NCBI GenBank assembly: GCA_965198225.1
Contig: CBDAOY010000009.1
Location: 736,001 to 800,000, forward strand
DNA length: 64,000 nucleotides
Direction of reading: 5' to 3'
Source of the DNA: Terriglobia bacterium
GTDB taxonomy: Bacteria; Acidobacteriota; Terriglobia; 20CM-2-55-15
Shown: positions 1 through 64,000 of the stretch, piece by piece
Layout: each line of letters begins with the position of its first letter
How positions within the stretch are numbered: position 1 is the first letter of the stretch
Notes under the pieces: generated by a model
What the model was told of the DNA's origin: nothing
Seen by the model: only the letters and a program-made list of their open reading frames with translations
The model's database searches: none
Program-made: the position numbers and the translations under genes

Positions 1-2975
1 CCCGGAATTACTTCGCTTCCGAGCCCCAGCAGTTGATCCGGCACCTTCCTGGTGGTTCCTTGGGCGGACCGATCCTCGAGGACAAGCTCTTCATCTTCGG
101 TGCCTACGAGCGCCAGACGGACCGGAGCACGACTCTGGCGAGTCGAAACATTCCGACACCGGAGTTCCTCGACGGCATCGTCCGCTACGAGCGCAAGGAC
201 GGCTCGTTCGCGACGCTGACCGACGGCGCGGGCGGCCAGCTGGAAAACTGGACATTCATTCCGGGCGACACGTGGAATCCCGTACTCGTGGGTCAGAATG
301 GGTACTATCAGATCTACCGCCCGTTCTCGCAGGACGCAGCGCGGACGGAGCCGGGTGAGGACAACGGAGCCAACACGCTGCGGTATCGATTCAACTCGCC
401 GTTCGTCCGCAACCGCAACATCTACATCACGCGGATGGATTTCACCGCGAGCGAGAACCACACGCTGTTTTTCCGCGGGACGCTTAACGACGATGTCCGG
501 ACGCTGGGCGCCGAGAGCTTTCCGGGTTTCGGCGACGCGCGGGAGCGGCTGGACAACAGCAAGGGTTTCGCGGCGAGCTGGAACTGGGTGATCTCACCGT
601 CGCTGAACAGCAACTTCACGGCGGGACTGACCCGGGAATCGTTCGAGGAAACCGGAAACAACCGGTCCTACTACAACGCCCCGCTGTTCAGCGAGCCGTT
701 CCAGACGCAGGGGGCGACGCGGACGGCCATCGATACGTGGAACCTCGTCGAGAACATCAGTTACATCACCGGGAACCACAACATCCAGGCCGGCATCAAC
801 TTCCGGTCGCTGGAGAACAACCTCAGCGACTTCAACGAGGTCGAGCCACCGGAGTACGGTGGTGGAGCCAACCTGACCGCGAACAACATCGGAGTGGCGT
901 CGAGCCCGGGATTCAAACGCGCCGTCGGTGATGCGGAATTTGCCAACGCCGTTTCGCCGCACGCGGTCGGAGACGCGGTCATGGCCGCGACCGGGTCACT
1001 CTCCCGCTTCAGCGAAGACGTCCAGTACGACCCCCAGGGCAACCGACTGGCTCCGGGGAGCCCGCTAGCGCGCAATTACCGGCTCCAGGAGTACGACTGG
1101 TACATCATGGACACCTGGCGCGCGACGCCGAACCTGACCCTGACGTTCGGTATCAACCACAGCTACCAGACGCCGCCCTACGAGAGCAACGGCGTCCAGG
1201 TGAACTGGGTCCAGGACCTGGGGCAGCGGATCGAGACGCAGTCGGACACGACGAGTACCGTCCTGCAGCTGCCCCTTTACACCGCCGCGCCCGCCGGGCG
1301 AGGCAACGGTCGACCCGATTACTACAACGGGGACATCAACAACTGGTCCCCGCGTGTGAGTTTCGCCTGGACCCCACAGGGGGACTGGGCGAGCGCCGGC
1401 GGCCAGCTGGTCGTGCGGGGCGGATACTCGAGGAGCTACGACGCGATCGGGCGGCGTTTCGCCCGGGACGCGGCCCTGACGGGCTCCATCGGGTTGAAGT
1501 CGCAGTTCTCGGTTCCGGGATTCTTCTACTCGATCGATGATCTGGACGGGGCCCCTCGGGCGCCCCGGGTCGGTCCCGGTTTTTCGTTGCCTCGAGCGTT
1601 CTTCCCGACGCCTCCCGAAACGGCCGACTTCCTCGCTCCGGCGACGGCGAACGGCATCGGGGGCACCAGCTACAGCGGGATCGACCGGGGCATCTTCTCG
1701 CCCTCGAACAACCTGCTGAACCTGACGATCTCGAAAGAGTTGCCGGGTGGCTGGGTGATCGAGGCCTCCTACGTCGGCCGCTTCGCCCGCGATCTGCTGG
1801 GCCAGGTCGATATCGCCAGTCCCGTCAACGTGCGGGATCCGATCAGCGGTCAGACCTACTACCAGGCGATCAAGACCATGTACGAGCGGTACGAGTTCAA
1901 CTACACGCCCGTAGACCAGGTCCAGCCGATTCCATGGTTCGAGAACGTTTACGGGAAAGCCCTGACCAGCGCCAACAAGCGTCTCGACGGAGCGCCGTAT
2001 CCGAGCGCGACCCAGGCCTTCTACGCGCTGATGCACAAGAGTCGGGGTCCGGGGCCCAACACAGCGGCGAGTCTCGTGGATGAGATCCAGGGCATCGAAC
2101 GCCGCGAGGGCAACGTCCTGCTCAACCCGCAGGCGCAGTTTTTCGGTGTTTTCAGCAACATCAGCCGTTCGAACTACAACTCGGGCCAGTTCACCCTGCG
2201 GAAGCGGTTCTCGGATGGCTTCACCTGGACGGCCAACTACACGTTCTCGAAGTCGATGGACATCACGTCGGCCGCCGAGTCGGAAGGCAACCGGGCCAAC
2301 GGGGCGACGAACTTCGGTTTGGCCGAGGATCCGTACAACCCGGAGCTGAACTACCACATCTCCGACTTCAACCGGACGCACCAGTTCAACAGCAACTTCC
2401 TTGTGGAGCTGCCGTTCGGTCATGGGAAGCCGTTCGGAGCCAACATCTCGAACGTTGCGAACCAAATCATCGGTGGCTGGCAGTTCTCGGGCATCATGGT
2501 CACTTCCAGCGGAAGACCATGGCAGTTCACGGCCTCCAGCCGCTACAATCACCACTACTTCGGCCGGACGATCCCGCACATGGTCCGACCCGTCGAACAG
2601 GGTATTTTCAAGCAGGACGGCCAGGTCTTCCTGGTCGGACCCAACAAGCAGGCCCGGATCGACTACACCAACCGGGACCCCGGGCAGGAGTACTTCTGGG
2701 GTGCGTACCCGGGCAGCTCGATCCAGCGGAACCAGGGCCTCGGACCCGCGTTCTTCAACATGGATTTCGCGATCACCAAGAACTTCACGGTGACCGAGGA
2801 CGTCCGGGCGCGTTTCCGTTGGGAAGCTTTCAACATCACCAACCATCCGAACTTCGACATCCCGACAGGGCGGAACGGGCGGAGCGTCGATCGTACGAGC
2901 GGTCTGCTGGGTCAGGTGACCAACACACGCGGAACCGAGCGTGTGATGCAGTTCAGCTTCCGGTTGGAGTTCTAG
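1..2975 (+). CDS. TonB-dependent receptor (Oar-like, carboxypeptidase-regulatory type), 5' end outside the window
   Basis: ORF 33-2975 open upstream; GGSLGGPI..DKLFIFGAYE, NNWSPRVSFAW and the C-terminal RVMQFSFRLEF beta-strand; paralog of the next gene. Confidence 0.9.
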   Translation, partial: RNYFASEPQQLIRHLPGGSLGGPILEDKLFIFGAYERQTDRSTTLASRNIPTPEFLDGIVRYERKDGSFATLTDGAGGQLENWTFIPGDTWNPVLVGQNGYYQIYRPFSQDAARTEPGEDNGANTLRYRFNSPFVRNRNIYITRMDFTASENHTLFFRGTLNDDVRTLGAESFPGFGDARERLDNSKGFAASWNWVISPSLNSNFTAGLTRESFEETGNNRSYYNAPLFSEPFQTQGATRTAIDTWNLVENISYITGNHNIQAGINFRSLENNLSDFNEVEPPEYGGGANLTANNIGVASSPGFKRAVGDAEFANAVSPHAVGDAVMAATGSLSRFSEDVQYDPQGNRLAPGSPLARNYRLQEYDWYIMDTWRATPNLTLTFGINHSYQTPPYESNGVQVNWVQDLGQRIETQSDTTSTVLQLPLYTAAPAGRGNGRPDYYNGDINNWSPRVSFAWTPQGDWASAGGQLVVRGGYSRSYDAIGRRFARDAALTGSIGLKSQFSVPGFFYSIDDLDGAPRAPRVGPGFSLPRAFFPTPPETADFLAPATANGIGGTSYSGIDRGIFSPSNNLLNLTISKELPGGWVIEASYVGRFARDLLGQVDIASPVNVRDPISGQTYYQAIKTMYERYEFNYTPVDQVQPIPWFENVYGKALTSANKRLDGAPYPSATQAFYALMHKSRGPGPNTAASLVDEIQGIERREGNVLLNPQAQFFGVFSNISRSNYNSGQFTLRKRFSDGFTWTANYTFSKSMDITSAAESEGNRANGATNFGLAEDPYNPELNYHISDFNRTHQFNSNFLVELPFGHGKPFGANISNVANQIIGGWQFSGIMVTSSGRPWQFTASSRYNHHYFGRTIPHMVRPVEQGIFKQDGQVFLVGPNKQARIDYTNRDPGQEYFWGAYPGSSIQRNQGLGPAFFNMDFAITKNFTVTEDVRARFRWEAFNITNHPNFDIPTGRNGRSVDRTSGLLGQVTNTRGTERVMQFSFRLEF

Positions 2976-2994
2976 CTTCAAGTCGGTTGGAGCG

Positions 2995-3027
2995 AAAGGG
3001 CGGGGTTTCGGCCCCGCCCTTTTTTTT
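2995..3027 (+). terminator. Rho-independent terminator
   Basis: AAAGGGCGGGG-TTTCGG-CCCCGCCC followed by a T8 tract, right after the stop codon. Confidence 0.85.
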
Positions 3028-3085
3028 GACAGTGGATCAGTATTTCTGCTTCAACGCGAGAGGATTAGCGGGATTCTTACGGCAC

Positions 3086-3152
3086 GTGTAGGTGCGCTCT
3101 ATGAGCGCACAAATCGTCGCTCAGCGTGTGCGGTCGTAGACCGCACCTACAC
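3086..3152. repeat. GTAG-type REP doublet (REPIN-like)
   Basis: GTAG-GTGCGCTC-TAT-GAGCGCAC ... GTGCGGTC-GTA-GACCGCAC-CTAC, inverted pair; another REP copy at 63081. Confidence 0.75.
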
Positions 3153-4096
3153 CTAAGCGATTGATTTTGCGGGCTTTTGACTTTGAATGAACCTGCCGGC
3201 TGTTACCACCCCACCTGAAACTCCCCACACCCCAAATCCGCCCTCACGGACAATTTCTATGGTTTTTTGTATTTTTCGAGCTCGTCGATTCTCTAACCCT
3301 CACATTCCACTGGAATCCACGTTTGGTACGTCATGTGCATAATGACGGGTTGGGATGGTAAGACCCCGTCGGCCGGTACCCCGAATCGAGGGTGGCCAGA
3401 GAGCCTTTACCGGGATGGGGTGGCGAGTGGGATGAAGAGTGGGATGGTGGAGACGTAATCTAGTCTGAGTGGTGTTCCAATCCTGGGAAGTCAGTTCTGA
3501 CTCCCTTTCGAATCAAACAATTTGACTCAAGACACCATGCGGCGCCTGAAGTGTGCCCGTGGATACACGAACGAGTGACGATCGTGCATCCTCCAAATAA
3601 CTGCCTACGGTCTAAGGATTACTGATCCCCCTCGCATACCGTCCGCACTCCAGCCCCACGCTACGTGTCTCTTCGCCGCACGCAACGCGTGTATTTTCTT
3701 GCATACATTGTGGATAAAGGTTGTCTATCTACTGTCGTGTAGCAGTTCTCCGAAATTCCATATTTGCGGTAACCCGCTTTAGCCGGAAGCCATTGATTCC
3801 ACACCAAAGTGCCGTTTGGAATCGTGCTTGCCATTCACTTCGTGGGATGGATCTGGAAGTTGCGGGCCGACGTGCCAGTGAAGGCGTTGTATACGCGTCA
3901 AACCCGCGATTCCGGTCCGGAGAGTGGGAGTGGTGGAGATCTTGATTCGTTCCGCCCGTTCCCGGCGAAGCGGCCGGGAACGGGCTCAATACTCTCGAAG
4001 TCGAAAGTCTGTGTCGTCATCCCCTCGGGCACCCTCGCGACAACTTGCCGGCCTCGGGAACGTTCACAACTCAATTACAGAACAGGAGCTTTTTGA

Positions 4097-7000
4097 ATGG
4101 TATTGAACACTCGCCTTAACCGTACGGTGATCCGGCCGGCGTTTACGCTGGTCATGGTCATCCTTCTGGGGACGGTAACGGGCTTCGGACAGGGTTTGTC
4201 CGGCATTACGGGGGGCGTGTCCGACCCGACCGGCGCGCTGATCCCGGGTGTCGAGGTCACGATCTCCAACGAGGCCACCGGTGTCAGCCGGACGGTCATC
4301 ACCAACGAGACCGGCTCGTATACGGGCACGCAACTTCAGCCCGGGACATACACAATTCAGGCATCGCTTCCCGGCTTCCAGACAGCGGTCGCTCGTGGAG
4401 TGACGTTGCCGGTCAGCCAGACCGTAACCTTGAATCTGTCGCTTCAGGTCGGACAGGTTAGCCAGACCATCGAAGTGACGGCCGAAGCAGAGTTGATCAA
4501 TACGGTCGACGCCGAGCTCGGCGTACCGTTCGACTCGCAAAAAATCATCGACCTTCCACTCAACGCGCGGAACATCGTGGGTCTACTCGGCCTGCAGGCC
4601 GGTGTCACGACGACCGATAACGGTTCGCTCACCTCCGGCGCGGAGGAAGACACCGAGATGGGTGGCCAGGTGCACGGTGCCCGCAACGACCAGCAGAACA
4701 TCACGCTCGACGGCGTCGACGTCAACGCACAGGAGAAGGGACAGGCGTTTGAGGGTGCACTGCCGACGACGCTGGATTCCGTACAGGAGTTCATCGTAGA
4801 AACGGCCGGACAGAGCGGAGGCGCGAGCCGCGGCAGTGGAGCGCAAATCCAACTCGTGACCAAGAGCGGGACCAACCAATGGCATGGCTCGGCCTACGAG
4901 TTCTACCGCACGACGGGAACATCCGCGCGTAACTACTTCGCAGACGAGGCGTCGCCGCTGATCCGTCACATCCCTGGTGGATCGCTGGGTGGGCCGGTCC
5001 TTAAAGACAAGCTGTTCATCTTCGGTGCCTATGAACGCCAGTCCGACCGAAGCGCGACCCTGGAGCGGAGGCAGGTTCCTACTCAGACTCTAATCGACGG
5101 CATCGTGCGATATCAGCGGCTGGATGGGAGCTTCGGGACGATCACCGACGGACCGGGCGGCATGCTGGAGCAGATCACGCAGATCCCTGGCGACACCTTC
5201 AATCCCGTCGTCGTCGGATCGAGCGGACTGCTGCAGGCGTTTAAACCGTTCTCGAGCGATACCGCGGCGACGACACCGGGTGTCGACAACGGGGCCAACT
5301 TCCTCGAGTATCGGTTCAACGCACCGTTCACGCGGAACCGGAACATTTACATCTCGCGTCTGGACTACGTCCTGAACGAGGATCACAATTTCTATTTCCG
5401 TGGGACGTTGAACGACGACGTGCGGACCCTCGAGGCCGATCTCTTTCCGGGATTCGGCGGTGGGCGCGATCGGATCGACAACAGCAAAGGCTTCGCCGCC
5501 GCCTGGAATCAGGTCTGGTCCCCAACACTGACGGGTAACTTCCGTGCCGGCCTGACGCGCGAGTCGCGCGAGGACACGGGCAACAACGTTGCGTTCTGGA
5601 ACCTGCCCAACGTCAGCGAGCTGATCCAGGACGACGGCGCCGTCCGGCAGTCGATCGACACGTGGAACCTGACCTACGACTTGAGCTACCTGAGCGGGAG
5701 CCACACGATCCAGGGCGGCTTCAACTTCCGCAACATCCAAAACCACCTGGTTTCGTTCGACGATGTGGTGCCCGGAACCTTTTCCAGTGGGGCGAACCTG
5801 ACGGGTAACGACCTCGGTACGGCCCAGAATCCGGCATTGCTGCGGGCGCTGGGTCCCGACGAATTTGCCCGGGTTGCCGACCCTGGCGTCACCGGCGACG
5901 CGTTGATGCTGGGAACCGGTTCGATTTCTCTATTCCGGGGGGACGTCCAGTTCAACATCGACGGCTCCCGGATTGCAGGAGGAACCCCGCTGGATCGCAC
6001 ATTCCTTCTCCAGGAATACGACTTCTACCTGCAGGACGTGTGGCAGACATCGCCGAACCTGACCGTGACGTACGGGGTCCACTACGGGTACCAGACCCCA
6101 CCCTACGAGCAGGATGGGTTCCAGGTGGGCTGGAACAATGACCTGCTGCGCCGGTGGCAGGAAAGCCGTGGTACGACGAAGACGGTCCCCGAGCAGGAGC
6201 TCTTCACCACTCAGGTCAACGGCCGCCAGAACGGTCTGCGGGATTTCTACGACCCGGATTCCAACAACTGGGCGCCCCGTGTGTCGTTTGCGTGGCAACC
6301 GCAATGGGGCTTCGCGTCGGCGGGCGGGCCGCTGGTCATACGCGGCGGATATTCGCTCATGTATGACGGCATCGGCCGTCGGTTTTCCCGGGAGGCTGCA
6401 ACGCTGGCATCGATCGGTCTGTTAAGCACCGTCCGGCAGCCCGGGTTCAGCAAGTCGATCGACGGTCTGAACGACATCGAACGGGCGTCCCGCCTGGACG
6501 GCAGCCTTGCGTTGCCCCGTGGGGAGTTCGTGGACCTGGCCGAGAGTGCCTTCATCCTCGGCGCGCCGCTGCGCTCTTCCGGATTCGGCAGCGGCAACAC
6601 GACGGGCATCACGCAAAGCCTGGATTCCCCGATCAACAACCTGGTCAACCTGACGATTTCGAAAGAGCTGCCCCGGAACTTCCTCGTCGAAGTTTCTTAT
6701 GTCGGCCGTTTTGCCCGCAACCTGCTGGGCCAGATCGACCTGGCCAGCCCGGTCAACTTGATCGATCCGACCAGCGGCCAGAACTACCAGCAGGCGATCC
6801 GCGAGATCTACGGCCAGTCCTTTGACGGCGTGGCGTTCAGCGATGCCAGGGCGATCCCGTTTTTCGAGAACGTCTACGGCCAGGATCTGATCGATGCGGC
6901 CGAGGCCCGGTTCGGCGGAACCTTCAGCAGCGCCGGCCAGGCCTTCTACCGCTGGCTGCACGGCAGTCGGGATCCGGGACCGAACGCCCCGATCAGCCTC

Positions 7001-7893
7001 AGCGACCAGCTCAACATCATCGAGAACACGCTGGGCCGTCCGATCCTCGTGAACAACCAGTCGCAGTTTTTCGGCTTGTTCGGCAACTTCTCAAAGTCGA
7101 ACTACCACGGGCTCAACGTCACCCTCCGCAAGCGTTTCAGCGACAATGTCGCCTTCGACGTGAACTACACGCTCTCGAAGTCGCTCGACGTCACGTCGGC
7201 CTCAGAGGCCTTCGGCAATCGTCCAAACGGTCAAACCGGCATCGGGATGGCGGAAGATCCTTGGAACCCCGAGCTGTCCTACGCGCTGTCGGACTTCGAC
7301 CGCCGGCATCAGCTCAACGGAAACTTCCTCGTGCAGCTTCCTTTCGGGCGCGGTCACCGGATCGGCCAGAACGTCAGTTCCATCGCCAACCACATCATCG
7401 GTGGGTGGGAGCTCGGCGGCATCGTCCAGGCGAGCAGTGGCCGACCGTTCAACTTCACCGCCTCGAACCGGTTCAACCACCACTTCTTCCGGCCGATCCA
7501 TTCCCCACCTCGTGGGCGATGTTCCGTTCGGCCTGGAGAAGGGCGAGGACAACCGGGTCTTCTTGATCGAGGGGGGGGGCCGACGTGCGAACGAGCATCA
7601 GCCGGGATGCCTTCCAGAACACGTTCCCGGGAAGCACGATCGCCCGCAATCAGGGCCGTGGGCCGAGCTTCTACAACATGGACTTCTCCGTAGGGAAGAG
7701 CTTCACGATCAGCGAAGACCTGCGGGCGCGGTTCCGATGGGAGGCCTTCAACCTCCTGAATCACGCCAACTTCGGCATCCCGCAGACGACCGGCGGCACG
7801 AGCATCGACCGTTCGCAGTCCGGCACGGGCGAGGTCGTCGAGACCCGTGGTACCGAGCGTGTGATGCAGTTCAGTTTCCGGCTGGAGTGGTAG
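4097..7893 (+). CDS. TonB-dependent receptor (Oar-like), two apparent +1 frameshifts near 7490 and 7571-7579
   Basis: Signal peptide, ITGGVSDPTGALIPGVEVT carboxypeptidase-regulatory domain, plug and barrel; the C-terminus continues in ORFs 7401 and 7585 (..RVMQFSFRLEW) in register with the upstream paralog. Confidence 0.85.
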
Positions 7894-7894
7894 G

Positions 7895-7926
7895 GAAAAA
7901 GGCGGGGCTTTGGCCCCGCCTTTTTC
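7895..7926 (+). terminator. Rho-independent terminator (possibly bidirectional)
   Basis: GAAAAAGGCGGGGC-TTTG-GCCCCGCCTTTTTC. Confidence 0.85.
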
Positions 7927-8030
7927 AGGGTGACGAGCCGTCTCCGAATTTTCTGCTCAGCCAACACCCGGGGACAGGGCAAGTCCCTGTCCCCCTCACA
8001 TGGGCTCTCTCGCGGATCGTTCCGCTTAAC

Positions 8031-9653
8031 AGTTGTGTGCGTCAAGTTCTGCAAAAAGTATTTCCGAAAAAGTCAGTTCTTGAGTGTTGATCGCCGTCGG
8101 GCCTGTGGGAATGTGGGAAAGCTGAACGTTCTTGGCGAAGCTTTTCCAAGCCTCAGAGGGAATCCGCGTCTTGTTGCGGATTTCCTCTGAGGCGTCATTT
8201 CCATCAGGCCTCTGCCTTTCTTTCTTTTTTGGTTCTCTTTCTTTCGCCCTTTGAAAGTTTTCCACAGAGATTCCTCGCTCCAGGATGCGCTGTAATCGAC
8301 GATCGGCTTCCGAGCCGATCCTTGGGTCGGTCCGTTTTGACGCGTTCACGCGGCAGGCGTCTGACGGTGCCAGTCCTTCTTGTGTTCCTTCAACAGATCC
8401 ATGTTCAAATAACGGATCGCTTCGATCCAGTTCTCGTGCATCTCGGTGGTCAGTGCCCGAATCAAACGCAGACAGCTGGCCGCGTTGGGGAATATCCGCA
8501 CCACACGCGTTCGCCGCTTGATCTCTTCGTTGAGCCGTTCCAGCATATTGGTGGATTTCATGTGCTTGTGATGCTGAAGCGGCAGCGTGTAGAAGCTCAG
8601 CGTCTCGTCGATGTTGTCTTCGACCCAGTCGCAGAGTTTGGGATATTTCTGCCCCCACTTGCTCAACCACGCCGCGAGGTCCTGCCGCGCTTCCTGGAGG
8701 TTCCGCCGATCGTAGAGCCAACGCAGTTCCTGGAGGCAATCGTCATCGCCTTTGCGCGGCAGATAATCCAATGCGTTTCGGAGAAAGTGCACGTAGCAGC
8801 GCTGCCAGATCGCTTCGGTCAGGACTTCCGCGATGGCTTTCTTCAACCCCGGATGATCGTCGGTCACCACGAACTCCACCCCGCACAGGCCGCGTTGTTT
8901 TAAACTCAGCAGCAGTTGCCGCCAACTGGTCGTGCTTTCCCGTCCCGCCAGCTCCACCGCCAACACACCGCGCCGGCCGTCCCAGTTGATTCCGATCGCG
9001 ACCAGCACCGCCCGGCTCCGGATGACCCCGTCTTCGCGCACCTTCTCGTAGCGCGCATCCAAAATTAGGTACGGGTATTCTTCCTCCAATCGTCGCGTTG
9101 CAAACTTTTTCAGCTCCTTGTCCAGAGTCTGATTAATCCGGCTGATCGTGCTGGCCGAAAACGAATGTCCGCATAGTTCTTCGGTGATGGCTTTCACCTT
9201 GCGCGTTGACACGCCCTGCACGTACATCTCGGCCAAGCTGGCCACCAAGGCTTTCTCGCTGCGTTGGTAGCGTTCAAACACCTCCGTACTGAACCGGCCG
9301 GCCCGGTCCTGCGGCACGCGCAACTCCAGCTTGCCCACCCGTGTGACCAGGTCCCGTCCGTAATAGCCACTCCGATATCCGGTGCGACCCCCTGTTCGTT
9401 CACTCTTGACCGCGCCCACGACCTGGTCCATCTCCGCCTCGAGAATCTCTTGAACCACCTCCTGTACGACGCTTTTCAGCAAATCCTTTTCCTCTCCTAA
9501 CAGTTCTTTCCAATCCACTCCCTTTCGCTTAATCTGAGGTCGGGCCATCGGTTCATCTCCTTCGTTTCAAAGTTGATTCGTTACCAACTTTTCGGAGATA
9601 CCCTGGCCCTTTCCTATTTCAGGACCTTTTTGCAGAAACTCTGAAACATAACC
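8031..9653 (-). mobile_element. IS256-family insertion sequence
   Basis: Imperfect 28 bp TIRs ending TTCTGCAAAAAG; direct repeat CGCTTAAC at 8023-8030 and 9654-9661 (8-9 bp TSD). Confidence 0.9.
8346..9548 (-). CDS. IS256-family (mutator) transposase
   Basis: RVPQDRAGRFSTEVFERYQR, GVSTRKV, WQRCYVHFLRN, STNMLERLNEEIKRR motifs. Confidence 0.95.
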   Translation of the reverse strand: MARPQIKRKGVDWKELLGEEKDLLKSVVQEVVQEILEAEMDQVVGAVKSERTGGRTGYRSGYYGRDLVTRVGKLELRVPQDRAGRFSTEVFERYQRSEKALVASLAEMYVQGVSTRKVKAITEELCGHSFSASTISRINQTLDKELKKFATRRLEEEYPYLILDARYEKVREDGVIRSRAVLVAIGINWDGRRGVLAVELAGRESTTSWRQLLLSLKQRGLCGVEFVVTDDHPGLKKAIAEVLTEAIWQRCYVHFLRNALDYLPRKGDDDCLQELRWLYDRRNLQEARQDLAAWLSKWGQKYPKLCDWVEDNIDETLSFYTLPLQHHKHMKSTNMLERLNEEIKRRTRVVRIFPNAASCLRLIRALTTEMHENWIEAIRYLNMDLLKEHKKDWHRQTPAA

Positions 9654-9842
9654 CGCTTAACAAACCGAGCTGACTACCGTCCCCGCAACCCCTCCGACTC
9701 GTCACTTGTCACTCGTCACCTCCCCCCAACCTCCCCCGAATGTGGCATTTTGTAACAATGAATCGGTTGAATATGGGTGTGCCCGGGCAGTATCATAACG
9801 ACGCTTAGAGGTGTGTGTGGACGACCCACTAGTGGAGGCTTC

Positions 9843-11342
9843 GTGATATCTAAGACACTGAAAATATTTGTACTTATTCTTGTTCTCACAGCGGTCAGCC
9901 TGGTGGCGCAGCATCCGACGATGGATCCGAAGACCAAGGATGTGCCGTCGGTCGACTACCAGGAAGGCCCGCTGGTCCCGACCATCGATAATTACTACCT
10001 CCAGGGAGACCCCTCCGAGTTCATCCCGGACGAGTTCATGTCGAACCCGAGCGGGGAAGTCGACCCGAGGGAGCTGAAGGGGTATCACTTTCCTCCGCAG
10101 CTCAAGTGGGTGAAGGTGGTGTCGGATCGCCAGATCAAAGCGGGCGGTACGCTTCGTCTGGAGGCACAGGCGGAGAACCCCGTGCCGACACAGCGCTGGT
10201 GGATTGCTTACCAGAACCAGTTCGGCCGGCGTTCGACCTACCGCGCCAACTTCAGGCCGCGCGAAGACAACCCGTGGCTATTCGATGGCGTCGTCCAGAT
10301 CGACGAGTGGGCGGAGCCCGGGGTCTATGTCGTTTACGACGGTGAGCTCAACAGCGAGCTTGGACACTCCAAGGCGTTTTTCCCGCCGATGCACCCCGCG
10401 ATGCTGGGTCTGGAGTTTGAGATCCTCCCTAATACAAACGTCGATGTGATGTACCCGGACCTCGTCGAGCTCTACATCGGTGAGGACGAGAACATGAACG
10501 GCGCGACGTTCGATATCGGGGACATGATTCCGGTACGTGCGAAGCTGTTCGACAACAAGTCGGGCGCCAGCGAGGTAATCCTGCGACTGTCCGGCCCGGA
10601 CAACAAGTATATCGAGCTGAACCTGGCACCGCGATTCAACCATCCCGGAGAGTTCGTCGGTTACTTCCAGATCAATCAATGGTCGGTCGGCGGTGAGTAC
10701 GTCGCGCGTACGATCCAGATCAAGGACCGAGCCGGCAACCAGAAAGACCTGTTCTCGACCACGAACGAACTTCTGGCCACGGCGAAATTCAACATCCGCC
10801 AGGACCCGGCCAATGTCGACAAGGTTCCACCGAAACTGGTCAGCGTCGCGTTCGACCGCGCGACGGCCAGCCTGGAGGAGGAGACAAAAATTATCGCGAT
10901 CGCCGTGGACGACCACTCAGGTATCGGCGACATCTGGGTCGACGTCGGAGCCAGCCCGAGCTGGATCGACAAGAAGAGAGTCCGTCTGAAAGCCAAGGAG
11001 GGCCGGACATTGATCAAGCCCGGTTTCGACGTCAAACAGAATATCTATGAAGGATCGTTCAAGACCCACAAGTTGGACGAGCCCGGCGACTGGGTGATAT
11101 CGCGTGTGTTCGTTCGAGACAACGCAAACAACTACCTGGACGTTCGAGCCGTCGAGAGCCCGGACCTGCAGAGTGTAAAGGTTCTTTACGGTGAGAGCGG
11201 AGGCGCCGGCCCGAGGCCCGCGGCGACGAGCCAGACGACTCAGGCCAATCCACAGCAGGCCGACCAGACGAAGATTCGGCGAATCGACATGATTCCACCT
11301 CATCCCCCGCGTGGGCCCTGCTTGAACTGTCACGAGCCTTAG
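9843..11342 (+). CDS. Secreted protein with repeated Ig-like beta domains and a C-terminal single CxxCH c-type haem motif
   Basis: GGAGG RBS before GTG 9843; hydrophobic signal peptide; repeated DxxSG / G.Y....I.D.AGN units; ends PPHPPRGPCLNCHEP. Confidence 0.7.
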   Translation: MISKTLKIFVLILVLTAVSLVAQHPTMDPKTKDVPSVDYQEGPLVPTIDNYYLQGDPSEFIPDEFMSNPSGEVDPRELKGYHFPPQLKWVKVVSDRQIKAGGTLRLEAQAENPVPTQRWWIAYQNQFGRRSTYRANFRPREDNPWLFDGVVQIDEWAEPGVYVVYDGELNSELGHSKAFFPPMHPAMLGLEFEILPNTNVDVMYPDLVELYIGEDENMNGATFDIGDMIPVRAKLFDNKSGASEVILRLSGPDNKYIELNLAPRFNHPGEFVGYFQINQWSVGGEYVARTIQIKDRAGNQKDLFSTTNELLATAKFNIRQDPANVDKVPPKLVSVAFDRATASLEEETKIIAIAVDDHSGIGDIWVDVGASPSWIDKKRVRLKAKEGRTLIKPGFDVKQNIYEGSFKTHKLDEPGDWVISRVFVRDNANNYLDVRAVESPDLQSVKVLYGESGGAGPRPAATSQTTQANPQQADQTKIRRIDMIPPHPPRGPCLNCHEP

Positions 11343-11412
11343 AGACAATTATCTTCGACGAGTTTTGAACTACATAAATCGATATCGAATCGGAAGACAA
11401 CAAGGAGTTCAC

Positions 11413-12600
11413 ATGAATCGCCGATCATTCTTGAAGAGTTCGAGCCTGGCCGGTGCGGGGCTCACCCTGACTCCGCGCCTTGGAGCCTCTGCTCCTCAGA
11501 CCAGCGCGTTGAACCTCAAGACGAAGCACCTGATCTGGATCGTCAACGGCAACGGCTGCCGGAAGAAGGAATACCTCGAGGATCTCGACGTCGCGCCGAA
11601 CTTCAATGCACTGGCCAAGGAAGGTTACGTCTTCAACGAAGACCACAACGACCAGGCGTCCTCACACGGAACCTCCTACACGGAACTGCTCACGGGCAAC
11701 GTGTCACAGACCAGCGTCCCGCTTTTTCCGACCGTGCCGCATTACGTTCGCAAGGCCTACGGCGACGAGGCGACGAAGTACTGGTATCTGACCGGCGCCG
11801 ACTACTTCAGGCAGTGGCGCTACAATCTGAAGTACTTCGCCGCTCACAAGGACTACCCGGCCTCGACGCGGCCCGTCTCCTTGACGACTCAGAACGTCTT
11901 CCAGGACATGTGGTACAAGAAGCGGGATCGTTCGCCCCGGCAGATCATCGACGAAGAGTTCCCGAACAACATGGGCTTGACCGAGAAGGAACGCGTGAAG
12001 CTGACGGAGTGGATCGAAGGCGTGATGTCGACGCGCAGCTACGAGCCGTCCCTGAACCATCCGTTCATTCCGCGCTCCCCGTTCGTGGAAGAAGGACAGG
12101 CGATCAGGATCATTCCGCAGATACTCCAGACGTTCAAACCACGGGTGCTGATCTTCCAGCAGGTATCCCACGACACGGGCCACGGCGCCGGAGGATACCT
12201 GCGTTATGAGACGGGCCATGACGAATATCGCTCGACCGCCATCTCGACTGACGAGGCAGTGGGGCAGGTCATCGATTTCGTGAAGAACGACCCGTACTTC
12301 AGCCAAAACACGGCGATCGTCGTGAGGCCTGAATTCGGCCGGGACGACGAAGTCAACGCCTACGGCGAGATCCATCACTCGAAGGGGTATTACTACGCCC
12401 AGCGGCCTGCCAGCATCTACTGGGGCCCGGACTTCAACAACGGCTTCGACGGCAAGACCGTCATCAGCCGCCTGGACATGGCGCCGACCCTGACCAAGCT
12501 GTTCAACGTGGACGCGACCGACGCAATGGGGCAGGTCGTCCCGGGCCTGTTCAAACCCGAAGTCGGCGAGCTTCCCGCCTACATCCCCTACGTGGAATAG
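11413..12600 (+). CDS. Tat-exported protein, probable alkaline phosphatase/sulfatase-like superfamily
   Basis: MNRRSFLK twin-arginine signal; D(T)GH, TAIVVRPEFGRD, LDMAPTLTKLF motifs; AAGGAG RBS. Confidence 0.65.
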   Translation: MNRRSFLKSSSLAGAGLTLTPRLGASAPQTSALNLKTKHLIWIVNGNGCRKKEYLEDLDVAPNFNALAKEGYVFNEDHNDQASSHGTSYTELLTGNVSQTSVPLFPTVPHYVRKAYGDEATKYWYLTGADYFRQWRYNLKYFAAHKDYPASTRPVSLTTQNVFQDMWYKKRDRSPRQIIDEEFPNNMGLTEKERVKLTEWIEGVMSTRSYEPSLNHPFIPRSPFVEEGQAIRIIPQILQTFKPRVLIFQQVSHDTGHGAGGYLRYETGHDEYRSTAISTDEAVGQVIDFVKNDPYFSQNTAIVVRPEFGRDDEVNAYGEIHHSKGYYYAQRPASIYWGPDFNNGFDGKTVISRLDMAPTLTKLFNVDATDAMGQVVPGLFKPEVGELPAYIPYVE

Positions 12601-12817
12601 CTTCGGACCTTCGGACCATGAAAGCCTTTTGCGGCGTGGCTCTTTCGGGCCACGCCGTTTTTTTGGGCAGAATCGGCCCGGTGAGGGACCGATTTGGATG
12701 GTTCTTCGGGCTGTCCGACTCGAGATATCTGATAAGTGCTTTTAAATCCGGCTGTTCCGTCTGTACCCCGGCGTTTTCCAGGCGTAACCTTTCCGTAGTG
12801 CGGGACGTATTTTACTA

Positions 12818-13342
12818 ATGAATCTCGATCGCGAACTCATCGTTCGCGCCCAGCGTGGGGACACGGTCGCGCAAGAGGAGCTCGTGAAGCAGCTGGCGCC
12901 GATGGTGTTCCGGCTGGCCAGCCGATTCTTCCGAACGCGAGAGGACGTCGAGGATCTGGCGCAAGAAGCCTTTGCCCGTTTTTTCAATAAGATCCAGCAG
13001 ATCCGTCCCGCAGACAACGTTCGAGGCTGGGTTTCGCGAGTCACGATTAACGTCTGCTACGATCGACTCCGGAAACTGCGCCGGGAAAAGGCCGCGATCG
13101 AGGGTTTGACTGCGGAGCCGGTAGCGCCGCAGCGACCGGACCCCGACGCGTACGAGCACGTTCGGACGGCGCTGGCGCGACTGGATGCCAAGCTGAGGAT
13201 CCCGTTGGTCCTCAAGGAAGTGGACGAGCTCTCCATCAAGGAGATCTCTAAGGTGATGGGAATCACCGAGTCCAACGTCAAGATCCGGCTTCACCGGGCC
13301 CGCAAAAAGCTGGCTGCGGTTCTTGAAGCCGGAGTAGACTGA
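12818..13342 (+). CDS. ECF sigma-70 family RNA polymerase sigma factor
   Basis: EDVEDLAQEAF (region 2), WVSRVTINVCYD, LSIKEISKVMGITESNVKIRLHRARKKL (region 4). Confidence 0.92.
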   Translation: MNLDRELIVRAQRGDTVAQEELVKQLAPMVFRLASRFFRTREDVEDLAQEAFARFFNKIQQIRPADNVRGWVSRVTINVCYDRLRKLRREKAAIEGLTAEPVAPQRPDPDAYEHVRTALARLDAKLRIPLVLKEVDELSIKEISKVMGITESNVKIRLHRARKKLAAVLEAGVD

Positions 13343-13372
13343 GCGGATGGTGGACGATAGGAGAAACAGGTA

Positions 13373-13729
13373 ATGAAGGAGTTTCTTCCGAGAAAATTCG
13401 TCGAGCAGGAACGCCGGCGCGTTTTTTTGCCCGATTCGGATTTCGCGAAGCGTGTCGTCGCTCGCTTGAAACCGGTCTCGCGGCAGGCCGCCGACGTCTG
13501 GGAGTACATCCCGGCTTTCGCCCGACCGATCGTGGCGGTGACGATGGCGGCGCTGTTTGTGATCGTTGGTCTGCAGATGATGTACCCGCAGGTGCCCGAA
13601 CAGGGCATCGTCGACGCCCATCTGGCCGAGGATTCGACCCCGACTGATGCATGGCTCTACCAGGATGCCGAGATACCCGAAGGCGATGACTTGCTCCTGG
13701 AGATTACCCTGGCGGAGGAGTTGCGATGA
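13373..13729 (+). CDS. Single-pass membrane protein, probable anti-sigma factor
   Basis: Directly after the ECF sigma; DFAKRVVARL followed by one TM helix. Confidence 0.55.
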   Translation: MKEFLPRKFVEQERRRVFLPDSDFAKRVVARLKPVSRQAADVWEYIPAFARPIVAVTMAALFVIVGLQMMYPQVPEQGIVDAHLAEDSTPTDAWLYQDAEIPEGDDLLLEITLAEELR

Positions 13730-14391
13730 CGCGCACCCTCCAGGCGAAGCTTCTGGTCCTCGCTGTGTTTATCGCGGGAATGCTGAGCGGCGCCGTTGTT
13801 ACCAATGTGTACGAAGAGCGAGTTCAGGGCGACGAGCTTGGGGTGGAACCCAACGACAGGAATCGCGATCGTGAACGGGACCACAACCATCAGAGGTTCG
13901 AAGATTATCTCGGCTTGACTCCGGAACAGCGAGATCAGCTCTCCGAGATTCTTGAAGGCTCCCGCGACGGGTACCGTGAGTTGCGCGCAAAGACCCGGCC
14001 GGAGTACCAGGCGATTCGGTATGCTTCCCGCCAGAAGATCCGCGAAATGCTGAACGATGAACAACGCGGGCGGTACGAAGAGTGGATCAACCGCGAGCGG
14101 GAGCGCGACAACAACAGGAGGCACGGCCGCGGCCGAGGTGGAAGAAAGTTTGGAGCCCGTGGAGGAAATGCCAGAGCTGCGCAGAGAAGCGGAGCGAAGG
14201 TCGAGGAAACGCTTCTTCGCTACGACCGGGGCGACCGTTGTAAGCTATCGCGTTCTTCGCGTCGCTGGCGTTATACGCGCTCGCGGGGTGGGATGAAGCA
14301 GAGAGGCAAGAACAGGTCGCGGTGTCCAGGCAGTTGGCGGCGCAGGCCGAGCTGCAGATCGATGATCGCCTGGACCTGGGGCTCCTCCTGA
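13726..14391 (+). CDS. Spy/CpxP-like periplasmic protein; native sequence probably ends near 14130 with a read-through tail
   Basis: N-terminal TM, LGLTPEQRDQL..IL and MLNDEQRGRYEE (LTxxQ-like); ATGA overlap with the upstream gene. Confidence 0.55.
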   Translation: MTRTLQAKLLVLAVFIAGMLSGAVVTNVYEERVQGDELGVEPNDRNRDRERDHNHQRFEDYLGLTPEQRDQLSEILEGSRDGYRELRAKTRPEYQAIRYASRQKIREMLNDEQRGRYEEWINRERERDNNRRHGRGRGGRKFGARGGNARAAQRSGAKVEETLLRYDRGDRCKLSRSSRRWRYTRSRGGMKQRGKNRSRCPGSWRRRPSCRSMIAWTWGSS

Positions 14392-14540
14392 GCGTGGAGG
14401 CAAGCCGGGCCGCGAATACCCGCGATGCGTTGAGAAGTCTGAGGACGATGTTGGCAGCCGTTCCCGCGCAAATGAGGTTCCTACATGGCCCCATCGCGTG
14501 GGTAACAAGCGTCGCATTCAGCCCAGATGGTCGGACCCTT
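14140..14540 (+). pseudogene. Fragment of a WD40-repeat (STAND-type) protein gene truncated by IS3
   Basis: SRQLAAQAE..LDLGLLLSVEA...VTSVAFSPDGRTL in ORF 14322. Confidence 0.55.
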
Positions 14541-14544
14541 GATG

Positions 14545-15409
14545 CCGTGCTCCTCGCACTTTGAAAGTACATCGCCTCGGGTGTCTGGTAGTCGAATACC
14601 TGATGACCGCGTTCCTGATTGTAAAATCTGAAATAGACAGTCAGGTTCGAGACCGCCTCGGGAACGCTCATGTAGTCCTTCAGGTACACTTCCTCGTACT
14701 TCACCGTTCGCCATAGACGTTCGACGAAAATGTTGTCCAGGAACCGGCCCCGGCCGTCCATGCTGATCCGGATGCCCTCGCCTTCGAGTCGGCTCGTAAA
14801 CGCATCGCTGGTGAACTGAGAACCCTGATCCGAGTTGAAGATCTCCGGTTGCGCATGCCTCAGGGCCCAGTCCAATGCCGACACGCAGAAAGCGCTGTCC
14901 ATCGATACTGAAACTTCCCAGGCCAGCACATACCGGCTGTACCAGTCCATGATCGCCACCAGATAGATAAACCCCTGCCGCAGACGGATATACGTGATAT
15001 CGGTGGCCCACACCATGTCTGGGCGATCGATCCTCAGCCCCCGTAGCTGGTACGGATAGATCCGATGTCCCGGTGCCGGCGTCGACAACCGCGGTTTGGG
15101 ATAGATCGCTTCCAGTCCCATCTGCCGTATGAGTCGACGTACTCGTTTCGCATTGACCCGGTGACCTTGCTTCTCCAGCCAGTGAGTCATCCGCCGCACG
15201 CCGTAGAACGGCGTCCGTGTGTACTGCTCGTCCAACAGACGCATCAACTCCATGTTCTCGGTGCTCTCGCCAACAGGCGTGTAGTAGAGTCCCGACCGGG
15301 ACACTCCCGACAACCGGCACTGCTCGGCGATGCTCAGTTTCTTGTGGCTTGATTCGATCCATGGCCGTCGTTGTCCTAACGTGAAAGTCCGGGCTTTTTT
15401 TTCAACCAA
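14545..15409 (-). CDS. IS3 transposase OrfB (DDE)
   Basis: WATDITYI, FNSDQGSQFTS, DNIFVERLWRTVKYE. Confidence 0.9.
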
Positions 15410-15669
15410 TCCACCTCGACGTGCAACTTCCCGATCTCTTGGTAAAGTTCGGTCCGGACTTCTTCATCGGCTTCCATCGATTGTGTTTTCCCGTTCGAGA
15501 AGATCTCCGACGCGCCATCGAGCAACTGCTTCTTCCACTTTGTCACCATATTCGGGTGGACCCCGTAGTTGGAGGCGATCTCCTGGATCGTTCGCTGTCC
15601 CTTCACCGCCTCCACCGCGATCTTCGCCTTCAGATCGGCACTGTACTGCTTCCTCTGTCTCTTCTTCAT
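15376..15669 (-). CDS. IS3 transposase OrfA (HTH)
   Basis: RKQYSADLKAKIAVEA..TIQEIASNYGVHPNMVTKWKK..WLKKK. Confidence 0.9.
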   Translation of the reverse strand: MKKRQRKQYSADLKAKIAVEAVKGQRTIQEIASNYGVHPNMVTKWKKQLLDGASEIFSNGKTQSMEADEEVRTELYQEIGKLHVEVDWLKKKPGLSR

Positions 15670-15733
15670 CTGCCTCTCCCGAGGCAGCGATTTTACACCT
15701 TAGCGACCTGTCCGAATTTTGGGGAGCACCTCA

Positions 15734-18126
15734 TTCACTACCTTGTCATGGAGTTGGTGGAAGGAGACACCCTGGCCGCCCGGTTGGAAAAGGGACGGTT
15801 ACCGCTCGATCAGGCCCTCGAATACGCCATCCAGATCGCCGACGCGCTGGACAAGGCCCACCGGCAGGGCGTCGTGCACCGGGACCTCAAGCCCGGCAAC
15901 ATCATGCTGACGAAGTCGGCGGGCGTCAAGCTGCTCGACTTCGGATTGGCAAAGCTGAAGGGCGATGCTGGTGCCGTATCACCCCTCTCCCAGATGCCCA
16001 CGCAGGACCTCTCCGCACCCCTGACCGCCGAAGGCACCATCATCGGCACGCTCCAGTACATGGCACCCGAGCAGTTGGAGGGCAAGGAGGCCGACGCCCG
16101 GACGGACATCTTCGCGTTCGGTGCGGTGGTGTACGAGATGGTGACTGGGAAGAAGGCGTTTGAGGGGGCGAGTCAGGCGAGTCTGGTCGGGGCGATCATG
16201 AACCAGCAACCCGCGCCGGTCACCGAGGTTCAGCCTGTGTCGCCTCCCATGCTCGATGAGGTTATTACCGCGTGCCTTGCGAAGAGTCCTGAGGATCGGT
16301 GTCAAACCGCAACGGACCTCATGCGCGAATTGAAGTGGGTCACAGATGGCAGCGCACAAGTCGGAACGGCTTCCGTCGAAACTCCGTCGAAAGGCCGGGA
16401 CCTCATCTACTGGTCCGCGATGGGAGTCCTTCTGATTTCAACAGTGATCCTGGCCGTCGCTTATTTCTCTACCACACCCCAGGAGCAGACGGCATTCCGA
16501 TTCTCCTTCGCCCAACCCCTGCAGGCTCTCGGGGACGTGCTGGCTATCTCACCCGACGGCGAACGAATTGCATTTCTCGCACCAGCCCCCACCGGGGATC
16601 AGGCGGTCTGGGTCCGTGAACTCGCGTCCGGCGAGATGCGGATGCTGTCGGGCACGGAGGGTGCCGGTAGGTCTCTGTTCTGGTCACCCAATGGGCAGTC
16701 CATAGGATTCTTCACGGCGACAGCCCTCCGGGTTGCGGATCTTTCCGGAGCGGCTCCCCGGACGGTCTGCGCTGTGCCCCAACGACACTCAGGCGGCACA
16801 TGGAGCGCCCAGGGAGACATCATCTTCAACAGCGCCGGTGTCTTGAACCGGGTGTCGGCGTCGGGCGGCCAACCCGTTTCGGTGGATGTGCCGGGTTCGT
16901 ACCCCTACTTCCTACCCGATGGGATTCATTTCCTCTATAGAGCGCGCAGCTCAGGCCTTGAGCCGTCGTCGATTTACCTGGCGTCCCTGGAATCCGCAGA
17001 AACGCGCATTCTGTTGATCGCCGACCGCAACACCAAGGCCGTGTACGCGAGCGGCCATGTCCTGTTCGTGAGCGCAGGCGTGTTGATGGCGCAGCCGTTT
17101 GACGCCGATCGCCTCGAGCTCACGGGAGAAGCCCGCCGAATCGGTCCCCAGGTGTCCTCTCCTGGGGTCTTTAGGGCAGACGAAGTACCGTTTTCGGTTT
17201 CGGCCAACGGTATTCTCGCGTTTCGGTCCGGGAACCGCGTGGACGGACAACTCGTGTGGTTCGATCGTGGGGGAAACGAGACCCGGCGGGTTCATCAGCC
17301 GGAATCGGGCGAGTATCTGAACCCGTCCCTGTCGCCGAACGGGCAGCAGATAGCGGTGAACCGCAGGGATCCGGCGACCGGAAATGTCGATATCTGGCTG
17401 ATCGATGTGGGAAGGGATACCGCCCTCTCCGCTCACGTCAACGCCATCGGTCGATGCCGACCCGGTCTGGTCGCCAGACGGCGAGGAAATCGCCTTTTCG
17501 TCCTACCGGAACGGGAAGTGGGGTATCTGGAAGAGGAACATCCGTGCGGGCCAGGAAGAGCTTCTCTGGGAGGATGTCGAGGGAACCGTCCTAATTCCAT
17601 GGACTGGTCGCCGGACGGACAGTTCGTTTTGCTCCAATGGGGAAACGACGACGTTTGGGTGCTGCCCGTTTCCGGGGACGACCCCTGGCCGCTTTTCAAC
17701 GATCCGGGTTATGTAGAGCGCGCCGCCCACTTTTCGCCGAACGGGCAGTGGGTCGCCTACACTTCGCAAGAAGCCGGTGCGAACACTGTCTACGTGGCGC
17801 GGTTCCCGGACGCGACCGACCGCAAACGCGTCTCCGACGGTGCAGGCTCGCATCCAAGGTGGAGGAGCGACGGGGGGGAGCTGTTCTACAAGAGCGGCGA
17901 CGTCAGCGCACCGCTCATGGCGGTCAGGGTGGATTCCCGCCCATCGGGCCTCGAGTTTGGCAGGCCGGAACCGATTTTTGATTCGACGACGTCGGGGATG
18001 CTGGACGGTCGGAACCATTATGCCGTGACCGGCGACGGAAACAGTTTTCTGCTGCGCCGACCGAGCCTGGATCCAGCGCCCGTAACCATAGTCGTCAACT
18101 GGACGACTGAACTCGATAACCAATGA
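15734..18126 (+). pseudogene. Ser/Thr kinase-TM-PD40/TolB propeller protein K1, about 80 N-terminal codons removed at the IS3 end, compensating frameshifts ~17420-17590
   Basis: Begins IHYLVMELVEG immediately after the IS3 IRL; HRDLKPGN, DFGLAK, GTLQYMAPE; the correct propeller segment sits in ORF 17405. Confidence 0.88.
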
Positions 18127-19766
18127 ACCCCGGCACCCAACTCGGCCACTACGAGATCACCGACAAGCTCGGCCAGGGCGGCATGGGTGAGGTGTGGAAG
18201 GCCCGCGACCAGAAACTCGGACGCGAGGTGGCCATCAAGACCCTTCCCGAGGAGTTTGCTCAGGACGAAGAACGGCTGGCCCGGTTCGAGCGTGAGGCGA
18301 AGCTGCTGGCCTCTCTGAACCACCCGAACATCGCCACCATCCACGGACTCGAAGAAGACAACGACACGCGATTCCTCGTCCTCGAACTCGTCGAAGGCGA
18401 CACGCTGGCTGACAGATTGAAACATGGCGCTATCCCGGTCGAAGAATCCCTCAAGCTGGCCCTCCAGATTGCTGAAGGCTTCGAAGCGGCGCACGAGAAA
18501 GGCGTCATCCACCGGGATCTCAAACCCGGGAACATCAAGGTCACGCCGGACGGCAAGGTGAAGGTGCTGGACTTTGGGTTGGCGAAGGCATTTGCCGGTG
18601 ACGGTGCGGACGTGAACCTGTCACAGTCACCGACGTTGAGCATGGCAGCAACGCAGCAGGGAGTGATTCTTGGCACTGCTGCATACATGAGCCCCGAACA
18701 GGCCAGCGGCCTGGAGGTGGACAAACGCAGCGACATTTGGGCGTTCGGGGTCGTGCTGTTCGAACTGCTGGCCGGACGGGGTTTGTTCACGGGAGAAACG
18801 GCCCCGCACATCCTGGCTTCGGTCTTGAAGACCGACCCCGACTGGAAGAGTCTGCCACCGAATCTCCATCCCCGACTCCGACTACTCCTTGAACGCTGCC
18901 TGGAAAAGGAATCGAAAGACCGGTACGGTGACATTTCCGATGCCCGAGTGGATGTTCAGAGGGTACTGGCTGATCCTGTCGGCGTTCTGGTCCAGCCCGC
19001 TACTGAGGTTGTTCAGGCCGCACCGCAATCAAAACTGCCGTGGGTCGCCGCCTTCGCGCTGGGTCTTGCCTTGGCCGGTATCGCGGTCTGGAACCTGAAA
19101 CCTGATGCGCCCGACGCGTCTGGTCCATTGATCCGATTTTCTCAACTCCTGCCTGAAGACCAGCAGTTCACTCGCACCGGTCGTCCGGTTGTTGCGGTTT
19201 CGCCGGACGGTTCCAGAATCGTGTACGTGGCCAATAATCAACTTTACCTGAAAGCGATGGATACGCTGGAAGCCAGCGGGATTCCCGGGACGGACGATGA
19301 TCCCGCGGCCCCATTCTTCTCGCCGAACGGTCAGTGGATTGGTTTCTGGTCTGGAGTCGACCGTCAACTCAAGAAGATCGCTGTTAGCGGTGGCGCACCC
19401 ATCATGCTCTCGGATGCCGAGAATCCTTTGGGTGTCCCGAGTTGGGAGGCGGACGACACGATTGTTTTCGGCCAGTCCGAAGGAATCAAGCGGGTTTCGG
19501 CGAATGGCGGCGAAGCGGAATTACTTGTGGCCGGGGCCAACATTTCGACTCCGCAAATGTTGCCCGACGGGCAAACGCTGCTCTTCTTCGACCACGTTGC
19601 CGACGAAATCGCCGTCCAGTCGTTGAACTCAGATGAACGGACGGTACTGTTGCCCGGTGAATACCCGAGATATGTTTCGACCGGACACATCGTCTATGGA
19701 ATCGAGGACGTTCTGTCTGCGGTTCCATTCGACGTTCGGTCACTCGAACTGAGGGGTGGACCGGTT
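18123..19766 (+). pseudogene. Ser/Thr kinase-propeller K2, C-terminal half of the propeller missing, fused to the start of K3
   Basis: Intact kinase domain (GQGGMG, VAIK, HRDLKPGN, DFG) and TM; the propeller runs in frame into TLGHYEITDKLGKGGMG. Confidence 0.88.
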
Positions 19767-22501
19767 ACTCTGGGCCACTACGAGATCACCGACAAGCTCG
19801 GCAAGGGCGGCATGGGTGAGGTGTGGCGGCACAGGACTCGAAGCTGGGTCGTCAGGTTGCCATCAAGACCCTGCCCGAGGAGTTTGCCAAGGACGAAGAA
19901 CGGCTGGCCCGGTTTGAGCGTGAAGCAAAGCTGCTGGCGTCCCTGAACCATCCGAACATCGCAACCATCCACGGAGGAACACGAAGGCACCCGCTTCCTT
20001 GTCCTCGAACTCGTTGAAGGCGACACGCTGGCGGACCGGCTGAAGCGTGGTGCGATCCCCGTTGAGGAATCGCTCAAACTCGTCCTCCAGATAGCGGAAG
20101 CCCTCGAAGCAGCGCATGAGAAGGGCGTCATCCACCGGGATCTCAAGATCTCAAGCCCGCCAACATCAAGATCACACCCGACGGCAAGGTCAAGGTGCTG
20201 GACTTCGGACTGGCGAAGGCGTTTGCCGGAGATGGGGTTGATGCAAACCTGTCGCAGTCGCCGACCCTGAGCATGGCAGCCACGCAACAGGGCGTGATTC
20301 TCGGGACTGCGGCATACATGAGCCCCGAGCAGGCGCGTGGTGAGTTTGCTGACCAACGCGCTGATGTCTGGTCCTTTGGCGTTGTGTTGTTTGAGATGCT
20401 GACGGGACGTGGCACGTTTGAAGGGCACACTGTCTCAGACGTGCTGGCGTCCGTTCTCAAGATCGATCCCGAATGGGACAGCCTCCCGGTAAACCTCCAT
20501 CCGCGACTCCAGCAGCTTCTCGAGCGATGTTTGGAAAAGGGGGCGAAGGACAGGTACCACGGCATCGCTGATGCTCGTGTGGATATTCAGAAGGTACTGG
20601 CTGATCCGGGGTTCAGACATGGGACCGCCGATGGGACTGGAGTCCCTGCGGGCGTCGGTCCGTGGAACCGGCTGACGGTCGCGTTCGCGGCAGTCGCCGC
20701 CGTCCTGGCGGGGACCCTCGCCTGGTCGCTCCTCCGTCCGATGGAGAGGCCCGTCAGCCGCTACAGCATCGAGTTACCTGTCACTCAGCGGAGCGACGGC
20801 CTCGGCTCGAGCGTCGCGGTCTCACCAGACGGGACTCAGATGGTCTACGTGGGTCCGGGGGAACAGGGCCGACAGCTCTGGCTACGCCGACGTGACCAAC
20901 TTCAGGCGACGCCCATCGCGGGCACCGAGGGAGCGCTGCCGCAGAACCCCGTCTTCTCTCCGGACGGCCGGAGGGTGGCCTTCCACGAAGGTGGCGGGGT
21001 TTCTGGCGGGGTCGGCGCGGTCTCACTGAGCGGTGGGTCACCGTTGGCGATCGTGGAGAGCGGCGTTGGAACTGAGGGGCTCGCCTGGAGTCCCGATGGC
21101 TACATCTACTTCCCGGCTCCTGGGACGGGTAGTGCTCTTGTCCGCGTGCCGGAGACGAGCGGCAAGGTGGAGCCGTTCACCGTGCTTGACACGGCCCAGA
21201 GCGAGGCGCGTCACATCTGGCCGCAGGCTCTCCCCAACGGTCGCGGTGTGCTGTTCACGGTGGCCCACCAGCCCGATGCCGACGTCAGCCAGTACGACAT
21301 TGCGGTGGCGGACATGGAGACCGGGGAGCACGAGGGTCTCGTGCGCGGCGTGTTCGCCCGCTACGCGGCGTCGGGGCATCTGGTCTACGTGACGGCGGAC
21401 GGGAGGCTCCTGGCCGCTCCGTTCGATCAGGACGGGCTGCAGCTGGCGGGAGACCCAGTGGCGCTGGCCGAGGGAGTCGGTGTGCGCAGATTCGGTTCGG
21501 TCCACCTCGCGCTGTCGGACGACGGCACGCTCGTGTATCAGGCCGGAGGTGGGAGCGGCGACTCCGAGTTCGTCTGGGTAACGCGCTCGGGCCAGGCGAC
21601 ACCCGTCGATCGTGGATTGACATTCGTTAACCTTAACAACTTCGAGTCGAGGCTTTCACCGGACGGGACGCGGATCGCGTTCAACCCCACGGTTGACGGC
21701 AACCAGGACATCTGGATCAAGCACCTGCCCGACGGTCCGCTGGAGCGGCTCACGTTCGCCGAGGATGATGACTTCAGGCCATTCTGGACGCCCGATGGTC
21801 AGACCGTGACGTACTTCTCGGGTCCCCTCGAAGGGACCGTGCCCAGCCCCGACGTATGGTCTAAGCGTGCTGACGGAACGGGAGAAGCGGTGCTGGTGCT
21901 CGACGAAGAGCGCGGCTTCGCCCAAGGGTCGTGGAGTCCCGATGGCGAGTGGCTCGTGCTCCGCGCCGCGGCAAACGCGGCTTTGGGTCTGGGCCTGCGC
22001 GACATCCTGGCTTTCCATCCGGGCGTGGACAGCGCGGCCATACCGCTGGTGGCGACACCCGAGTTTGCCGAGGGACAACCGGCATTGTCGCCGGACGGGA
22101 GATGGCTGGCGTACAGTTCCAACGAAACGGGCAGCTTCGAGGTGTTCGTGCGTCCGCTCCCCGATGTGAACTCGGCCAGGGTGCGGGTCTCGAGGGACGG
22201 GGGGCTCGGGCCGCTCTGGGCGCACAGCGGGCGTGAGCTGTTCTTCGTGGATGAGGACCGTGGGCTGGTGGCTGCCCAGTTCGATCCAGCCTCGGGGCAG
22301 GTGCTGGCGCAGGAGACGCTGTACACCATACCGGTGGGATATGTCGTGGCACCGGGCGGCAACTTCTACGACATCACGTCAGATGATCAGCGGTTCCTGA
22401 TGGTCCGCCCCTACGAGGGCGAGGGCGAGGCGGCCTCGACCGAGGTCATCGTGGTCGAGAACTTCTTCGAAGAACTGAAGGAACGGGTGCCGGTGCCATG
22501 A
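19767..22501 (+). pseudogene. Ser/Thr kinase-propeller K3, frameshifted kinase domain
   Basis: Kinase split over ORFs 18123/19823/20195; shifts near 19830 and 19975; GATCTCAA duplication at ~20139-20154; ends NFFEELKERVPVP. Confidence 0.88.
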
Positions 22502-24925
22502 TCGGCAAGACGCTGGGCCACTACGAGATCACCGACAAGCTCGGCCAGGGCGGGATGGGATCAGTCTGGCTGGCGCAGGACGCGAAGTTAGGGCGTCAGG
22601 TTGCGATCAAGACCCTCCCCGAGGAGTTTGCGCGGGACGAAGAGCGCCTCGCCCGGTTTGAACGTGAGGCGAAGCTGCTGGCCTCTCTGAACCATCCCAA
22701 CATCGCGACGATCCACGGTCTCGAAGAACACGAGGGCACTCAATTTCTTGTCCTTGAACTCGTGGAAGGCGACACGCTTCAGGATCGGCTCAAACGTGGT
22801 GCCATCCCCGTCGAAGAATCCCTCAAGCTGGCCCTCCAGATCGCCGAAGCTCTCGAAGCTGCACACGAGAAGGGCGTCATCCACCGCGATCTGAAGCCGG
22901 GCAATATCAAGGTCACACGAGACGGCAAGGTGAAAGTGCTGGACTTCGGGCTGGCGAAGGCTTTCATTGGCGACGGTGCCGACGCCAGCCTGTCGAACTC
23001 CCCAACTCTGAGTATGGCGGCGACGCAGCAGGGAATCATCCTCGGTACTGCCGCGTACATGAGCCCCGAACAGGCTCGTGGTGAGACCACTTGACAAGAG
23101 GGCGGACATATGGGCATTCGGTGTCGTGTTGTTCGAAATGCTCACCGGGCAAGGGACCTTCGATGGGCGAACGGTGTCGGACGTGTTGGCTGGCGTGCTG
23201 GCGAGGGAACCACAGTGGAACACGCTGCCACTGAACCTTCATCCGCGCATTCGGTTGCTTCTGGAGCGTTGCTTGGAGAAGGAGGCGAAGGACCGGTATC
23301 ACGACATCGCTGACGTGCGCGTGGACATTCAGAAGGTACTCGCCGACACGGGCGGCGAGCTGGCGGCCTCGACACCGGAGGTGGGGCGCTGGAATCGGCG
23401 GACGGTCGCGATGACGGTCCTAGCCGCAATGTTCGCCGTCGTCGCCAGTTGGTCGCTGCTTCGTCCTGTGACTGAACCTCTCGGTTCGGTCGCCCGATTC
23501 GATACGCCGTTCCAGGACGGGCAGGCCCCGACCGGTTGGCTCGAGCTGACCCGGGATGGTTCTGCTCTCATCTATGTGGGTCCCGGAGAGACGAGCGGAG
23601 GGTCGCAGCTGTGGATGCGGAATTGGAACGGACTGGAGGCACGGCCGATTCCGGGAACTGCAGGAGTCGGAGGAAACCGTGCCTTTGCGGTTTCACCGGA
23701 CGGGAGGGAGGTGGCGTTCGTCCAGGGCAATCCGGGCCCGCTGCGGGTGGTGCCGGTTGCCGGGGGACCGGGCCGGACACTGGCAGAAAATGCTCGCACT
23801 GCGTCCTGGTCCGACGATGGATGGCTCTACTTCATGGGCCTGGACTTCGCCATCAGCCGCGTGCCGGATACCGGCGGCGAGATCGAAACGGTGACCCAGC
23901 TTGCGGAGCGAGACCGCAGACACACCCCCCATCCCATGCCCGGTGGGAAGGTCTTGCTGTACACCGTGGTGGGCCGCGGCGATCTATACGGCAGTGACGC
24001 AGCCATTTGGTCGATGGACATGGAGACGGGCGAGCGGAAGATGATGACAGCGGGATCGATGGCGCGTTACGCGGCGTCAGGGCACCTGCTGTCAGCACTC
24101 CGGACAGGCACTTGATGGCCGCGCCGTTCGATATGGCGAGTGCGGCGTTCACAGGGAATGCCGTTCCTGTTGTGGACGGCCTGACGCGCGGAAGATCCGG
24201 TGTTGCGGCCTTTAGCGTGTCGGAGGACGGCAGTCTCGTCTATCGTGCGGGCGGGGGTTCTGGCGTGCGCGAGTTCGTTTGGGTGACCCGTTCGGGTGAG
24301 GCGAGCCCGGTCAGCCCGGGCGAAACGCTCCGTTGGACAAATCAGGGGCAGAATAGTGGCCTGCGGCTGTCTCCGGATGGCCGCCGGGTGGCGTTCACGA
24401 ACGAAACGAACGGGAATGTGGACATCTGGACCAAGGTACTGCCAGATGGCCCGATGTCCCGCCTCACCTTCGATGATGCTCTGGAACAGCTCCCGGCCTG
24501 GACGCCCGATGGCCGGGAGATCACGTTCGCGTCGAGGCGGGGGAACTCGAATTCTGTCGGTCCCGGCCAATTTTATCGCGTGTGGCAGCGGCCGGCCAAC
24601 GGCACGGCGGAGGCCGAGTTGGTCTACGGAGACTCGGACTCCCCGAGTGGGGAGGGTGTCTGGAGCCCGGACGGGTGGCTGGTGGTCCGCAGGAACCCCG
24701 CCCCACCCGAACACCCCACCTCAGACATCATCGGGCTGCGACCCGGCGAGGACGGCGAAGCGGAGCCGCTGGTCGTGAGCGACAGGTTTCATGAACAGTA
24801 CCCTGCAGTCTCGCGGGACGGCCGCTGGCTGGCGTACATATCCAACGAGACGGGCCGTGATGCGGTCTTCGTGCGGCCCTTCCCGAACGTCACCGACGGG
24901 AAGTGGCAGATTTCAAACGAAGGGG
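22498..24925 (+). pseudogene. Ser/Thr kinase-propeller K4, frameshifts near 23090 and 24095, interrupted by an IS1595-containing insertion
   Basis: ORFs 22498, 23078 and 24007 are consecutive parts; homology stops at KWQISNEG. Confidence 0.88.
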
Positions 24926-24975
24926 AGTATACGCTTACCTTGACACGCCCATAGGGATCTTATACACTTATCCCT

Positions 24976-25962
24976 ATGAATAAAAAGACCTCTAGAGCCA
25001 AAGGCCCTGGAAAAGCTCACCGCGTCGGAATCTCCATTATGGACCTGCAGGATATGTTTCCAGATGAAGACTCCGCCATCAAGTGGTTCGAGTCCACCTA
25101 CTGGGCGAATGAGCGATGCTGCGGCCACTGCGGAAGCACGGCCACCAGTGAAGTCCCAAAGCGGAAGCCGATGCCGTACTGGTGCAAAGACTGCCGAAGC
25201 TACTTCAGCGTCCGCACCGGGACAGCACTTCAAAACTCACGGCTCCCGCTCCGCAAGTGGGCGATTGCGGTCTACCTCTACGTGACGAATCTCAAGAGCG
25301 TGTCCAGCGTCAAGTTGCACCGGGACATCAAGGTCCGACAAGCTACTGCGTGGTTCATGCTGCACCGGATCAGACAGGCATGGGACGCCAGCGGCGTCGA
25401 GCCATTCGATGGTCCAGTCGAGGTTGACGAGACGTTCATGGGCGGTAAGCGCCGGAACATGCCCAACGCGAAACGGAAGAAACTGACGGGCCGCGGGAGC
25501 GCCGGAAAGACTGCCGTAGTCGGTGCAAAGGATCGGGCGACCAACAAGATCCGGGCACGAGTGGTCCGGCGTACAGACGGTGCCACGCTGAAAGGATTCA
25601 TCCACGAGAACACCGAACCCACCACGAAGGTCTACACCGACGAGGCCTCGGCCTACGAGAACCTGGCGCGTCCTCACGAGTCGGTGAAGCACTCGGTTGG
25701 AGAGTACGTGAGAGACCAGGCGCACACCAACGGGATCGAGAGCTTCTGGAGCATGCTGAAGCGAGCCCACAAGGGGACGTTCCACCGGCTCTCCCCGAAG
25801 CACCTGGATCGCTACGTTCAGGAGTTTGCCTGGAGGCACAACATCAGGGAGCGGGACACGATTGAGCAGATGCGGTCGGTCGTGGCGGGTCTGGTGGGGC
25901 GACAGCTCATGTACAGCGAGTTGATCTCCGCAAACGGGCTGTCGGCTTACGCCGAGGACTAG
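24976..25962 (+). CDS. IS1595-family transposase
   Basis: Zn ribbon CGHC..CKDC, VEVDETFMGG, VYTDEASAY, HTNGIESFWSMLKR; element ends not resolved. Confidence 0.93.
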   Translation: MNKKTSRAKGPGKAHRVGISIMDLQDMFPDEDSAIKWFESTYWANERCCGHCGSTATSEVPKRKPMPYWCKDCRSYFSVRTGTALQNSRLPLRKWAIAVYLYVTNLKSVSSVKLHRDIKVRQATAWFMLHRIRQAWDASGVEPFDGPVEVDETFMGGKRRNMPNAKRKKLTGRGSAGKTAVVGAKDRATNKIRARVVRRTDGATLKGFIHENTEPTTKVYTDEASAYENLARPHESVKHSVGEYVRDQAHTNGIESFWSMLKRAHKGTFHRLSPKHLDRYVQEFAWRHNIRERDTIEQMRSVVAGLVGRQLMYSELISANGLSAYAED

Positions 25963-26264
25963 CGGTGGGGTTCCTTCTTGAGTTCGCGCACATCCTCTTT
26001 CAGTTCGCTCACGTCACCCTTGAGCTCGCTGACATCGCCTTTGACTTCGGCCATATCCTCTTTCAGGCCATCAACGTCCCGTGACACGGCCTGGAGCTTC
26101 TGGTTCACTTCGACGAATCCTTCACGGGTTTCCTTGCGTAACGCATTCACATCGTTACCCACGGTTTCCACGTCCTTGCGGATCGGCTTGACCTCTTCCT
26201 GAAACACGCGCCGGATCGCTTTCACCAGCAAGTCATTTTCGTTTCTGCCTTCCATAACTCCCAC
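25959..26264 (-). CDS. Small heptad-repeat coiled-coil protein, probable IS1595 passenger
   Basis: Repeats like KGDVSEL/KEDVREL; converges on the transposase. Confidence 0.6.
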   Translation of the reverse strand: MGVMEGRNENDLLVKAIRRVFQEEVKPIRKDVETVGNDVNALRKETREGFVEVNQKLQAVSRDVDGLKEDMAEVKGDVSELKGDVSELKEDVRELKKEPHR

Positions 26265-26662
26265 TATGGGTCAGTATGCCAACTCTGTCAATATTGATTG
26301 ACAAAGCCATGATAGCCCGTCAGAGTTCCGCCAGCCACTTTTCAACAGAGAACCCGTTGAGTCGGGCTTCCTGCTGAAATACAACAGCCTGATTATAACT
26401 CGGGAACGGGTAGCTCCCTTTAACCGACTGGCGAATACGGCGGGACTCTTCCCACGATCTCTGTGTGAAAAGTGGCAAAGCCCGACGCCTGCGTAAATGG
26501 CATGCCCAGGGATCTATCAGAGAACACAATAACGAGGCCGACAGGTGCTGGTCACAGCCACCGGCCTCTGAACCCGATCCTCCTACCGAGCAGGAAGAAC
26601 GGAGATCGAAAAATTGTAACATTCCTCCCTTCTTGGTGTGCGTGGATCGCCCGGAGGGAGTT

Positions 26663-27254
26663 CATGCCCGCACTGCTCGTCCTTGTTTCCTTGATCCTTG
26701 TCACATGCCCGAAGCCAGCAACCGCCCAGGCGCATGGGGATACCAGCGGGGCCATTTCGCTGGAGGAACTGGCGCGCCGATTCAGCGATGACGACTCGTA
26801 CGACGAAGCGCTAGAAGCGCTCACGTCTTTTGGCATGGCGCGGCATGTCTACCCGCTGTACAACGCTTGCCGCCCGATGACCTTCATCAGCACCATCGAG
26901 AGCCCGATCGGGACCGCAGCCGACATCGGCTTGACCGATCCGCTCCTCCGAGATGCAGTAGAGCGCCGCCTGAGATCCGCCCGCCTGTACGCTTCCGATC
27001 CCGTAACTGGAAACCCGTTCCTGCACGTCCATGTCCAGGTTCTGAGCAGGGCTTTTCACGTATCAGCCATGCTTCAGAAAAGGGTGGAGGATCCGGAGTT
27101 CGATATAGATGGAATAGCGACCACCTGGATGAAGGGCGGGCCAGGTGTGCATGGAGGCGATTTGAGTTTAGTCTTGCCTGCGGTGGATCTTGTCATGAAC
27201 GCATTCATCCTGGAGTACCTGCGCGTCAACGAGACGGCCTGCGGCGGGCCATAG
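26663..27254 (+). CDS. Hypothetical secreted protein
   Basis: GGAG RBS then MPALLVLVSLILV signal-like start inside ORF 26472; ends YLRVNETACGGP. Confidence 0.55.
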
Positions 27255-27302
27255 ATGCACGGCCTCGCCCTAGTACTCGCCGCCCACCACGAGGCCGTGC
27301 CA

Positions 27303-27581
27303 GAGAAGTTCTTTCGGAACCGTGCCACGAATGAGATCGCGGTGGCGACGTTTTCGACAACGGAGAAGTCGTTCGAGCTTGGCTCTGTCACGCCCCTGTT
27401 CCGGATGCCGGGCGACAATTTCGACAATCGGGCGAATCGTCCGAGAATGTACGACGTCGCACTGGACGACCAGAGCTTCCTGACGACCCGATCAGTCGAC
27501 ACCGAAACCGCCGCGACCTCCGTGATCCTCGTCCTGAACTTCTTCGAAGAGTTGAAGCGTCTGGTTCCGACGGACAATTAG
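27303..27581 (+). pseudogene. 3' end of a kinase-propeller gene (probably K4)
   Basis: FFRN..LF..YDVALDDQSFL..ILVLNFFEELKRLVPTDN. Confidence 0.8.
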
Positions 27582-27647
27582 CAGCAATGCTCCGACAATC
27601 CACTCGGCAGCGATCGAAGGCCTGTCTCCGGTCGGTCAGGGCGTATC

Positions 27648-27687
27648 AATCCACGACTGTATCGTCGCCTACACGTACATGTGGATT
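27648..27687. repeat. Empty hairpin site H1
   Basis: AATCCACGA-CTGTATC-GTCG-CC-TACACGTAC-ATGTGGATT. Confidence 0.7.
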
Positions 27688-27724
27688 GTTTCGGAAGGTA
27701 GAAGCGGGGGGGCTGATAGTTTCA

Positions 27725-27750
27725 TTGACCTGAAATCCAGCCTGTAGTCT
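27725..27750 (+). promoter_or_regulatory. Conserved promoter-like motif upstream of kinase starts (copies at 31365, 37241, 51482, 57595)
   Basis: TTGACC-N14-T(A/C)GT(C/T)T, 9-11 nt before the start codon in five places. Confidence 0.6.
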
Positions 27751-27761
27751 GATCTATTCCG

Positions 27762-27848
27762 ATGCAATCCGGCACCCACCTCAACCATTACGAGATCCAG
27801 ACTCAACCGGGCGTAGGAGGAATGGGTGAAGTCCGCGAGGAGGCCTGA
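27762..27848 (+). pseudogene. Kinase 5' remnant
   Basis: Translates MQSGTHLNHYEIQTQPGVGGMGEVREEA*. Confidence 0.75.
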
Positions 27849-27878
27849 CGAGCTCGTAAAGCTCACACCCCAATCACC

Positions 27879-28214
27879 ATGATGAGAATCATCATCGACG
27901 TGCTCGCAACCTCGGGGCTCCTCTACGCGCTTGCGTCAGTGCTGCCCGCCGTGCGCCTGAAATCGTTCCGCTCGGCGTTGAGCGTCGCGCTGGTCTACGG
28001 CCTGTTGAATTACTTTCTCTTCTGGCTGTTGGCGCTGATCGCCTTCATCCCGATGCTGCTGACCTTCGGCTTGTTCGGGTTGGTCATCAACGCGGTCCTG
28101 CTGTGGCTGACCGACAAGCTGATCGAAGACTTCGAGATCGATTCGTTGCGTATGACTTTGCTCATGGCGGTGTTGCTGACGGTGGGGAAGCTCGTGCTGC
28201 GCGCGATCCTCTGA
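27879..28214 (+). CDS. Four-TM membrane protein, YvlD/DUF360 (phage holin 4_2) family
   Basis: ALSVALVYGLLN..PMLLTFGLFGLVINAVLLWLTDKL..FEIDS. Confidence 0.8.
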   Translation: MMRIIIDVLATSGLLYALASVLPAVRLKSFRSALSVALVYGLLNYFLFWLLALIAFIPMLLTFGLFGLVINAVLLWLTDKLIEDFEIDSLRMTLLMAVLLTVGKLVLRAIL

Positions 28215-28667
28215 CGGGCAAGGTGCTCAGCGTTTTCAACGGTACGCCTACCATTTGCCCCAGAACTTTCCGCCAACATCCTCCGGAACAGATCTGTAGG
28301 ATTTCCACATGCCTGGTATGTCGTTAGCGTTCATCGGAAGTGCCGCGGCGAGCGCGGCCACAGGATGAGCGAGAAGTTCCCACCGCGGCAGTTTCGATAA
28401 CAAGACTTGAAGGAGGGCGCTGGCCGAATGCGGCGGACGCGGTGGGCTATGGAGAAAGTAGCCGGAAGCGGGCCGGATCTGGAGTGGCGTTGGGGCGAGG
28501 AGGGGGACCGGCGGTCGATGACCGCGTCGATGGTGTGAATCGGAAAGCAGTTGGGTCGGGGAATCGGTGGGTTGAAAGGACGGGATCTGAGGGGATTTTG
28601 CAGCGGAGGCACACTCCGGCGAGGACGTGGCTGAACCGCACGTCGGTCGTCGGTTTGTGAAGGAGGA

Positions 28668-29837
28668 TTAGGACGTATCGCATTGGAAGGCGAGCCTCGC
28701 TACGAGTTGCAGAGCGGTGAAGCGTTGGATGAGAGTCATCGGTCCCTGACAGTGCGGACACGACCAGGAAGAGTTCGAGGTGGTGGTTTCGTCAGATTCG
28801 ACCCTCGGCATGGCATCGAGGAGTTGGCGACAGAGAGCGAAGGCGGCCGACCGGCGGTAGTTGGCCATGAATCCGAAGTGTCGGATGCGGACGAAGCCCT
28901 TCGGCAGAACGTGCAATAAGAACCGTCGGATGAACTCGTCGGCCGCGAGTGTCATGATGCGACTCTTGTTGCCATTGCGGTAATCCCGCCAACGGAACCG
29001 GACCCGGTTACCGTCAAACGAGATCAATCGATGGTTGGAGATGGCGACCCGATGGGTGTAGCGGCCCAGGTAGCGGAGCACCTGTTCGGGGCCACCAAAG
29101 GGTCGTTTGATATAGACGACCCAGTTGCGGGAATGGATCTGGCGGCGGAACCGCCGAAAGTGTTGCGGTTCGCCGAAGGGTCGAATCGAGCCGGACAGTT
29201 CGAGCGAACCGTCGGCGATCGCTCGCCCGAGCCCGTCGATGAACTTGCCACGGAAGACTCGGGCGAGCACCTGCTTGGGGAGGAAGAAGCGCCCAGAACC
29301 CGGAATCCAACGGGACTGATCCGGAGCCAGTCCGCCGGCCGGTACCACGCAGTGGATGTGGGGATGGAACTCCAGGTTCTGACTCCAGGTATGCAGGATG
29401 CCGAAGAAGCCGATCCGGGCGCCGAGTCGTTTCGGATTGGCCGCCACCTCGATCATCGTGTCGGCCACGCTGCGAAACAGCAGGCTGTAGAGTAGGGCAG
29501 GGTTGTGGAAGAAGAACGGATGGAACTGGTGCGGGACGGTGAACACGACGTGGAAGTAGGGGGTGGGCAGCAGTTCGGCTTCTCGTGCTTCGAGCCACCG
29601 TCGTCGGGCCTGGGTCTGACACTTCGGGCAGTGGCGGTTGCGGCAGGAGTTGAACGAGATTCCGGACTCCCGGCCACAATCGGCACACCGGTCGATGTGG
29701 CCACCCAGAGCCGCAGTACGACAGTTCAGGATGGCGCGCAGGACCTTGAGCTTCTGGATGCCGAGGCGGTGACGCTGGAGGAAACCTCGAACCCGGGCGC
29801 GGACGATGTCGGCCACCTCGACGGCGGGCCGGCTCAT
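28668..29837 (-). CDS. IS91-family (Y2 HUH) transposase with Zn-binding domain
   Basis: CRTAALGGH..SCRNRHCPKC, HPHIHC (HUH), YLGRY, FLLHVLPKGFVRIRHFG; ATG 29837 overlaps the integrase stop. Confidence 0.93.
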   Translation of the reverse strand: MSRPAVEVADIVRARVRGFLQRHRLGIQKLKVLRAILNCRTAALGGHIDRCADCGRESGISFNSCRNRHCPKCQTQARRRWLEAREAELLPTPYFHVVFTVPHQFHPFFFHNPALLYSLLFRSVADTMIEVAANPKRLGARIGFFGILHTWSQNLEFHPHIHCVVPAGGLAPDQSRWIPGSGRFFLPKQVLARVFRGKFIDGLGRAIADGSLELSGSIRPFGEPQHFRRFRRQIHSRNWVVYIKRPFGGPEQVLRYLGRYTHRVAISNHRLISFDGNRVRFRWRDYRNGNKSRIMTLAADEFIRRFLLHVLPKGFVRIRHFGFMANYRRSAAFALCRQLLDAMPRVESDETTTSNSSWSCPHCQGPMTLIQRFTALQLVARLAFQCDTS

Positions 29838-30724
29838 TCGCCTTTCTTCTTTCTCAGACGGGGAGACGGTCCCAGATCGGGAACCGGAAGAGAATCGATC
29901 GGGTTCACCACGCGCTGCATGTGCGCCTGAGACAAATGGAGATAGAGGGTCGTCGCTTCCAGATCGACATGACCCAACAGGAGCTGGATGGTTCGCAGGT
30001 CGGTTCCCCTCTCCAGCAGGTGGGTGGCCCAGCTGTGGCGCAGCGTATGTGGGGATACTTTCTTTTTGATGCCGGCACGTTGGGCGGCTTGTTGGACGGC
30101 GTACCAAACCGTCTTCACATCGATGGGCTGTCCGGGCCGGGTCCGGAGCAAACTGGGGAAGAGGTACTCGCCGGGTTTCCGCCAACGCCAGTAGTCGCGC
30201 AGGACTTCCAGCAGTTTCGGTGACAGCGGCACGTCGCGGTCGCGATTGCCTTTACCCTGCCTCACATGGATCACCATGCGTTCGCTATCGACGTCCTCGA
30301 CCTTCAGACGACACAGCTCGGCCCGCCGCAGTCCCGTCGAATACAAGGTCATCAGGATGACGAAGTGATAGGCACTGTTGGCGGAGGCCAGCAGTTGCGC
30401 CACTTCCTCTTCGCTCAGAATCGTGGGCAACCGGGACGGCTGTTTCGGATAGACCAGATCGACCTGGTGATAGGGACGGCGAAGCACCTTCACGTAGAAG
30501 AACCGGAGTGCGGCGATCCGTCCGATGATGGTGTCGACAGCGAGCTTGCGCTCCTGAAGCAGATGCAGCTGGTACTGCCGCATCTGTTCCTGTTCGAGCT
30601 TGTCGGGGGACTTCCCGAAGTAGCGGGCGAAGTCTTCGACCGCGTGAAGATACAGCCGAATCGTAGCGGGTGAGTAGTTCCGGCGCTGGAGTTCCTCCAG
30701 CATCCGTTGTCGCAGCTTCGTCAT
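29834..30724 (-). CDS. Tyrosine recombinase (XerD/IntI-like with SAM-like N-terminus)
   Basis: YSTGLRRAE, GKGNRDR, HTLRHSWATHLLE..LLGH....TTLY; no obvious IntI I2 insertion. Confidence 0.93.
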   Translation of the reverse strand: MTKLRQRMLEELQRRNYSPATIRLYLHAVEDFARYFGKSPDKLEQEQMRQYQLHLLQERKLAVDTIIGRIAALRFFYVKVLRRPYHQVDLVYPKQPSRLPTILSEEEVAQLLASANSAYHFVILMTLYSTGLRRAELCRLKVEDVDSERMVIHVRQGKGNRDRDVPLSPKLLEVLRDYWRWRKPGEYLFPSLLRTRPGQPIDVKTVWYAVQQAAQRAGIKKKVSPHTLRHSWATHLLERGTDLRTIQLLLGHVDLEATTLYLHLSQAHMQRVVNPIDSLPVPDLGPSPRLRKKKGE

Positions 30725-31201
30725 GTGAGCCTCCTTGTGAGGCTCACACTCTATCGGGGGCTCATCACTCTTCGCTCAGCACACGCGTAGCGTCCGCCGC
30801 GCCAGCGGCTTCGTTCAAGTCGCCTACACTTCCTTGTGGATCTCGTCGGGAAAGCCGGGGGTCTGAATGTTCATCCAGTGGCCTTTGTCGTTCCGTTAGC
30901 AAGAGGACACTTTCTATTCGTTCACAAATGACTAAGAATCTGAATGCTGAATTATTTGAGGTGACAAATGTCTGCAAGAAATGGTGACAAGGCGCGCTTC
31001 AACCGTCTGCGCAAGGCAAAACTTCGGATGAGAGAACGTATCCGGGAAGTTCGAAAAGCACTGCAGGAACGAACCGCACGAGCAAATCCGAAGAAGAGTA
31101 CGACGCAAGGGGCTTGAGGTCAATGCAGTGGGCACTTTTCTTGTTAGCGCCCATGCACATCTACGAGTAGCCGACCGACCGCCGAAACCGGTTCGATCCC
31201 G

Positions 31202-31258
31202 ATCACAGTTGTTCTGAACTGATTCGAGGAACTGAAGGAACGTGTGCCAGTGCCTTAG
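31202..31258 (+). pseudogene. Kinase-propeller 3' remnant
   Basis: ITVVLN*FEELKERVPVP*. Confidence 0.8.
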
Positions 31259-31317
31259 GGATCTGTGTTCGAGCCTTCTGCCCCCGACAAACCCTCTCGA
31301 TCCGCCCCACTGCCCTC

Positions 31318-31358
31318 AATCCACCTTGCCGTATAGTCGCCATACCGGAGATGTGCCG
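31318..31358. repeat. Empty hairpin site H3
   Basis: AATCCACCT-TGCCGTATA-GTCG-CC-ATACCGGAG-ATGTGCCG. Confidence 0.7.
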
Positions 31359-31399
31359 TTATGATTGACCCCGACCCCTTCCTGTCGTTTCATCATCCA

Positions 31400-31458
31400 A
31401 TGGAACCTGGCGCCACACTTGGCCACTAGAGATCTTTTCTCCTCCTGGCAGGGCCGGG
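31400..31458 (+). pseudogene. Kinase 5' remnant
   Basis: MEPGATLGH then degraded HYEILSP codons, preceded by the TTGACC motif. Confidence 0.6.
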
Positions 31459-31600
31459 ACAACGGTCCTTTTATTTAGGTGCGAATAATGAGGGCAATTC
31501 GGAAAGAAATAGCGGAAGAGATCAGACAGGCTGCGCTTGAGGTTTTGCTCCTTCGCGCAAGGTCTGAATCGTTCTCTGGGGCATCGTACGGAGAATTACA

Positions 31601-33265
31601 ATGAAGAGATACCTAGTTACGATCCTCGTGGCCGGCCTCGCGGCTCCCGTCGTGTACGGCCAGCAGGCGCCGGACACGATCCTGACGAATGGCAAGGTCA
31701 TTACGGTCGACGATCAGTTCCGGATCGCAGAGGCAATCGCGATCCGCGGAGATCGATTCGTTGCGGTCGGTTCGAATGCCGAGATTACCGAACTCGCGGG
31801 ACCGAACACGGAGCGCATCGATCTCGAGGGGCGGTCCGTCGTCCCGGGTTTCATCGACAATCATGCGCACTTCATGGAGGAGGGTGCGTACTGGGATCTC
31901 GAGCTGCGGTTCGACGGCGTGGAGTCTCGCCAAGAGGCGTTGAACAGGCTCCGCGCAAAAGCGGACGAGACGCCGGACGGCGAATGGATATTCAACTTCG
32001 GAGGCTGGTCACCGGACCAGTTCGTCGAAGACAAATCTCCGTTTACGCGGGACGAGCTCGACCAGTACTCGCCGGACAATCCGGTCTATCTCATATTCTC
32101 CCGCTCGGACGCCTACATCAACAGCCGGGCCATCGATGCCATCGGCCTCGCAGAGATGAACGAGCCGTGGATTTACCGTGACGCCAACGGCAGAGCCACG
32201 GGTCAGATTGCACCGCAGGGTGCGGGCGCCGTGAGGCGGATGGCCAACTTCATCGACGCGCCGAACGGGGCGCGGGCGAACCTGCCGATGGACGTGGTGC
32301 GTTCCAGCAGCCTTGCGATGCTCCACGATCTCAACGCCGCGGGTCTGACGGCTTCAGGCGGCGCATGCCAGTGGGATGATCTCTATCGCGAGTTCCAGAA
32401 AGAGGGTGTCCAGAGCATGCGGTTTTTCTGCATGCAGGGGCCGAGTGCCGGGCGCGGGCCCGATGCACCTCAGCGTTTTCTCGCCGGACTTTCGGAACTG
32501 ACCTGGCACGACGGCGACGAGTGGATGGACAACACCACCCTTGGAGAGAACATTCCGGGCGGCGGTGGCGACAACCTCTACTCGGCAACCCAGGAACCCG
32601 TGTCGCAGGAGCAGTGGGATCTGTTCGGTGATCTTGCGCTCGAAGTGGCAAAGACAGGCGCCCAGGCGTTGATCCACACTCAGACCGAGGTTGCGATCGA
32701 AGGCAAGATGCGCCAGTTCGAGCGGATAAACGAGATCGTTCCGCTCAGATCCTTACGTTGGGGTCTCATGCATATGGAAGGCGTTACGGTCGATCAAATC
32801 GAACGGCTCCGTGATCTGAACATGGTCATCGCGGTGCATCCGCGCGAGATCGTTACTGGAGGGCTGCTGCTTCGGGTATGGGGCGATAAGAAGTACGCGA
32901 TGCCGCCGCTGCGAGATATTCAGAACATCGGCATCATGTGGGGCCTCGGTACCGACGCGTTCGAGGTCAATCAGTACCGTCCCTTCCAGACCCTATACTG
33001 GGCCGTGACGGGGAAGATGGTTGGCGGTGACGTAGTCAACACCCACACGGTGACGCGCGAGGAGGCCCTGATCGCCCATACGCGCAGCAACGCCTTTATC
33101 TTGTTCCGCGAGCACGATATCGGCTCGATCCAGGCGGGGCATCTAGCCGACCTGGTCGTGACCGACCGCGACTACCTGACGGTGCCGGCGGATGAGATCA
33201 AGGACATCAATCCGGTCATGACGATGGTGGGCGGCCGGATCGTCTACGATGGGAAAGGCTGGTAA
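31601..33265 (+). CDS. Secreted amidohydrolase (Amidohydro_3/YtcJ-like)
   Basis: Signal peptide; DLEGRSVVPGFIDNHAH; GSIQAGHLADLVV..TMVGGRIVY. Confidence 0.88.
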   Translation: MKRYLVTILVAGLAAPVVYGQQAPDTILTNGKVITVDDQFRIAEAIAIRGDRFVAVGSNAEITELAGPNTERIDLEGRSVVPGFIDNHAHFMEEGAYWDLELRFDGVESRQEALNRLRAKADETPDGEWIFNFGGWSPDQFVEDKSPFTRDELDQYSPDNPVYLIFSRSDAYINSRAIDAIGLAEMNEPWIYRDANGRATGQIAPQGAGAVRRMANFIDAPNGARANLPMDVVRSSSLAMLHDLNAAGLTASGGACQWDDLYREFQKEGVQSMRFFCMQGPSAGRGPDAPQRFLAGLSELTWHDGDEWMDNTTLGENIPGGGGDNLYSATQEPVSQEQWDLFGDLALEVAKTGAQALIHTQTEVAIEGKMRQFERINEIVPLRSLRWGLMHMEGVTVDQIERLRDLNMVIAVHPREIVTGGLLLRVWGDKKYAMPPLRDIQNIGIMWGLGTDAFEVNQYRPFQTLYWAVTGKMVGGDVVNTHTVTREEALIAHTRSNAFILFREHDIGSIQAGHLADLVVTDRDYLTVPADEIKDINPVMTMVGGRIVYDGKGW

Positions 33266-33290
33266 CGAATAATCGATTGACGCGAAGGCG

Positions 33291-33318
33291 GAGGGGGCTT
33301 CGGCCCCCTCTCTCATTT
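33291..33318 (+). terminator. Terminator-like hairpin
   Basis: GAGGGGGC-TTCG-GCCCCCTC with a weak T tail. Confidence 0.65.
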
Positions 33319-33393
33319 CCGGAGTGCCGACGGACCGAATTTGGTAAGCCGGCATCGCGGTAAGGTGGTTTTTCCCGAAAACCCCGTGAATAC

Positions 33394-33477
33394 AGGTCTA
33401 TTCAGATGGCTAGGAGTCTGCGCGGAAGAACGACTTTTTCATTGTGACCACAGCATAGGTCTATTCAGATGGCTAGG
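33394..33477. repeat. Two exact 21 bp direct repeats
   Basis: AGGTCTATTCAGATGGCTAGG at 33394 and 33457. Confidence 0.8.
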
Positions 33478-33634
33478 CGGTTATTCAACCATGTGACTGT
33501 TTGATTGCGACCAACCCCCACCTTACGTAGTATTTACCGAGTTCTACAGGGATAGCTCAAGACATAAGAAATGGGGCACGATCAGGCGCTCAAGCGGTTA
33601 GACGCGCCGCCTGTTCGGGCGAAAGGAGAAGAAA

Positions 33635-33850
33635 ATGGCGGAAAGTGTTTACAAGGTTATCGAGCTGGTCGGGAGCAGTTCCGAATCATGGGACAAGGCA
33701 GCCGCAGCAGCCGTCGAGTTGGCCTCGGAGAGTCTGCGGGACTTGCGTGTCGCCGAGGTCTCGCAGTTGGATTTGCAACTGGAGGACGGCAAAGTTCGTG
33801 CCTACCGGGCCAGAGTGAAAGTCTCTTTCAAATACAAAGGTGGTGACTGA
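33635..33850 (+). CDS. Dodecin (flavin-binding)
   Basis: SVYKVIELVGSSSESWDKAA..YRARVKVSFK; AAGGAG RBS. Confidence 0.92.
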   Translation: MAESVYKVIELVGSSSESWDKAAAAAVELASESLRDLRVAEVSQLDLQLEDGKVRAYRARVKVSFKYKGGD

Positions 33851-34227
33851 GCCGGTGAGCTCATAGGTCCAGGCGCCCGGGCAAAACTCGGCTCGGGCGC
33901 TGGGCCGGCCCGAAACGAGGTCATGTTTTTCGCAGGGCTTCTTACGACAGGCGGAGGTGAATCGTATGATGACACGCTACGACGCAATCGGCGGCACAGG
34001 ACACCGGCCTTAGCGAACTTTCCCATCTACTGAAACCTCTTCCAACTTCAGTTAAGCAAACCGCCCGAACCCACTTGGACGTATCGTCGCCAAACCGGTA
34101 ATGTGCATCGCGGTCGAAAGCTCGCGATTCTCGACGGTTCCACTTTTCCGTATCAGCGGCACATCCACGCGCGGATTGACCCGGGCATTTGAACAACAGT
34201 CAATGGCCTTCAGGGGTGTGCAGTGAA

Positions 34228-36672
34228 TCAGCGCAAACGATCGGCGATTCCCTCCACGGTTCCAGAAAGTGCTAGAAACCTTGCTCGCGTCGCATCACTT
34301 TGACCCGCAACTTCTTCAGAGAGCGTATCGGCCAACGAATCGAGCTGGGTCGCGGCTGACTGGTTGCTGCCACCCCCACCGGAGAGCGTATTGTCGGCAA
34401 GATCAAGTGCCTGCCTCAATGCTCCTGACTGCTCGCTCGAAATGAGGTTGGCACGTTCAAGCTGATCGAGGTAGGCGCGTGCGACCACGGGCTCGGCCGG
34501 CCAGGTGTATCGACGTTGCGTTTGTGCATTGACGATGGCATCCGGATCCTGGAACGAGGCCGCGGCTATCTCATCTGCGCTCAGATACTCACTGGGCAGC
34601 AGGGATAATACATCGAGGCCGCGTGCTATTTCAGTTCCATAGATGAGACCACCGAACCAGTATGCGGACCAGTATCCACCCATGACCAGTTCCTCGCCAT
34701 CAATGGGACCGCGGTCAAAGAAGGCAATTTCGACGGGGTTTGAAGAGTCCGTAAAATCTATAACCGAGATGCCTCCCTGGTACCAGGCCTGAACGAAGAT
34801 GTCCCGACCGGGAACAGGTATGAGCGAGCCATTGTGGGCCACGCAGTTTTCCTGCTCCGATTGCGGCGCAGACATCTTGTAATGGCTCCGAAACTGGAGT
34901 TTGCCGTCAACGATGTCGTAGATGGCATCCGCGCCCCAGTCCTGGGGATCAGAGGCACGGCAACGCGGCCGGCCGCCACCGCCCCATTCATCGGTGAAAA
35001 GCACCTTGGTCCCATCATTGTTGAAAGTCGCCGAGTGCCAGTATGCGAATCCTGGGTCAATGACCTGATCCAGACGGACTGGATTGACCGGATCGCTGAT
35101 ATCGAGAAGGATCCCGTTACCAGCGCAGGCTCCGGCAGCCAGTCCGATTTCAGGGTAGGTCGTGATGTCGTGGCACTGGTTGGTCAGCCTCGTAGTCTGG
35201 GTGCCCTCACCGTGATCACCACCTTCCCACAGACCTGCGATGACCCCGGACTCCGGGTCCGAGAAGATGCGGGGACGGTTGACGATGCGCGCCTCTTCGG
35301 GCCGCGCCAGAGGAATCTGGATCACGTCGATACTGAACAGAGCCGTTTCGGAATCCTCAAATGGTGATTCGTCTGAACAACCCTCAAGCTCTTCACCGGA
35401 ACGAACCGAACCGGTGCCCGACGCGTAGACATAGATGCTTCCATCATTGTCAGGATCAGTCACGATGGTATGGGTATGCGATCCTCTGCAGGTTTGCACA
35501 GCCCCGACCTGCCTGGGTGCTCGAAAGTCACTGATGTCGAAGATCCGGATTCCCCGGAATCGATCAGCGCTCTCCGGTTCGGCGACGCCCTGCAGGCCAC
35601 AGTCAAGCCGCCCCCGTGTTTGCTCGACAGAAAAGATGAGGAGATTTCCGACGACCGACACATCACCCTGTCCACCAGGGCATACAACAGAACTCACCAG
35701 TTCAGGCAAGCCGGGCACCCCGATGTTATAGGCGTTGAAACCGTGATAGTTCCCTGCAACAAGCACATCGCCTGCAAAGGCCATGTCACTGTTGCCAAAA
35801 TTAAGAATGCTGGGCCGCAGCTCCTGGGCTCCACCAGCTTCCGCATCCTCTGCGCTCGATGTTTCGGCTCCCGGTTCCGGCCTGTTCAATGGCAGCCCGC
35901 CGGGATTCGAGGGATCGAAGAATCCGTCCGGTTTGGAAAGAGCAGAAACAAGTTCCATATTCATTAGAGCCTGGCCAGCATCCTCAAAACCTGCGCTCAG
36001 GTTGACTCTCGGGTCGGGAGAAAATCCAGTCAGCATGGAGAGCATGCGATCGATTTCACTGGTCTGATCCGATGTGATGTCTGCGGTAAAGGCAAAGAGC
36101 ACCGAATCCTGGGCCGACCCAGATTGATCCAGAAGATTCTCGACCATGGTCAGGGCGCCTTCATGATGCATGATCATCAGCTCAAGAAACAGGGAGTCAA
36201 ATTCGGATCCGTCGCTCTGCTCAAGTTGTTCCAGCTCGTCAACGCTCAACATGCCTGGCATCAAACGAAATCCCGGAGCAAGGTGCTCATCTACGGCGGT
36301 TACGTGGAGATTCCGATCACCCAGCCAGCCCTGCATCATGGCTATTTCGTCTTCCTGCGAAAGAGTGATGCGCTGAGACAGGAGCTCCATCGCTTCGCGG
36401 TTGGTCCTGGAATCGACAAACACCGTCATCTCCAGAGCCTGTGCATGATGGGAGATCATCCCTTGCATGAAGCGTACGTCGGCCTCGGTAAACTCGATGC
36501 TGGCGAGATCGGATGCCTCCGCCACAGAAATCTCCCGGCTTGGCTGCCCCGGAATGCCAGGCTGAATGATTGGTGCCTGTGCCATGCTTCCAGTAACCCC
36601 CAACAGAATCAGGGCAACAATGCCTACCGTGTACGTGCTCAGACGAGGGACGAATGACGAGGACTTGGTCAT
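34228..36672 (-). CDS. Secreted DUF305 + LVIVD-repeat protein
   Basis: DVRFMQGMISHHAQALEM and MIMHHEGALTM (DUF305); VCPGGQGDVSV, GSHTHT, CHDIT, YWHSATF. Confidence 0.85.
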   Translation of the reverse strand: MTKSSSFVPRLSTYTVGIVALILLGVTGSMAQAPIIQPGIPGQPSREISVAEASDLASIEFTEADVRFMQGMISHHAQALEMTVFVDSRTNREAMELLSQRITLSQEDEIAMMQGWLGDRNLHVTAVDEHLAPGFRLMPGMLSVDELEQLEQSDGSEFDSLFLELMIMHHEGALTMVENLLDQSGSAQDSVLFAFTADITSDQTSEIDRMLSMLTGFSPDPRVNLSAGFEDAGQALMNMELVSALSKPDGFFDPSNPGGLPLNRPEPGAETSSAEDAEAGGAQELRPSILNFGNSDMAFAGDVLVAGNYHGFNAYNIGVPGLPELVSSVVCPGGQGDVSVVGNLLIFSVEQTRGRLDCGLQGVAEPESADRFRGIRIFDISDFRAPRQVGAVQTCRGSHTHTIVTDPDNDGSIYVYASGTGSVRSGEELEGCSDESPFEDSETALFSIDVIQIPLARPEEARIVNRPRIFSDPESGVIAGLWEGGDHGEGTQTTRLTNQCHDITTYPEIGLAAGACAGNGILLDISDPVNPVRLDQVIDPGFAYWHSATFNNDGTKVLFTDEWGGGGRPRCRASDPQDWGADAIYDIVDGKLQFRSHYKMSAPQSEQENCVAHNGSLIPVPGRDIFVQAWYQGGISVIDFTDSSNPVEIAFFDRGPIDGEELVMGGYWSAYWFGGLIYGTEIARGLDVLSLLPSEYLSADEIAAASFQDPDAIVNAQTQRRYTWPAEPVVARAYLDQLERANLISSEQSGALRQALDLADNTLSGGGGSNQSAATQLDSLADTLSEEVAGQSDATRARFLALSGTVEGIADRLR

Positions 36673-36894
36673 GATTATCTCTCCAGCAGAAGTATTCATT
36701 GCGAACTTGCTACAAGACCGGCTGGGCCTTCGGTTTTTAATTTCAAAAAGAATAAAAGAGATTTAGAGTTCATGCCACCCTGTAATACCTGAAGTTCTCC
36801 CTTATCTCATTGCGACGCACAACGCCGGCGGCGAACGTGACCGTATTCGAAGGGGGCGCGCAACATCTCTGTGTCGACTGGGAAGCCTTCCGTC

Positions 36895-37015
36895 GAACGA
36901 AAAAACGCCATTCATCAAGGATCACGACTCTCGCACGAATTCCACGGACGGCAGCCGGGCGGCACGGATAGATAGCCAAGACCGCGTTGTTTTGAAGTGT
37001 CAGCGTAGCTTTCAA
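36895..37015 (-). pseudogene. Possible phage terminase large-subunit fragment
   Basis: LQNNAVLAIYPCRPAAVRGIRARVVILDE resembles the terminase RG..hhhDE Walker B region. Confidence 0.4.
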
Positions 37016-37125
37016 CCTAGGAGCCCATACAGGGCAGAGAGAAACACCAGCCACAGTCGCCACGTGCTCAAGTCACGGAAGGTAGGCAATGCGCCCAGGG
37101 CGCGATCGTTTCGCCAGACTGTTTC

Positions 37126-37166
37126 AATCCGCTCGGACGTATGGTCGCCATCACGTACATGTGAAA
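37126..37166. repeat. Empty hairpin site H4
   Basis: AATCCGCTC-GGACGTATG-GTCG-CC-ATCACGTAC-ATGTGAAA. Confidence 0.65.
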
Positions 37167-37275
37167 AAGACCGGCCATAGCCTCGGTCCGACTACAGGCA
37201 GATGGAAGAGTACGCGGTTACCCAGGATGTGACCTTCTGATTGACCTCAAGTTGCTAACGTAGTTTTATTTACGG

Positions 37276-39972
37276 GTGATCCAACCCGGCCAGAACCTCG
37301 CACACTACGAAATACTCTCCCCGCTCGGCAAAGGCGGCATGGGGGAGGTGTGGAAGGCCAAGGACACAAAACTCGGACGTGAGGTCGCCATAAAGACGCT
37401 CCCCGAAGAGTTCGCCAAAGACGAAGAACGACTGGCCCGGTCTGAACGGGAGGCCAAGCTCCTGGCGTCGTTGAACCATCCCAACATCGCTGCGATCTAC
37501 GGTTTGGAAGAAGACAACGGCACCCGTTTCCTCGTCCTCGAACTGGTTGACGGAGACACGTTGGCGGAGCGATTGAAACGCGGTGCCATCCCAGTCGAAG
37601 AGTCGCTCAAACTCGGACTTCAAATCGCAGAAGCACTCGAAGCAGCACATGAAAAGGGCGTCATCCATCGTGATCTAAAACCGGCAAATATCAAGGTCAC
37701 ACCCGAGGGCAAGCTGAAGGTGCTGGACTTCGGGTTGGCGAAGGTGTTTGCGGAGGGCCAGGCTGATTTGAACCTGTCTCAGTCACCGACGTTGAGCATG
37801 GCCGTGACACAGCAAGGTGTGATCCTGGGGACAGCGGCGTACATGAGTCCCGAACAGGCACGGGGCAAGACTGTGGACACACGTGCGGACATCTGGGCCT
37901 TCGGGTGCGTGCTTTATGAGATGCTCACCGGCCGCCAGACGTGGGGCGGCGAAACCTTGACAGATATGATTGCTGCCGCCGTCGCGAAGGATCCCAACTG
38001 GAACGTTCTCCCTGTGGATCTCCATGCAAGAGTTCAAGAGCTACTCCGACGCTGTCTGGAGAAGGAAGCGAAGAACCGGTGGCAGGCTTCCGGGGATGTG
38101 CGGATTGAGATTGAACAGTTGTTGAGCAATCCAAACGGTCTGTTGGTGCAGCCGATTGCTCAAGTTGTCGAGGCAGCACTCCCGTCGAAACTGCCGTGGG
38201 TCGCGGCTGCAGTCGCCACGGTCGCCGCAATCGTGTTCGGTATTGCTTTGTGGCTTCCGTCGCAGCCGGAAGACCTACCGCTTGTGCGTCTGGATGTCGA
38301 CCTGGGGCAGGAGGTTTCACTGGGTGCAATCAACGGCCGCAGCGTCATCATGACTCCTGACGGGACGCGTATCGCGTATGTGGCCAGCGTCTCGGGCGGC
38401 CAGAGGCGGCTCTATACGCGGCGTCTCGATCAAGCCGACCCGACCGAACTCTCTGGAACCGACAGCGCCACCCTACCCTTCTTTTCTCCCGACGGAAAGT
38501 GGATTGGGTTCTTTGCCTCAGGCACGCTTAACAAGATTTCGGTGGAAGGCGGCGCGGTCGTTCCCCTGCGCGACGGGCCGTTTGCTGGAGGGAGCTGGGG
38601 AGAGGACGGAATCATCGTCTTCAGCCAGCCGCTCCCCGGGGGTCTCATGGCGATTCCCGAGGACGGGGGCGATGTCACGAGTCTGACGCCTCTGGATCAG
38701 GGAGAATTGGCCTTCGCCGAGCCGCAGATCCTGCCGGGTGGCCAGGCCGTATTGTTCTCGACCGCGGGATTCTCAGGCGGCGACCGCAATGTCGAGATCT
38801 TCTCTTTCGCTGACGGGGTTCGCAAGACCCTCGTCCGGGGAGCGACGAGCCCGGCGTATCTTCCCAGCGGCCATCTGGTGTACAACAGCGGCGGTACGCT
38901 GTTTGCCACACTGTTTGATCTGGACGCTCTGGAGACTCTTGGCTCCAGAGTGCCGGTTCTTGGTGACTTGGGAACTGATCCAAGCGGCGATACCTCGATG
39001 ACTTTCTCTCGAGACGGCGCCGTTGTGTACCGGAGCGGTGGTGAAGCGGCGGCGAAGTTCGCTCAGAGTACAGTCGAATGGCTCGACAGTGAAGGCAACC
39101 GCGACCCCCTGATCTCGACCGCCGGCGGATATCTGACCCCGCGGCTCTCACCGGACGCCGAGCAGGTGGTACTGACAACCATCGAAGGAAGCGACGTACG
39201 CGTATCGGTCTACGACCTCGAACGCGACAATATGACGCGATTGACGTTTGACGACGGCTTTTATTCCTCGCCCGTCTGGAGCCCCGACCAGCAAAACGTT
39301 GTTTTTGGGGCGATGGGAGTCGGTCTCCTCCAGGCGCGGGTGGACGGAGCCGGCCCACCCCAGCCGCTGTTGGAAACAAACGTAGCATTACTCCCGTTTT
39401 CATTCGCCCCTGACCAGCGACTGGCATATTTCGAGGCAGGTGAAGGAGGAGGCGACATTCGAACCGTAGCCGTGGAGGACAACGGCAATCGGTTGACGGC
39501 GGGTGAGCCCGAGGCGTTTCTAGCCACCCCTTTTAACGAGGCTCCAAACAGGTTTTCCCCCGACGGGCGGTGGCTGGCGTATCAATCGAACGAGTCGGGC
39601 CAGAACGAAGTGAGTGTGCGAGCCTTTCCGCCGCCGTCTTCGGGGGAAGGCGCTCGGTTTCCGATCTCTAACGGCGGTGGGTACTTTGCGGTATGGTCGC
39701 CCAACTCTCCTGAACTCTTCTACCGTTCCCTTGAAGACCAGATCATGGTCGTCGACTGGCGGGTGGAGGGCGACCGGTTCATCGCCGACCGGCCCCGCGT
39801 GTGGGCGGCAGACCCCGGCGGGCAGTTCTGGGACATGGCCCCGGACGGACGGGCATTGCTGACGGTCCGCGTAGAAACGGACGAAGCACAGGAAGAACCC
39901 GAGGCGGACCATCACGTCGTGTTCTTGGGGAACTTCTTCGACTATCTTCGCCGCGAAGTGCCGGTGCCTTAG
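37276..39972 (+). CDS. Ser/Thr kinase-TM-PD40 propeller protein K5 (intact)
   Basis: GKGGMG, VAIK, HRDLKPAN, DFG, GTAAYMSPE; TM; SPDG repeats; ends NFFDYLRREVPVP. Confidence 0.93.
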   Translation: MIQPGQNLAHYEILSPLGKGGMGEVWKAKDTKLGREVAIKTLPEEFAKDEERLARSEREAKLLASLNHPNIAAIYGLEEDNGTRFLVLELVDGDTLAERLKRGAIPVEESLKLGLQIAEALEAAHEKGVIHRDLKPANIKVTPEGKLKVLDFGLAKVFAEGQADLNLSQSPTLSMAVTQQGVILGTAAYMSPEQARGKTVDTRADIWAFGCVLYEMLTGRQTWGGETLTDMIAAAVAKDPNWNVLPVDLHARVQELLRRCLEKEAKNRWQASGDVRIEIEQLLSNPNGLLVQPIAQVVEAALPSKLPWVAAAVATVAAIVFGIALWLPSQPEDLPLVRLDVDLGQEVSLGAINGRSVIMTPDGTRIAYVASVSGGQRRLYTRRLDQADPTELSGTDSATLPFFSPDGKWIGFFASGTLNKISVEGGAVVPLRDGPFAGGSWGEDGIIVFSQPLPGGLMAIPEDGGDVTSLTPLDQGELAFAEPQILPGGQAVLFSTAGFSGGDRNVEIFSFADGVRKTLVRGATSPAYLPSGHLVYNSGGTLFATLFDLDALETLGSRVPVLGDLGTDPSGDTSMTFSRDGAVVYRSGGEAAAKFAQSTVEWLDSEGNRDPLISTAGGYLTPRLSPDAEQVVLTTIEGSDVRVSVYDLERDNMTRLTFDDGFYSSPVWSPDQQNVVFGAMGVGLLQARVDGAGPPQPLLETNVALLPFSFAPDQRLAYFEAGEGGGDIRTVAVEDNGNRLTAGEPEAFLATPFNEAPNRFSPDGRWLAYQSNESGQNEVSVRAFPPPSSGEGARFPISNGGGYFAVWSPNSPELFYRSLEDQIMVVDWRVEGDRFIADRPRVWAADPGGQFWDMAPDGRALLTVRVETDEAQEEPEADHHVVFLGNFFDYLRREVPVP

Positions 39973-40380
39973 GCTCTCCGTCTCGCTGGCCGAACTCCGA
40001 GCACGGTTGTAGGAATTCCACTTGGCCGTATGGTCGTTAGCGTTCATCGGAAGTGCCGCGGCGAGCGCGGCCACAGGATGAGCGAGAAGTTCCCACCGCG
40101 GCAGTTTCGATAACAAGACTTGAAGGAGGGCGCTGGCCGAATGCGGCGGACGCGGTGGGCTATGGAGAAAGTAGCCGGAAGCGGGCCGGATCTGGAGTGG
40201 CGTTGGGGCGAGGAGGGGGACCGGCGGTCGATGACCGCGTCGATGGTGTGAATCGGAAAGCAGTTGGGTCGGGGAATCGGTGGGTTGAAAGGACGGGATC
40301 TGAGGGGATTTTGCAGCGGAGGCACACTCCGGCGAGGACGTGGCTGAACCGCACGTCGGTCGTCGGTTTGTGAAGGAGGA

Positions 40381-41550
40381 TTAGGACGTATCGCATTGGA
40401 AGGCGAGCCTCGCTACGAGTTGCAGAGCGGTGAAGCGTTGGATGAGAGTCATCGGTCCCTGACAGTGCGGACACGACCAGGAAGAGTTCGAGGTGGTGGT
40501 TTCGTCAGATTCGACCCTCGGCATGGCATCGAGGAGTTGGCGACAGAGAGCGAAGGCGGCCGACCGGCGGTAGTTGGCCATGAATCCGAAGTGTCGGATG
40601 CGGACGAAGCCCTTCGGCAGAACGTGCAATAAGAACCGTCGGATGAACTCGTCGGCCGCGAGTGTCATGATGCGACTCTTGTTGCCATTGCGGTAATCCC
40701 GCCAACGGAACCGGACCCGGTTACCGTCAAACGAGATCAATCGATGGTTGGAGATGGCGACCCGATGGGTGTAGCGGCCCAGGTAGCGGAGCACCTGTTC
40801 GGGGCCACCAAAGGGTCGTTTGATATAGACGACCCAGTTGCGGGAATGGATCTGGCGGCGGAACCGCCGAAAGTGTTGCGGTTCGCCGAAGGGTCGAATC
40901 GAGCCGGACAGTTCGAGCGAACCGTCGGCGATCGCTCGCCCGAGCCCGTCGATGAACTTGCCACGGAAGACTCGGGCGAGCACCTGCTTGGGGAGGAAGA
41001 AGCGCCCAGAACCCGGAATCCAACGGGACTGATCCGGAGCCAGTCCGCCGGCCGGTACCACGCAGTGGATGTGGGGATGGAACTCCAGGTTCTGACTCCA
41101 GGTATGCAGGATGCCGAAGAAGCCGATCCGGGCGCCGAGTCGTTTCGGATTGGCCGCCACCTCGATCATCGTGTCGGCCACGCTGCGAAACAGCAGGCTG
41201 TAGAGTAGGGCAGGGTTGTGGAAGAAGAACGGATGGAACTGGTGCGGGACGGTGAACACGACGTGGAAGTAGGGGGTGGGCAGCAGTTCGGCTTCTCGTG
41301 CTTCGAGCCACCGTCGTCGGGCCTGGGTCTGACACTTCGGGCAGTGGCGGTTGCGGCAGGAGTTGAACGAGATTCCGGACTCCCGGCCACAATCGGCACA
41401 CCGGTCGATGTGGCCACCCAGAGCCGCAGTACGACAGTTCAGGATGGCGCGCAGGACCTTGAGCTTCTGGATGCCGAGGCGGTGACGCTGGAGGAAACCT
41501 CGAACCCGGGCGCGGACGATGTCGGCCACCTCGACGGCGGGCCGGCTCAT
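40381..41550 (-). CDS. IS91-family transposase
   Basis: Identical translation to copy 1. Confidence 0.93.
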   Translation of the reverse strand: MSRPAVEVADIVRARVRGFLQRHRLGIQKLKVLRAILNCRTAALGGHIDRCADCGRESGISFNSCRNRHCPKCQTQARRRWLEAREAELLPTPYFHVVFTVPHQFHPFFFHNPALLYSLLFRSVADTMIEVAANPKRLGARIGFFGILHTWSQNLEFHPHIHCVVPAGGLAPDQSRWIPGSGRFFLPKQVLARVFRGKFIDGLGRAIADGSLELSGSIRPFGEPQHFRRFRRQIHSRNWVVYIKRPFGGPEQVLRYLGRYTHRVAISNHRLISFDGNRVRFRWRDYRNGNKSRIMTLAADEFIRRFLLHVLPKGFVRIRHFGFMANYRRSAAFALCRQLLDAMPRVESDETTTSNSSWSCPHCQGPMTLIQRFTALQLVARLAFQCDTS

Positions 41551-42437
41551 TCGCCTTTCTTCTTTCTCAGACGGGGAGACGGTCCCAGATCGGGAACCGG
41601 AAGAGAATCGATCGGGTTCACCACGCGCTGCATGTGCGCCTGAGACAAATGGAGATAGAGGGTCGTCGCTTCCAGATCGACATGACCCAACAGGAGCTGG
41701 ATGGTTCGCAGGTCGGTTCCCCTCTCCAGCAGGTGGGTGGCCCAGCTGTGGCGCAGCGTATGTGGGGATACTTTCTTTTTGATGCCGGCACGTTGGGCGG
41801 CTTGTTGGACGGCGTACCAAACCGTCTTCACATCGATGGGCTGTCCGGGCCGGGTCCGGAGCAAACTGGGGAAGAGGTACTCGCCGGGTTTCCGCCAACG
41901 CCAGTAGTCGCGCAGGACTTCCAGCAGTTTCGGTGACAGCGGCACGTCGCGGTCGCGATTGCCTTTACCCTGCCTCACATGGATCACCATGCGTTCGCTA
42001 TCGACGTCCTCGACCTTCAGACGACACAGCTCGGCCCGCCGCAGTCCCGTCGAATACAAGGTCATCAGGATGACGAAGTGATAGGCACTGTTGGCGGAGG
42101 CCAGCAGTTGCGCCACTTCCTCTTCGCTCAGAATCGTGGGCAACCGGGACGGCTGTTTCGGATAGACCAGATCGACCTGGTGATAGGGACGGCGAAGCAC
42201 CTTCACGTAGAAGAACCGGAGTGCGGCGATCCGTCCGATGATGGTGTCGACAGCGAGCTTGCGCTCCTGAAGCAGATGCAGCTGGTACTGCCGCATCTGT
42301 TCCTGTTCGAGCTTGTCGGGGGACTTCCCGAAGTAGCGGGCGAAGTCTTCGACCGCGTGAAGATACAGCCGAATCGTAGCGGGTGAGTAGTTCCGGCGCT
42401 GGAGTTCCTCCAGCATCCGTTGTCGCAGCTTCGTCAT
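41547..42437 (-). CDS. Tyrosine recombinase
   Basis: Identical translation to copy 1. Confidence 0.93.
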   Translation of the reverse strand: MTKLRQRMLEELQRRNYSPATIRLYLHAVEDFARYFGKSPDKLEQEQMRQYQLHLLQERKLAVDTIIGRIAALRFFYVKVLRRPYHQVDLVYPKQPSRLPTILSEEEVAQLLASANSAYHFVILMTLYSTGLRRAELCRLKVEDVDSERMVIHVRQGKGNRDRDVPLSPKLLEVLRDYWRWRKPGEYLFPSLLRTRPGQPIDVKTVWYAVQQAAQRAGIKKKVSPHTLRHSWATHLLERGTDLRTIQLLLGHVDLEATTLYLHLSQAHMQRVVNPIDSLPVPDLGPSPRLRKKKGE

Positions 42438-42621
42438 GTGAGCCTCCTTGTGAGGCTCACACTCTATCGGGGGCTCATCACTCTTCGCTCAGCACACGCG
42501 TAGCGTCCGCCGCGCCAGCGGCTTCGTTCAAGTCGCCGATACGGAAAAGTGAATCGACCACGGCAAGATCGAGACGCTAGCGATACGCTTCTCGCCGATG
42601 TCTGATCGCAACAAGTGGGTC

Positions 42622-42657
42622 ATCCACATTCCCTATCGTCGATACTTCCATGTAGAT
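42622..42657. repeat. Empty hairpin site H6
   Basis: ATCCACAT-TCCCTATC-GTCG-ATACTTCC-ATGTAGAT. Confidence 0.65.
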
Positions 42658-42844
42658 CTCGTCGAAAAGCCCCGTCTTACCTCGGTTTTTCCACTCTTCC
42701 GACCAGGCGGTGATACATCCATGTGACTGTTTGATTGCTACCAACCCCTTCCTGCCGTAGTATTTACGCAAGTTTCAGCAAATTCGCGAAGTAATGCTCT
42801 GTAGTGGGGGTCTATGACCGCCGGCCTTTAGTTGGAGGCAACCC

Positions 42845-45469
42845 GTGTCGCTCGCAGCAGGCACACGCCTGGGTCCATACGAAATCGCCGACCAACTCGG
42901 TGCGGGCGGTATGGGAGAGGTGTATCGCGCCACCGACACCCGCCTCGACCGAACTGTAGCCATCAAAGTCCTGCCTGAACACCTCGCCTCCGACCCGCAA
43001 CGTCGGGAGCGCTTCGAGCGTGAAGCCAAAGCCGTCAGCAGCCTGAACCACCCGCACATCTGCACGCTCCACGACATCGGCGAACAGGACGGCATCCACT
43101 ACCTCGTCATGGAGTTGGTGGAGGGCGAGACGCTCCAGCAACGCTTGGAGAAAGGACGCCTGCCGCTCGATCAGGCACTGGAATACGCCATCCAGATCGC
43201 CGACGCCCTGGACAAAGCCCACCGGCAGGGCGTGGTCCACCGGGATCTGAAACCCGGAAACATCATGATCACGAAGTCGGCCGGTGTGAAGCTGCTCGAC
43301 TTCGGGCTGGCAAAGTTGAAGGGCGATGCTGCTGAAGTCTCACCACTGTCCCAGATGCCCACCCAGGACCCATCAGCACCCCTCACAGCCGAAGGGACCA
43401 TCATCGGCACGCTCCAGTACATGGCTCCCGAGCAATTGGAGGGTAAGGAAGCCGATGCCCGGACGGACATCTTCGCGTTCGGTGCTGTCGTGTACGAGAT
43501 GATCACGGGCAAGAAAGCGTTTGAGGGAGCGAGTCAGGCGAGTTTGGTCGGCGCGATTATGAATCAACAGCCAGCGCCGGTCACCGAGGTTCAGCCCGTT
43601 TCGCCACCTATGCTCGATCACGTCATCACGGCATGTCTCGCCAAGAATCCTGAAGATCGCTGGCAAACCGGTACGGACCTCGGGCGTGAACTCAAGTGGA
43701 TCGACGAAGTCGGAGCCCAGAACGGAACCGTTGCCGTCGAAACCGGGCACGGCGGTCGGGAGCGGGTCGCGTGGGTCGCGGCTACTGCCGTCCTGTTGAT
43801 CGCTTTGCTCATTCTGGTCACCACGAGAGTTGAGCCCCCAGCTGGAGCACCCGAAGCGGTTCGCTTTGCACTTTCCTTGCCGCCCGAGACCGTTCCCACC
43901 TCGACCCGGATCTCTCCCGACGGCAGCCGTCTGGCATACATCGCGCCGCGGTCTGACGGTACGAAAGTCGTATGGGTCCGTGCTCTGGGTTCTGTGGAGG
44001 CTCAACCGCTCGCGGGCACGGAGGGTGCCGGCAGTCTTTTCTGGTCGTCGGACAGCGCCCGACTGGGTGTAAATGTTTTGGGGCAGTTGCAGTCAATCGA
44101 CCTTGCCGTGGGGTCTCCCCAGACGGTGCACGACGGCATCTTCTCCCATGGAATTTGGAACGGTGACGGCGTCATCGTCTTCCGTGATCAGACTCAAAGG
44201 CAAATGTACCGCGCTCGGTCTGGAGGCGGCGAAGTCACGCTGTTGGACGTGGGCAACGGACTGGGAATCCCCATGGACTTTCTGCCAGACGAGGATCACT
44301 TCCTCTATAGGGCGGGTCCTTCTGTCTACATTGGTTCGCTCGAATCCGGGGAATCAAGCTTCCTATTCGACAGCCCATCCCCCGTCCTGTACTCCGACGG
44401 CTACCTCCTGTTTGTCCGGGGTGGAGCGTTGATGGCGCAACGTTTCGATCCAATCCAACTGAAGGTGGATGGGGAACCACAAGTCATCGACCAGCAGGTG
44501 GTTTCCCCGGACGTCACCCGACGCTACGACACGGCGTTCTCCGTTTCGCAGGACGGGACGTTGGCTTTTCGGCCCGGGACGGGTGTGGATGGACAATTGG
44601 TCTGGTCCGATCGCACGGGAGGCGAACTGGGTCGGATACAACAGCCACAATCGGGCGAGTATGTGAATCCATCGATCTCGCCGGACGGTCGACAGATTGC
44701 CGTGAACCGCAAGGACCCGTCGTCCGGGAACGTGGATATCTGGTTGATCGACGCGGAACGGGGCAGTCCTGAACGCTTTACGACGGACCCATCCTTCGAT
44801 GGGGATGCAGTCTGGTCCCCAGACGGCCGTCGGATTGCATTTAGCTCGAACCGAAGCGCACGGTGGGGCATCTGGGTGAAGGACGTCGCCGGGGGGGATG
44901 CGGAGTTACTAACGGATGTAGGGGTCCGCCGAATCACGCACTGGTCGAAGGACGGGCAGTTCATTCTTTACGATCACACCAGTTCCGATCGCGATGGTGA
45001 CGTGTGGGTACTGCCGGTTTCCGGAGAAGAGGAGCCGTGGCCCCTGTTGGATTCCGAGTTCATCGAGTATGGAGCGCGTTTCTCGCCGGACGGGAGTTGG
45101 GTTGCCTACAACTCCACCGAAACGGGCAAGTATGAAGTCCATGTCGCGAGCTTCCCGGGTGGCCGGGACAGACAACGTATCTCGCCTGGCGGAGGGGTTC
45201 ACCCGAGGTGGCAGGGCGATGGCAGCCGGCTGTTCTACGACAGCAGGAGTTTCGTGATGAGTGTCGCCATGGAAGTCGATTCTTCCGGACTTCAGATCGG
45301 TGTCTCTGAAGTGGCCATCGAGCCAAGGATCATGTTCTTAAGTGACAGTCGGAACCATTACGCAGTCACTCCTGACGGCGAGCGCCTCCTGTTGCGACGA
45401 CCAAGCCTCGATCCCCCACCGACCACCATCATCACCAACTGGACCTCCCTCCTCGAAGAAAACCAATGA
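42845..45469 (+). CDS. Ser/Thr kinase-TM-PD40 propeller protein K6 (intact, paralog of K1)
   Basis: GAGGMG, HRDLKPGN, DFG, GTLQYMAPE; TM; propeller; ends NWTSLLEENQ. Confidence 0.93.
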   Translation: MSLAAGTRLGPYEIADQLGAGGMGEVYRATDTRLDRTVAIKVLPEHLASDPQRRERFEREAKAVSSLNHPHICTLHDIGEQDGIHYLVMELVEGETLQQRLEKGRLPLDQALEYAIQIADALDKAHRQGVVHRDLKPGNIMITKSAGVKLLDFGLAKLKGDAAEVSPLSQMPTQDPSAPLTAEGTIIGTLQYMAPEQLEGKEADARTDIFAFGAVVYEMITGKKAFEGASQASLVGAIMNQQPAPVTEVQPVSPPMLDHVITACLAKNPEDRWQTGTDLGRELKWIDEVGAQNGTVAVETGHGGRERVAWVAATAVLLIALLILVTTRVEPPAGAPEAVRFALSLPPETVPTSTRISPDGSRLAYIAPRSDGTKVVWVRALGSVEAQPLAGTEGAGSLFWSSDSARLGVNVLGQLQSIDLAVGSPQTVHDGIFSHGIWNGDGVIVFRDQTQRQMYRARSGGGEVTLLDVGNGLGIPMDFLPDEDHFLYRAGPSVYIGSLESGESSFLFDSPSPVLYSDGYLLFVRGGALMAQRFDPIQLKVDGEPQVIDQQVVSPDVTRRYDTAFSVSQDGTLAFRPGTGVDGQLVWSDRTGGELGRIQQPQSGEYVNPSISPDGRQIAVNRKDPSSGNVDIWLIDAERGSPERFTTDPSFDGDAVWSPDGRRIAFSSNRSARWGIWVKDVAGGDAELLTDVGVRRITHWSKDGQFILYDHTSSDRDGDVWVLPVSGEEEPWPLLDSEFIEYGARFSPDGSWVAYNSTETGKYEVHVASFPGGRDRQRISPGGGVHPRWQGDGSRLFYDSRSFVMSVAMEVDSSGLQIGVSEVAIEPRIMFLSDSRNHYAVTPDGERLLLRRPSLDPPPTTIITNWTSLLEENQ

Positions 45470-48135
45470 CCCCCGGCAGCCAACTCGGCAGCTACGAGAT
45501 CCTGTCCCCGCTCGGAAAGGGCGGTATGGGCGAGGTGTGGCGTGCTCGGGACTCGAAGCTCGGACGCGAAGTCGCCATCAAGACGTTGCCTGAAGAGTTC
45601 GCTCAAGACGAAGAACGTCTGGCTCGGTTTGAGCGTGAAGCAAAGCTGCTGGCGTCGTTGAACCATCCGAACATCGCAGCCATCTACGGTCTGGAAGAAC
45701 ACAACGGCACGCGGTTCCTCGTCCTCGAACTGGTTGAAGGTGACACGCTAGCGGATCGGCTGAAGCACGGTGCCATTCCGGTTGAAGAATCCCTCAAGCT
45801 CGCCCTCCAGATTGCTGAAGCCCTTGAGGCCGCGCACGAGAAGGGCGTCATTCACCGCGATCTCAAGCCGTTGAACATCAAGGTCACTCCCGAGGGCAAG
45901 GTGAAGGTGCTGGACTTCGGGCTGGCCAAGGCGTTCATGGGCGACGGGGAGGATGTGAATCTGTCGCAGTCACCGACGCTGAGTATGCAGGCAACCGCGC
46001 AGGGAGTGATTCTTGGCACCGCCGCGTACATGTCGCCTGAGCAGGCGCGTGGCGTAACGGTAGACAAGAGGGCCGACATCTGGGCGTTCGGGTGTGTCCT
46101 GTACGAGATGCTCACGGGCCGCCAGGTGTTCAAGGGTGAGTTGATGTCGGATGTAATGGCGTCGGTATTGAAGTCCGACCCCGACTACAAGGGTTTACCG
46201 CCTGCAATTCATCCGCAACTACGAGCGGTCTTGCGACGATGTCTGGAGAAGGAACCGAAGCAGCGGTGGCATGACGTTGGCGATGTGCGGATCGAGCTGG
46301 AGCAGGTATCAGCAGACCCGAGCGGGACGCTGGTCGTCCAGCCCGTTGCCGAGACGCTTGCAACGCAATCGAAACTGCCGTGGGTCGCTGCGATGGTTGT
46401 AGTGGCTTTCATCGCCGGCATAGCCGCCTGGACCCTGAAACCAGTCCCGCCACCCGACCCCCGGCCGGTGAGTCGCCACAGGCACGACCTCCCCGAGGGG
46501 ATCGATACCGGTGTGAACACCATCGCCGTGTCACCGGACGGCCAATACTATGTCTACAAGGGCACGGATGCACTCTACCTGCGATCCAGGAACGAACTGG
46601 AAGCCCTCGTGATCGCAGGAACCGAAGGTAATGTGTACAACCCGTTTTTCTCCCACGACAGCCAGTCGGTGGGTTTCTGGAACCGGGAGGGCCGGATCGA
46701 AAAGATCGCCATCAGCGGCGGCACGCCGATTCCGATCGGCCCTGCCCCCCAGAATCCACAAGGAATCAGCTGGGGGGCGGACGACATCGTTCTCTTTTCC
46801 CAACGCGACGGGATCTATAGCGTCTCGGCCAACGGCGGCACGCCAGATCGGATCATTGAGGCCCGGGACGGTGAACGGTTGAGCAGCCCCACGGTCCTGC
46901 CCAGCTGGCGGGAAATCCTGTTCACCTCACACCCCCCCGGTGTTCGGTGGGACAACGCCGAAATCGTCGTCGCGTCGTTGGACGCAACCGAGGATCGAAC
47001 GGTGGTGTGGAACGGAAGCGCGGCCAGCTACGCACCGACCGGACATTTGATCTACGCCCTGGGCAATGACCTGTTTGCGATCGCATTTGATCCAGACACG
47101 CTGGAAACTTCCGGGACAGCGGTGTCATTAGAACAGGGACTGGCGAGGGCGACATTCGGTGGTGATAGTGCGAACTACGGTATATCTGAGGACGGTTCGC
47201 TGGTGTACCGGGCGGACCCTGGGCCAATTCAACAGCGAGTCCTGGTATGGGTGGACGCCGAAGGCAACGAGACGCCGGTGGGCGCGCCGATTGATGATTA
47301 CCGTCATACCTCGGTTTCCCCGGACGGGAGTCGCGTGGCTCTGACGATCAACGATGGCACACAGAGTGACATCTATGTCTGGAACTTCGCCCGCCAGACC
47401 CCGACCCGGTTGACGTTCGATGAAGCAGACGACGGCCGTCCGATTTGGACGCCGGATAGTGATCAGATCATCTTCCGATCTCTGCGGGACGGTTCAGGCA
47501 ACATTTACCGCAGACGCGCCGACGGAACCGGAACCGTGGAACAACTCACCGAAGGCACCCTCAACAAGGTTCCTCGATCCTTGTCGTCGGACGGGGCGAC
47601 TCTGGCGTTCCACCAAACCGGCGGGCCCGCGGCGAATGACATTCTGATGCTGGACCTCGGTTCAGGCACGTCCGGTGAAGCAAACCGAGAACCTGTGATG
47701 TGGTTGCAGACGGAGTTCGGCGAGGCGGATCCGATGATTTCTCCCGATGGACAATGGGTCGCCTACAATTCCATTGAGTCGGGACGCAACGAGATCCATG
47801 TACGGCCGTTTGCCGATGCGGGTCAATGGCAGGTTTCGAGGGCCGGGGGCGGCAACCCCCTGTGGTCGCCCGACGGCCAGTGGCTGTACTACCGTTCTCC
47901 CCCTACCGGAGGCATCAACCAGATGATGCGGGTCGCCATTGACGCGGATACGGCGTTTGAGTTCGGCAACCCGGAACCCCTGTTTGACTATCCCATCTCT
48001 GGTGCGGGGATCTCACCCGATGGCCGCTTCCTGCTGATGAGGGATGTCGAAGTCGAAACCGAACCCTTCCGCCCCCACATCATCACCGTCCTGAACTGGT
48101 TCGAAGAACTGAAGGAACGGGTGCCGGTGCCTTAA
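45466..48135 (+). CDS. Ser/Thr kinase-TM-PD40 propeller protein K7 (intact)
   Basis: All kinase motifs present; ATGA-coupled to K6; ends NWFEELKERVPVP. Confidence 0.93.
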   Translation: MTPGSQLGSYEILSPLGKGGMGEVWRARDSKLGREVAIKTLPEEFAQDEERLARFEREAKLLASLNHPNIAAIYGLEEHNGTRFLVLELVEGDTLADRLKHGAIPVEESLKLALQIAEALEAAHEKGVIHRDLKPLNIKVTPEGKVKVLDFGLAKAFMGDGEDVNLSQSPTLSMQATAQGVILGTAAYMSPEQARGVTVDKRADIWAFGCVLYEMLTGRQVFKGELMSDVMASVLKSDPDYKGLPPAIHPQLRAVLRRCLEKEPKQRWHDVGDVRIELEQVSADPSGTLVVQPVAETLATQSKLPWVAAMVVVAFIAGIAAWTLKPVPPPDPRPVSRHRHDLPEGIDTGVNTIAVSPDGQYYVYKGTDALYLRSRNELEALVIAGTEGNVYNPFFSHDSQSVGFWNREGRIEKIAISGGTPIPIGPAPQNPQGISWGADDIVLFSQRDGIYSVSANGGTPDRIIEARDGERLSSPTVLPSWREILFTSHPPGVRWDNAEIVVASLDATEDRTVVWNGSAASYAPTGHLIYALGNDLFAIAFDPDTLETSGTAVSLEQGLARATFGGDSANYGISEDGSLVYRADPGPIQQRVLVWVDAEGNETPVGAPIDDYRHTSVSPDGSRVALTINDGTQSDIYVWNFARQTPTRLTFDEADDGRPIWTPDSDQIIFRSLRDGSGNIYRRRADGTGTVEQLTEGTLNKVPRSLSSDGATLAFHQTGGPAANDILMLDLGSGTSGEANREPVMWLQTEFGEADPMISPDGQWVAYNSIESGRNEIHVRPFADAGQWQVSRAGGGNPLWSPDGQWLYYRSPPTGGINQMMRVAIDADTAFEFGNPEPLFDYPISGAGISPDGRFLLMRDVEVETEPFRPHIITVLNWFEELKERVPVP

Positions 48136-48149
48136 GCGGCCCGGATCTG

Positions 48150-48189
48150 CACTCCAACTCCCGATAAGCCTTCTCGGAGATGTGGATTC
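48150..48189. repeat. Degenerate hairpin site H7
   Basis: Right arm TTCTCGGAGATGTGGATTC; left arm and GTCG core degraded. Confidence 0.55.
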
Positions 48190-48335
48190 TGACTGATACG
48201 CGCAGAGAAAATGAAAGTCTTGTAGCCCAACGGCCGCGAACACCACTTGCGCAACAGCGGCCGCACATATCGTATTGACCGCCTCTGTGGACGTGATAGC
48301 AAGCCCGGCCAAGCTTCGTAGCAACAAATTGCCAT

Positions 48336-48611
48336 CTAGAGTCCTGAGTCAGAAATACGTTCACTATCTCCGATGGATGTTGCCAGCTGCCCGGGGGGCG
48401 TTGAATCGATCGACAACGGGGGCATGCACGCGACCGGCTCGGCCCTCACGACCCGCAACTTCCATCGGCCCTGCGGGTTCGGGCGGAACGGCGCCGTCTT
48501 TGGAGTCGCTCCTCCTCGCAATGAATGAGCATTGGCTCGTCGTCGCTCCGCCAAATCCAGCGTCGTTGCGCTCCGAAATATAGCAACCGTATTTCTGACT
48601 CAGGACACTAG
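48336..48611. mobile_element. MITE-like non-autonomous element
   Basis: Perfect 19 bp inverted repeats GTCCTGAGTCAGAAATACG (48341-48359; 48588-48606), CTAG outside both ends. Confidence 0.75.
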
Positions 48612-48710
48612 TAACCCCTTCACTGTTTGACACTTGCTCCATTGGTGGTGTGCTTACGAAGCCTGGACAGGCCGGGTTTGGAGTGCGATACGGAACCAGC
48701 TAATACTAAG

Positions 48711-49001
48711 TTAGGCGACTTGCGACCGGCGGGAGGACTTCATTACGACACGGACTTCAACGCCAAAACTGGCAAGCATGTCGATGAGCATATCGGTACT
48801 GAACAGATCCAGGCGCCCCTGGAGTAGGTTGCTGACGCGCGGCTGGCTGACTCCGAGGACCTCAGCGACCTCCCCTTGTTTCAGGCGGCGTGAGGCAATT
48901 CGTTTTTGAAGCTCAACCATGAGTTCTGCCCGAACCAGAAGGTGTTCTGACTTTTCATTGCTCGCTCTTCTGGTCGATTTCGCGCTATTTTTTCGAGGCA
49001 T
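48711..49001 (-). CDS. XRE/HigA-like HTH antitoxin
   Basis: LKQGEVAEVLGVSQPRVSNLLQGRLDLFSTDMLIDML; downstream of the toxin. Confidence 0.85.
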   Translation of the reverse strand: MPRKNSAKSTRRASNEKSEHLLVRAELMVELQKRIASRRLKQGEVAEVLGVSQPRVSNLLQGRLDLFSTDMLIDMLASFGVEVRVVMKSSRRSQVA

Positions 49002-49335
49002 TCTTACTCCGTCGTCTGTCAAGCAAGGCGCGGTAGCGCTCGCGGGCTAGATCCAATTGTCGCTTCGGCGTCTTCTGGGATTTCTTTTCGAATGCATGCA
49101 GTACATAAATTGCCTCGGCAAAACTCGCCGTGTAGAGCACTCGATGCTCCCGACCAGTACGAATTCGAATCTCCCTTACGCCAGAACCCACGGTGGACAT
49201 CGGCTTCCAGTCATTCGGAACAAGACCTTGCTGGACCCGGTAGAGCTGCAAACCGAGGACTTGGCGGGCAGCACTGGGAAAGGCCCGCACATCGCGTCGC
49301 GAAGAGCCGAGCCACTCAATTGGTTTGTCCGACAC
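48985..49335 (-). CDS. RelE/ParE-superfamily toxin (HigB/Gp49-like)
   Basis: DWKPMSTVGSGVREIRI..RVLY..IYVLHAFEKKSQKTP. Confidence 0.9.
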   Translation of the reverse strand: MSDKPIEWLGSSRRDVRAFPSAARQVLGLQLYRVQQGLVPNDWKPMSTVGSGVREIRIRTGREHRVLYTASFAEAIYVLHAFEKKSQKTPKRQLDLARERYRALLDRRRSKNASKK

Positions 49336-49374
49336 GACGTATTATACAAGTATTAGTATATTCAGGCAAGTCGT

Positions 49375-49955
49375 CTGCGCATTGGGACCACGTCGAGGGA
49401 CACGCGGCTATGAAGCGAATGACCGGTGCGCAGGTTGTTGCGCTCGGCGGCGACGCTGTGGCGCTCCAATCAGGCAAGGACAACTCGGCCCTCGGGGCCC
49501 GAGGCTGGGAGCCTGTCACGGTGGATCGCGTGGTCGAGGACGGTGACACGGTTGCGCTGGGTGGAGTGACGTTGCGCGCCCTCTGGACGGGGGGCCACAC
49601 GCAAGGAGCAACGATGTGGATGACAACCGTCCAGGAGGGTGGGGACACCTACTCGGTCGCCTTCCGCGGCGGCGAAATTCCGAACCCGGGGGTTCAGCTC
49701 TTCAACAATCCCCGGCACCCGACGGTTGTCGCCGACACGCAGAGGACGCTTCAAAGGCTGAAGGAGCTCAAACCTCCCGACCTCTTCCTCCACAATCACC
49801 CGCAGAATCCGCCCCGCGAGTTGGACCCGGCTCTTCCTGTCGACCCGAGGTGTGTAACCTGCTTTGACGCGGAAGGGTGGAGGAGTCTCGTGGCGCGTGT
49901 CGAAGCCAGATTCGAAGCGATGCTCCGGGAAGCGGGGGGCCGACCGGACCGTTAG
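49375..49955 (+). pseudogene. Subclass B3-like metallo-beta-lactamase, N-terminally truncated
   Basis: AHWDHVEG (partial HxHxDH), VDRVVEDGDTVALGG, GHTQG; no N-terminus. Confidence 0.7.
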
Positions 49956-49982
49956 GGTGAGAGTTGCCACCGGGGCGCCGGC

Positions 49983-50078
49983 CAGTCGACACCGAAACCG
50001 CCGCGACCGCTCCGATCCTCGTCCAGAACTTCTTCGAAGAGTTGAAGCGTCTGGTTCCGACGGACAATTAGCAGCAAT
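49983..50078 (+). repeat. Kinase 3' remnant, near-identical copy of 27493-27588
   Basis: About 5 mismatches in 96 bp by eye; encodes NFFEELKRLVPTDN*. Confidence 0.88.
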
Positions 50079-50159
50079 ATCCCGGGCACCGCGCGCGGCA
50101 GCTAACGAAGGACTGTCTCCGGCCGGCGATCCGTGTCCCGATCCACGTAATGTCAGTGA

Positions 50160-51149
50160 TCAGGGCGTGCCGCGCAGCCGGGGCGCGCCTTCGGGCAGCT
50201 TGCCTTTCGGAACGCTGATATAACCCCGAACCCAGTCGGGTTTGTTCGTGATCTCGTTCAGAACCAGTTCATAGGGAATTCGATCCGTACCGACGTAGAA
50301 GTTCACCGGCGTGTTTTGAGGAATATCCTTGCGTTCCACCCCGGTGTCATCGGCATAGATGCGAATGTCCGCATCGGGGGCATCGCCTCCATCGGTATCC
50401 CGCAGTTCCAGAACAATGCCGGCCACTGGTGTCCGGACATTCTTTTGCAAATCCACGGTCGCATAGTCACGCTCCCCGCGGCGGCGCAGCTCTTCGACTC
50501 CCGTCATGTTGGTCGCGACCATTTGCCCCTGCTCGTTCACCTCGACGCCTAAACTCGAGAGTTCCGCCATGGTGTCGATGAGGTCCTGACGGGTGCTCTG
50601 GACGTCCCCCTTCACGGTCGTGATTTCCTGATCGACATCTTCAAACCGTTGTCCCGATTCCCGTTCGAGGTCAACCACTTCCTCGAGACTGGCTTTGCGC
50701 TCGATTTCACGCGCGAGGGCCTCGACATTGCGGTCCTGCTCCTCCTTTAATCGATCCGCCAGGGCCCGGGCCCTCCCCAGCTCCGTCTGGGTGACTCCGA
50801 CTCGATCCATCGTCACCTGAATCTGGGATCCCAGCGTCGCCATCCGATCACCACTTTCCGTGAGCCTGCTTCCGACGACTTCGAGTGACTGGTCCAGAGC
50901 GTCCATTCGAGTTTCGAAATCCTCTCTCAGGAGCGCCTGCTCCTCACTCATCTGCTCACTCAGCTGATTGACGCCGTATGCAAGCCCCGCTCCAAGAATC
51001 AACGCGGCGACAGCGATCGCCGTCACCGTCCAAAAGGCTCTCTTCGAAACGAGCGGATTCGAACTTTCGTTTGCGGATGGCTGATGCTTGGGCGGCACGG
51101 AATCGTCCAGGTTCAGGGGGGCCTTCGATGAGTTGTCTTTGTCTGCCAT
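50160..51149 (-). CDS. Membrane-anchored coiled-coil protein, function unknown
   Basis: One TM (FWTVTAIAVAALILGAGLAYGV), long heptad region, small beta C-terminal domain. Confidence 0.7.
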   Translation of the reverse strand: MADKDNSSKAPLNLDDSVPPKHQPSANESSNPLVSKRAFWTVTAIAVAALILGAGLAYGVNQLSEQMSEEQALLREDFETRMDALDQSLEVVGSRLTESGDRMATLGSQIQVTMDRVGVTQTELGRARALADRLKEEQDRNVEALAREIERKASLEEVVDLERESGQRFEDVDQEITTVKGDVQSTRQDLIDTMAELSSLGVEVNEQGQMVATNMTGVEELRRRGERDYATVDLQKNVRTPVAGIVLELRDTDGGDAPDADIRIYADDTGVERKDIPQNTPVNFYVGTDRIPYELVLNEITNKPDWVRGYISVPKGKLPEGAPRLRGTP

Positions 51150-51517
51150 TCTCGTTCGCTCCTCAAACGGAGGCTGCAATCGGTTGTCGTTTCCCTGTCT
51201 TTCGTGCAGGGCTGGGACCGCGGTTCGAATACGCGCTTACTGGAAACCTGACGGCCCAGGGTCTGGAGCCCGGCAGGTGTCACGATCATCGATCCAATCC
51301 TGATGTACGACGACGATGTCACTCCCCGGCTTCAGAATCCAGCGGAAAACCGCCGGCCCGAGGGTCCGGTTGACAGTATTCGTACTGGAACTTCATTTTG
51401 GGAGGCGAGGGATCCTACTGTGTGTCAGGTGTCCGGTTACCTGGCCTTACAACCGAGTGGTTGCCTGATGTGCCATTCTGATTGACCTCAAATCCCGCCT
51501 GTCGTTTCATTCATCCA

Positions 51518-51637
51518 ATGCAACCCGGCACGCAGCTTGGCCATTACGAGATCCTGTCCGCGCTCGGCAAGGGCGGGATGGGGGAGGTGTGGCGAGCGCG
51601 GGACTCCAAACTCGGACGTGAAGTCGCTATCAAGGTA
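51518..51637 (+). pseudogene. Kinase 5' remnant
   Basis: [40 protein letters not shown] then unrelated sequence. Confidence 0.9.
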
Positions 51638-51899
51638 GTCCACCGCCGATCCATCCAGCCCGTTGACCCCGTTCAGGCCAACTGAACGGACCCTCGTGTT
51701 TTTCCTGTCCGCTCCCAGTTGTTGTGTGGTAGTGGTACAGGTCAACAAAGTTTTTAATAATCCACAAGAAGAGGGCGAGGACCGGTGGGTGGCGTTTCCT
51801 AGACCCACGTGATCTTCCAGTACTCCATTAATTTATGGTGCGCTGAATCTATTCAATAGAAGATCAAATAAAAAATGTATCTCAAACCGTGAGGTAGTT

Positions 51900-52994
51900 G
51901 TGGACTTAAGGCGTAGAGATTTTCTGAAAATTATGCCTCTCAGTGTACTTGTGCCGGGACAATTTCAATCCGGAGAGCTCAAAAGCCAGGACTCGAATCA
52001 AATTGAACAGCTTTACGAAAAAGCCATTGTAATAGATGCCCTCATCTCAGCCCGGGATTGGGATGAAGATTGGTTGAAGGCTGTCGAGCAGTCAGGTTAT
52101 ACCGGGCTTCTGACTTCTCTTTCTACTGGGAATTTGACAGCTGCCCTTAGAGATTTGGCCACGTGGGATCAGCGTATTCAAGATAACCCCGACAAGCTTG
52201 TCAGAGCTGTTTCTGCAGCAGATTTCGAACGCGCAAAGCGTGATGGCAAGCTGGCGATGATGTTCGGTTTTCAAAATGCCACGATGATTGGAAATGAAAT
52301 AGATAATTTAGAAAACTTGTACGAGAACGGCACCCGCTGGATTCAGTTGACGTACAACGAACGAAACCTCCTTGGTGATGGCTGCACAGAGCGTACGAAC
52401 GCCGGACTGTCTGATTTTGGTGTTGCTGTGGTCGAGCGGATGAATCAATTGGGTATTATCGTGGATTTGTCACACTGCGGCCGCCAGACAACAATGGACG
52501 GCATACAATTCAGCAATCCCGGGCCGTGTTTCAACCATACTATGTGTGAGGCCCTGTACCCTGATCATCCTCGTGCCAAGACAGATGAGCAGATACGGGC
52601 AATGGCTGATAAAGGCGGGGTAATGGGAATTATCGCGCTCGGCTATATGATCGGCCCGGATCCGGGTGGAGAGACGACAATCGAAACTCATGCTGACCAT
52701 ATCGATCATGCGGTGAAGGTCGCAGGTATCGATCACGTGGGCCTGTCATCAGATTTTACAATCCGTGGGATTTCACGCGGGGTCACCCGTGAAAGCTGGT
52801 ATGTACCCCGTCTGACAAGTTTTAAGCCGTCTTATCAGGTCCGGTGGCCTCCGTGGATTCCTGAGTTGGAATCGCCTGAACGGTACAAGAATGTAGCTCG
52901 CGTGTTGGACCGCCGTGGTTATCGATCCGGTGATATTGAAAAAATATTAGGACTAAACTGGCTCCGGTTCTATCGCGAAGTATTGAAACCCTGA
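51900..52994 (+). CDS. Membrane dipeptidase (peptidase M19), Tat-exported
   Basis: RRRDFLK signal; IQLTYNERN, IIVDLSHCG, GIDHVGLSSDF, IEKILGLNWLR; visibly AT-richer. Confidence 0.9.
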   Translation: MDLRRRDFLKIMPLSVLVPGQFQSGELKSQDSNQIEQLYEKAIVIDALISARDWDEDWLKAVEQSGYTGLLTSLSTGNLTAALRDLATWDQRIQDNPDKLVRAVSAADFERAKRDGKLAMMFGFQNATMIGNEIDNLENLYENGTRWIQLTYNERNLLGDGCTERTNAGLSDFGVAVVERMNQLGIIVDLSHCGRQTTMDGIQFSNPGPCFNHTMCEALYPDHPRAKTDEQIRAMADKGGVMGIIALGYMIGPDPGGETTIETHADHIDHAVKVAGIDHVGLSSDFTIRGISRGVTRESWYVPRLTSFKPSYQVRWPPWIPELESPERYKNVARVLDRRGYRSGDIEKILGLNWLRFYREVLKP

Positions 52995-53043
52995 TTAATA
53001 AGGTTAGGAAGGCCTATCCAGGCACCGGAGGGGTAAATAACCG

Positions 53044-53076
53044 AAAGAACTGAAGGAACGGTCGCCGGTGCCGTAG
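53044..53076 (+). pseudogene. Kinase-propeller 3' remnant
   Basis: KELKERSPVP*. Confidence 0.7.
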
Positions 53077-53169
53077 CCTTCGCTGAGCGACCTTCCAACC
53101 ACCGCAACTCTCTTCCGACTACAGGAATCAGCAGTCCTCGACAATCCACGGGGATGTATGGCCGCCGAC

Positions 53170-53785
53170 ACTCCAAGCTCGGACGTGAAGTCGCCATCAA
53201 GACCCTCCCCGAGGAGTTTGCCAATGACGGGGAGCGACTGGCCCTCTTTGAGCGTGAAGCGAAGCTACTCGCCTCGTTGAACCATCCGAACATCGCCACG
53301 TTCCACGGTTTGGAAGAAGACAACGGTACCCGGTTTCTCGTCTTGGAACTCGTTGAAGGCGACACGCTGGCGTACAGGCTGAAGCGCGGCGCCATCCCCG
53401 TCGAAGAATCCCTCAAGCTCGCGCTCCAGATCGCCGAAGCGCTCGAAGCCGCTCACGAGAAGGGCATCATCCTCCGGGTCCTGAAACCCGCAAAAATAAA
53501 AGTCACACCCGACGGCAAGCTGAAGGTCCTGGATTTCGGTCTGGCGAAGGCATTTGCGGGGGATGGTTCCGACGTGAACTTGTCGCACTCCCCAACGATT
53601 AGCATGGCGGCGACGCAGCAGGGCACGATTCTCGGAACGGCCGCATACATGTCCCCCGAGCAAGCCAAGGGACGCGAGATCGACAAGAGGACCGACATAT
53701 GGGCCTTTGGCTGCGTGCTCTACGAAATGCTCATAGGCCGATCCGCCTTTGGCGGTGAAGACGTTGCGGATACGCTTGCGTTCGT
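53170..53785 (+). pseudogene. Kinase-domain fragment K8, catalytically degenerate
   Basis: Starts at [10 protein letters not shown]; HRDLKPANI replaced by LRVLKPAKI; homology ends at DVADTLA. Confidence 0.85.
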
Positions 53786-54014
53786 GGGGATAAGTAAAAT
53801 AGGAGGGGTTGGCAGTGTAGGGTGTGTGGGAAGCGCAGCCGAGGCCAACCTGGTGCCGGAGGCTCGCGGCCGGGTGGTTTCCCAGCCCGGCATACTGGTT
53901 TCACAGGCGGTTCCAACGCATGGACACGTTGATTTGCACGGGCCAGTACGCTACTTTTGAATGTCGTTTTTTCGATATGGATTACAGAGCGCGATATCAA
54001 AGAAAGACCAACCT

Positions 54015-54782
54015 ATGACACCCATTCTGCGTCTATTTCGAATCCTGCTGCCGGGCATCATAGTGGGCATCGCTTTGAATGCGGCATTCCAGACCAGCGC
54101 GTACAGTCAAGCCCCAGAAGGGTCACCTACAAGAGCGTATAAGCCGCGCCCGCCGGAAGGTAAAGTTCCCATTCTCTGGATTGGTGGTGGCGACTGGCAC
54201 GATACATTGAATAACGCCGGTATCCTGCGATGGTACCTTGAAGCAGCGGGTCCTTACCACATCACTTACACCGAGGATTATGACGTGTTCACCCGCCTGC
54301 GCCCATATCGCGTGGTCGTGATGCATCACCAGGCCCGCAGTATCACAAATGCTGAAGAGCGTGCCCTGCTGGATGCGGTTTCAGCAGGGAAGCCGGTCGT
54401 GGCCCTGCACTCCAGCACGGCGGCGCTCCGGGTTGAAGGGCACGAGCGTCCCAAATATCACGCACTGCTGGGCGCGCGGTTTCTCAAACACCCTCCCCAA
54501 CACGACTTTCGCGTAACGCTGACCGACCGCGCTCATCCCATCCTCAGCGGGCTGGACGATTTCAACATCTGGGACGAGCTCTATATGTTTGACAGTCTCC
54601 AGCCCGATCGCCATGTGTTGATGACCGCGGACTTTGAGGGAACTACCTATCCTATCGCCTGGACCCGGCAGCATGGAAAGGGGAAGGTGTTCTACACGGC
54701 ACTGGGGCACGGCGTCGAGGCCAACAGCAACCCACACTTTCAGCGCCTCGTCCACCAGGCAATCGAATGGGCCCTGGAGTAA
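54015..54782 (+). CDS. ThuA-like (trehalose utilisation, GATase-like) domain protein
   Basis: Signal peptide; GGGDWHD, VALHSS, DELY, PIAWTRQHGKGKVFYTALGH. Confidence 0.85.
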   Translation: MTPILRLFRILLPGIIVGIALNAAFQTSAYSQAPEGSPTRAYKPRPPEGKVPILWIGGGDWHDTLNNAGILRWYLEAAGPYHITYTEDYDVFTRLRPYRVVVMHHQARSITNAEERALLDAVSAGKPVVALHSSTAALRVEGHERPKYHALLGARFLKHPPQHDFRVTLTDRAHPILSGLDDFNIWDELYMFDSLQPDRHVLMTADFEGTTYPIAWTRQHGKGKVFYTALGHGVEANSNPHFQRLVHQAIEWALE

Positions 54783-54869
54783 GGATCGTGGTCCGGCCGT
54801 AGCAGGAGTAATTGCATGGCTGGCTCAGACCACGCCGCGGCCGGACAGCCAGTCAAATCCTTCACTGCA

Positions 54870-54924
54870 GATCAACGTCGTCTTGAACTGGACGGAAGAA
54901 CTAAAGGAACGGGTGCCGGTGCCC
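54870..54924 (+). pseudogene. Kinase-propeller 3' remnant
   Basis: INVVLNWTEELKERVPVP. Confidence 0.85.
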
Positions 54925-55343
54925 TATTCGCCGCCACCGAACCTCCCCGACAGCGTCTCGGTTTGCCACTCTGTTTCAATCCACATGCTCGAAAAGTCGT
55001 TAGCGTTCATCGGAAGTGCCGCGGCGAGCGCGGCCACAGGATGAGCGAGAAGTTCCCACCGCGGCAGTTTCGATAACAAGACTTGAAGGAGGGCGCTGGC
55101 CGAATGCGGCGGACGCGGTGGGCTATGGAGAAAGTAGCCGGAAGCGGGCCGGATCTGGAGTGGCGTTGGGGCGAGGAGGGGGACCGGCGGTCGATGACCG
55201 CGTCGATGGTGTGAATCGGAAAGCAGTTGGGTCGGGGAATCGGTGGGTTGAAAGGACGGGATCTGAGGGGATTTTGCAGCGGAGGCACACTCCGGCGAGG
55301 ACGTGGCTGAACCGCACGTCGGTCGTCGGTTTGTGAAGGAGGA

Positions 55344-56513
55344 TTAGGACGTATCGCATTGGAAGGCGAGCCTCGCTACGAGTTGCAGAGCGGTGAAGCG
55401 TTGGATGAGAGTCATCGGTCCCTGACAGTGCGGACACGACCAGGAAGAGTTCGAGGTGGTGGTTTCGTCAGATTCGACCCTCGGCATGGCATCGAGGAGT
55501 TGGCGACAGAGAGCGAAGGCGGCCGACCGGCGGTAGTTGGCCATGAATCCGAAGTGTCGGATGCGGACGAAGCCCTTCGGCAGAACGTGCAATAAGAACC
55601 GTCGGATGAACTCGTCGGCCGCGAGTGTCATGATGCGACTCTTGTTGCCATTGCGGTAATCCCGCCAACGGAACCGGACCCGGTTACCGTCAAACGAGAT
55701 CAATCGATGGTTGGAGATGGCGACCCGATGGGTGTAGCGGCCCAGGTAGCGGAGCACCTGTTCGGGGCCACCAAAGGGTCGTTTGATATAGACGACCCAG
55801 TTGCGGGAATGGATCTGGCGGCGGAACCGCCGAAAGTGTTGCGGTTCGCCGAAGGGTCGAATCGAGCCGGACAGTTCGAGCGAACCGTCGGCGATCGCTC
55901 GCCCGAGCCCGTCGATGAACTTGCCACGGAAGACTCGGGCGAGCACCTGCTTGGGGAGGAAGAAGCGCCCAGAACCCGGAATCCAACGGGACTGATCCGG
56001 AGCCAGTCCGCCGGCCGGTACCACGCAGTGGATGTGGGGATGGAACTCCAGGTTCTGACTCCAGGTATGCAGGATGCCGAAGAAGCCGATCCGGGCGCCG
56101 AGTCGTTTCGGATTGGCCGCCACCTCGATCATCGTGTCGGCCACGCTGCGAAACAGCAGGCTGTAGAGTAGGGCAGGGTTGTGGAAGAAGAACGGATGGA
56201 ACTGGTGCGGGACGGTGAACACGACGTGGAAGTAGGGGGTGGGCAGCAGTTCGGCTTCTCGTGCTTCGAGCCACCGTCGTCGGGCCTGGGTCTGACACTT
56301 CGGGCAGTGGCGGTTGCGGCAGGAGTTGAACGAGATTCCGGACTCCCGGCCACAATCGGCACACCGGTCGATGTGGCCACCCAGAGCCGCAGTACGACAG
56401 TTCAGGATGGCGCGCAGGACCTTGAGCTTCTGGATGCCGAGGCGGTGACGCTGGAGGAAACCTCGAACCCGGGCGCGGACGATGTCGGCCACCTCGACGG
56501 CGGGCCGGCTCAT
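55344..56513 (-). CDS. IS91-family transposase
   Basis: Identical translation to copy 1. Confidence 0.93.
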   Translation of the reverse strand: MSRPAVEVADIVRARVRGFLQRHRLGIQKLKVLRAILNCRTAALGGHIDRCADCGRESGISFNSCRNRHCPKCQTQARRRWLEAREAELLPTPYFHVVFTVPHQFHPFFFHNPALLYSLLFRSVADTMIEVAANPKRLGARIGFFGILHTWSQNLEFHPHIHCVVPAGGLAPDQSRWIPGSGRFFLPKQVLARVFRGKFIDGLGRAIADGSLELSGSIRPFGEPQHFRRFRRQIHSRNWVVYIKRPFGGPEQVLRYLGRYTHRVAISNHRLISFDGNRVRFRWRDYRNGNKSRIMTLAADEFIRRFLLHVLPKGFVRIRHFGFMANYRRSAAFALCRQLLDAMPRVESDETTTSNSSWSCPHCQGPMTLIQRFTALQLVARLAFQCDTS

Positions 56514-57400
56514 TCGCCTTTCTTCTTTCTCAGACGGGGAGACGGTCCCAGATCGGGAACCGGAAGAGAATCGATCGGGTTCACCACGCGCTGCATGTGC
56601 GCCTGAGACAAATGGAGATAGAGGGTCGTCGCTTCCAGATCGACATGACCCAACAGGAGCTGGATGGTTCGCAGGTCGGTTCCCCTCTCCAGCAGGTGGG
56701 TGGCCCAGCTGTGGCGCAGCGTATGTGGGGATACTTTCTTTTTGATGCCGGCACGTTGGGCGGCTTGTTGGACGGCGTACCAAACCGTCTTCACATCGAT
56801 GGGCTGTCCGGGCCGGGTCCGGAGCAAACTGGGGAAGAGGTACTCGCCGGGTTTCCGCCAACGCCAGTAGTCGCGCAGGACTTCCAGCAGTTTCGGTGAC
56901 AGCGGCACGTCGCGGTCGCGATTGCCTTTACCCTGCCTCACATGGATCACCATGCGTTCGCTATCGACGTCCTCGACCTTCAGACGACACAGCTCGGCCC
57001 GCCGCAGTCCCGTCGAATACAAGGTCATCAGGATGACGAAGTGATAGGCACTGTTGGCGGAGGCCAGCAGTTGCGCCACTTCCTCTTCGCTCAGAATCGT
57101 GGGCAACCGGGACGGCTGTTTCGGATAGACCAGATCGACCTGGTGATAGGGACGGCGAAGCACCTTCACGTAGAAGAACCGGAGTGCGGCGATCCGTCCG
57201 ATGATGGTGTCGACAGCGAGCTTGCGCTCCTGAAGCAGATGCAGCTGGTACTGCCGCATCTGTTCCTGTTCGAGCTTGTCGGGGGACTTCCCGAAGTAGC
57301 GGGCGAAGTCTTCGACCGCGTGAAGATACAGCCGAATCGTAGCGGGTGAGTAGTTCCGGCGCTGGAGTTCCTCCAGCATCCGTTGTCGCAGCTTCGTCAT
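56510..57400 (-). CDS. Tyrosine recombinase
   Basis: Identical translation to copy 1. Confidence 0.93.
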   Translation of the reverse strand: MTKLRQRMLEELQRRNYSPATIRLYLHAVEDFARYFGKSPDKLEQEQMRQYQLHLLQERKLAVDTIIGRIAALRFFYVKVLRRPYHQVDLVYPKQPSRLPTILSEEEVAQLLASANSAYHFVILMTLYSTGLRRAELCRLKVEDVDSERMVIHVRQGKGNRDRDVPLSPKLLEVLRDYWRWRKPGEYLFPSLLRTRPGQPIDVKTVWYAVQQAAQRAGIKKKVSPHTLRHSWATHLLERGTDLRTIQLLLGHVDLEATTLYLHLSQAHMQRVVNPIDSLPVPDLGPSPRLRKKKGE

Positions 57401-57629
57401 GTGAGCCTCCTTGTGAGGCTCACACTCTATCGGGGGCTCATCACTCTTCGCTCAGCACACGCGTAGCGTCCGCCGCGCCAGCGGCTTCGTTCAAGTCGCC
57501 TATGCTCCCATGTGGATCTTGCCAGAAAGGCCCCGTTTCAGGCGCTTCGCAGGTTTCTCCGTATCGGCGGCGTTACAGGATATTGCCTTCCTGATTGACC
57601 CCAAGTCCGTTCCGTAGTCTGATCTAGGC

Positions 57630-57707
57630 GTGATCCAACCCGGTTCAGCGCTCGCGCACTATGAAGTCGTTTCTGCCCTCGGCAAGGGCGGCATGGGCGA
57701 GGTGTAG
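57630..57707 (+). pseudogene. Kinase 5' remnant
   Basis: [25 protein letters not shown], preceded by the TTGACC motif. Confidence 0.85.
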
Positions 57708-57858
57708 AAAGCCCGGGAAAATCCACTTTGACAACGGATGCGACGGTTCAAGTCTGCATGAGTTGACCAGCGGGGCCGACAGCGAGGCCCAGCGACACCG
57801 ACCGGACTGCTGAAACAGTTTTGTGGTGCCTATCGCGTAGAAGGTACGCGACAAAGAC

Positions 57859-58695
57859 ATGAGTGGCAAACGCCAGATCGACTACGGGGAGGTTCGGCGC
57901 TACTTTGCTCAAGCTGGCGCCGACACGGCGGCTTGTGCGAGCTACATGGCCCACGCACAAGACTTGCCCGAAAACGCTGTTCGTTATCGCTTCCGGAAGG
58001 AAGGCGCAGCGATACGCGACTGGCTCGATGTCGGGGGGCCGCAAGCGCGGGTACTCGACTTGGGCTGTGGGTCGGGGACCTGGACCGAGCTCTTCGCTCA
58101 GCGCTTCGGCAGCGTCATCGGGATCGAACAGAGCCCTGCGATGCTGGTCGCTGCAAAAACGAAACTCATGGGACGGTCGAACGTGGAGCTTCTGAACCAG
58201 GACGTTCGAGAGCCATTGCCACCGGGGCCATTTGATCTCGTCTTTTTAGGAGGGATCTGCATGTACCTGAGCGACGCTGACACGATCGCGCTCGTTCAAG
58301 CAGTTATCGAACGTCTCGGTGATCGAGGGCGGGTCGTTTTACGGGAGACTACCGTTGCGAACGGATACGAGCACGTAGAGGGCGAGTATCATGCGATCTA
58401 TCGCAGCGTCGACGTTTACCGAAGGCTCTTTCGAGAGGCTGGCTTGTCGCGCGTCGACACACGTCGAAACTACGCCTATACCTATATGGAGATCGCAGTC
58501 GAACTCGTCGAACTGCGACGCCGCTACCTGCGTATGCTGCCGTACACGTCACCTTTTCTTGGCGCTTTGACCTGGTGGTCGCTACGGGCTACGTCGCCCG
58601 TATGCTTCGCGCTTCTTCCCCGAGCGGCGGCGTGGCTTCGTGTGTGTTGGCCAAAGCTCCAGAACCATTTTTTTATGCTAGAGAATGCAAGTTGA
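57859..58695 (+). CDS. Class I SAM-dependent methyltransferase, phosphoethanolamine N-methyltransferase-like
   Basis: VLDLGCGSG; FDLVFLGGICMYLSDAD..GRVVLRET. Confidence 0.8.
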   Translation: MSGKRQIDYGEVRRYFAQAGADTAACASYMAHAQDLPENAVRYRFRKEGAAIRDWLDVGGPQARVLDLGCGSGTWTELFAQRFGSVIGIEQSPAMLVAAKTKLMGRSNVELLNQDVREPLPPGPFDLVFLGGICMYLSDADTIALVQAVIERLGDRGRVVLRETTVANGYEHVEGEYHAIYRSVDVYRRLFREAGLSRVDTRRNYAYTYMEIAVELVELRRRYLRMLPYTSPFLGALTWWSLRATSPVCFALLPRAAAWLRVCWPKLQNHFFMLENAS

Positions 58696-58722
58696 CGCTC
58701 TGGCAGATTCAGAGAGATCTAC

Positions 58723-60585
58723 GTGAAAACCGACCGATGGAATCTCACGCCCAATAAGCGCCCTGAAAGTATCCGCAAAGCGGTGATTCTCGCCGCCGGT
58801 GTTGGCAACCGGCTTCGTCCATTCACCAACAAGCTTCCAAAATGCCTGGTTCAGGTGGCCGGTGTTCCCATCCTGGACAATACACTCGCGCATCTGGCCG
58901 CGCTCGGTACCGAGGAAATCGCTATCGTCGTCGGCCACCACAAGGAGATCATCATCGAGCGGTTCGGCGCGAGTTACCTCGGAATGTCGATGACCTACGT
59001 CGTGTCGGAGGACTACGAGAAAACCAACAACATCTATTCGTTATGGCTCGCCCGTGATCATCTCACTCAAGACGTACTGCTGCTGGAGGCAGATGTTTTT
59101 TTCGAGCGCGCGGTTTTGGAGCGACTACTTTTGCAGAGTGGCGGCAACCTGGCCATCGTGTCGCGGCACCAGAGTTGGATGTCTGGCACGGTCGTCAGTG
59201 TGGATGCTCGTGGTCGCATCCAGGCAACGATCGACTCCCAGAATCAAGAGGATGGCTTCGATTATGCAAAGTTCTTCAAGACGGCCAACATCTACCTCTT
59301 TCGTCAGGACTTCCTCAACCGGTATTTCCTGCCGCAGCTGGAAGCCTACATCACGTCTAGAGACTACGACGAATACTACGAATCGATTCTCATCACGCTG
59401 GGGCACCGAGGCAAGAACAACCTCGTCGCTGTGGATTGTGACGACCTGAAGTGGTACGAGATCGATGATGAAAGCGACCGATTGGCGGCTGAGTATCTAT
59501 TCAACTCAGGCGAGGAGCGTTACGACCACGTCCAGAGCCAACACGGGGGGTATTGGCGCTTTGGGTTTGCCGATCACGCTTACTTGTACAATCCGTATTA
59601 CCCGCCTAAGCCGATGTTCGCGGATTTTGAGAACAACCTGCGCGAGCTGGTGCTCAACTATCCTCCCGGACAGGAGGTTGTCGCCCGGCTCGCCGGCACT
59701 TTGATCGGGCAACCTTCCTCTCGCATTCTGGTTGGAAACGGGGCTTCGGAACTGATTAAGATCATCTCTGGCCGCCTTCCCGGACCGATCGCCTGTCCTG
59801 TACCCTCGTTCAACGAGTACGAGGACGCTGCGCGAGCGGGGGCCTTCGTCCCGTTCGAACTGCCCTCTCCCACTTTCGAACTCGACGTAGATGCCTTTGC
59901 CCAACGGGTTCTCGCGACCGAGGCAAGACTGGCCATCGTAGTGACACCTAACAATCCCACCTCGTTGGCGGTGCCCAGAACAGACATCTTGCGCCTTGCC
60001 GCGAAACTCGAATCGACCGAATGCATGCTGGTTGTCGATGAATCCTTCATCGACTTTGCATACGACTATCAGGAGTTGAGCGTGGAGGGTTGGGTTGACA
60101 GCGTTCCTAACCTCGCGGTCCTCAAGAGCTTGAGCAAGTCCTTCGGGATCGGCGGACTGCGGCTGGGCTATCTCCTGACGGCCAATGAGGGACTCGCGAA
60201 CGCGGTGCGCGCCGAGTTGCACATCTGGAACATCAACGGTTTCGCGGAAGCCTTCCTGCGCCAGGCACCGCGCTGGCGCAAGGCGTTCAGGCAGAGTTGC
60301 GCTCTGGTTCGCGACCACTGCGATGAGCTCTACGAAGGGTTGAACGAGATCCCCGGAATGACAGCATATCGACCTCAGGCTAACTTCGTATTGTGTCGTC
60401 TCCCAGCTCCAGGCCCATCCGGTCCGGTCATCGCGAAACGGCTCTTCGTGGAGAACAACATCTTCGTCAAGCACTGCGCTGGTAAGCACATGTCGGATGC
60501 GGATCGGTATCTGCGCATCGCCAGCAGGACGGCCGCGGACAACCATATGCTCGTCGAAGCGATGCGGCAATGCCTGACCCAATGA
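58723..60585 (+). CDS. Fusion of a LicC-like nucleotidyltransferase and a class I/II PLP enzyme (CobD/HisC-like)
   Basis: AVILAAGVGNRLRP..PKCL, YEKTNNIYSL, WYEIDD; PNNPT, VVDESF, KSLSKSFGIGGLRLGY. Confidence 0.9.
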   Translation: MKTDRWNLTPNKRPESIRKAVILAAGVGNRLRPFTNKLPKCLVQVAGVPILDNTLAHLAALGTEEIAIVVGHHKEIIIERFGASYLGMSMTYVVSEDYEKTNNIYSLWLARDHLTQDVLLLEADVFFERAVLERLLLQSGGNLAIVSRHQSWMSGTVVSVDARGRIQATIDSQNQEDGFDYAKFFKTANIYLFRQDFLNRYFLPQLEAYITSRDYDEYYESILITLGHRGKNNLVAVDCDDLKWYEIDDESDRLAAEYLFNSGEERYDHVQSQHGGYWRFGFADHAYLYNPYYPPKPMFADFENNLRELVLNYPPGQEVVARLAGTLIGQPSSRILVGNGASELIKIISGRLPGPIACPVPSFNEYEDAARAGAFVPFELPSPTFELDVDAFAQRVLATEARLAIVVTPNNPTSLAVPRTDILRLAAKLESTECMLVVDESFIDFAYDYQELSVEGWVDSVPNLAVLKSLSKSFGIGGLRLGYLLTANEGLANAVRAELHIWNINGFAEAFLRQAPRWRKAFRQSCALVRDHCDELYEGLNEIPGMTAYRPQANFVLCRLPAPGPSGPVIAKRLFVENNIFVKHCAGKHMSDADRYLRIASRTAADNHMLVEAMRQCLTQ

Positions 60586-61214
60586 CGAGTCCATGCAGCC
60601 GACGAAGCGCCCTGTCTTTTGTCTACGACAGAGCCAACCTGCTGACGTTGGCGGGGCTAGTGTGCGGAATCCTGGCTATTTGGTTCAGCGCGCGCGGCGC
60701 CTATCCCGCCGCCACCACAGCCCTGCTGTGGGCGCTGTTTTGCGATTGGTTCGATGGTCCGCTGGCTCGGCGAATGACCGACCGGACCGACGAGGACCGG
60801 GCCTTCGGCGCACAACTCGACTCCCTGACCGATATCGTATCCAGCGGCGTCGCTCCCGCGGTGCTCCTGATCAGCATTGGCAACTTCGACCCCTGGTTTC
60901 TACCAGGCGCTTTTCTGCTGGTGGTCGCGGGAGCGATTCGGCTGGCTCACTTCAACATTTTTGGCACCGACGGTGGCGCATACAGCGGCCTGCCGATCGA
61001 CAGCAATATCATCGTTGTGACGGCTCTGTTTCCTTTCCGTGAGCTGCTCGGGCACGCCACGTTCTCGTGGGCTCTTTACGTTGCGGTCGCCACACTCGCC
61101 ATCCTAAACGTTGCCCCCTTTCGGATGCCGAAGCTGGTGGGTGGCTGGTACTACATTGTCGCGATCTACGTCGTTGCCATGACCGCACTGAACCTGAGCT
61201 CATTAACGCGCTGA
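60570..61214 (+). CDS. CDP-alcohol phosphatidyltransferase
   Basis: ANLLT, DWFDGPLARR..FGAQLDSLTD signature; multiple TMs. Confidence 0.9.
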   Translation: MPDPMTSPCSRRSALSFVYDRANLLTLAGLVCGILAIWFSARGAYPAATTALLWALFCDWFDGPLARRMTDRTDEDRAFGAQLDSLTDIVSSGVAPAVLLISIGNFDPWFLPGAFLLVVAGAIRLAHFNIFGTDGGAYSGLPIDSNIIVVTALFPFRELLGHATFSWALYVAVATLAILNVAPFRMPKLVGGWYYIVAIYVVAMTALNLSSLTR

Positions 61215-61257
61215 GCTGGACTCAAAAGTCGCGGCATGATTCCAGTGAATCAACATT

Positions 61258-61290
61258 GAAGCACTGAAGGAACGGGTGCCGGTGCCATGA
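61258..61290 (+). pseudogene. Kinase-propeller 3' remnant
   Basis: EALKERVPVP*. Confidence 0.8.
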
Positions 61291-61351
61291 CCTGTGAGAC
61301 TCCCCCAAAAATCTCCTCAGCGGTGTTTCTGAGAATCCACATCCCCGAGAA

Positions 61352-62139
61352 GTCGTTAGCGTTCATCGGAAGTGCCGCGGCGAGCGCGGCCACAGGATGA
61401 GCGAGAAGTTCCCACCGCGGCAGTTTCGATAACAAGACTTGAAGGAGGGCGCTGGCCGAATGCGGCGGACGCGGTGGGCTATGGAGAAAGTAGCCGGAAG
61501 CGGGCCGGATCTGGAGTGGCGTTGGGGCGAGGAGGGGGACCGGCGGTCGATGACCGCGTCGATGGTGTGAATCGGAAAGCAGTTGGGTCGGGGAATCGGT
61601 GGGTTGAAAGGACGGGATCTGAGGGGATTTTGCAGCGGAGGCACACTCCGGCGAGGACGTGGCTGAACCGCACGTCGGTCGTCGGTTTGTGAAGGAGGAT
61701 TAGGACGTATCGCATTGGAAGGCGAGCCTCGCTACGAGTTGCAGAGCGGTGAAGCGTTGGATGAGAGTCATCGGTCCCTGACAGTGCGGACACGACCAGG
61801 AAGAGTTCGAGGTGGTGGTTTCGTCAGATTCGACCCTCGGCATGGCATCGAGGAGTTGGCGACAGAGAGCGAAGGCGGCCGACCGGCGGTAGTTGGCCAT
61901 GAATCCGAAGTGTCGGATGCGGACGAAGCCCTTCGGCAGAACGTGCAATAAGAACCGTCGGATGAACTCGTCGGCCGCGAGTGTCATGATGCGACTCTTG
62001 TTGCCATTGCGGTAATCCCGCCAACGGAACCGGACCCGGTTACCGTCAAACGAGATCAATCGATGGTTGGAGATGGCGACCCGATGGGTGTAGCGGCCCA
62101 GGTAGCGGAGCACCTGTTCGGGGCCACCAAAGGGTCGTT
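61352..62139 (-). mobile_element. Recombinase-IS91 element, partial copy 4 (end downstream of tnp plus the 3' part of tnp)
   Basis: Matches copy 1 from GTCGTTAGCG up to an internal GTCGTT. Confidence 0.9.
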
Positions 62140-62142
62140 AGG

Positions 62143-62919
62143 GTGGCCGAAGAACAGGAGCTTCTGACCTGGCCCGACCTCCCCATGCGCTACGTGCCCC
62201 GCCCGACTTGGGCGCGGAGTGCGGCGCCCTACTTGTATTTTCTCTCCTACCGGGCCCCGGCGGTCTTCGGCCGGCCACCCGTGCACGACTACCTGGTGAG
62301 AGCGATCGACGCTGGCCAGCCGGCGGACCTCCAGGAGGAGTTACTCCGGAGTTACAACGACGGCGTCATCAAGCTCAACCACGTCATCCACCACGGGCAC
62401 CTCGGCCACCACGGCCAGAACTGGCACGCCTACCGAGCGGCATCCCAGATCGGTCAGATTGCTGCCGTGGATTGCGCTTCCCGCATCGCCATGGTCTGCG
62501 GGGGCACCATGGCCGAGGGCTGGGCATCCTACTCCACTCACCTCATGCGCGAGGTCGGCGCTCTCACCCCTCGGGAGGAGCTGTGGGAACTGAACGACCG
62601 GCTGCGCATGTACGCACGGGCCGTCGTGGACATCCGCCTGCACCAGGGTCGGTACACCCTCGACGAGGCCATCGAGCACTACGAGCGGGAGGCGAACATG
62701 ACCCCCGGATCGGCCCGTGGCGAGGCGATCAGAAACAGCATGTTCCCCGGTGCGGCCGTCATGTACATGCTGGGTAAGGAAGAGATCCTTCGATTGAGGC
62801 GGGAGATGCAGCAACGCCAGGGAGACCGCTTCAGCCTTCGACGCTTCCATGACGACCTCCTGTCGTACGGATCCATCCCGGTCTCTCTGATCGGAGCCTC
62901 TATGAGAGAGAGGGAGTAG
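62143..62919 (+). pseudogene. DUF885-family protein, C-terminal part only
   Basis: AEGWASYS..RAVVDIRLH..YMLGKEEI.RLR..FSLRRFHDDLLSYGSIP; abuts the partial element. Confidence 0.75.
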
Positions 62920-63080
62920 TCGCGGGATGAGCAACGGCCCGGCCCGGGCTTCTAGTGGCCTGTAACAGTATGAATGTACGATGCCACCACATCCTTTACA
63001 CATGACGTCAGGACATCCTTTTCAGGTTTGGAGTGGAATCAGTTGACACAGCTTCGGCAAGCGAAACTCTAGGATTGGGT

Positions 63081-63103
63081 GTAGGGGCGCTCTATGAGCG
63101 CAC
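63081..63103. repeat. GTAG-type REP singlet
   Basis: GTAGGGGCGCTCTATGAGCGCAC, one mismatch to the REP at 3088. Confidence 0.7.
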
Positions 63104-63268
63104 AGATTCCAGCCAAACCACTGTGGCGTGTAACAGTGCCTTTTTCGTTTTACACACATGATTGGAACCGCCTCGGGAGGGCAGTGTCTACTTGCTATCT
63201 GGTTCCGTATGTAATAGAAAGATAGGCAGGATAATTACGTATACCTGACTGAACCGGACAAGACAATT

Positions 63269-64000
63269 GTGAAAAAATCGTTCATTCCGATCCTCTTGGT
63301 GTTGCTGGTAGGTGCGGTTCTGGCTCTCGGGCAATCCGAAAGCCCCGTGGAATCTCAACGAGCCGTCGTGAACAGCTATTGCGTCGTTTGTCACGACGAC
63401 GACACCAGCTCCGGAGGCTTTTCCTGGGAAAGCGTCGATCTGACGCGCCCCGAAATGCACACCCGGGAACTGGAAATGGTCATTCGTAAGGTCCGGGCGG
63501 GCATGATGCCGCCGGTCGGTATGCCGCGCCCCGATGCGAAAGCCCTCGACGCCTTCGTCACGGGATTGGAATCGCGCATCGACCGTGTCGCTGCCCAGAA
63601 TCCGAATATGAAGCCGCCGCCGCTGCATCGGCTGAACCGAACCGAGTACCGCAATTCCGTGCGGGAGCTGCTGGACTACGATGTCGACGTGTCGGGGCTT
63701 TTGCCGGCCGACCCCAAAGCGGGCAGTTTCGATAATCTGGCCGACGCCCTGACGATAACCCCCGCGCTGATGCAGGGCTACGTTCGCGCCGCCGAGAAAA
63801 TCAGCCGCGAAGCCGTGGGAGATCCCAACACCTCGTCGGCCATGGTCGGATACAACGATGTGAATCAGGTCGGCAAGGCCGCCAATCAGTTCCGGCGCGT
63901 CCCGGGTGCGCCATTCGGCACCCGCGGCGGTATATCCGTGATCCATAACTTCCCCGCCGACGGCGAATACATTTTCAAGGCGGCCCTGGCCTATCACCCG
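63269..64000 (+). CDS. DUF1592/PSD-family protein with N-terminal cytochrome c domain, runs off the window end (not in the ORF track)
   Basis: Hand translation: MKKSFIPILLVLLVG..YCVVCHD..MMPP..LHRLNRTEYRNSVRELL..GSFDN. Confidence 0.85.
   Translation, partial: MKKSFIPILLVLLVGAVLALGQSESPVESQRAVVNSYCVVCHDDDTSSGGFSWESVDLTRPEMHTRELEMVIRKVRAGMMPPVGMPRPDAKALDAFVTGLESRIDRVAAQNPNMKPPPLHRLNRTEYRNSVRELLDYDVDVSGLLPADPKAGSFDNLADALTITPALMQGYVRAAEKISREAVGDPNTSSAMVGYNDVNQVGKAANQFRRVPGAPFGTRGGISVIHNFPADGEYIFKAALAYHP

Follow-up and report, generated by a model that had tools for sequence, protein, structure and literature searches.

A cassette array in a Terriglobia genome whose junctions may be target and termination sites of an IS91-family rolling-circle element

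Introduction

Rolling-circle elements of the IS91 family have subterminal palindromes at both ends and a target tetranucleotide that adjoins oriIS and is not duplicated; in IS801 and IS1294 the tetranucleotide cleaved at terIS is the same as the target tetranucleotide (PMC13181058). The same paper gives a frequency of 1-14% for one-ended transposition and names a single-stranded circle as the functional intermediate. In Acinetobacter, dif modules are genes bounded by short dyad-symmetric Xer-type sites (pdif, XerC/XerD) that are shuffled between replicons, and IS1202-family elements target pdif, with a set spacing and orientation relative to the site. REP/BIME palindromes are landing sites of specific IS and are tied to a Y1 (RAYT) HUH enzyme (PMC3333891 and PMC8266576).

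Here we analyse a 64,000-nt stretch (the window) of a Terriglobia bacterium (GCA_965198225.1, contig CBDAOY010000009.1, 736,001-800,000 of the forward strand), a genome reported as soil/marine-type acidobacterial. A preliminary description of window positions 15734-62139 had noted a repeating order of sites and cassettes and read it as an integron-like array delimited by hairpins; the observation proved largely real, though not in every part, and the interpretation also stands in part. We judge it an even call that the junctions of this cassette array serve an IS91-family rolling-circle element as its target and termination sites; the region behaves like an array operated by a transposon, not by an integron. 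No description of an array of this kind was found in the literature searched. Coordinates refer to the window unless prefixed C6. Genomes are labelled G000-G020, of which G002 and G003 are other species and G012 and G020 belong to another genus.

Results

The recurrent site is an imperfect palindrome of ~60 nt, …ATCCAC-N6-CCGTAT-N-GTCGCC-N-ATACGG-N6-GTGGAT…, all copies of which have the same orientation in the window (Table 1). A profile built from the sites was run with nhmmer against a copy of the genome stripped of IS copies, and a covariance model (CM) of the sites was run on the window. There are about 30-44 site matches in the genome, in five loci, and 27 of the 28 good nhmmer matches fall within these loci, co-oriented; the sites are thus not spread genome-wide. 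The literal pattern ATCCAC…GTGGAT has a single match. Three of the hairpins listed in the preliminary description (27648, 31318 and 37126) are strong intact sites, S1, S3 and S5 (nhmmer E 2e-10 to 5e-7), and strong site S4 was absent from its list. The pairs listed as split sites at 28302/30841, 40015/42554 and 54978/57517 are real halves of one site each with an identical 2,495-bp insertion between them, and at 61333 the left half is real while the right side is a truncated fourth copy of this insertion. Other listed positions are weak or degenerate: 42622 (S7, CM E 2.6), 48150, where the core is lost (…GATAAG-CC…, E 0.3), and 53143, with a core mutated to GGCCGCC and a right half that continues directly as kinase coding sequence (E 0.22). 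A split site at 50141/51467 was not upheld, with no GTCG at either edge and an intervening 1.3-kb piece that is unrepeated in the genome. Right-half-only sites outnumber left-half-only sites by about 7 to 3 (nhmmer, genome), an excess that fits an asymmetric, origin-like role of the right half.

The dyad symmetry of the sites is real, since 65% of cells pair in register versus 30-43% with the partner columns slid. The hairpin as a selected structure is unsupported: RNAalifold on the sites predicts no structure, no covariation in support of a hairpin was found, and pairing is 65.2% as observed versus 65.6% with halves shuffled among sites. Folded singly, the sites have a mean z of -0.58, with z < -2 in 4 of 27 and the best value at S1 (z -4.3). 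The halves of the sites look shuffled relative to each other.

Table 1. Features of the array region in the window.
Feature	Position	Strand	Evidence and details
Ser/Thr kinase-PD40 propeller gene run	15421-27581	+	Pfam; repeat families
IS1595-family transposase	24976-25962		Within kinase run
Intact site S1	27643-27697	+	GTCG 27664-27667; nhmmer E 1.9e-10; CM E 6.7e-9
Holin cassette	27668-28323	+	Promoter-like motif 27725-27750; 86-nt kinase-start remnant 27762-27847; holin superfamily IV gene 27879-28214; ends in left half of site S2, 28302-28323
IS copy 1, 2,495 bp, IS91 family	28324-30818	-	GTCG 28320-28323 and 30819-30822
517-nt non-coding unit (degenerate kinase 3' end)	30823-31339	+	S2 right half to S3 left half
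Site S3	31314-31356	+	GTCG 31336-31339; nhmmer, CM
Amidohydrolase cassette	31340-33341	+	Gene 31601-33265 (Pfam); right end shortened in this genome
Right-half-only site, then small dodecin cassette	33346-34085	+	Half-site 33346-33397; dodecin gene 33635-33850
Site S4	34065-34136	+	GTCG 34086-34089; nhmmer E 1.8e-10; CM E 7.8e-11
DUF305 cassette	34090-37147	-	Gene 34228-36699 on - strand (Pfam)
Site S5, then promoter-like motif	37119-37193	+	GTCG 37144-37147; nhmmer, CM; motif 37241-37266
Intact kinase-PD40 gene	37276-39972	+	Pfam
Site S6 split by IS copy 2	40010-42566	-	IS 40037-42531; GTCG 40033-40036 and 42532-42535
Weak site S7	42619-42679	+	TCG core ends 42641; nhmmer E 7e-4
Two intact kinase-PD40 genes, stop/start overlapping	42845-48135	+	42845-45469, 45466-48135; Pfam
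Degenerate site, core lost	48145-48202	+	nhmmer, CM
Gp49 (HigB-like) + HTH toxin-antitoxin pair	48711-49335	-	Overlaps start of MBL-fold fragment 49092-49955
339-aa coiled-coil ORF	50160-51179	-	Between left-half remnant (about 50141) and right-half remnant (about 51467)
Promoter-like motif, ~120-nt kinase start, M19 dipeptidase gene	51482-52994	+	Kinase start from 51518; gene 51900-52994
Degenerate site, kinase fragment, ThuA gene	53138-54999	+	Site 53138-53176; fragment 53154-53960, directly adjoining ThuA gene 53961-54782; then 3' motif 54895-54917 and S8 left half
IS copy 3	55000-57494	-	GTCG 54996-54999 and 57495-57498
Three-gene cassette	57499-61355	+	Methyltransferase 57859-58695; NTP-transferase/aminotransferase 58723-60585; CDP-alcohol phosphatidyltransferase 60570-61214; flanked by kinase-start remnant and 3' motif remnant
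IS copy 4, truncated	61356-62139	-	Truncated DUF885 gene next

The motifs described at the two ends of the units were recovered. The promoter-like motif TTGACC-N14-T(A/C)GT(C/T)T has five matches, all on the + strand and 26-97 nt past a site core or remnant (1.03 expected by chance; five reached in 2 of 100 shuffles), and the 3' motif encoding EELKERVPVP has seven, again all on the + strand, versus 0.08 expected. The recurrent kinase start is present in nine copies (repeat family D16). The kinase run at 15421-27581 consists mostly of broken or hybrid genes with overlapping stops and starts (15421-18126, 18123-19946, 20195-22501, 22498-24954 in three frames, and a C-terminal remnant at 26472-27581), and neither nhmmer nor CM matched a site there. 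That the array is built on kinase-propeller genes holds for this window only: an array at C6:609-646 kb has zero kinase starts, its cargo including a permease, a MacB/FtsX protein and an FGE-sulfatase, and several kinase clusters of the genome are without sites. Domain searches found the cargo previously claimed (toxin-antitoxin module, MBL, holin-like protein, hydrolases), the MBL-fold being a weak fragment, and the full set comprises a holin-IV family protein, dodecin, amidohydrolase, DUF305, the Gp49/HTH pair, M19 dipeptidase, ThuA and the block of methyltransferase, NTP-transferase/aminotransferase and CDP-alcohol phosphatidyltransferase genes.

The split sites are interrupted by a 2,495-bp IS91-family element. 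Its single operon comprises the genes of a Xer-like tyrosine recombinase and of a Y2 HUH transposase, the transposase ATG overlapping the recombinase stop (ATGA). In copy 1 the recombinase gene lies at 30724-29834 and the transposase gene probably at 29837-28668 (389 aa). The transposase matches Pfam Y2_Tnp (1.7e-62) and Zn_Tnp_IS91 (1.6e-30) and scores 431 bits against the NCBIfam model 'IS91 family transposase' (cut-off 125 bits); a 505-aa transposase reading frame is found at eight places in the genome at 100% identity. Each of the 10 copies (7 complete, 3 partial) adjoins the GTCG of a site, always in the same orientation, which bears out the suspected link of the Y2 element to the sites, and GTCG is present on both sides of 7/7 complete copies and at 10/10 left junctions. 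The copies are 98.9-100% identical to each other while the flanking half-sites differ, so that the sites are targets and not IS ends. The oriIS end, downstream of the transposase gene, abuts the target GTCG, in agreement with the family rule given in PMC13181058. An 85%-identical element in two other genomes has left junctions ending in GTCG (11/11) and right junctions beginning with it (9/11), mostly in CCAC…GTAT/…GTGG contexts. A sister element (58% transposase identity), present in G002 in >30 copies, shares these ends but has AACG on both sides; the tetranucleotide rule therefore holds across subtypes. An IS91 relative is present in 8/8 family genomes with at least five sites versus 6/21 without a site, these genomes being kin from three genera and not independent.

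The recombinase gene has the position of orf121 in IS91. Its product scores 223 bits against the NCBIfam XerA/'integron integrase' model (cut-off 220), and the nearest solved structures are XerC-like, XerA and IntI4. We rejected its assignment as IntI (202.9 bits, in two pieces, versus the 265-bit cut-off of the integron-integrase model).

Three units, the 517-nt unit and the amidohydrolase and DUF305 cassettes, are bordered at GTCG and are 97-98% identical in other arrays or species, versus 68-90% for core genes. The proposal that the sites are break and join points bounding mobile units is upheld by these cassettes, whose homology starts and/or stops at GTCG with unrelated DNA beyond, in this genome and two other species; unit order also differs between genomes. 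The 517-nt unit has three genome copies, each ending at a site core, with three different right contexts. It is co-duplicated with the IS: two IS copies have it on their terIS side, where it extends to the next GTCG, a polarity that fits the rolling-circle reading; this is the single IS-plus-unit duplication among the flanks compared, which weighs against that reading. The amidohydrolase cassette is 97.5-98% identical in G002 and G003, and its homology begins at GTCG with three different left contexts. Between G002 and G003 its right border is also at GTCG and both flanks are unrelated (97.3% identity over a 2,045-bp piece reaching the right GTCG, 94.0% over a 282-bp piece from the left GTCG). 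The DUF305 cassette is 98% identical in both genomes, again from GTCG onward with three different left contexts. Substitutions are concentrated in the first 5 nt after GTCG (+1, +2, +3 and +5 in 4/9 copies).

The expectation of breakpoints at GTCG is borne out by the exact borders of these three units. Three examined borders are placed elsewhere: the right end of the amidohydrolase cassette at 33341 in this genome, the right end of the DUF305 cassette in G003 (32 nt before GTCG), and the limits of the three-gene cassette. This last cassette is 93% identical over 57591-61284 in G012, where sites lie on both sides; the matching stretch begins at the promoter motif, 92 nt from one core, and ends at the 3' motif, 71 nt from the other. 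Homologues of other parts are also found: the holin cassette in G002/G003 (84-87%, beginning at 27718), the dodecin cassette in G012 and G020 (93-96%), the coiled-coil ORF region in G001 and G002 (86-89%, other context), and S7 at C6:295131-295186, which precedes the same kinase gene at 89% identity. No exact borders were found for the C6-array cassettes at 85-92% identity. The G002 amidohydrolase cassette is preceded by a 15-nt scar composed of two IS ends, which is what insertion of IS plus cassette followed by IS loss predicts. Four such scars are present in the G002 loci examined, between direct CGTTC repeats of both IS ends.

Discussion

In the rolling-circle mechanism that we propose, the transposase would cut one strand 3' of GTCG at oriIS, terIS and target, as in IS801/IS1294, and the palindrome would display GTCG at its centre. 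Upon failed termination at its own terIS (one-ended transposition) the strand would continue to the GTCG of the next site and the element would take the neighbouring block along; later normal IS excision would leave the block between two hybrid sites, and repeated rounds would build and shuffle the array. Such rounds would explain why the halves of a site match no better than chance. Read-through seems to halt at the next site, so that the captured DNA consists of defined units. The IS-borne recombinase may sharpen termination or resolve tandem products.

Several observations count against this mechanism, among them the three borders away from GTCG and the C6-array cassettes without exact borders. 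The cassette ends are unlike the IS ends, so mobilisation in trans is doubtful. With 7.5 occurrences of GTCG per kb on the + strand, about 29 of them inside the IS, the surrounding context must define the site. Base-exact borders come from three cassettes only; scar-free junctions need precise IS loss, none of which was observed here; and G003 has 11 sites and the 98%-identical cassettes, yet no intact close IS copy was found in it. The mechanism also leaves unexplained why the cargo is flanked by kinase remnants, 5' on one side and 3' on the other, that vary in length.

It is possible, though we hold it somewhat unlikely, that the cassettes are swapped by a Xer-like tyrosine recombinase, IS-encoded or host Xer, acting on the sites as dif-like cores (inverted arms CCGTAT/ATACGG around a 6-bp centre GTCGCC), with excised circles re-inserting at other sites, in the manner of integrons or Acinetobacter dif modules, and the IS91 element merely homing. 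The model and structure matches of the recombinase and the 11-6-11-like dyad layout point this way, a cassette circle would restore one complete site, and site-by-site exchange predicts hybrid halves. The substitutions right after GTCG resemble an overlap region and fit staggered tyrosine-recombinase exchange better than a single nick; the scars between CGTTC repeats look like programmed deletion, and the G003 cassettes exist without an intact close IS. However, the IS junction has no inverted arms like those of the site, so the IS itself was not inserted in this way, and the sister IS, which has the same recombinase, enters AACG targets that lack any palindrome. The left arm is poor at many borders that look functional (for example, …CATGGTAA before GTCG), right-half-only sites are common, and the sites are all direct repeats, unlike the alternating sites of dif modules. 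The polarity of the IS and 517-nt duplication is predicted by the HUH transposase and not by Xer exchange.

We consider it improbable that the sites are mere favoured IS landing pads (a local REP- or terminator-like palindrome) at which no machinery cuts to move cassettes, the shared blocks stemming from horizontal transfer, homologous recombination in conserved junction or kinase segments, and IS-mediated rearrangements. Two unrelated IS families do home to the site centre, the IS91 element with its integrase here and an IS110-family element in G003 (right flank …GGTCG in 5/8 copies); the three-gene cassette identity with G012 is bounded in the conserved promoter and 3' motifs, and the region is rich in IS, MITEs and broken kinase genes. 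Yet GTCG is the sole sequence common across the exact-border junctions, whose far sides are unrelated, and homologous recombination cannot set a crossover there; the three cassettes show 13 distinct junction contexts, and the confinement of 27 of 28 sites to five loci, co-oriented, also argues against mere landing pads. It is very improbable that metagenome assembly or binning produced the near-identity between species artificially, by placing shared mobile DNA in several genomes: the genomes are metagenome-assembled and G000 and G003 also have an ordinary IS (14541-15400) in common at 98% identity, but G002 and G003 are single-contig chromosomes, the cassettes have different neighbourhoods and lie within long contigs, the copies differ by 2-2.5% plus small insertions, the three 517-nt copies lie within one assembly, and six runs from three studies contain 72-91% of the sampled words of 30500-34200.

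Like IS91, IS801, IS1294 and ISCR, the element encodes a Y2 HUH transposase whose N-terminus is zinc-binding, its two ends are unlike and have subterminal GC-rich palindromes, and its 4-nt target beside oriIS is not truly duplicated and recurs at the terIS cut. As in IS91 with orf121, the stop of the upstream gene overlaps the transposase start, and as in the IS91 family and ISCR elements, DNA beyond terIS would be captured. It differs from the family in its tetranucleotide (GTCG, not CTTG or GTTC), in targeting the centre of a ~60-nt palindrome confined to arrays, and in that the product of its upstream gene is a full Xer-like tyrosine recombinase. Among the IS91 members in ISfinder, some carry an integrase gene.

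As in integrons, co-oriented imperfect palindromes part mostly co-oriented cargo units, one unit occurs in different orders across genomes, and the cargo types are similar (a toxin-antitoxin pair, hydrolases, small unknown genes). The sites also attract IS110-family elements, as attC sites in integrons attract IS1111-attC elements. The term integron-like is apt as an analogy; it fails in that the recombinase is Xer-like and below the IntI cut-off, the sites lack RYYYAAC/GTTRRRY ends and are not attC, as had already been noted, and the units, which may hold several genes, have their own promoter-like motif. We found no platform with attI and Pc, and a separate intI-like gene (C6:488798-489706) is not near any array. 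The break here is at the palindrome centre, so that halves are shuffled and do not move as one attC.

Acinetobacter dif modules are likewise bounded by short dyad-symmetric sites with an IS at fixed distance and orientation; here the sites are chromosomal, all direct and not alternating, their sequence is unrelated to dif, the recombinase is IS-borne and a HUH transposase is involved. REP/BIME palindromes are similarly imperfect, receive specific IS and have a link to a HUH enzyme. A genome has hundreds of REPs, spread throughout, in contrast to about 30-44 matches in five loci here; the enzyme here is Y2, not Y1, and the sites delimit transferable gene blocks.

Distribution and structure of the sites

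The genome under study (6.4 Mb in 9 contigs, ~60% G+C; its close relatives are Acidobacteriota of the class Terriglobia) was searched with an nhmmer profile of the sites, imperfect palindromes of about 60 nt centered on GTCG, after scripted removal of the insertion sequence (IS) copies that occupy some of them. The window is C9:736001-800000 of this genome. The search gave 44 non-overlapping matches with E <= 1, of which 28 have E < 1e-3. Twenty-seven of the 28 strong matches fall in five loci that make up about 3.5% of the genome, and a covariance model yielded 18 hits, all but two of which are inside the same loci. Sites (one or more at E <= 0.001) were present in 13 of 34 genomes of the family, spread over 5 of 11 genera. 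An IS91 relative is present in 8/8 genomes with at least five sites and in 6/21 site-free genomes, a comparison between kin and not between independent samples.

An approximate consensus of the site is TTTCAATCCAC-N6-CCGTAT-N-GTCGCC-N-ATACGG-N6-GTGGAT, after which comes a conserved tail in one of two variants, one of them CTCGTCGGGAAAGCCCCGT. Its dyad symmetry is genuine, as 65% of cells pair compared to 30-43% in slid controls. The preliminary description of this DNA regarded the sites as hairpins, and as a conserved fold the hairpin was not upheld: RNAalifold on 17 intact sites gave zero pairs, single-site folds were mostly no better than those of shuffled sequences, and the halves on either side of the core show no covariation (65.2% paired for a site's own halves, 65.6% for shuffled halves). 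Pairing over 13 positions was likewise 6.5 for own halves, 6.8 for random halves, and 7.5 for the two ends of one cassette (n = 16). From these alignments we read the site as a putative palindromic recognition site with reassorted halves, not a co-evolving hairpin.

Coordinates of the IS copies, cassettes, and site loci (bare positions are window coordinates; C, contig of the genome under study)
Feature	Position	Strand	Source
IS, complete copy 1	28324-30818	- (coding)	
IS, complete copy 2	40037-42531	- (coding)	
IS, complete copy 3	55000-57494	- (coding)	
IS, truncated copy	61356-62139		
517-nt unit	30823-31339		
Amidohydrolase block	31336-33341		
DUF305 block	34086-37147		
Three-gene block	57499-61355		
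Site locus	C9:764-819 kb	one strand	nhmmer
Site locus	C6:295-342 kb	one strand	nhmmer
Site locus	C6:609-646 kb	one strand	nhmmer
Site locus	C4:27-81 kb	one strand	nhmmer
Site locus	C7:940-946 kb	one strand	nhmmer

A new IS91-family element resides at the GTCG core

The IS encodes a 296-aa tyrosine recombinase (Pfam Phage_integrase and SAM_4) and a Y2 transposase (Pfam Y2_Tnp and Zn_Tnp_IS91) on the - strand. The recombinase fits a XerA-type NCBIfam model (223 bits), and its stop codon overlaps the likely transposase start in an ATGA at 29837-29834. The transposase matches positions 1-181 of the 183 in Y2_Tnp (E 1.7e-62), Zn_Tnp_IS91 (E 1.6e-30), and the NCBIfam model transpos_IS91 ('IS91 family transposase') at 431 bits against a cut-off of 125. 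The genome contains 7 complete and 3 partial copies of the IS, and the 505-aa transposase reading frame is encoded with 100% identity at eight places. GTCG occurs at both junctions of all 7 complete copies and at 10/10 left junctions. The 7 complete copies lie in a single orientation between …CCAC-N-GTAT-N-GTCG and GTCG-CC…GTGGAT. An 85%-identical element in two other genomes occupies the same kind of place, with left junctions ending in GTCG in 11/11 cases and right junctions beginning with GTCG in 9/11. The left end is TTAGCGTTCATCGGAAGT followed by the subterminal palindrome GCCGCG-GCGA-GCGCGGC; at the right end the subterminal palindrome GCCGC-GCCA-GCGGC precedes TTCGTTCAA. Neither terminus is an inverted repeat of the other. 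With a Y2 HUH transposase that has an N-terminal zinc-binding domain, a constant tetranucleotide at oriIS and terIS with no target duplication, and unlike ends with subterminal palindromes, the IS agrees with these features of the IS91 family and is a new member of it.

Several sites had been listed as half-hairpins. Those flanking the three complete 2,495-bp copies are sites split by the IS, with one truncated copy besides, and the reading of 50141/51467 as a split site was rejected. We also rejected the idea that the sites are joined IS ends: the half-sites do not resemble the IS ends, and they differ between copies while the IS copies are 98.9-100% identical, so that the halves belong to the target.

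Related elements occur in other positions. A sister element of ~2.5 kb in the same-genus relative G002 (L056:2790-5299, L057:17154-19663) also combines an IS91 transposase (58% identity) with a recombinase and has nearly the same termini. There are more than 30 scattered copies in G002, most with an in-frame TGA, which have AACG on both sides and are not within palindromes. A third subtype with both genes (48-58% identity) was found in two genomes, at L064:12600-14800 in G012, a relative from another genus, and around 6,299,200 on C1 of G002. It has the opposite orientation and lies about 70-90 nt downstream of a site core, directly after GAGTAYGSGGT in the conserved junction tail. The centers of the sites are also occupied in G003, a second same-genus relative, by an IS110-family element of roughly 1.4 kb with a 343-aa DEDD transposase (L062:12583-14070; C1 around 5.2735 Mb, L059:18534 to L060:21). 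The DNA on its left ends in …CCGTAT, and 5 of 8 copies are followed on the right by (A/G)TGGTCG…. One of these sits where a left half-site meets an IS91-type oriIS end, and two copies have 60 nt of left flank in common and different cassettes from GTCG onward.

Exact cassette borders at GTCG, with exceptions

The evidence for exact borders comes from three recently moved cassettes in metagenome-assembled genomes. The first is the 517-nt unit to the right of IS copy 1, which recurs with 97.7% identity after another IS copy at C6:342 kb and with 97.5% identity, without an adjoining IS, at C6:632.8-633.3 kb. The three copies are homologous from each site core through to the following one (distance 0-14 nt), beyond which each has a different right half.

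The other two are the amidohydrolase and DUF305 blocks, which are 97.5-98% identical to their counterparts in G002 and G003, as against 68-90% identity to those genomes for ordinary genes in the left flank of the window. In both blocks the homologous stretch opens with the initial G of GTCG, and what precedes it varies by genome: a left half-site in the genome under study, in G002 either another cassette's end or a left half with a 15-nt IS scar, and in G003 the IS110-family element. Comparing G002 with G003, the amidohydrolase block is 94.0% identical over a 282-bp piece from the left GTCG and 97.3% over a 2,045-bp piece reaching the right GTCG, with unrelated flanks. The two blocks are adjacent in G002 and 3.7 Mb apart in G003. 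With GTCG as the only sequence in common across them, these junctions cannot be the work of homologous recombination.

There are exceptions. The amidohydrolase block stops early in the genome under study, at 33341 beside a right-half-only site, and the DUF305 block in G003 diverges 32 nt ahead of GTCG. The three-gene block (methyltransferase, NTP-transferase/aminotransferase, and CDP-alcohol phosphatidyltransferase) is 93% identical to G012 over 57591-61284, the identity stopping at the promoter motif and the 3' motif; in G012 the block has sites on both sides, and the core genes of that genome are 70-74% identical. No exact borders were found among the cassettes of the array at C6:620-640 kb, whose homologues in relatives are 76-92% identical with identity ending 87-275 nt from the cores. 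Array synteny with the same-genus genomes is poor, and the flanks map elsewhere.

The alignment of the DUF305 block to G002 and G003 falls into three pieces, and the relatives carry small extra insertions (~60-100 nt) on either side of a 2.8-kb core. The breaks are at 34200-34211 and 37016-37024, and contigs of several sequencing runs break at 34210/34211 and 37016/37026. This pattern may mark a nested element. Of the sampled words of window positions 30500-34200, 72-91% occur in each of six runs, which come from three studies. Some Logan contigs start or stop at 31336 and 40036/40038, and one continues past 40036 into non-window sequence (90% threshold). These ends are consistent with variable context at GTCG; we gave them no weight, as contigs cannot show circles.

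Kinase-propeller genes and cargo

Between 15.4 and 62.1 kb the window contains Ser/Thr kinase-PD40 propeller genes, many of them broken, mixed with unrelated genes and the four IS copies. The repeating order noted previously (3' coding motif, site, promoter-like motif, kinase start) holds inside the window and does not extend to a general rule. None of the sites in the C6:609-646 kb array is followed by a kinase start, the cargo there being a purine/cytosine permease, a MacB/FtsX protein, an FGE-sulfatase-like protein, an AAA protein, and unknowns, and several of the many clusters formed by the ~90 kinase/propeller matches genome-wide are free of sites. Cargo genes have a kinase 5' remnant (0 to 870 nt) on one side and a short remnant of a kinase 3' end on the other; we take these to be older replacements within kinase cassettes.

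Hybrid, frameshifted kinase-propeller pieces occupy 18123-24954, with a second kinase start within a gene, at 19752, and three frames over 22498-24954, a state that suggests paralogue recombination and decay. Other repeats are an IS at 14481-15400 (a 293-aa ORF without a Pfam match), of which G003 has at least 8 copies at 98% identity, as compared to 68-90% for core genes between the two genomes, and a MITE-like repeat of roughly 275 bp at 48335-48611, with dozens of copies (77-93%) in 5/5 related genomes searched. No Rfam families were found in the window, and GC skew is too weak to judge strand bias in relation to replication.

A possible route for cassette movement

Passages of a recent paper (PMC13181058, 2026) describe how IS91-family elements transpose. 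The target tetranucleotide adjoins oriIS, the end downstream of tnpA; in IS801 and IS1294 the tetranucleotide cleaved at terIS is identical to the target; and subterminal palindromes are located at both ends. Termination fails in 1-14% of events, carrying along DNA beyond terIS, and the insertion intermediate is a single-stranded circle. IS91 itself has a small gene upstream of tnpA, its stop overlapping the start of tnpA, and this gene sharpens termination (PMC13181058). Judged by its sequence, the present IS fits each structural rule, with GTCG as the putative tetranucleotide.

This fit, together with the position of the 517-nt unit on the terIS side, led us to propose that the transposase would cut after GTCG both at the ends of the IS and in the palindrome centers, that read-through would halt at the next palindrome, and that later excision of the IS would leave the carried block between two hybrid sites. 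The IS and the 517-nt unit on its terIS side, ending at the next GTCG, occur together at two loci. This is one case, which would represent the co-duplication predicted by the model, and no other IS-plus-flank duplication was seen among the 21 right flanks compared. Four scars in G002 join the first 9 nt of the IS to its last 1-2 nt, with GTCG on either side, and one of them directly precedes the amidohydrolase block. These scars and the AACG-flanked sister element lend further support to the proposed mechanism. The scars have the 15-nt form GTCG-CTAGCGTTC(N1-2)-GTCG, in which the two IS ends are fused at a common CGTTC (L028, L034, L057:3407, and L068:10349, all G002), and two of them directly adjoin a full IS copy; none was found in the genome under study.

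A serious rival is Xer-like exchange at the dyad site in place of an IS91-type mechanism. Such exchange would account for the substitutions clustered within 5 nt after GTCG, and also for the 11 sites and fresh cassettes of G003, a genome with no intact close IS copy. The IS91-type mechanism has in its favor the structure of the element, the 517-nt unit, and the scars. The placement of cargo between kinase remnants is explained by neither model.

Perhaps the arrays form a previously undescribed cassette system in Acidobacteriota, a proposal we advance tentatively and with more doubt than conviction. Co-oriented GTCG-centered palindromes would serve as both entry and exit points, at which a Y2 HUH transposase and a Xer-like recombinase from one operon would excise arbitrary gene blocks, transport them as single-stranded units, and reinsert them, doing integron-like work by other chemistry. 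The crossover would fall in the middle of the site, making every junction hybrid, and cassettes would have moved between species and genera.

Comparison with known cassette systems

To our knowledge, the systems by which bacteria store and swap individual gene blocks at short sites are integrons and dif modules, both based on tyrosine recombinases. Here a comparable outcome, defined blocks with exact borders whose order differs between genomes, is apparently tied to an IS91-type rolling-circle element, and cassettes are 97-98% identical between species that have 68-90% identity in their core genes. If this link holds, one-ended transposition of the IS91 family gains a defined stop signal and becomes a true cassette system, and the tyrosine recombinase gene of some IS91-family elements acquires a testable role. 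It would also provide a handle on how accessory genes are traded among Acidobacteriota, whose genomes are large and rich in paralogues. Being short and well defined, the site is amenable to direct biochemistry. In the openly available literature on IS91 elements with a tyrosine recombinase, with hairpin or palindrome targets, or with cassettes, no account of such an element serving a cassette array was found.

The array had initially been described as integron-like, a label that the following features leave as an analogy only. Integron attC sites have RYYYAAC … GTTRRRY ends and recombine at one end of a hairpin, whereas the present sites lack such ends and break at the central GTCG. The recombinase of the IS scores below the integron-integrase cut-offs (TIGR02249, 202.9 bits in two pieces against 265; PRK15417, 134.9 against 435). 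An integron platform has intI, attI, and Pc at the array end; here the only gene that passes the integron-integrase model is >90 kb from any array. This gene, at C6:488798-489706 outside the window, scores 446 bits and has one in-frame TGA, and a crude scan for an attC array beside it gave nothing convincing.

A dif site is 28 bp with two 11-bp Xer-binding arms and a 6-bp center; the dyad around GTCGCC fits this in shape, with candidate arms, and its sequence is presumably unlike known dif sites. The sites of dif modules alternate in orientation, whereas those described here are on one strand per locus. REP/BIME elements with RAYT are intergenic and genome-wide in hundreds of copies, as opposed to the clustered matches found here. 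By their defining tests the arrays are neither integrons nor dif modules, having no IntI, no attC ends, and sites that are all direct. In targeting palindromes and using palindromes as unit borders, they nevertheless reach an outcome like that of integrons and the dif modules of Acinetobacter.

Follow-up and report, generated by a model that had tools for sequence, protein, structure and literature searches.

Accessory genes framed by kinase gene ends in a Terriglobia bacterium may be birth-and-death relics of tandem kinase arrays

The genome of this Terriglobia bacterium (G000) holds 43 complete or frameshifted copies of a Ser/Thr kinase gene of about 889 codons with a PD40 propeller, tightly packed in tandem in co-oriented arrays. 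Part of these arrays lies in the window, i.e. the whole 64-kb stretch of DNA analysed here (Table 1), where every kinase-derived piece is on the plus strand. Besides intact kinases, the window contains shells, in which other genes (cargo) are accompanied by short pieces of the kinase start (5' stubs) or of the kinase end (3' stubs). All seven arrangements described in the original prediction lie where it had placed them, two of the stubs listed (31404 and 53045) being marginal. The kinase K4 is split by an IS1595-type insert with the loss of only about 10 profile positions, and its 3' end is 92.7% identical to that of a kinase on contig C6. The kinase fragment at 53085 matches profile positions 25-234 at 53157-53786, and its DNA homology begins at about 53077. 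Within the triplicated unit, the 48-codon ORF spans approximately 30968-31115 and the 3' stub, with its stop codon, 31192-31257.

Table 1. Kinase-derived pieces, cargo genes and mobile elements in the 64-kb window
Feature	Position	Strand	Basis or content
K4 kinase 5' body, frameshifted	22498..24924	+	profile 2-790
2.4-kb insert in K4	24925..27299	+	IS1595-type transposase 24976-25962; ORF 26472-27254 without Pfam match
K4 3' end	27300..27572	+	profile 801-888
Unoccupied inverted-repeat site attK	27647..27690		outer boxes ATCCAC/GTGGAT, core GTCGCC
5' stub	27762..27833	+	profile 1-24, E 1e-6
Cargo: holin-like gene	27879..28214	+	Pfam, Phage_holin_4_2
IS copy 1, 2504 bp, at attK core	28322..30825	-	tyrosine recombinase 296 aa, IS91-family transposase 505 aa
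Triplicated unit	30826..31339	+	attK right arm, 48-codon ORF, 3' stub, spacer, next attK left arm
5' stub, marginal, frameshifted	31404..31458	+	E 0.022
Cargo: amidohydrolase	31601..33265	+	domain match, Amidohydro_3
Intact kinase	37282..39969	+	profile 2-889
IS copy 2, at attK ~60 nt past kinase stop	40035..42538	-	
Two intact kinases, stop/start overlapping	42854-45463, 45466-48132	+	profile and domain match
HTH antitoxin-like gene and metallo-beta-lactamase fragment, then 3' stub 50000			
Cargo: metallo-beta-lactamase-fold gene, 5'-truncated	49092..49955	+	full length in congener G002
3' stub	50000..50061	+	E 9.4e-10
5' stub	51518..51640	+	profile 1-41, E 1.2e-20
Cargo: M19 membrane dipeptidase	51900..52994	+	single copy
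3' stub, last ~11 codons, marginal	53045..53075	+	E 0.067
Kinase 5' fragment, first 24 codons degenerate	53085..53786	+	profile 1-234
Cargo: ThuA-family gene	53961..54782	+	domain match
3' stub	54844..54924	+	profile 863-889, E 5.8e-17
IS copy 3, at attK between 3' stub and next 5' stub	54998..57501	-	
5' stub with in-frame stop	57633..57718 (57636-57718 in nhmmer)	+	profile 2-24/29, E 2.2e-15
Cargo: methyltransferase, nucleotidyltransferase-aminotransferase fusion, CDP-alcohol phosphatidyltransferase	57859..61214	+	domain match
3' stub, last ~12 codons	61255..61290	+	E 8.4e-7
IS copy 4, truncated to first 786 nt, abuts DUF885 gene fragment	61354..62139	-	

The family belongs to the kinase-PD40 class, with an N-terminal Pkinase domain (176-178 bits) and a C-terminal PD40 domain (38.7-66.4 bits) in the ORFs at 45466-48135 and 37276-39972; the TolB propeller model matches it partially. 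A family profile was built from 27 full-length copies and used to search the genome with default filters, and nhmmer end profiles were run on the 64-kb window. The kinase copies are old, the closest pair being 87% identical, and a recent amplification of kinase units was rejected on this figure. Conservation is concentrated at the gene ends. Codons 1-160 show a nucleotide identity of 0.61-0.77 between paralogues and the last 9 codons one of 0.64, compared with 0.33-0.56, mostly 0.40-0.50, for codons 281-860 in the interior of the propeller. When synonymous codons are compared in the 27 paralogues, identity is 0.56-0.59 for the final 29 codons and 0.29-0.46, mostly 0.31-0.40, for codons 281-860, which explains why short 3' pieces are still visible.

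Genome-wide, the kinase fragments comprise 36 start-anchored, 26 end-anchored and 2 interior-only pieces. Their distribution along the gene is far from uniform, as had been predicted: 19 of the 25 clean start-anchored pieces are no longer than 110 codons (binomial p 5e-13 against uniformity) and 14 of the 21 end-anchored ones no longer than 30 codons (p 2e-16). The interior count of 2 is a lower bound, since the two-thirds of the gene that encode the propeller are too poorly conserved for short pieces to be recognised. The 5' stubs vary continuously from 23 to 108 codons without clustering, the longest start-anchored pieces reaching 610, and every stage of decay is present, i.e. intact genes, frameshifted genes, the insert-split K4, a 234-codon fragment, a shell on contig C7 (217690-219946) that retains 69 codons of the start and 159 of the end, and stubs of 23-45 codons. 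Stops or frameshifts disrupt stubs 57633, 31192, 31404 and 341355 (contig C6). Nine short 3' stubs start within a few bases of one another, near the terminal motif of the family, but a fixed 3' break point was rejected as evidence because the variable upstream sequence hides the true end of homology. At no fewer than five junctions a short stub survives on both sides (31192/31404, 54857/57637, C4 29428/26735, C4 60400/60159 and C6 341570/341355). The first cargo gene is co-oriented with its stub in 12 of 14 cases (p 0.006 against 0.5, only 0.16 against a background of 0.7), and all 13 cargo proteins searched are single copy in the genome. No repeat or shared sequence was found at cargo borders, with none of the seven stub-cargo spacers tested having another genomic copy, no target duplication was found at shell borders, and no inverted repeat pair was detected at the settings used. 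The window gave no hit to Rfam at gathering thresholds or in a tRNA scan, so the stubs are neither known RNA genes nor scars of tRNA-type integration.

Comparison with relatives further characterises the stubs. The window region is not syntenic in congener G002 or in G003, and slots could be compared for few shells. The orthologous-slot check that had been proposed was thus informative for two shells common to G002, in which the stubs are less conserved than the cargo. In these two, stub identity is 78.9% (71/90 columns) and 75.6% (65/86), compared with 90.5% and 85.1% at the third codon positions of the cargo. The stubs diverge faster than synonymous-like cargo positions and look free of constraint, an estimate that derives from two orthologous pairs only, each shorter than 100 nt. 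With a disrupted frame and, in those two pairs, a divergence not below neutral, they have the properties of pseudogene relics. In G002 a decayed stub orthologous to 57633 exists, and a stub of this type together with the methyltransferase start is fused to a different gene; the three-gene lipid block has no match in G002 or G003 at E 1e-30. The M19 dipeptidase is 89% identical to a G003 gene sited in a kinase-free context, and in a contig of a related strain (run X9) the kinase up to about codon 69, plus 19 nt, is joined to window position 51633, so that this cargo junction is preceded there by a longer stub. The proposal that the kinase coding ends are themselves cis-acting signals is not supported by these data, as the stubs outdiverge cargo third positions, the break points are spread and the borders share no sequence. 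Ends of the pack type fare no better, since the two ends of a shell are a direct gene start and stop rather than inverted repeats.

We favour, with a probability of roughly 0.55, the reading that the shells are birth-and-death relics in huge co-oriented tandem kinase arrays that take in accessory genes. Redundant kinase copies would serve as neutral landing places, which accessory genes may enter by transposon insertion or illegitimate replacement. Because the whole array has the same orientation, each such event would leave a kinase start at the left and a kinase end at the right of the newcomer. Later small deletions, confined to dead DNA, would spare the first and last kinase codons because a working neighbour adjoins those edges; the start region of a kinase probably also overlaps the final ~40 nt of the kinase before it. 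Decay would moreover take longest to erase the visible similarity of the two gene ends, since the family is conserved in the N-terminal kinase lobe and in the last ~30 codons. The stubs are abundant, variable in length and accompanied by all intermediate stages; we infer the order of events, as well as the sufficiency of neighbour constraint and detectability. The original prediction had held that random decay would not keep the extreme ends so often. A simple deletion model (1500 runs per setting, start-anchored pieces counted if at least 60 nt long) indicates that random deletion under constraint keeps gene starts often enough. If codon 1 adjoins a functional neighbour, 22-72% of the runs retain such a piece, with a median length of 88-169 nt, near the observed 24-45 codons. 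Against the decay reading, interior pieces survive in this model at a similar rate (35-84% of runs), and the 20-to-2 ratio of anchored to interior pieces can be set down to decay only if most interior pieces are undetectable, as we assume; the co-orientation of most first cargo genes with their stubs also counts against it. Moreover, a junction in the middle of dead DNA is kept in only 1-4% of runs, so that the five or more double-stub junctions call for deletions timed in steps or for a spacer that is somehow protected. Like pseudogene relics in other expanded families, the kinase remnants show frameshifts, stops, truncations of all sizes, unconstrained divergence and nested accessory genes; unlike the usual case, about 60 terminal fragments stand beside 43 copies, and both sides of a gene junction survive repeatedly. 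If the decay reading is true, the arrays would offer a quantifiable case of a hugely expanded family turning into a nursery for accessory genes, and array geometry alone would make decay look designed, a caution for readers of raw sequence.

The conserved gene ends could also act as homology arms, by which the cargo of a first shell moves to other kinase copies, in the same cell or in a related strain, through homologous recombination in the first ~100 and last ~15 codons, the sole stretches sufficiently alike between paralogues. The identity profile of the paralogues and the near-common start of the nine short 3' stubs are in line with this, as are the fusion in G002 of the 57633-type stub and methyltransferase start to another gene and the 86.8% identity of window positions 49983-50126, which include stub 50000, to 27493-27635, i.e. 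the K4 3' end and the sequence beyond. This reading is quite unlikely, however: the cargo proteins searched are single copy and none was seen in two kinase slots, 35-90 nt at ~75-85% identity are a poor substrate for homologous recombination, the common 3' boundary may be the mere limit of visible similarity, and the 5' stub lengths do not cluster. In addition, recombination would copy shells and leave the origin of the first one unexplained.

A second feature of the arrays is a mobile element associated with the inter-kinase spacer, which carries a dif-like inverted-repeat site (attK). The genome contains about 10 copies of this IS, eight of them essentially full-length, with five 100% identical to the query copy and three at 98.9-99.96%. 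Its transposase falls in the IS91 family (Y2_Tnp 211 bits, Zn_Tnp_IS91 105 bits, NCBIfam transpos_IS91 431 against a cut-off of 125). Its recombinase has a SAM_4 plus catalytic domain layout and passes the Xer-type model NF040815 (223 against 220), scoring only 202.9 bits, in two separate stretches, for the integron-integrase model TIGR02249 (cut-off 265). The IS copies occupy the middle of imperfect inverted repeats, and both of their junctions carry GTCG. Among the junctions listed, 8 of 10 on the left and 7 of 8 on the right have the inverted boxes and shared GTCG core; the C7 copy and the left side of C6b have no recognisable boxes. Members of the IS91 family insert beside a GAAC/CAAG-type tetranucleotide, with no palindromic target, and judged from its insertion sites the targeting of the present IS looks more like that of the recombinase type. 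A 470-520-nt unit occurs in three copies, 96.6-97.8% identical, whose homology starts and ends at attK cores. The flank common to two IS copies extends over only 0.5 kb and is 97.8% identical, as against 100% for the IS. The single-strand folding z-scores of four unoccupied sites (0.97, -1.25, -2.29 and -0.13, only one beating shuffles) led attK to be dropped as a hairpin.

The abundance of this Y2 rolling-circle element, often adjoining stubs, and the triplication of the 0.5-kb unit beside it might suggest that the shells are non-autonomous capture vehicles, whose kinase termini are moved in trans by the IS91 transposase or the recombinase. Such a reading is highly improbable and already largely refuted by IS adjacency, age, single-copy cargo and neutral decay. 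In the window, half a spacer module and a stub separate cargo from the IS at every IS copy; the near-identity of the IS copies makes them younger than the shells, which predate the G000/G002 split, and thus not their makers; and gene capture by the IS was rejected on these two grounds. Moreover, no shell is repeated with both ends, the stubs have neither inverted repeats, target duplications nor a fixed boundary, and the kinase copies are themselves old. Pack-MULEs, Helitrons and ISCR/IS91 elements enclose unrelated genes in ends similar to another gene or element; the shells recall them by their gene-like ends and the IS91-family transposase nearby. Unlike these systems, they have no terminal inverted repeats, target duplication or multiple copies, the IS is younger and not adjacent to cargo, captured DNA does not abut an IS end as in ISCR/IS91 rolling-circle capture, and they present neither inverted ends with a duplication nor the same ends with fixed boundaries around many cargos, as in pack-type elements.

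The spacer itself may have a function. That the shells give cargo a promoter and a mobilisation handle is not supported for the stubs, and is partly supported for the adjoining spacer, whose dif-like site is used by the IS and bounds the triplicated unit. A functional inter-kinase spacer (post-stop spacer, attK and promoter-like 5' region) could be kept by selection on the host, through expression or termination of cargo, or on the element, through recombination, the stubs being ragged edges of deletions that halt before it, a reading that we regard as possible yet doubtful. It would account for the IS junctions at boxed sites and for the double-stub junctions, which a neutral model would rarely keep. 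It is also consistent with a stub-plus-cargo unit of G002 whose upstream neighbour differs, an unoccupied attK lying about 60 nt or less from the switch, and with a TTGAC-like plus TAGT-like hexamer pair seen by eye upstream of ~13 of 18 stubs. In the same direction, an RNA-library contig (run X13, 100% identical) spans the dipeptidase end, the 3' stub and the next kinase start, although the library may contain DNA and its contigs give neither strand nor transcript start. Some bins of X13, among them that over the 5' stub, have no cover, which weighs neither for nor against transcription from the stub, and the same applies to runs X7, X9 and X10. On the other hand, G000 and G002 share only 68% and 50% identity over the right arm and 5' region, attK is absent from the 53045/53085 junction, and a terminator-like hairpin (31450-31469) lies at the end of 5' stub 31404. 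Consensus promoter sites were at chance level (4 against 4.1 and 5 against 4.4 in shuffles, with a single one, the 31337 core, in spacer modules), as was a scan for the terminator consensus, and the promoter scan missed the hexamer pair seen by eye.

It is also conceivable, though unlikely, that the kinase arrays form a chromosomal cassette platform, in which the Xer-like recombinase would act on attK and inter-site DNA would be excised as a circle and reinserted. Such a circle would join 3' stub, spacer, attK, 5' region and 5' stub, and arms reaching into the gene ends would keep both ends and leave the interior replaceable. Xer/dif modules, such as the pdif modules of Acinetobacter plasmids, have two inverted arms around a small core and recombine by an Xer-type mechanism. 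The arms and core of attK, the Xer-like tyrosine recombinase and the unit homology ending at cores fit these modules in site anatomy and recombinase class. However, only one unit, in three copies, behaves in this way, and the recombinase is borne by an IS together with an IS91 transposase, with its candidate sites in chromosomal kinase arrays. Same-strand genes parted by imperfect inverted-repeat sites and a recombinase with SAM_4 and catalytic domains also recall integron cassettes; in contrast to integrons, neither an IntI-type integrase nor consistent attC-like single-strand folding was found, no attI-Pc platform was noticed in the stretches covered, and most units have their own upstream regions.

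In a literature search of articles apart from their supplements, nothing was found on such kinase shells or on this type of IS. The IS may in fact matter more than the shells, as a compact association of an Xer-like recombinase with a rolling-circle transposase that targets a family of dif-like sites, and if attK sites also move neighbouring genes, it would represent a cassette system of a new type, beyond the well-studied Proteobacteria. A tyrosine recombinase linked with an IS91/ISCR-type element within a single mobile context is described for GIsul2 / CR2-sul2 (PMC9376610), as part of a resistance island whose defined attachment site lies in one particular gene; compared with that description, the present element is a compact 2.5-kb IS that enters many related sites.

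The window is dominated by one protein family whose members, of ~889 codons each, carry a Ser/Thr kinase domain at the N-terminus, a PD40 propeller at the C-terminus and a membrane-spanning stretch, most of them with a short conserved terminal motif. They are arranged head to tail on a single strand, often so closely that a kinase's stop and the start of its downstream neighbour overlap. A profile built from 27 full-length kinase copies was used for a six-frame scan of the whole 6.4-Mb genome (G000; nine contigs, with the window on contig C9), supplemented by DNA profiles of the first 93 nt and the last 75 nt. A rough genome-wide classification gave 43 complete or frameshifted kinase copies, 36 start-anchored fragments (a handful from other kinase families), 26 end-anchored fragments and two interior-only fragments. 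The original prediction had proposed that kinase termini persist around cargo genes; its seven arrangements were all found in place with the cargo it had named (Table), and the genome-wide counts confirm and extend the observation. In particular, when other-family kinases and pieces continuing past an insertion were left out, start-anchored pieces did not exceed 110 codons in 19 of 25 cases (p 5e-13 against uniform) and end-anchored pieces did not exceed 30 codons in 14 of 21 (p 2e-16); uniform breakage is thus rejected at both ends.

Table. Positions of kinase remnants, cargo, repeats and mobile elements (window coordinates unless a contig is named)
Position	Strand	Feature	Details
18100-18150, 45440-45500		Overlapping stop/start junctions (examples)	9-nt inverted repeat, GGGTGCCGG / CCGGCACCC; one arm lies in the final codons of the upstream kinase, the other in codons 3-5 of the downstream one
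18123-22498		Fused kinases	Deletion across a tandem junction: profile position 556 of one kinase runs straight into position 6 of the following copy, which has frameshifts in its first 134 codons
22498-27572	+	K4, split kinase	IS1595 transposase within; ~10 profile positions missing
31404		Marginal stub	E 0.022 in the window-level search; followed by a terminator-like hairpin
33407-33458		~52-nt repeat	Between amidohydrolase and kinase-type 5' region; many copies, ~90% identical, on several contigs
48336-48611		Non-coding repeat, ~277 nt	Just after intact kinase; the 965-nt query 48136-49100, which includes it, gave 115 blastn hits, the best copy being 91% identical (277 nt); G002 and G003 contain many copies at 80-86%
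51633		Cargo-side junction	Exact start of the cargo-side sequence after the 41-codon stub
51633-51640		Hexamer ATCAAG	End of 41-codon stub and start of the sequence in common with the strain (run X9) that has the longer stub; compatible, as judged from contigs, with deletion between short direct repeats
52053-52225, 52617-52950, 52977-53169		Matches to X13 contigs	100% identical; the last spans dipeptidase stop, 3' stub and start of next kinase fragment
53045		Marginal stub	E 0.067 in the window-level search
53045/53085		Stub junction	attK absent
57859-61214		Cargo, three-gene block	Methyltransferase, nucleotidyltransferase-aminotransferase (class I/II) fusion, CDP-alcohol phosphatidyltransferase
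61354-62919 region		Fourth IS copy	Cut after 786 nt; abuts a DUF885 gene fragment whose match to the family model is confined to the C-terminal third
		Cargo	M19 dipeptidase
		Cargo	ThuA-family gene
		Cargo	Holin-like gene
		Cargo	Amidohydrolase
		Cargo	Truncated metallo-beta-lactamase-fold gene next to HTH antitoxin-like gene
C5 729986-730150	-	Almost empty shell without cargo	Kinase-type 5' region, ~50 nt, then last ~33 nt of kinase
C6 643572-645786		Second, distant element of the IS build	Adjoins attK right arm; ORFs for 394-aa transposase-like and 258-aa recombinase-like proteins

We read the stubs as decaying relics whose survival would follow from array geometry, neighbour constraint and detectability, and give this reading a probability of roughly 0.55. 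In an array of abutting genes of the same direction, any replacement would leave the beginning of a kinase on the left and the end of one on the right, and later deletions would be tolerated only wholly within dead DNA, so that the bases adjoining a working neighbour would be hit least. In simulations of such constrained deletion (1500 runs for each setting) in which codon 1 abutted a working neighbour, 22-72% of runs retained a start-anchored piece no shorter than 60 nt, and the median lengths of 88-169 nt come near those of the observed stubs. Every intermediate stage is found, namely K4, a well-preserved 234-codon fragment upstream of ThuA, and a shell (cargo between a 5' and a 3' stub) on contig C7 that retains 69 and 159 codons and has its cargo on the opposite strand. 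Interior pieces were left in 35-84% of the simulated runs, a frequency similar to that of anchored ones, and the account of the anchored excess thus depends on the assumed detectability. The interior count of two is a lower bound because the propeller two-thirds of the gene is too divergent among paralogues (pairwise identity over codons 281-860 of ~0.15-0.47 for protein and 0.33-0.56 for DNA), short propeller pieces being indistinguishable from 86 unrelated PD40 hits. At the other extreme, synonymous codon identity reaches 0.56-0.59 in the last 29 codons versus 0.29-0.46 (mostly 0.31-0.40) in codons 281-860, which makes short 3' pieces easy to see and is probably explained by their overlapping the start region of the kinase downstream.

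The decay reading fits less well where a short stub lies on both sides of a junction: at least five such junctions are observed, whereas the simulation rarely retains a junction surrounded by dead DNA (1-4% of runs). Stepwise formation could rescue decay here, and some protection of the spacer at these junctions is possible. The discrepancy speaks for the main rival, in which the spacer between kinases is itself a functional module. Where kinases do not overlap, this spacer has a recurring layout of ~75 nt after the stop, attK, and ~130 nt before the start that hold a TTGAC-like and a TAGT-like hexamer; attK is a dif-like, imperfect inverted repeat whose arms contain an outer box (ATCCAC/GTGGAT) and an inner GTAT-like box around a GTCG core. 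However, identity of the module between species is low, at 68% and 50%, and one stub junction has no attK (Table), and we consider a functional spacer possible but rather unlikely. Single-strand folding was better than shuffles in only one of four unoccupied attK sites.

The attK site is nonetheless a likely recombination target, as three lines of evidence suggest. First, a 2504-bp element (IS) is placed exactly at its core, with GTCG at both junctions; the inverted boxes are recognisable at 8/10 left and 7/8 right junctions among those printed. Second, a unit of 470-520 nt, made of right arm, 48-codon ORF, 3' stub, spacer and left arm, occurs in three copies that are 96.6-97.8% identical, its homology starting and stopping at attK cores, with the IS at the left core in two copies and not in the third. 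Third, in the complete genome of a congener (G002) an unoccupied attK lies upstream of one stub-plus-cargo orthologue, with a different gene further upstream. The site is possibly also a module boundary. The IS encodes a 296-aa tyrosine recombinase, which passes a Xer-type model (223 bits vs a cut-off of 220) and fails the integron-integrase model (202.9 vs 265), and a 505-aa IS91-family transposase (431 bits vs a cut-off of 125). Three full copies and one truncated copy lie in the window, out of ~10 in the genome. Among the eight essentially full-length copies, five match the query copy at 100% and three at 98.9-99.96% identity; given this near-identity, the IS is younger than the shells. Related copies in G002 have 85% identity, with homology reaching into the arms of the site and the beginning of the kinase, and an element 67-69% identical to the window IS is also present there in ~20 copies.

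The original prediction had placed cis-acting signals in the gene ends themselves, or had the shells give the cargo a promoter and a mobilisation handle. This interpretation is mostly unsupported: a probable recombination site lies in the spacer and not in the stubs, and five results go against signals in the coding termini. In the two shells common to G000 and G002, stub identity is 78.9% and 75.6%, as compared with 90.5% and 85.1% at third codon positions of the adjoining cargo, and stops, frameshifts and indels occur in stubs; judged from these two comparisons, stubs seem to evolve at least as fast as neutral sites. Start-anchored lengths (23, 24, 24, 25, 27-30, 35, 41, 42, 45, 62, 69, 74, 87, 88 and 108 codons, then a tail up to 610) form a continuum without a preferred cut. 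The stub-cargo spacers are unique in G000 (7/7), with no transposon end or repeat at the cargo borders. Cargo proteins are single copy in G000 in all 13 cases tested and the closest kinase pair is only 87% identical; neither shells nor kinases are currently being copied. Exchange through homology arms is less likely than the spacer module and, in our view, improbable, while pack-like capture of cargo is very improbable. Finally, on a contig of run X9, from a related strain, the cargo-side junction that follows the 41-codon stub in G000 is preceded by 19 nt and, before them, by kinase sequence reaching codon ~69; stepwise trimming predicts such a pairing of one cargo junction with a longer stub.

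First cargo genes are oriented like their stub in 12/14 cases, which the decay reading does not explain well; the bias is suggestive but of no significance against a realistic background of 0.7 (p 0.16). With regard to expression, scans for consensus promoters and terminators remained at chance level. The three matching contigs from a sponge metatranscriptome library (X13) give a weak hint of transcription and read-through at the dipeptidase shell, as the library may contain DNA and the contigs carry neither strand nor ends.

Neither G002 nor a further relative, G003, shows synteny with the region. The G003 dipeptidase is 89% identical to that of the window, with no kinase-profile hit within ~9 kb on either side, and its neighbours have counterparts on contig C4 of G000. 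At E 1e-30, neither G002 nor G003 contains a match to the three-gene block, which we take to resemble pathways in which phosphonate head groups are activated for lipids. In G002, a 57633-type stub with the first ~400 nt of the methyltransferase is joined to a beta-lactamase-fold gene that is full-length there and truncated in G000. The region is thus a fast-rearranging accessory one, and a 316-nt ThuA remnant is common to G002, X9 and the further sequencing run X10.

Follow-up and report, generated by a model that had tools for sequence, protein, structure and literature searches.

What directs an IS91-family element to its target when it encodes a tyrosine recombinase next to its transposase and is found, copy after copy, in the centre of the same repeated site? 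IS91/ISCR elements play a large part in moving the genes next to them, and the locus analysed here, a stretch of 64,000 nucleotides from Terriglobia bacterium (the window), gives a handle on target choice in the recombinase-carrying IS91 subgroup. It offers a natural series of occupied, empty and footprint sites, lineages whose different cores change alongside an internal segment, and traces of neighbouring DNA captured between one site and the next, and it bears on how terminus and target are defined and on the function of the recombinase. We favour, at a probability of roughly 0.55, an active insertion sequence of this subgroup whose transposase would act at GTCG, the core being encoded by the element itself and the surrounding arms being read by a dimeric protein.

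Element copies and their two genes

Comparison within the window and across the genome defined an element of 2,503 nt bounded by GTCG at both ends, with four copies in the window and ten genome-wide.

28320..30822, genes on the minus strand: element copy 1, 2,503 nt, GTCG at both ends; in window orientation, the left end is the one distal to the transposase gene (oriIS-like)
29834..30724, minus strand: tyrosine recombinase gene, 296 aa, Xer/IntI-like
28668..29837, minus strand: IS91-family Y2-HUH transposase gene, 389 aa
40033..42535, minus strand: element copy 2, half-sites 40015-40032 and 42536-42558
54996..57498, minus strand: element copy 3, half-sites 54978-54995 and 57499-57521
61352..62139, minus strand: truncated copy 4, origin-end 788 nt, left half-site 61334-61351

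GTCG is found at each of the four left ends in the window (28320, 40033, 54996 and 61352) and closes the three full copies at 30822, 42535 and 57498; genome-wide it precedes 10/10 left ends and closes every full right end, the bases past the right-end GTCG being CC or AC depending on the copy. A 4-bp target duplication and a pair of matching tetranucleotides have the same sequence outcome and are not distinguishable by sequence alone. Copy 4 breaks off at 62139, at an internal GGGTCGTT (GTCGTT), with no right half-site following this position, and a 789-nt Logan contig terminates at the same element position.

The description as an IS91-family element with a tyrosine recombinase, given in the sequence-only reading, was borne out by Pfam and NCBIfam matches. 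The transposase matched Y2_Tnp (1.7e-62) and Zn_Tnp_IS91 (1.6e-30) in Pfam and the NCBIfam equivalog transpos_IS91 (432.6 bits, cut-off 125), and HPHIH and YLGRY were found by eye; it is predicted to be an HUH-Y2 enzyme with the N-terminal zinc-binding domain by which the family is defined. Its start is coupled to the recombinase stop by an ATGA overlap. The recombinase matched Phage_integrase (5.6e-44) and SAM_4 in Pfam and, marginally, XerA_Arch in NCBIfam (223 bits, cut-off 220), the XerC and XerD models of NCBIfam staying under their cut-offs. Its best PDB matches are the XerC-like 4a8e, XerA 5hxy and IntI4 2a3v, and RKHRHY-type catalytic motifs were found by eye. The integron integrase model TIGR02249 matched in two stretches with a break near residue 177 and, at 202.9 bits, fell short of its cut-off of 265, and PRK15417 reached 134.9 against a cut-off of 435; in the comparison with TIGR02249 the IntI-specific extra segment of the catalytic domain was absent. 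Lacking this segment and scoring below the family cut-off, the protein does not appear to be an integron integrase (IntI), and its features are those of a putative simple Xer-type recombinase with two domains.

That the copies are assembly duplicates, which the sequence-only reading had named as a threat to its case, is contradicted by distinct flanks and by contig depth. All ten copies differ in their flanks. The copies on the window's own contig are 100% identical, each full one measuring 2,503 nt. Among Logan contigs the element reached a depth of 158.9 against 13.4 for the flank in run X3 (~12 times) and 88.3 against 10.2 in run X4 (~9 times), the depth being one figure per contig and X3 or X4 possibly being the window's own source run. 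Contigs of other runs break at 40033-40038 and 42522-42537. Together with the recurrence of the same relation between element and site in other genomes, where an 88%-related element lies at the same site with the same core (G002 and G020), and with a background of 0.015% for both arms of the site occurring together, this leaves an assembly artefact or chance with a negligible share of the probability.

A repeated site with GTCG at its centre

Every copy lies at the dyad centre of a site of about 40 bp, TCCAC-N11-GTCG-N13-GTGGA, inserted 3' of GTCG in a single orientation and 1 nt off the dyad axis. The half-sites of copy 1 and the five empty sites of the window are:

28302..28319, plus strand: left half-site of copy 1, TTTCCACATGCCTGGTAT
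30823..30845, plus strand: right half-site of copy 1, CC TACACTTCC TTGTGGATC
27647..27695, plus strand: empty site, core GTCG at 27664, nhmmer E 1.6e-8
31313..31360, plus strand: empty site, core GTCG at 31336; 98% similarity to G002 begins exactly here
34063..34115, plus strand: empty site, core GTCG at 34086; 98% similarity to G002 begins exactly here
37120..37170, plus strand: empty site, core GTCG at 37144, identical in G002
42621..42670, plus strand: empty variant site, core ATCG at 42635

The arrangement described from the sequence alone was found again throughout: in 4/4 window copies TCCACAT or TCCACTT is followed, after exactly 9 nt, by GTCG in the same orientation, in 3/3 full copies GTCG-CC-N9 leads to TTGTGGA, AAGTGAA or ATGTGGA, and the five listed empty sites bear out that unoccupied equivalents lie nearby. 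Genome-wide, TCCAC with at most one mismatch occupies -16..-12 in 8/10 left flanks (the other two have 2 mismatches) and GTGGA with at most one mismatch occupies +14..+18 in 7/8 right flanks, the exception being the copy on contig C7 (3 mismatches). A left arm of this quality is present at 1.5% of 20,000 randomly chosen GTCG sites, a right arm at 1.6% and both arms at 0.015%. Dyad symmetry over the insertion point averaged 10.6/20 for 16 sites, compared with 8.64 (sd 1.37) for random sites, and reached a z of 4.7 within family A (n=7); the centre holds an invariant TCG.C with the inverted arms around it. Nineteen empty sites were found in the genome (nhmmer E 2.5e-12 to 0.17, the weakest being uncertain), and 28/29 sites and copies are co-oriented within their own contig, the ~29 sites being grouped in ~5 regions and not dispersed. 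With ten copies and these arm and symmetry statistics, insertion in one orientation, at a GTCG around which a repeated site is dyad-symmetric, holds, and a target specificity reaching far beyond the tetranucleotide rule of IS91/IS801/IS1294 is supported. To call the core itself new was an overstatement, GTCG lying within the known tolerance of IS91 enzymes: IS1294b has the core GTCC, the terIS of IS91 has CTCG, and GTCG accounts for 1/277 IS91 insertions in one table (PMC13181058, in the excerpt at hand).

Less successful was the proposal of a target recognised in single-stranded form, folded into a hairpin whose loop holds GTCG, in the manner of rolling-circle nick sites or attC. The insertion point 1 nt from the dyad axis would suit it, and so would the action of HUH enzymes on single strands, a bottom-strand circle being the active IS91 intermediate according to the excerpted PMC13181058; pairing of the arms at register 0 (52.9%) also exceeds that in slid registers (31-46%). 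Yet folding, RNAalifold and covariation all speak against a hairpin. Random GTCG sites have a mean DNA folding energy of -7.3 kcal/mol (sd 2.7); the 16 reconstructed sites, at -5.5, are no more stable than this background, and RNAalifold returned no consensus pairs. The covariation test that the sequence-only reading had itself suggested came out negative: the 52.9% of paired cells compare with 56.1% in shuffles, 472/500 of which were as high, and the arms of a site pair no better with each other than with arms swapped between sites. The arms are instead conserved as sequence, and the targets of the related families B, C and D showed no significant dyad symmetry. We regard recognition as a hairpin as improbable.

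Element ends, footprints and neighbouring segments

The features at the ends of copy 1 and next to it are:

28333..28398, plus strand: subterminal origin-end hairpin from a DNA fold, TCGGAAGTGCCGCGG ... CCGCGGCAGTTTCGA
28404..28411, plus strand: internal repeat or "guide", GACTTGAA, element positions 85-92
28329..28332, plus strand: inner GTTC of the left end, with its right-end counterpart at 30813-30816
30814..30822, plus strand: right terminus, terIS-like, TTCAAGTC plus G
30823..31339, plus strand: ~510-nt segment from the element's right-end GTCG to the GTCG of the next site

Sitting just 3' of the origin-end hairpin, the internal repeat GACTTGAA is the exact complement of TTCAAGTC at the right terminus, whose last four bases are the GTCG core common to the target, and it marks the outer limit of an imperfect inverted repeat of ~37 nt whose other arm lies at the right end. 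The hairpins predicted at both element ends reach a z of just -0.6 to -1.2 against shuffles, the origin-end one alone folding no better than these (z -0.9), and their arms are conserved across families (alignment A2). Internal repeat and right terminus change together across lineages, with cores GTCG, AAACG, AACC and others; further variants are TGAACTAAAC with GTTTAGTTCA and GGTTTGAA with TTCAAACC, L128 has a 14-nt pair and L121/L122 have a 9-10-nt pair. Tested over 8 pairs in 13 aligned elements, which amount to just ~4-6 independent lineages, 89.4% of cells were paired against 76.2% (sd 2.4) in shuffles, and the covariation score was 0.407 against 0.173, with 0/500 shuffles as high in either measure; slid registers gave 21-47% pairing. 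Three pairs changed on both sides (GC/CG 8:4, AU/GC 6:6, CG/UA 6:6), and the fifth pair, a W position in family A, is unpaired in 5/13 rows.

At the level of sequence, the core is thus demonstrably written in the element's own DNA, the right-terminal 8 nt being the complement of an internal segment. Instead of pointing to base pairing, the covariation could have arisen because a single protein binds both inverted repeats, which would then evolve together in the ordinary way, and the target can pair with the internal repeat over 3-5 nt only. Our literature search returned no prior description of an internal complement of the terminus that covaries with the core.

A second tetranucleotide lies inside the first. 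In families A, B, C and E a GTTC lies 9 nt in from the left end and another 6 nt in from the right end, and both stay in place while the outer core varies by lineage. Relatives carry six footprints of the form GTCG-YTAGCGTTC-WW-RTCG, with precise loss between the two inner GTTC points (15-nt footprints, four in G002 and one in G003 with the exact 19-nt pattern, plus one that is 1 nt shorter); a control search of 40 genomes for the 19-nt pattern gave 0 matches. With GTTC conserved inside both ends and the footprints cut there, the transposase's own sites may be GTTC, in which case GTCG would be left to the recombinase. Two nested reactions would then be at work, the transposase acting at the inner GTTC only, as in IS801/IS1294, and the Xer/IntI-like recombinase at the outer GTCG, where it would integrate and excise the element by recombining its joined ends with the dyad-symmetric chromosomal site, the common core being the overlap region; the internal repeat, by pairing with the right terminus, would turn a single-stranded joint into a duplex-like substrate, comparable to integron attC sites or the integration of CTX phage. 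The target does resemble a recombinase core site in having a central crossover between inverted arms, the recombinase clusters with IntI (10.1101/542381, in part), and there is a precedent in a tyrosine integrase that mobilises an ISCR2-related unit by att-site recombination (PMC9376610, in part). An element-free copy of the segment described below, lying between cores, is also more easily explained by recombination between sites. Classical tyrosine recombinase sites have overlaps of 6-8 bp, however, and here 24 nt separate the arms and the common core has just 4 nt. A circle cut at the inner GTTC sites would be without the core, so that the two reactions do not simply chain, and none of 21 copies examined lacks the 15-nt outer parts. 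Logan contigs searched for empty-site, excision or circle joints yielded none, and the tolerance of IS91 enzymes for GTCG (PMC13181058, excerpt) again tells against the idea. We consider nested reactions possible, though clearly less probable than transposition at GTCG.

The ~510-nt segment next to copy 1 occurs three times in the genome at 97-98% identity and is bounded by cores in three contexts, one copy lying between cores without an element, and two internal GTCGs are passed over between the bounding cores. In our best explanation this neighbour would have been co-mobilised from the GTCG of one site to that of the next by read-through of the right end. The segment, the end of copy 4 at an internal GTCG and the tandem copies seen in families B and C, which are arranged head-to-tail with one common core, are consistent with one-ended rolling-circle transposition. 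Inside the segment, the skipped ATCTCGTCG has 5/8 matches to the internal repeat (manual count); because the used site has the same number, pairing alone does not explain why it was skipped.

The same observations can be read in another way, with the sites as joints of head-to-tail mobile segments and not as pre-existing targets, each gene-carrying segment beginning with a right half-site and finishing with a left one, and the element's enzymes building or reshuffling integron-like arrays. Between 27.6 and 42.7 kb of the window, single genes (amidohydrolase, DUF305 protein, kinase) each lie between co-oriented sites, and the clustering in ~5 regions, the core-bounded contexts of the 510-nt segment and the tandem copies sharing one core all fit. 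G000 and G002 share blocks of 98% identity whose starts coincide exactly with the cores 31336 and 34086, between which the two genomes carry different segments. Exchange boundaries at the site core, as expected of a cassette array, were seen at these two positions and at the 510-nt segment, but the other shared-block ends fall away from sites, in a comparison with just 11 high-identity blocks in 295 kb. Furthermore, the half-sites bear no significant resemblance to the element's own ends (z ~1.3 at best), and paralogous duplication of a gene plus its spacer could spread sites too. Such an origin of the sites is rather doubtful. A similarly tentative extension of our own reading is that the internal guide-like segment would pair with both terminus and target core, making the specificity reprogrammable, and that the element and its IntI-like recombinase would build and shuffle integron-like arrays of gene segments joined at the cores, individual segments passing between species at 98% identity.

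Proposed course of insertion and known systems

For the preferred reading, transposition at GTCG, the IS91 rules provide the frame: a target tetranucleotide beside oriIS, a terminal cleavage tetranucleotide, one-ended transposition and single-strand circles (PMC13181058, excerpt). Having GTCG on both sides, the element matches the rule that the origin-end target tetranucleotide equals or resembles the terminal one. The HUH-Y2 transposase would nick after GTCG at the origin end; the right terminus would be recognised via the internal repeat, either by intrastrand pairing like that of IS200/IS605 guide sequences or by the same protein contacts at both places, and the displaced strand would close into a circle, which would then be inserted on the 3' side of a GTCG that matches. 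A protein acting as a dimer, most probably the recombinase encoded alongside, would recognise in double-stranded form the ~36 bp that the symmetric arms add to the core, and would deliver the element to its sites; it may also serve to resolve or excise copies. Neighbouring DNA would be carried along when transfer runs past the right end as far as the next site's GTCG. Giving the arms to the recombinase is a guess, and it is weakened by the recombinases of families B and C (67% and 64%), which are closer to this one than that of D (58%), yet belong to elements whose targets are without dyad symmetry.

The element shares its transposase family with IS91, IS801, IS1294 and IS1294b and, like them, has very ends without inverted terminal repeats. 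With the classical family it also shares an origin-end tetranucleotide matching the terminal one, candidate subterminal palindromes, the probable co-mobilisation of DNA beyond the terminus and, with IS91, a small upstream gene (orf121 in IS91) coupled to tnpA by overlapping stop and start (all PMC13181058, excerpt). Unlike in IS91, the upstream gene encodes a 296-aa tyrosine recombinase and not orf121; unlike in the classical family, the target is a ~40-bp repeated site instead of a bare tetranucleotide, and a conserved GTTC lies inward of the outer GTCG core at either end. The ISfinder entries ISAzo26, ISWz1, ISSod25, ISMno23, ISSde12 and ISShvi3, which we take to be IS91-family members with an upstream tyrosine recombinase, have the same gene order, recombinase and then transposase. 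Recombinases of IS91 transposons have been placed in an integron-like subgroup without the extra helices of IntI (10.1101/542381, in part), and the recombinase found here likewise lacks them. Within the texts that our literature search covered, we found no description of a role of the recombinase or a target preference for such elements, the papers that name these IS dealing with resistance genes or genomes. In GIsul2, a tyrosine integrase moves a CR2-sul2 unit with an IS91/ISCR-type element by att-core recombination, but that integrase is encoded by a distinct genomic island and acts at a single attB next to guaA (PMC9376610, in part). In our case the IS itself encodes the recombinase, and the sites form a repeat family.

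Specific insertion into a repeated extragenic palindrome is also known from IS1397, ISKpn1, ISPa11, ISPpu9/10 and ISPsy8, which target REP/BIME palindromes (PMC1525189, in part); those belong to the IS3 and IS110 families (DDE/DEDD), unlike this element. The sites are not REP elements, being few (~29), clustered and co-oriented instead of hundreds and dispersed, and the genome, 97% complete, had 0 matches to Pfam PF01797 (RAYT). With integrons and their parasites (IS1111-attC elements, group IIC-attC introns), and with the XerCD-dependent integration of CTX phage, the locus has in common a Xer/IntI-like recombinase and an element lodged in co-oriented imperfect palindromes between single genes. 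It differs in the lack of an IntI-specific segment, in a crossover at the dyad centre and not at the GTT of the R' box, and in sites that fold weakly; the comparison with IS1111-attC may serve as an analogy only. In IS200/IS605 elements such as IS608, a short stretch inside the element, next to a subterminal hairpin, corresponds to the sequence cleaved and targeted, so that the target is DNA-encoded. Our element resembles IS608 as an HUH element with an internal segment beside a subterminal hairpin matching the core, although the enzyme is Y2 instead of Y1, and the four, partly non-canonical, paired nucleotides of IS608 stand against 8-10 nt of plain complementarity, whose pairing is suggested by covariation only. 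If the core is indeed read by DNA pairing, this family would join IS200/IS605 in a DNA-encoded, changeable choice of target.

The element and its copies

Contig C9, one of 9 contigs in a 6.4-Mb genome, contains the window, in which four copies of the 2,503-nt IS91-family element are found:

28320-30822, genes on the minus strand: copy 1, full
40033-42535, genes on the minus strand: copy 2, full
54996-57498, genes on the minus strand: copy 3, full
61352-62139: copy 4, truncated

The minus strand of each full copy encodes two proteins, namely a 296-aa tyrosine recombinase (Pfam Phage_integrase and SAM_4) and a 389-aa IS91-family Y2-HUH transposase (Pfam Y2_Tnp and Zn_Tnp_IS91; NCBIfam IS91 equivalog, 432.6 bits), the stop of the former overlapping the start of the latter in ATGA. 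The recombinase is Xer/IntI-like; it barely passed the XerA_Arch model (223 vs 220 bits), and the integron-integrase model matched it in two stretches with a score below the cut-off.

Of the ten copies in the genome, six are intact and do not differ from one another. The remaining four are the truncated copy 4, a copy split by a 4.3-kb insertion, a copy carrying a small deletion, and a rearranged copy. The flanks of all ten differ, and in contigs from other public runs the element was about 9-12 times as deeply covered as its flanks, with contigs breaking at its ends. The copies are therefore no assembly duplicates, a possibility that the sequence-only reading had raised against itself. The 4.3-kb insertion (contig C6, 342076-346377) falls in the right-end region of its copy, between element positions 2434 and 2435. 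A partial recombinase gene (C6:644902-645630; 57% identical, residues 1-241), about 150 nt from the empty target site C6:645787, is probably what remains of an element of this kind from another family.

The target site and its symmetry

GTCG precedes every left end and closes every full right end of the genomic copies, the two bases after the right-end GTCG being flank (CC, or AC in two copies). With one mismatch at most, the left arm TCCAC was found at -16 to -12 in 8 of 10 left flanks and the right arm GTGGA at +14 to +18 in 7 of 8 right flanks, compared with 1.5% and 1.6% (both arms, 0.015%) at random GTCG sites. The arrangement noticed in the sequence-only reading was thus confirmed, the dyad axis falling within GTCG. 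Its interpretation stood insofar as the element inserts site-specifically into the middle of a symmetric repeat, but not as regards a hairpin. Though reconstructed sites were more symmetric than random GTCG sites (10.6/20 vs 8.64/20), they folded no better (-5.5 vs -7.3 kcal/mol), RNAalifold predicted no structure, and the arms of a site paired no better with each other than with swapped arms. Covariation, the check proposed for the arms, also failed to appear, a 13-pair structure being 52.9% paired vs 56.1% in shuffles. The symmetry therefore belongs to the consensus sequence, and recognition of the target as a structure is not supported.

A profile of reconstructed sites detected 19 unoccupied sites in the genome (E 2.5e-12 to 0.17), five of them within the window, with 16 GTCG and 3 ATCG cores and an invariant central TCG.C. 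Iterated nhmmer was left out, as it fell to 17 matches because half-sites of occupied copies had entered the profile. A loose scan for ATCCAC..GTGGAT (one mismatch per arm) was dropped in favour of profile searches, its 2,168 matches showing no excess over non-complementary controls. Sites and copies form about five clusters in regions with many paralogous Ser/Thr kinase-PD40 genes; within their own contig, 28 of 29 are co-oriented. No RAYT gene was found in this genome.

In the window, at least six co-oriented paralogs of these kinase genes with PD40 beta-propeller repeats, some of them split or shortened, share 60-83% DNA identity over their starts, and the sites of the element lie in spacers of this paralog-rich region. 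The paralogs run through:

15421-27254
37276-39972
42845-48135
53154-54782

An orthologous empty site was obtained neither for copy 2, whose flanks have no orthologue in the related genomes G001-G003, nor for copy 3 in G002, where the match begins 88 nt off the insertion point. Copying of the arms from the ends of the element was unsupported, with a mean local score of at best 12.5 vs 11.3 (sd 0.9), and a score lower than the controls for the right end. The dinucleotide just before the right-end GTCG varies among otherwise near-identical copies (family A loci L001-L011, described below, and C6:342005), and AA, TA, TT, and TG are also the set preceding GTCG in target sites.

Related lineages and the internal segment

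Recombinase homologues (E <=1e-30) occurred in 27 of 40 related genomes, a count which takes in ordinary Xer-like genes, and several of the 40 carry multi-copy families. Family A (G002, G020) is 88% identical to the element, has GTCG ends, and uses the same site: 5 of 10 copies have the left arm in register, with two more behind a register-shifting footprint, 6 of 8 have the right arm in register, and dyad symmetry reached a z of 4.7. The ends of families B (G015) and C (G002) read AAAC(G), and their preference is for other repeated sequences, the target consensus of B being ATTACTCCCGATA | AAC | GCCGAAG.GT; both also form head-to-tail tandem copies with one common core. Family D (G005, G012) uses WAAC(C), and its flanks resemble the arms by eye, but not significantly. 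No significant dyad symmetry was seen in the target sites of B, C, and D (z -0.2, 0.1, and 1.3). At locus L092 of G002 (~9190-11700), a family-C-like element in opposite orientation was inserted after GGTTA, 65 nt right of the site equal to window 37144; beyond it, G002 and this genome cease to match.

When the joined ends of the element were folded, GACTTGAA at element positions 85-92, immediately 3' of the origin-end hairpin, formed pairs with the right terminus TTCAAGTC. Other lineages have a segment at this position that complements their respective right termini.

Internal segment and right terminus in the element and related lineages
Internal GACTTGAA, terminus TTCAAGTC: this element, family A, L012, L013
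Internal CGTTTGAA, terminus TTCAAACG: families B, C, and E, L066
Internal GGTTTGAA, terminus TTCAAACC: family D, G012
Internal TGAACTAAAC, terminus GTTTAGTTCA: family F
14-nt pair: L128, a locus titled Acetobacteraceae
9-10-nt pair: L121, L122

In a 13-element alignment, in which the misaligned right end of family F counts against structure, the eight pairs were 89.4% paired vs 76.2% (sd 2.4) in shuffles, none of 500 shuffles being as high; slid registers gave 21-47%. Changes on both sides occurred in three of the eight pairs, with few lineages behind this covariation. Among 21 loci of other taxa, two further ones being too short, the longest complementary k-mer between the ends lay at the expected places in seven (L109, L113, L121, L122, L123, L127, L128); in the other 14 it was no longer than in the reversed-sequence control. 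The 8 nt also form the outer edge of an imperfect inverted repeat of about 37 nt (score 20 vs 7.8, sd 1.5), which makes co-evolution of two protein-binding repeats an alternative to pairing. Under pairing and protein co-evolution alike, the 3-5 nt common to target and element are encoded in the element and vary from lineage to lineage.

Footprints, neighbouring segments, and probable mechanism

Sites or left flanks of copies in G002 and G003 carry GTCG-YTAGCGTTC-WW-RTCG, in which the element's first 9 nt are followed by its final 2 nt ahead of the core and by a second core. This exact 19-nt pattern was found four times in G002 and once in G003, besides one shorter variant, but not in the other 38 genomes or with the reversed control. 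In this genome, no footprints were found, all 10 exact left-end boxes belonging to copies. Logan contigs of four runs contained neither a contig joining 40032 to 42536 nor an end-to-end joint and are uninformative on excision; one internal 2,319-nt skip has a short side of just 29 nt.

About 510 nt right of copy 1 recur with 97-98% identity beside another element copy on C6 and alone at a third place, the similarity spanning the GTCG of one site to that of the next and passing over two internal GTCGs. Between this genome and G002, identity reaches about 98% in the amidohydrolase and DUF305 segments, compared with 86% for an ordinary flank; the similarity begins exactly at cores 31336 and 34086, and a 745-nt segment here corresponds to about 290 unrelated nt in G002. 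As a general rule, cassette boundaries at cores were rejected: of 11 blocks with at least 93% identity (295 kb of G002 arrays against this genome), none but the blocks at 31336 and 34086 begin at a core, and two junctions checked in detail are not at sites. These comparisons fit IS91-style read-through stopping at the next site, or recombination between sites; an integron-like array, also fed by these data, is the bolder reading.

The region contains further repeats and shared stretches. A small repeat with inverted ends, which begins CCTAGGAGCCTGCGCGG and looks like a miniature transposable element, has a 162-nt copy within the G002 amidohydrolase segment (L092, ~3690-3850) that is absent there in this genome, and a related piece at window 33400-33470. 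The 745-nt segment holds a small ORF (33700-33920), whose product MAESVYKVIELVGSS... presumably resembles a dodecin-type protein. A repeat of about 275 nt (48336-48611) recurs with 91-93% identity at several other genomic places, and its sister family (C6:604156-604428) counts more than 40 copies (95-99% identity). Window 14541-15736 and 49376-49974 match G003 (reversed) with 98.4% identity and G002 with 94.7%, in an order and context differing from those here; the whole region forms a mosaic shared among species.

Most likely, the mechanism is IS91-type rolling-circle transposition with an element-encoded core and protein-read arms. The element-encoded complement would define terminus and target core, and recognition of the arms by a protein, which is probably the recombinase, would extend site choice to about 40 bp. 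Ranked close behind is catalysis at GTCG by the recombinase itself. The part lost in footprints runs from the cut point after the left GTTC to that after the right GTTC, which implies two pairs of cut points, the inner GTTC and the outer core; mainly for this reason, either the transposase or the recombinase may be the enzyme acting at GTCG.

IS801 and IS1294 have GTTC as their canonical tetranucleotide (PMC13181058). The novelty claimed for the GTCG core in the sequence-only reading was overstated. Neither palindrome targeting or a guide in IS91 elements, nor the target habit or the internal complement seen here, was found described in the searchable literature; the most recent IS91 paper covered makes no mention of the internal complementarity. 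A preprint has placed recombinases of IS91 transposons beside IntI, without its extra helices (10.1101/542381), and the model scores of our recombinase fit this placement.
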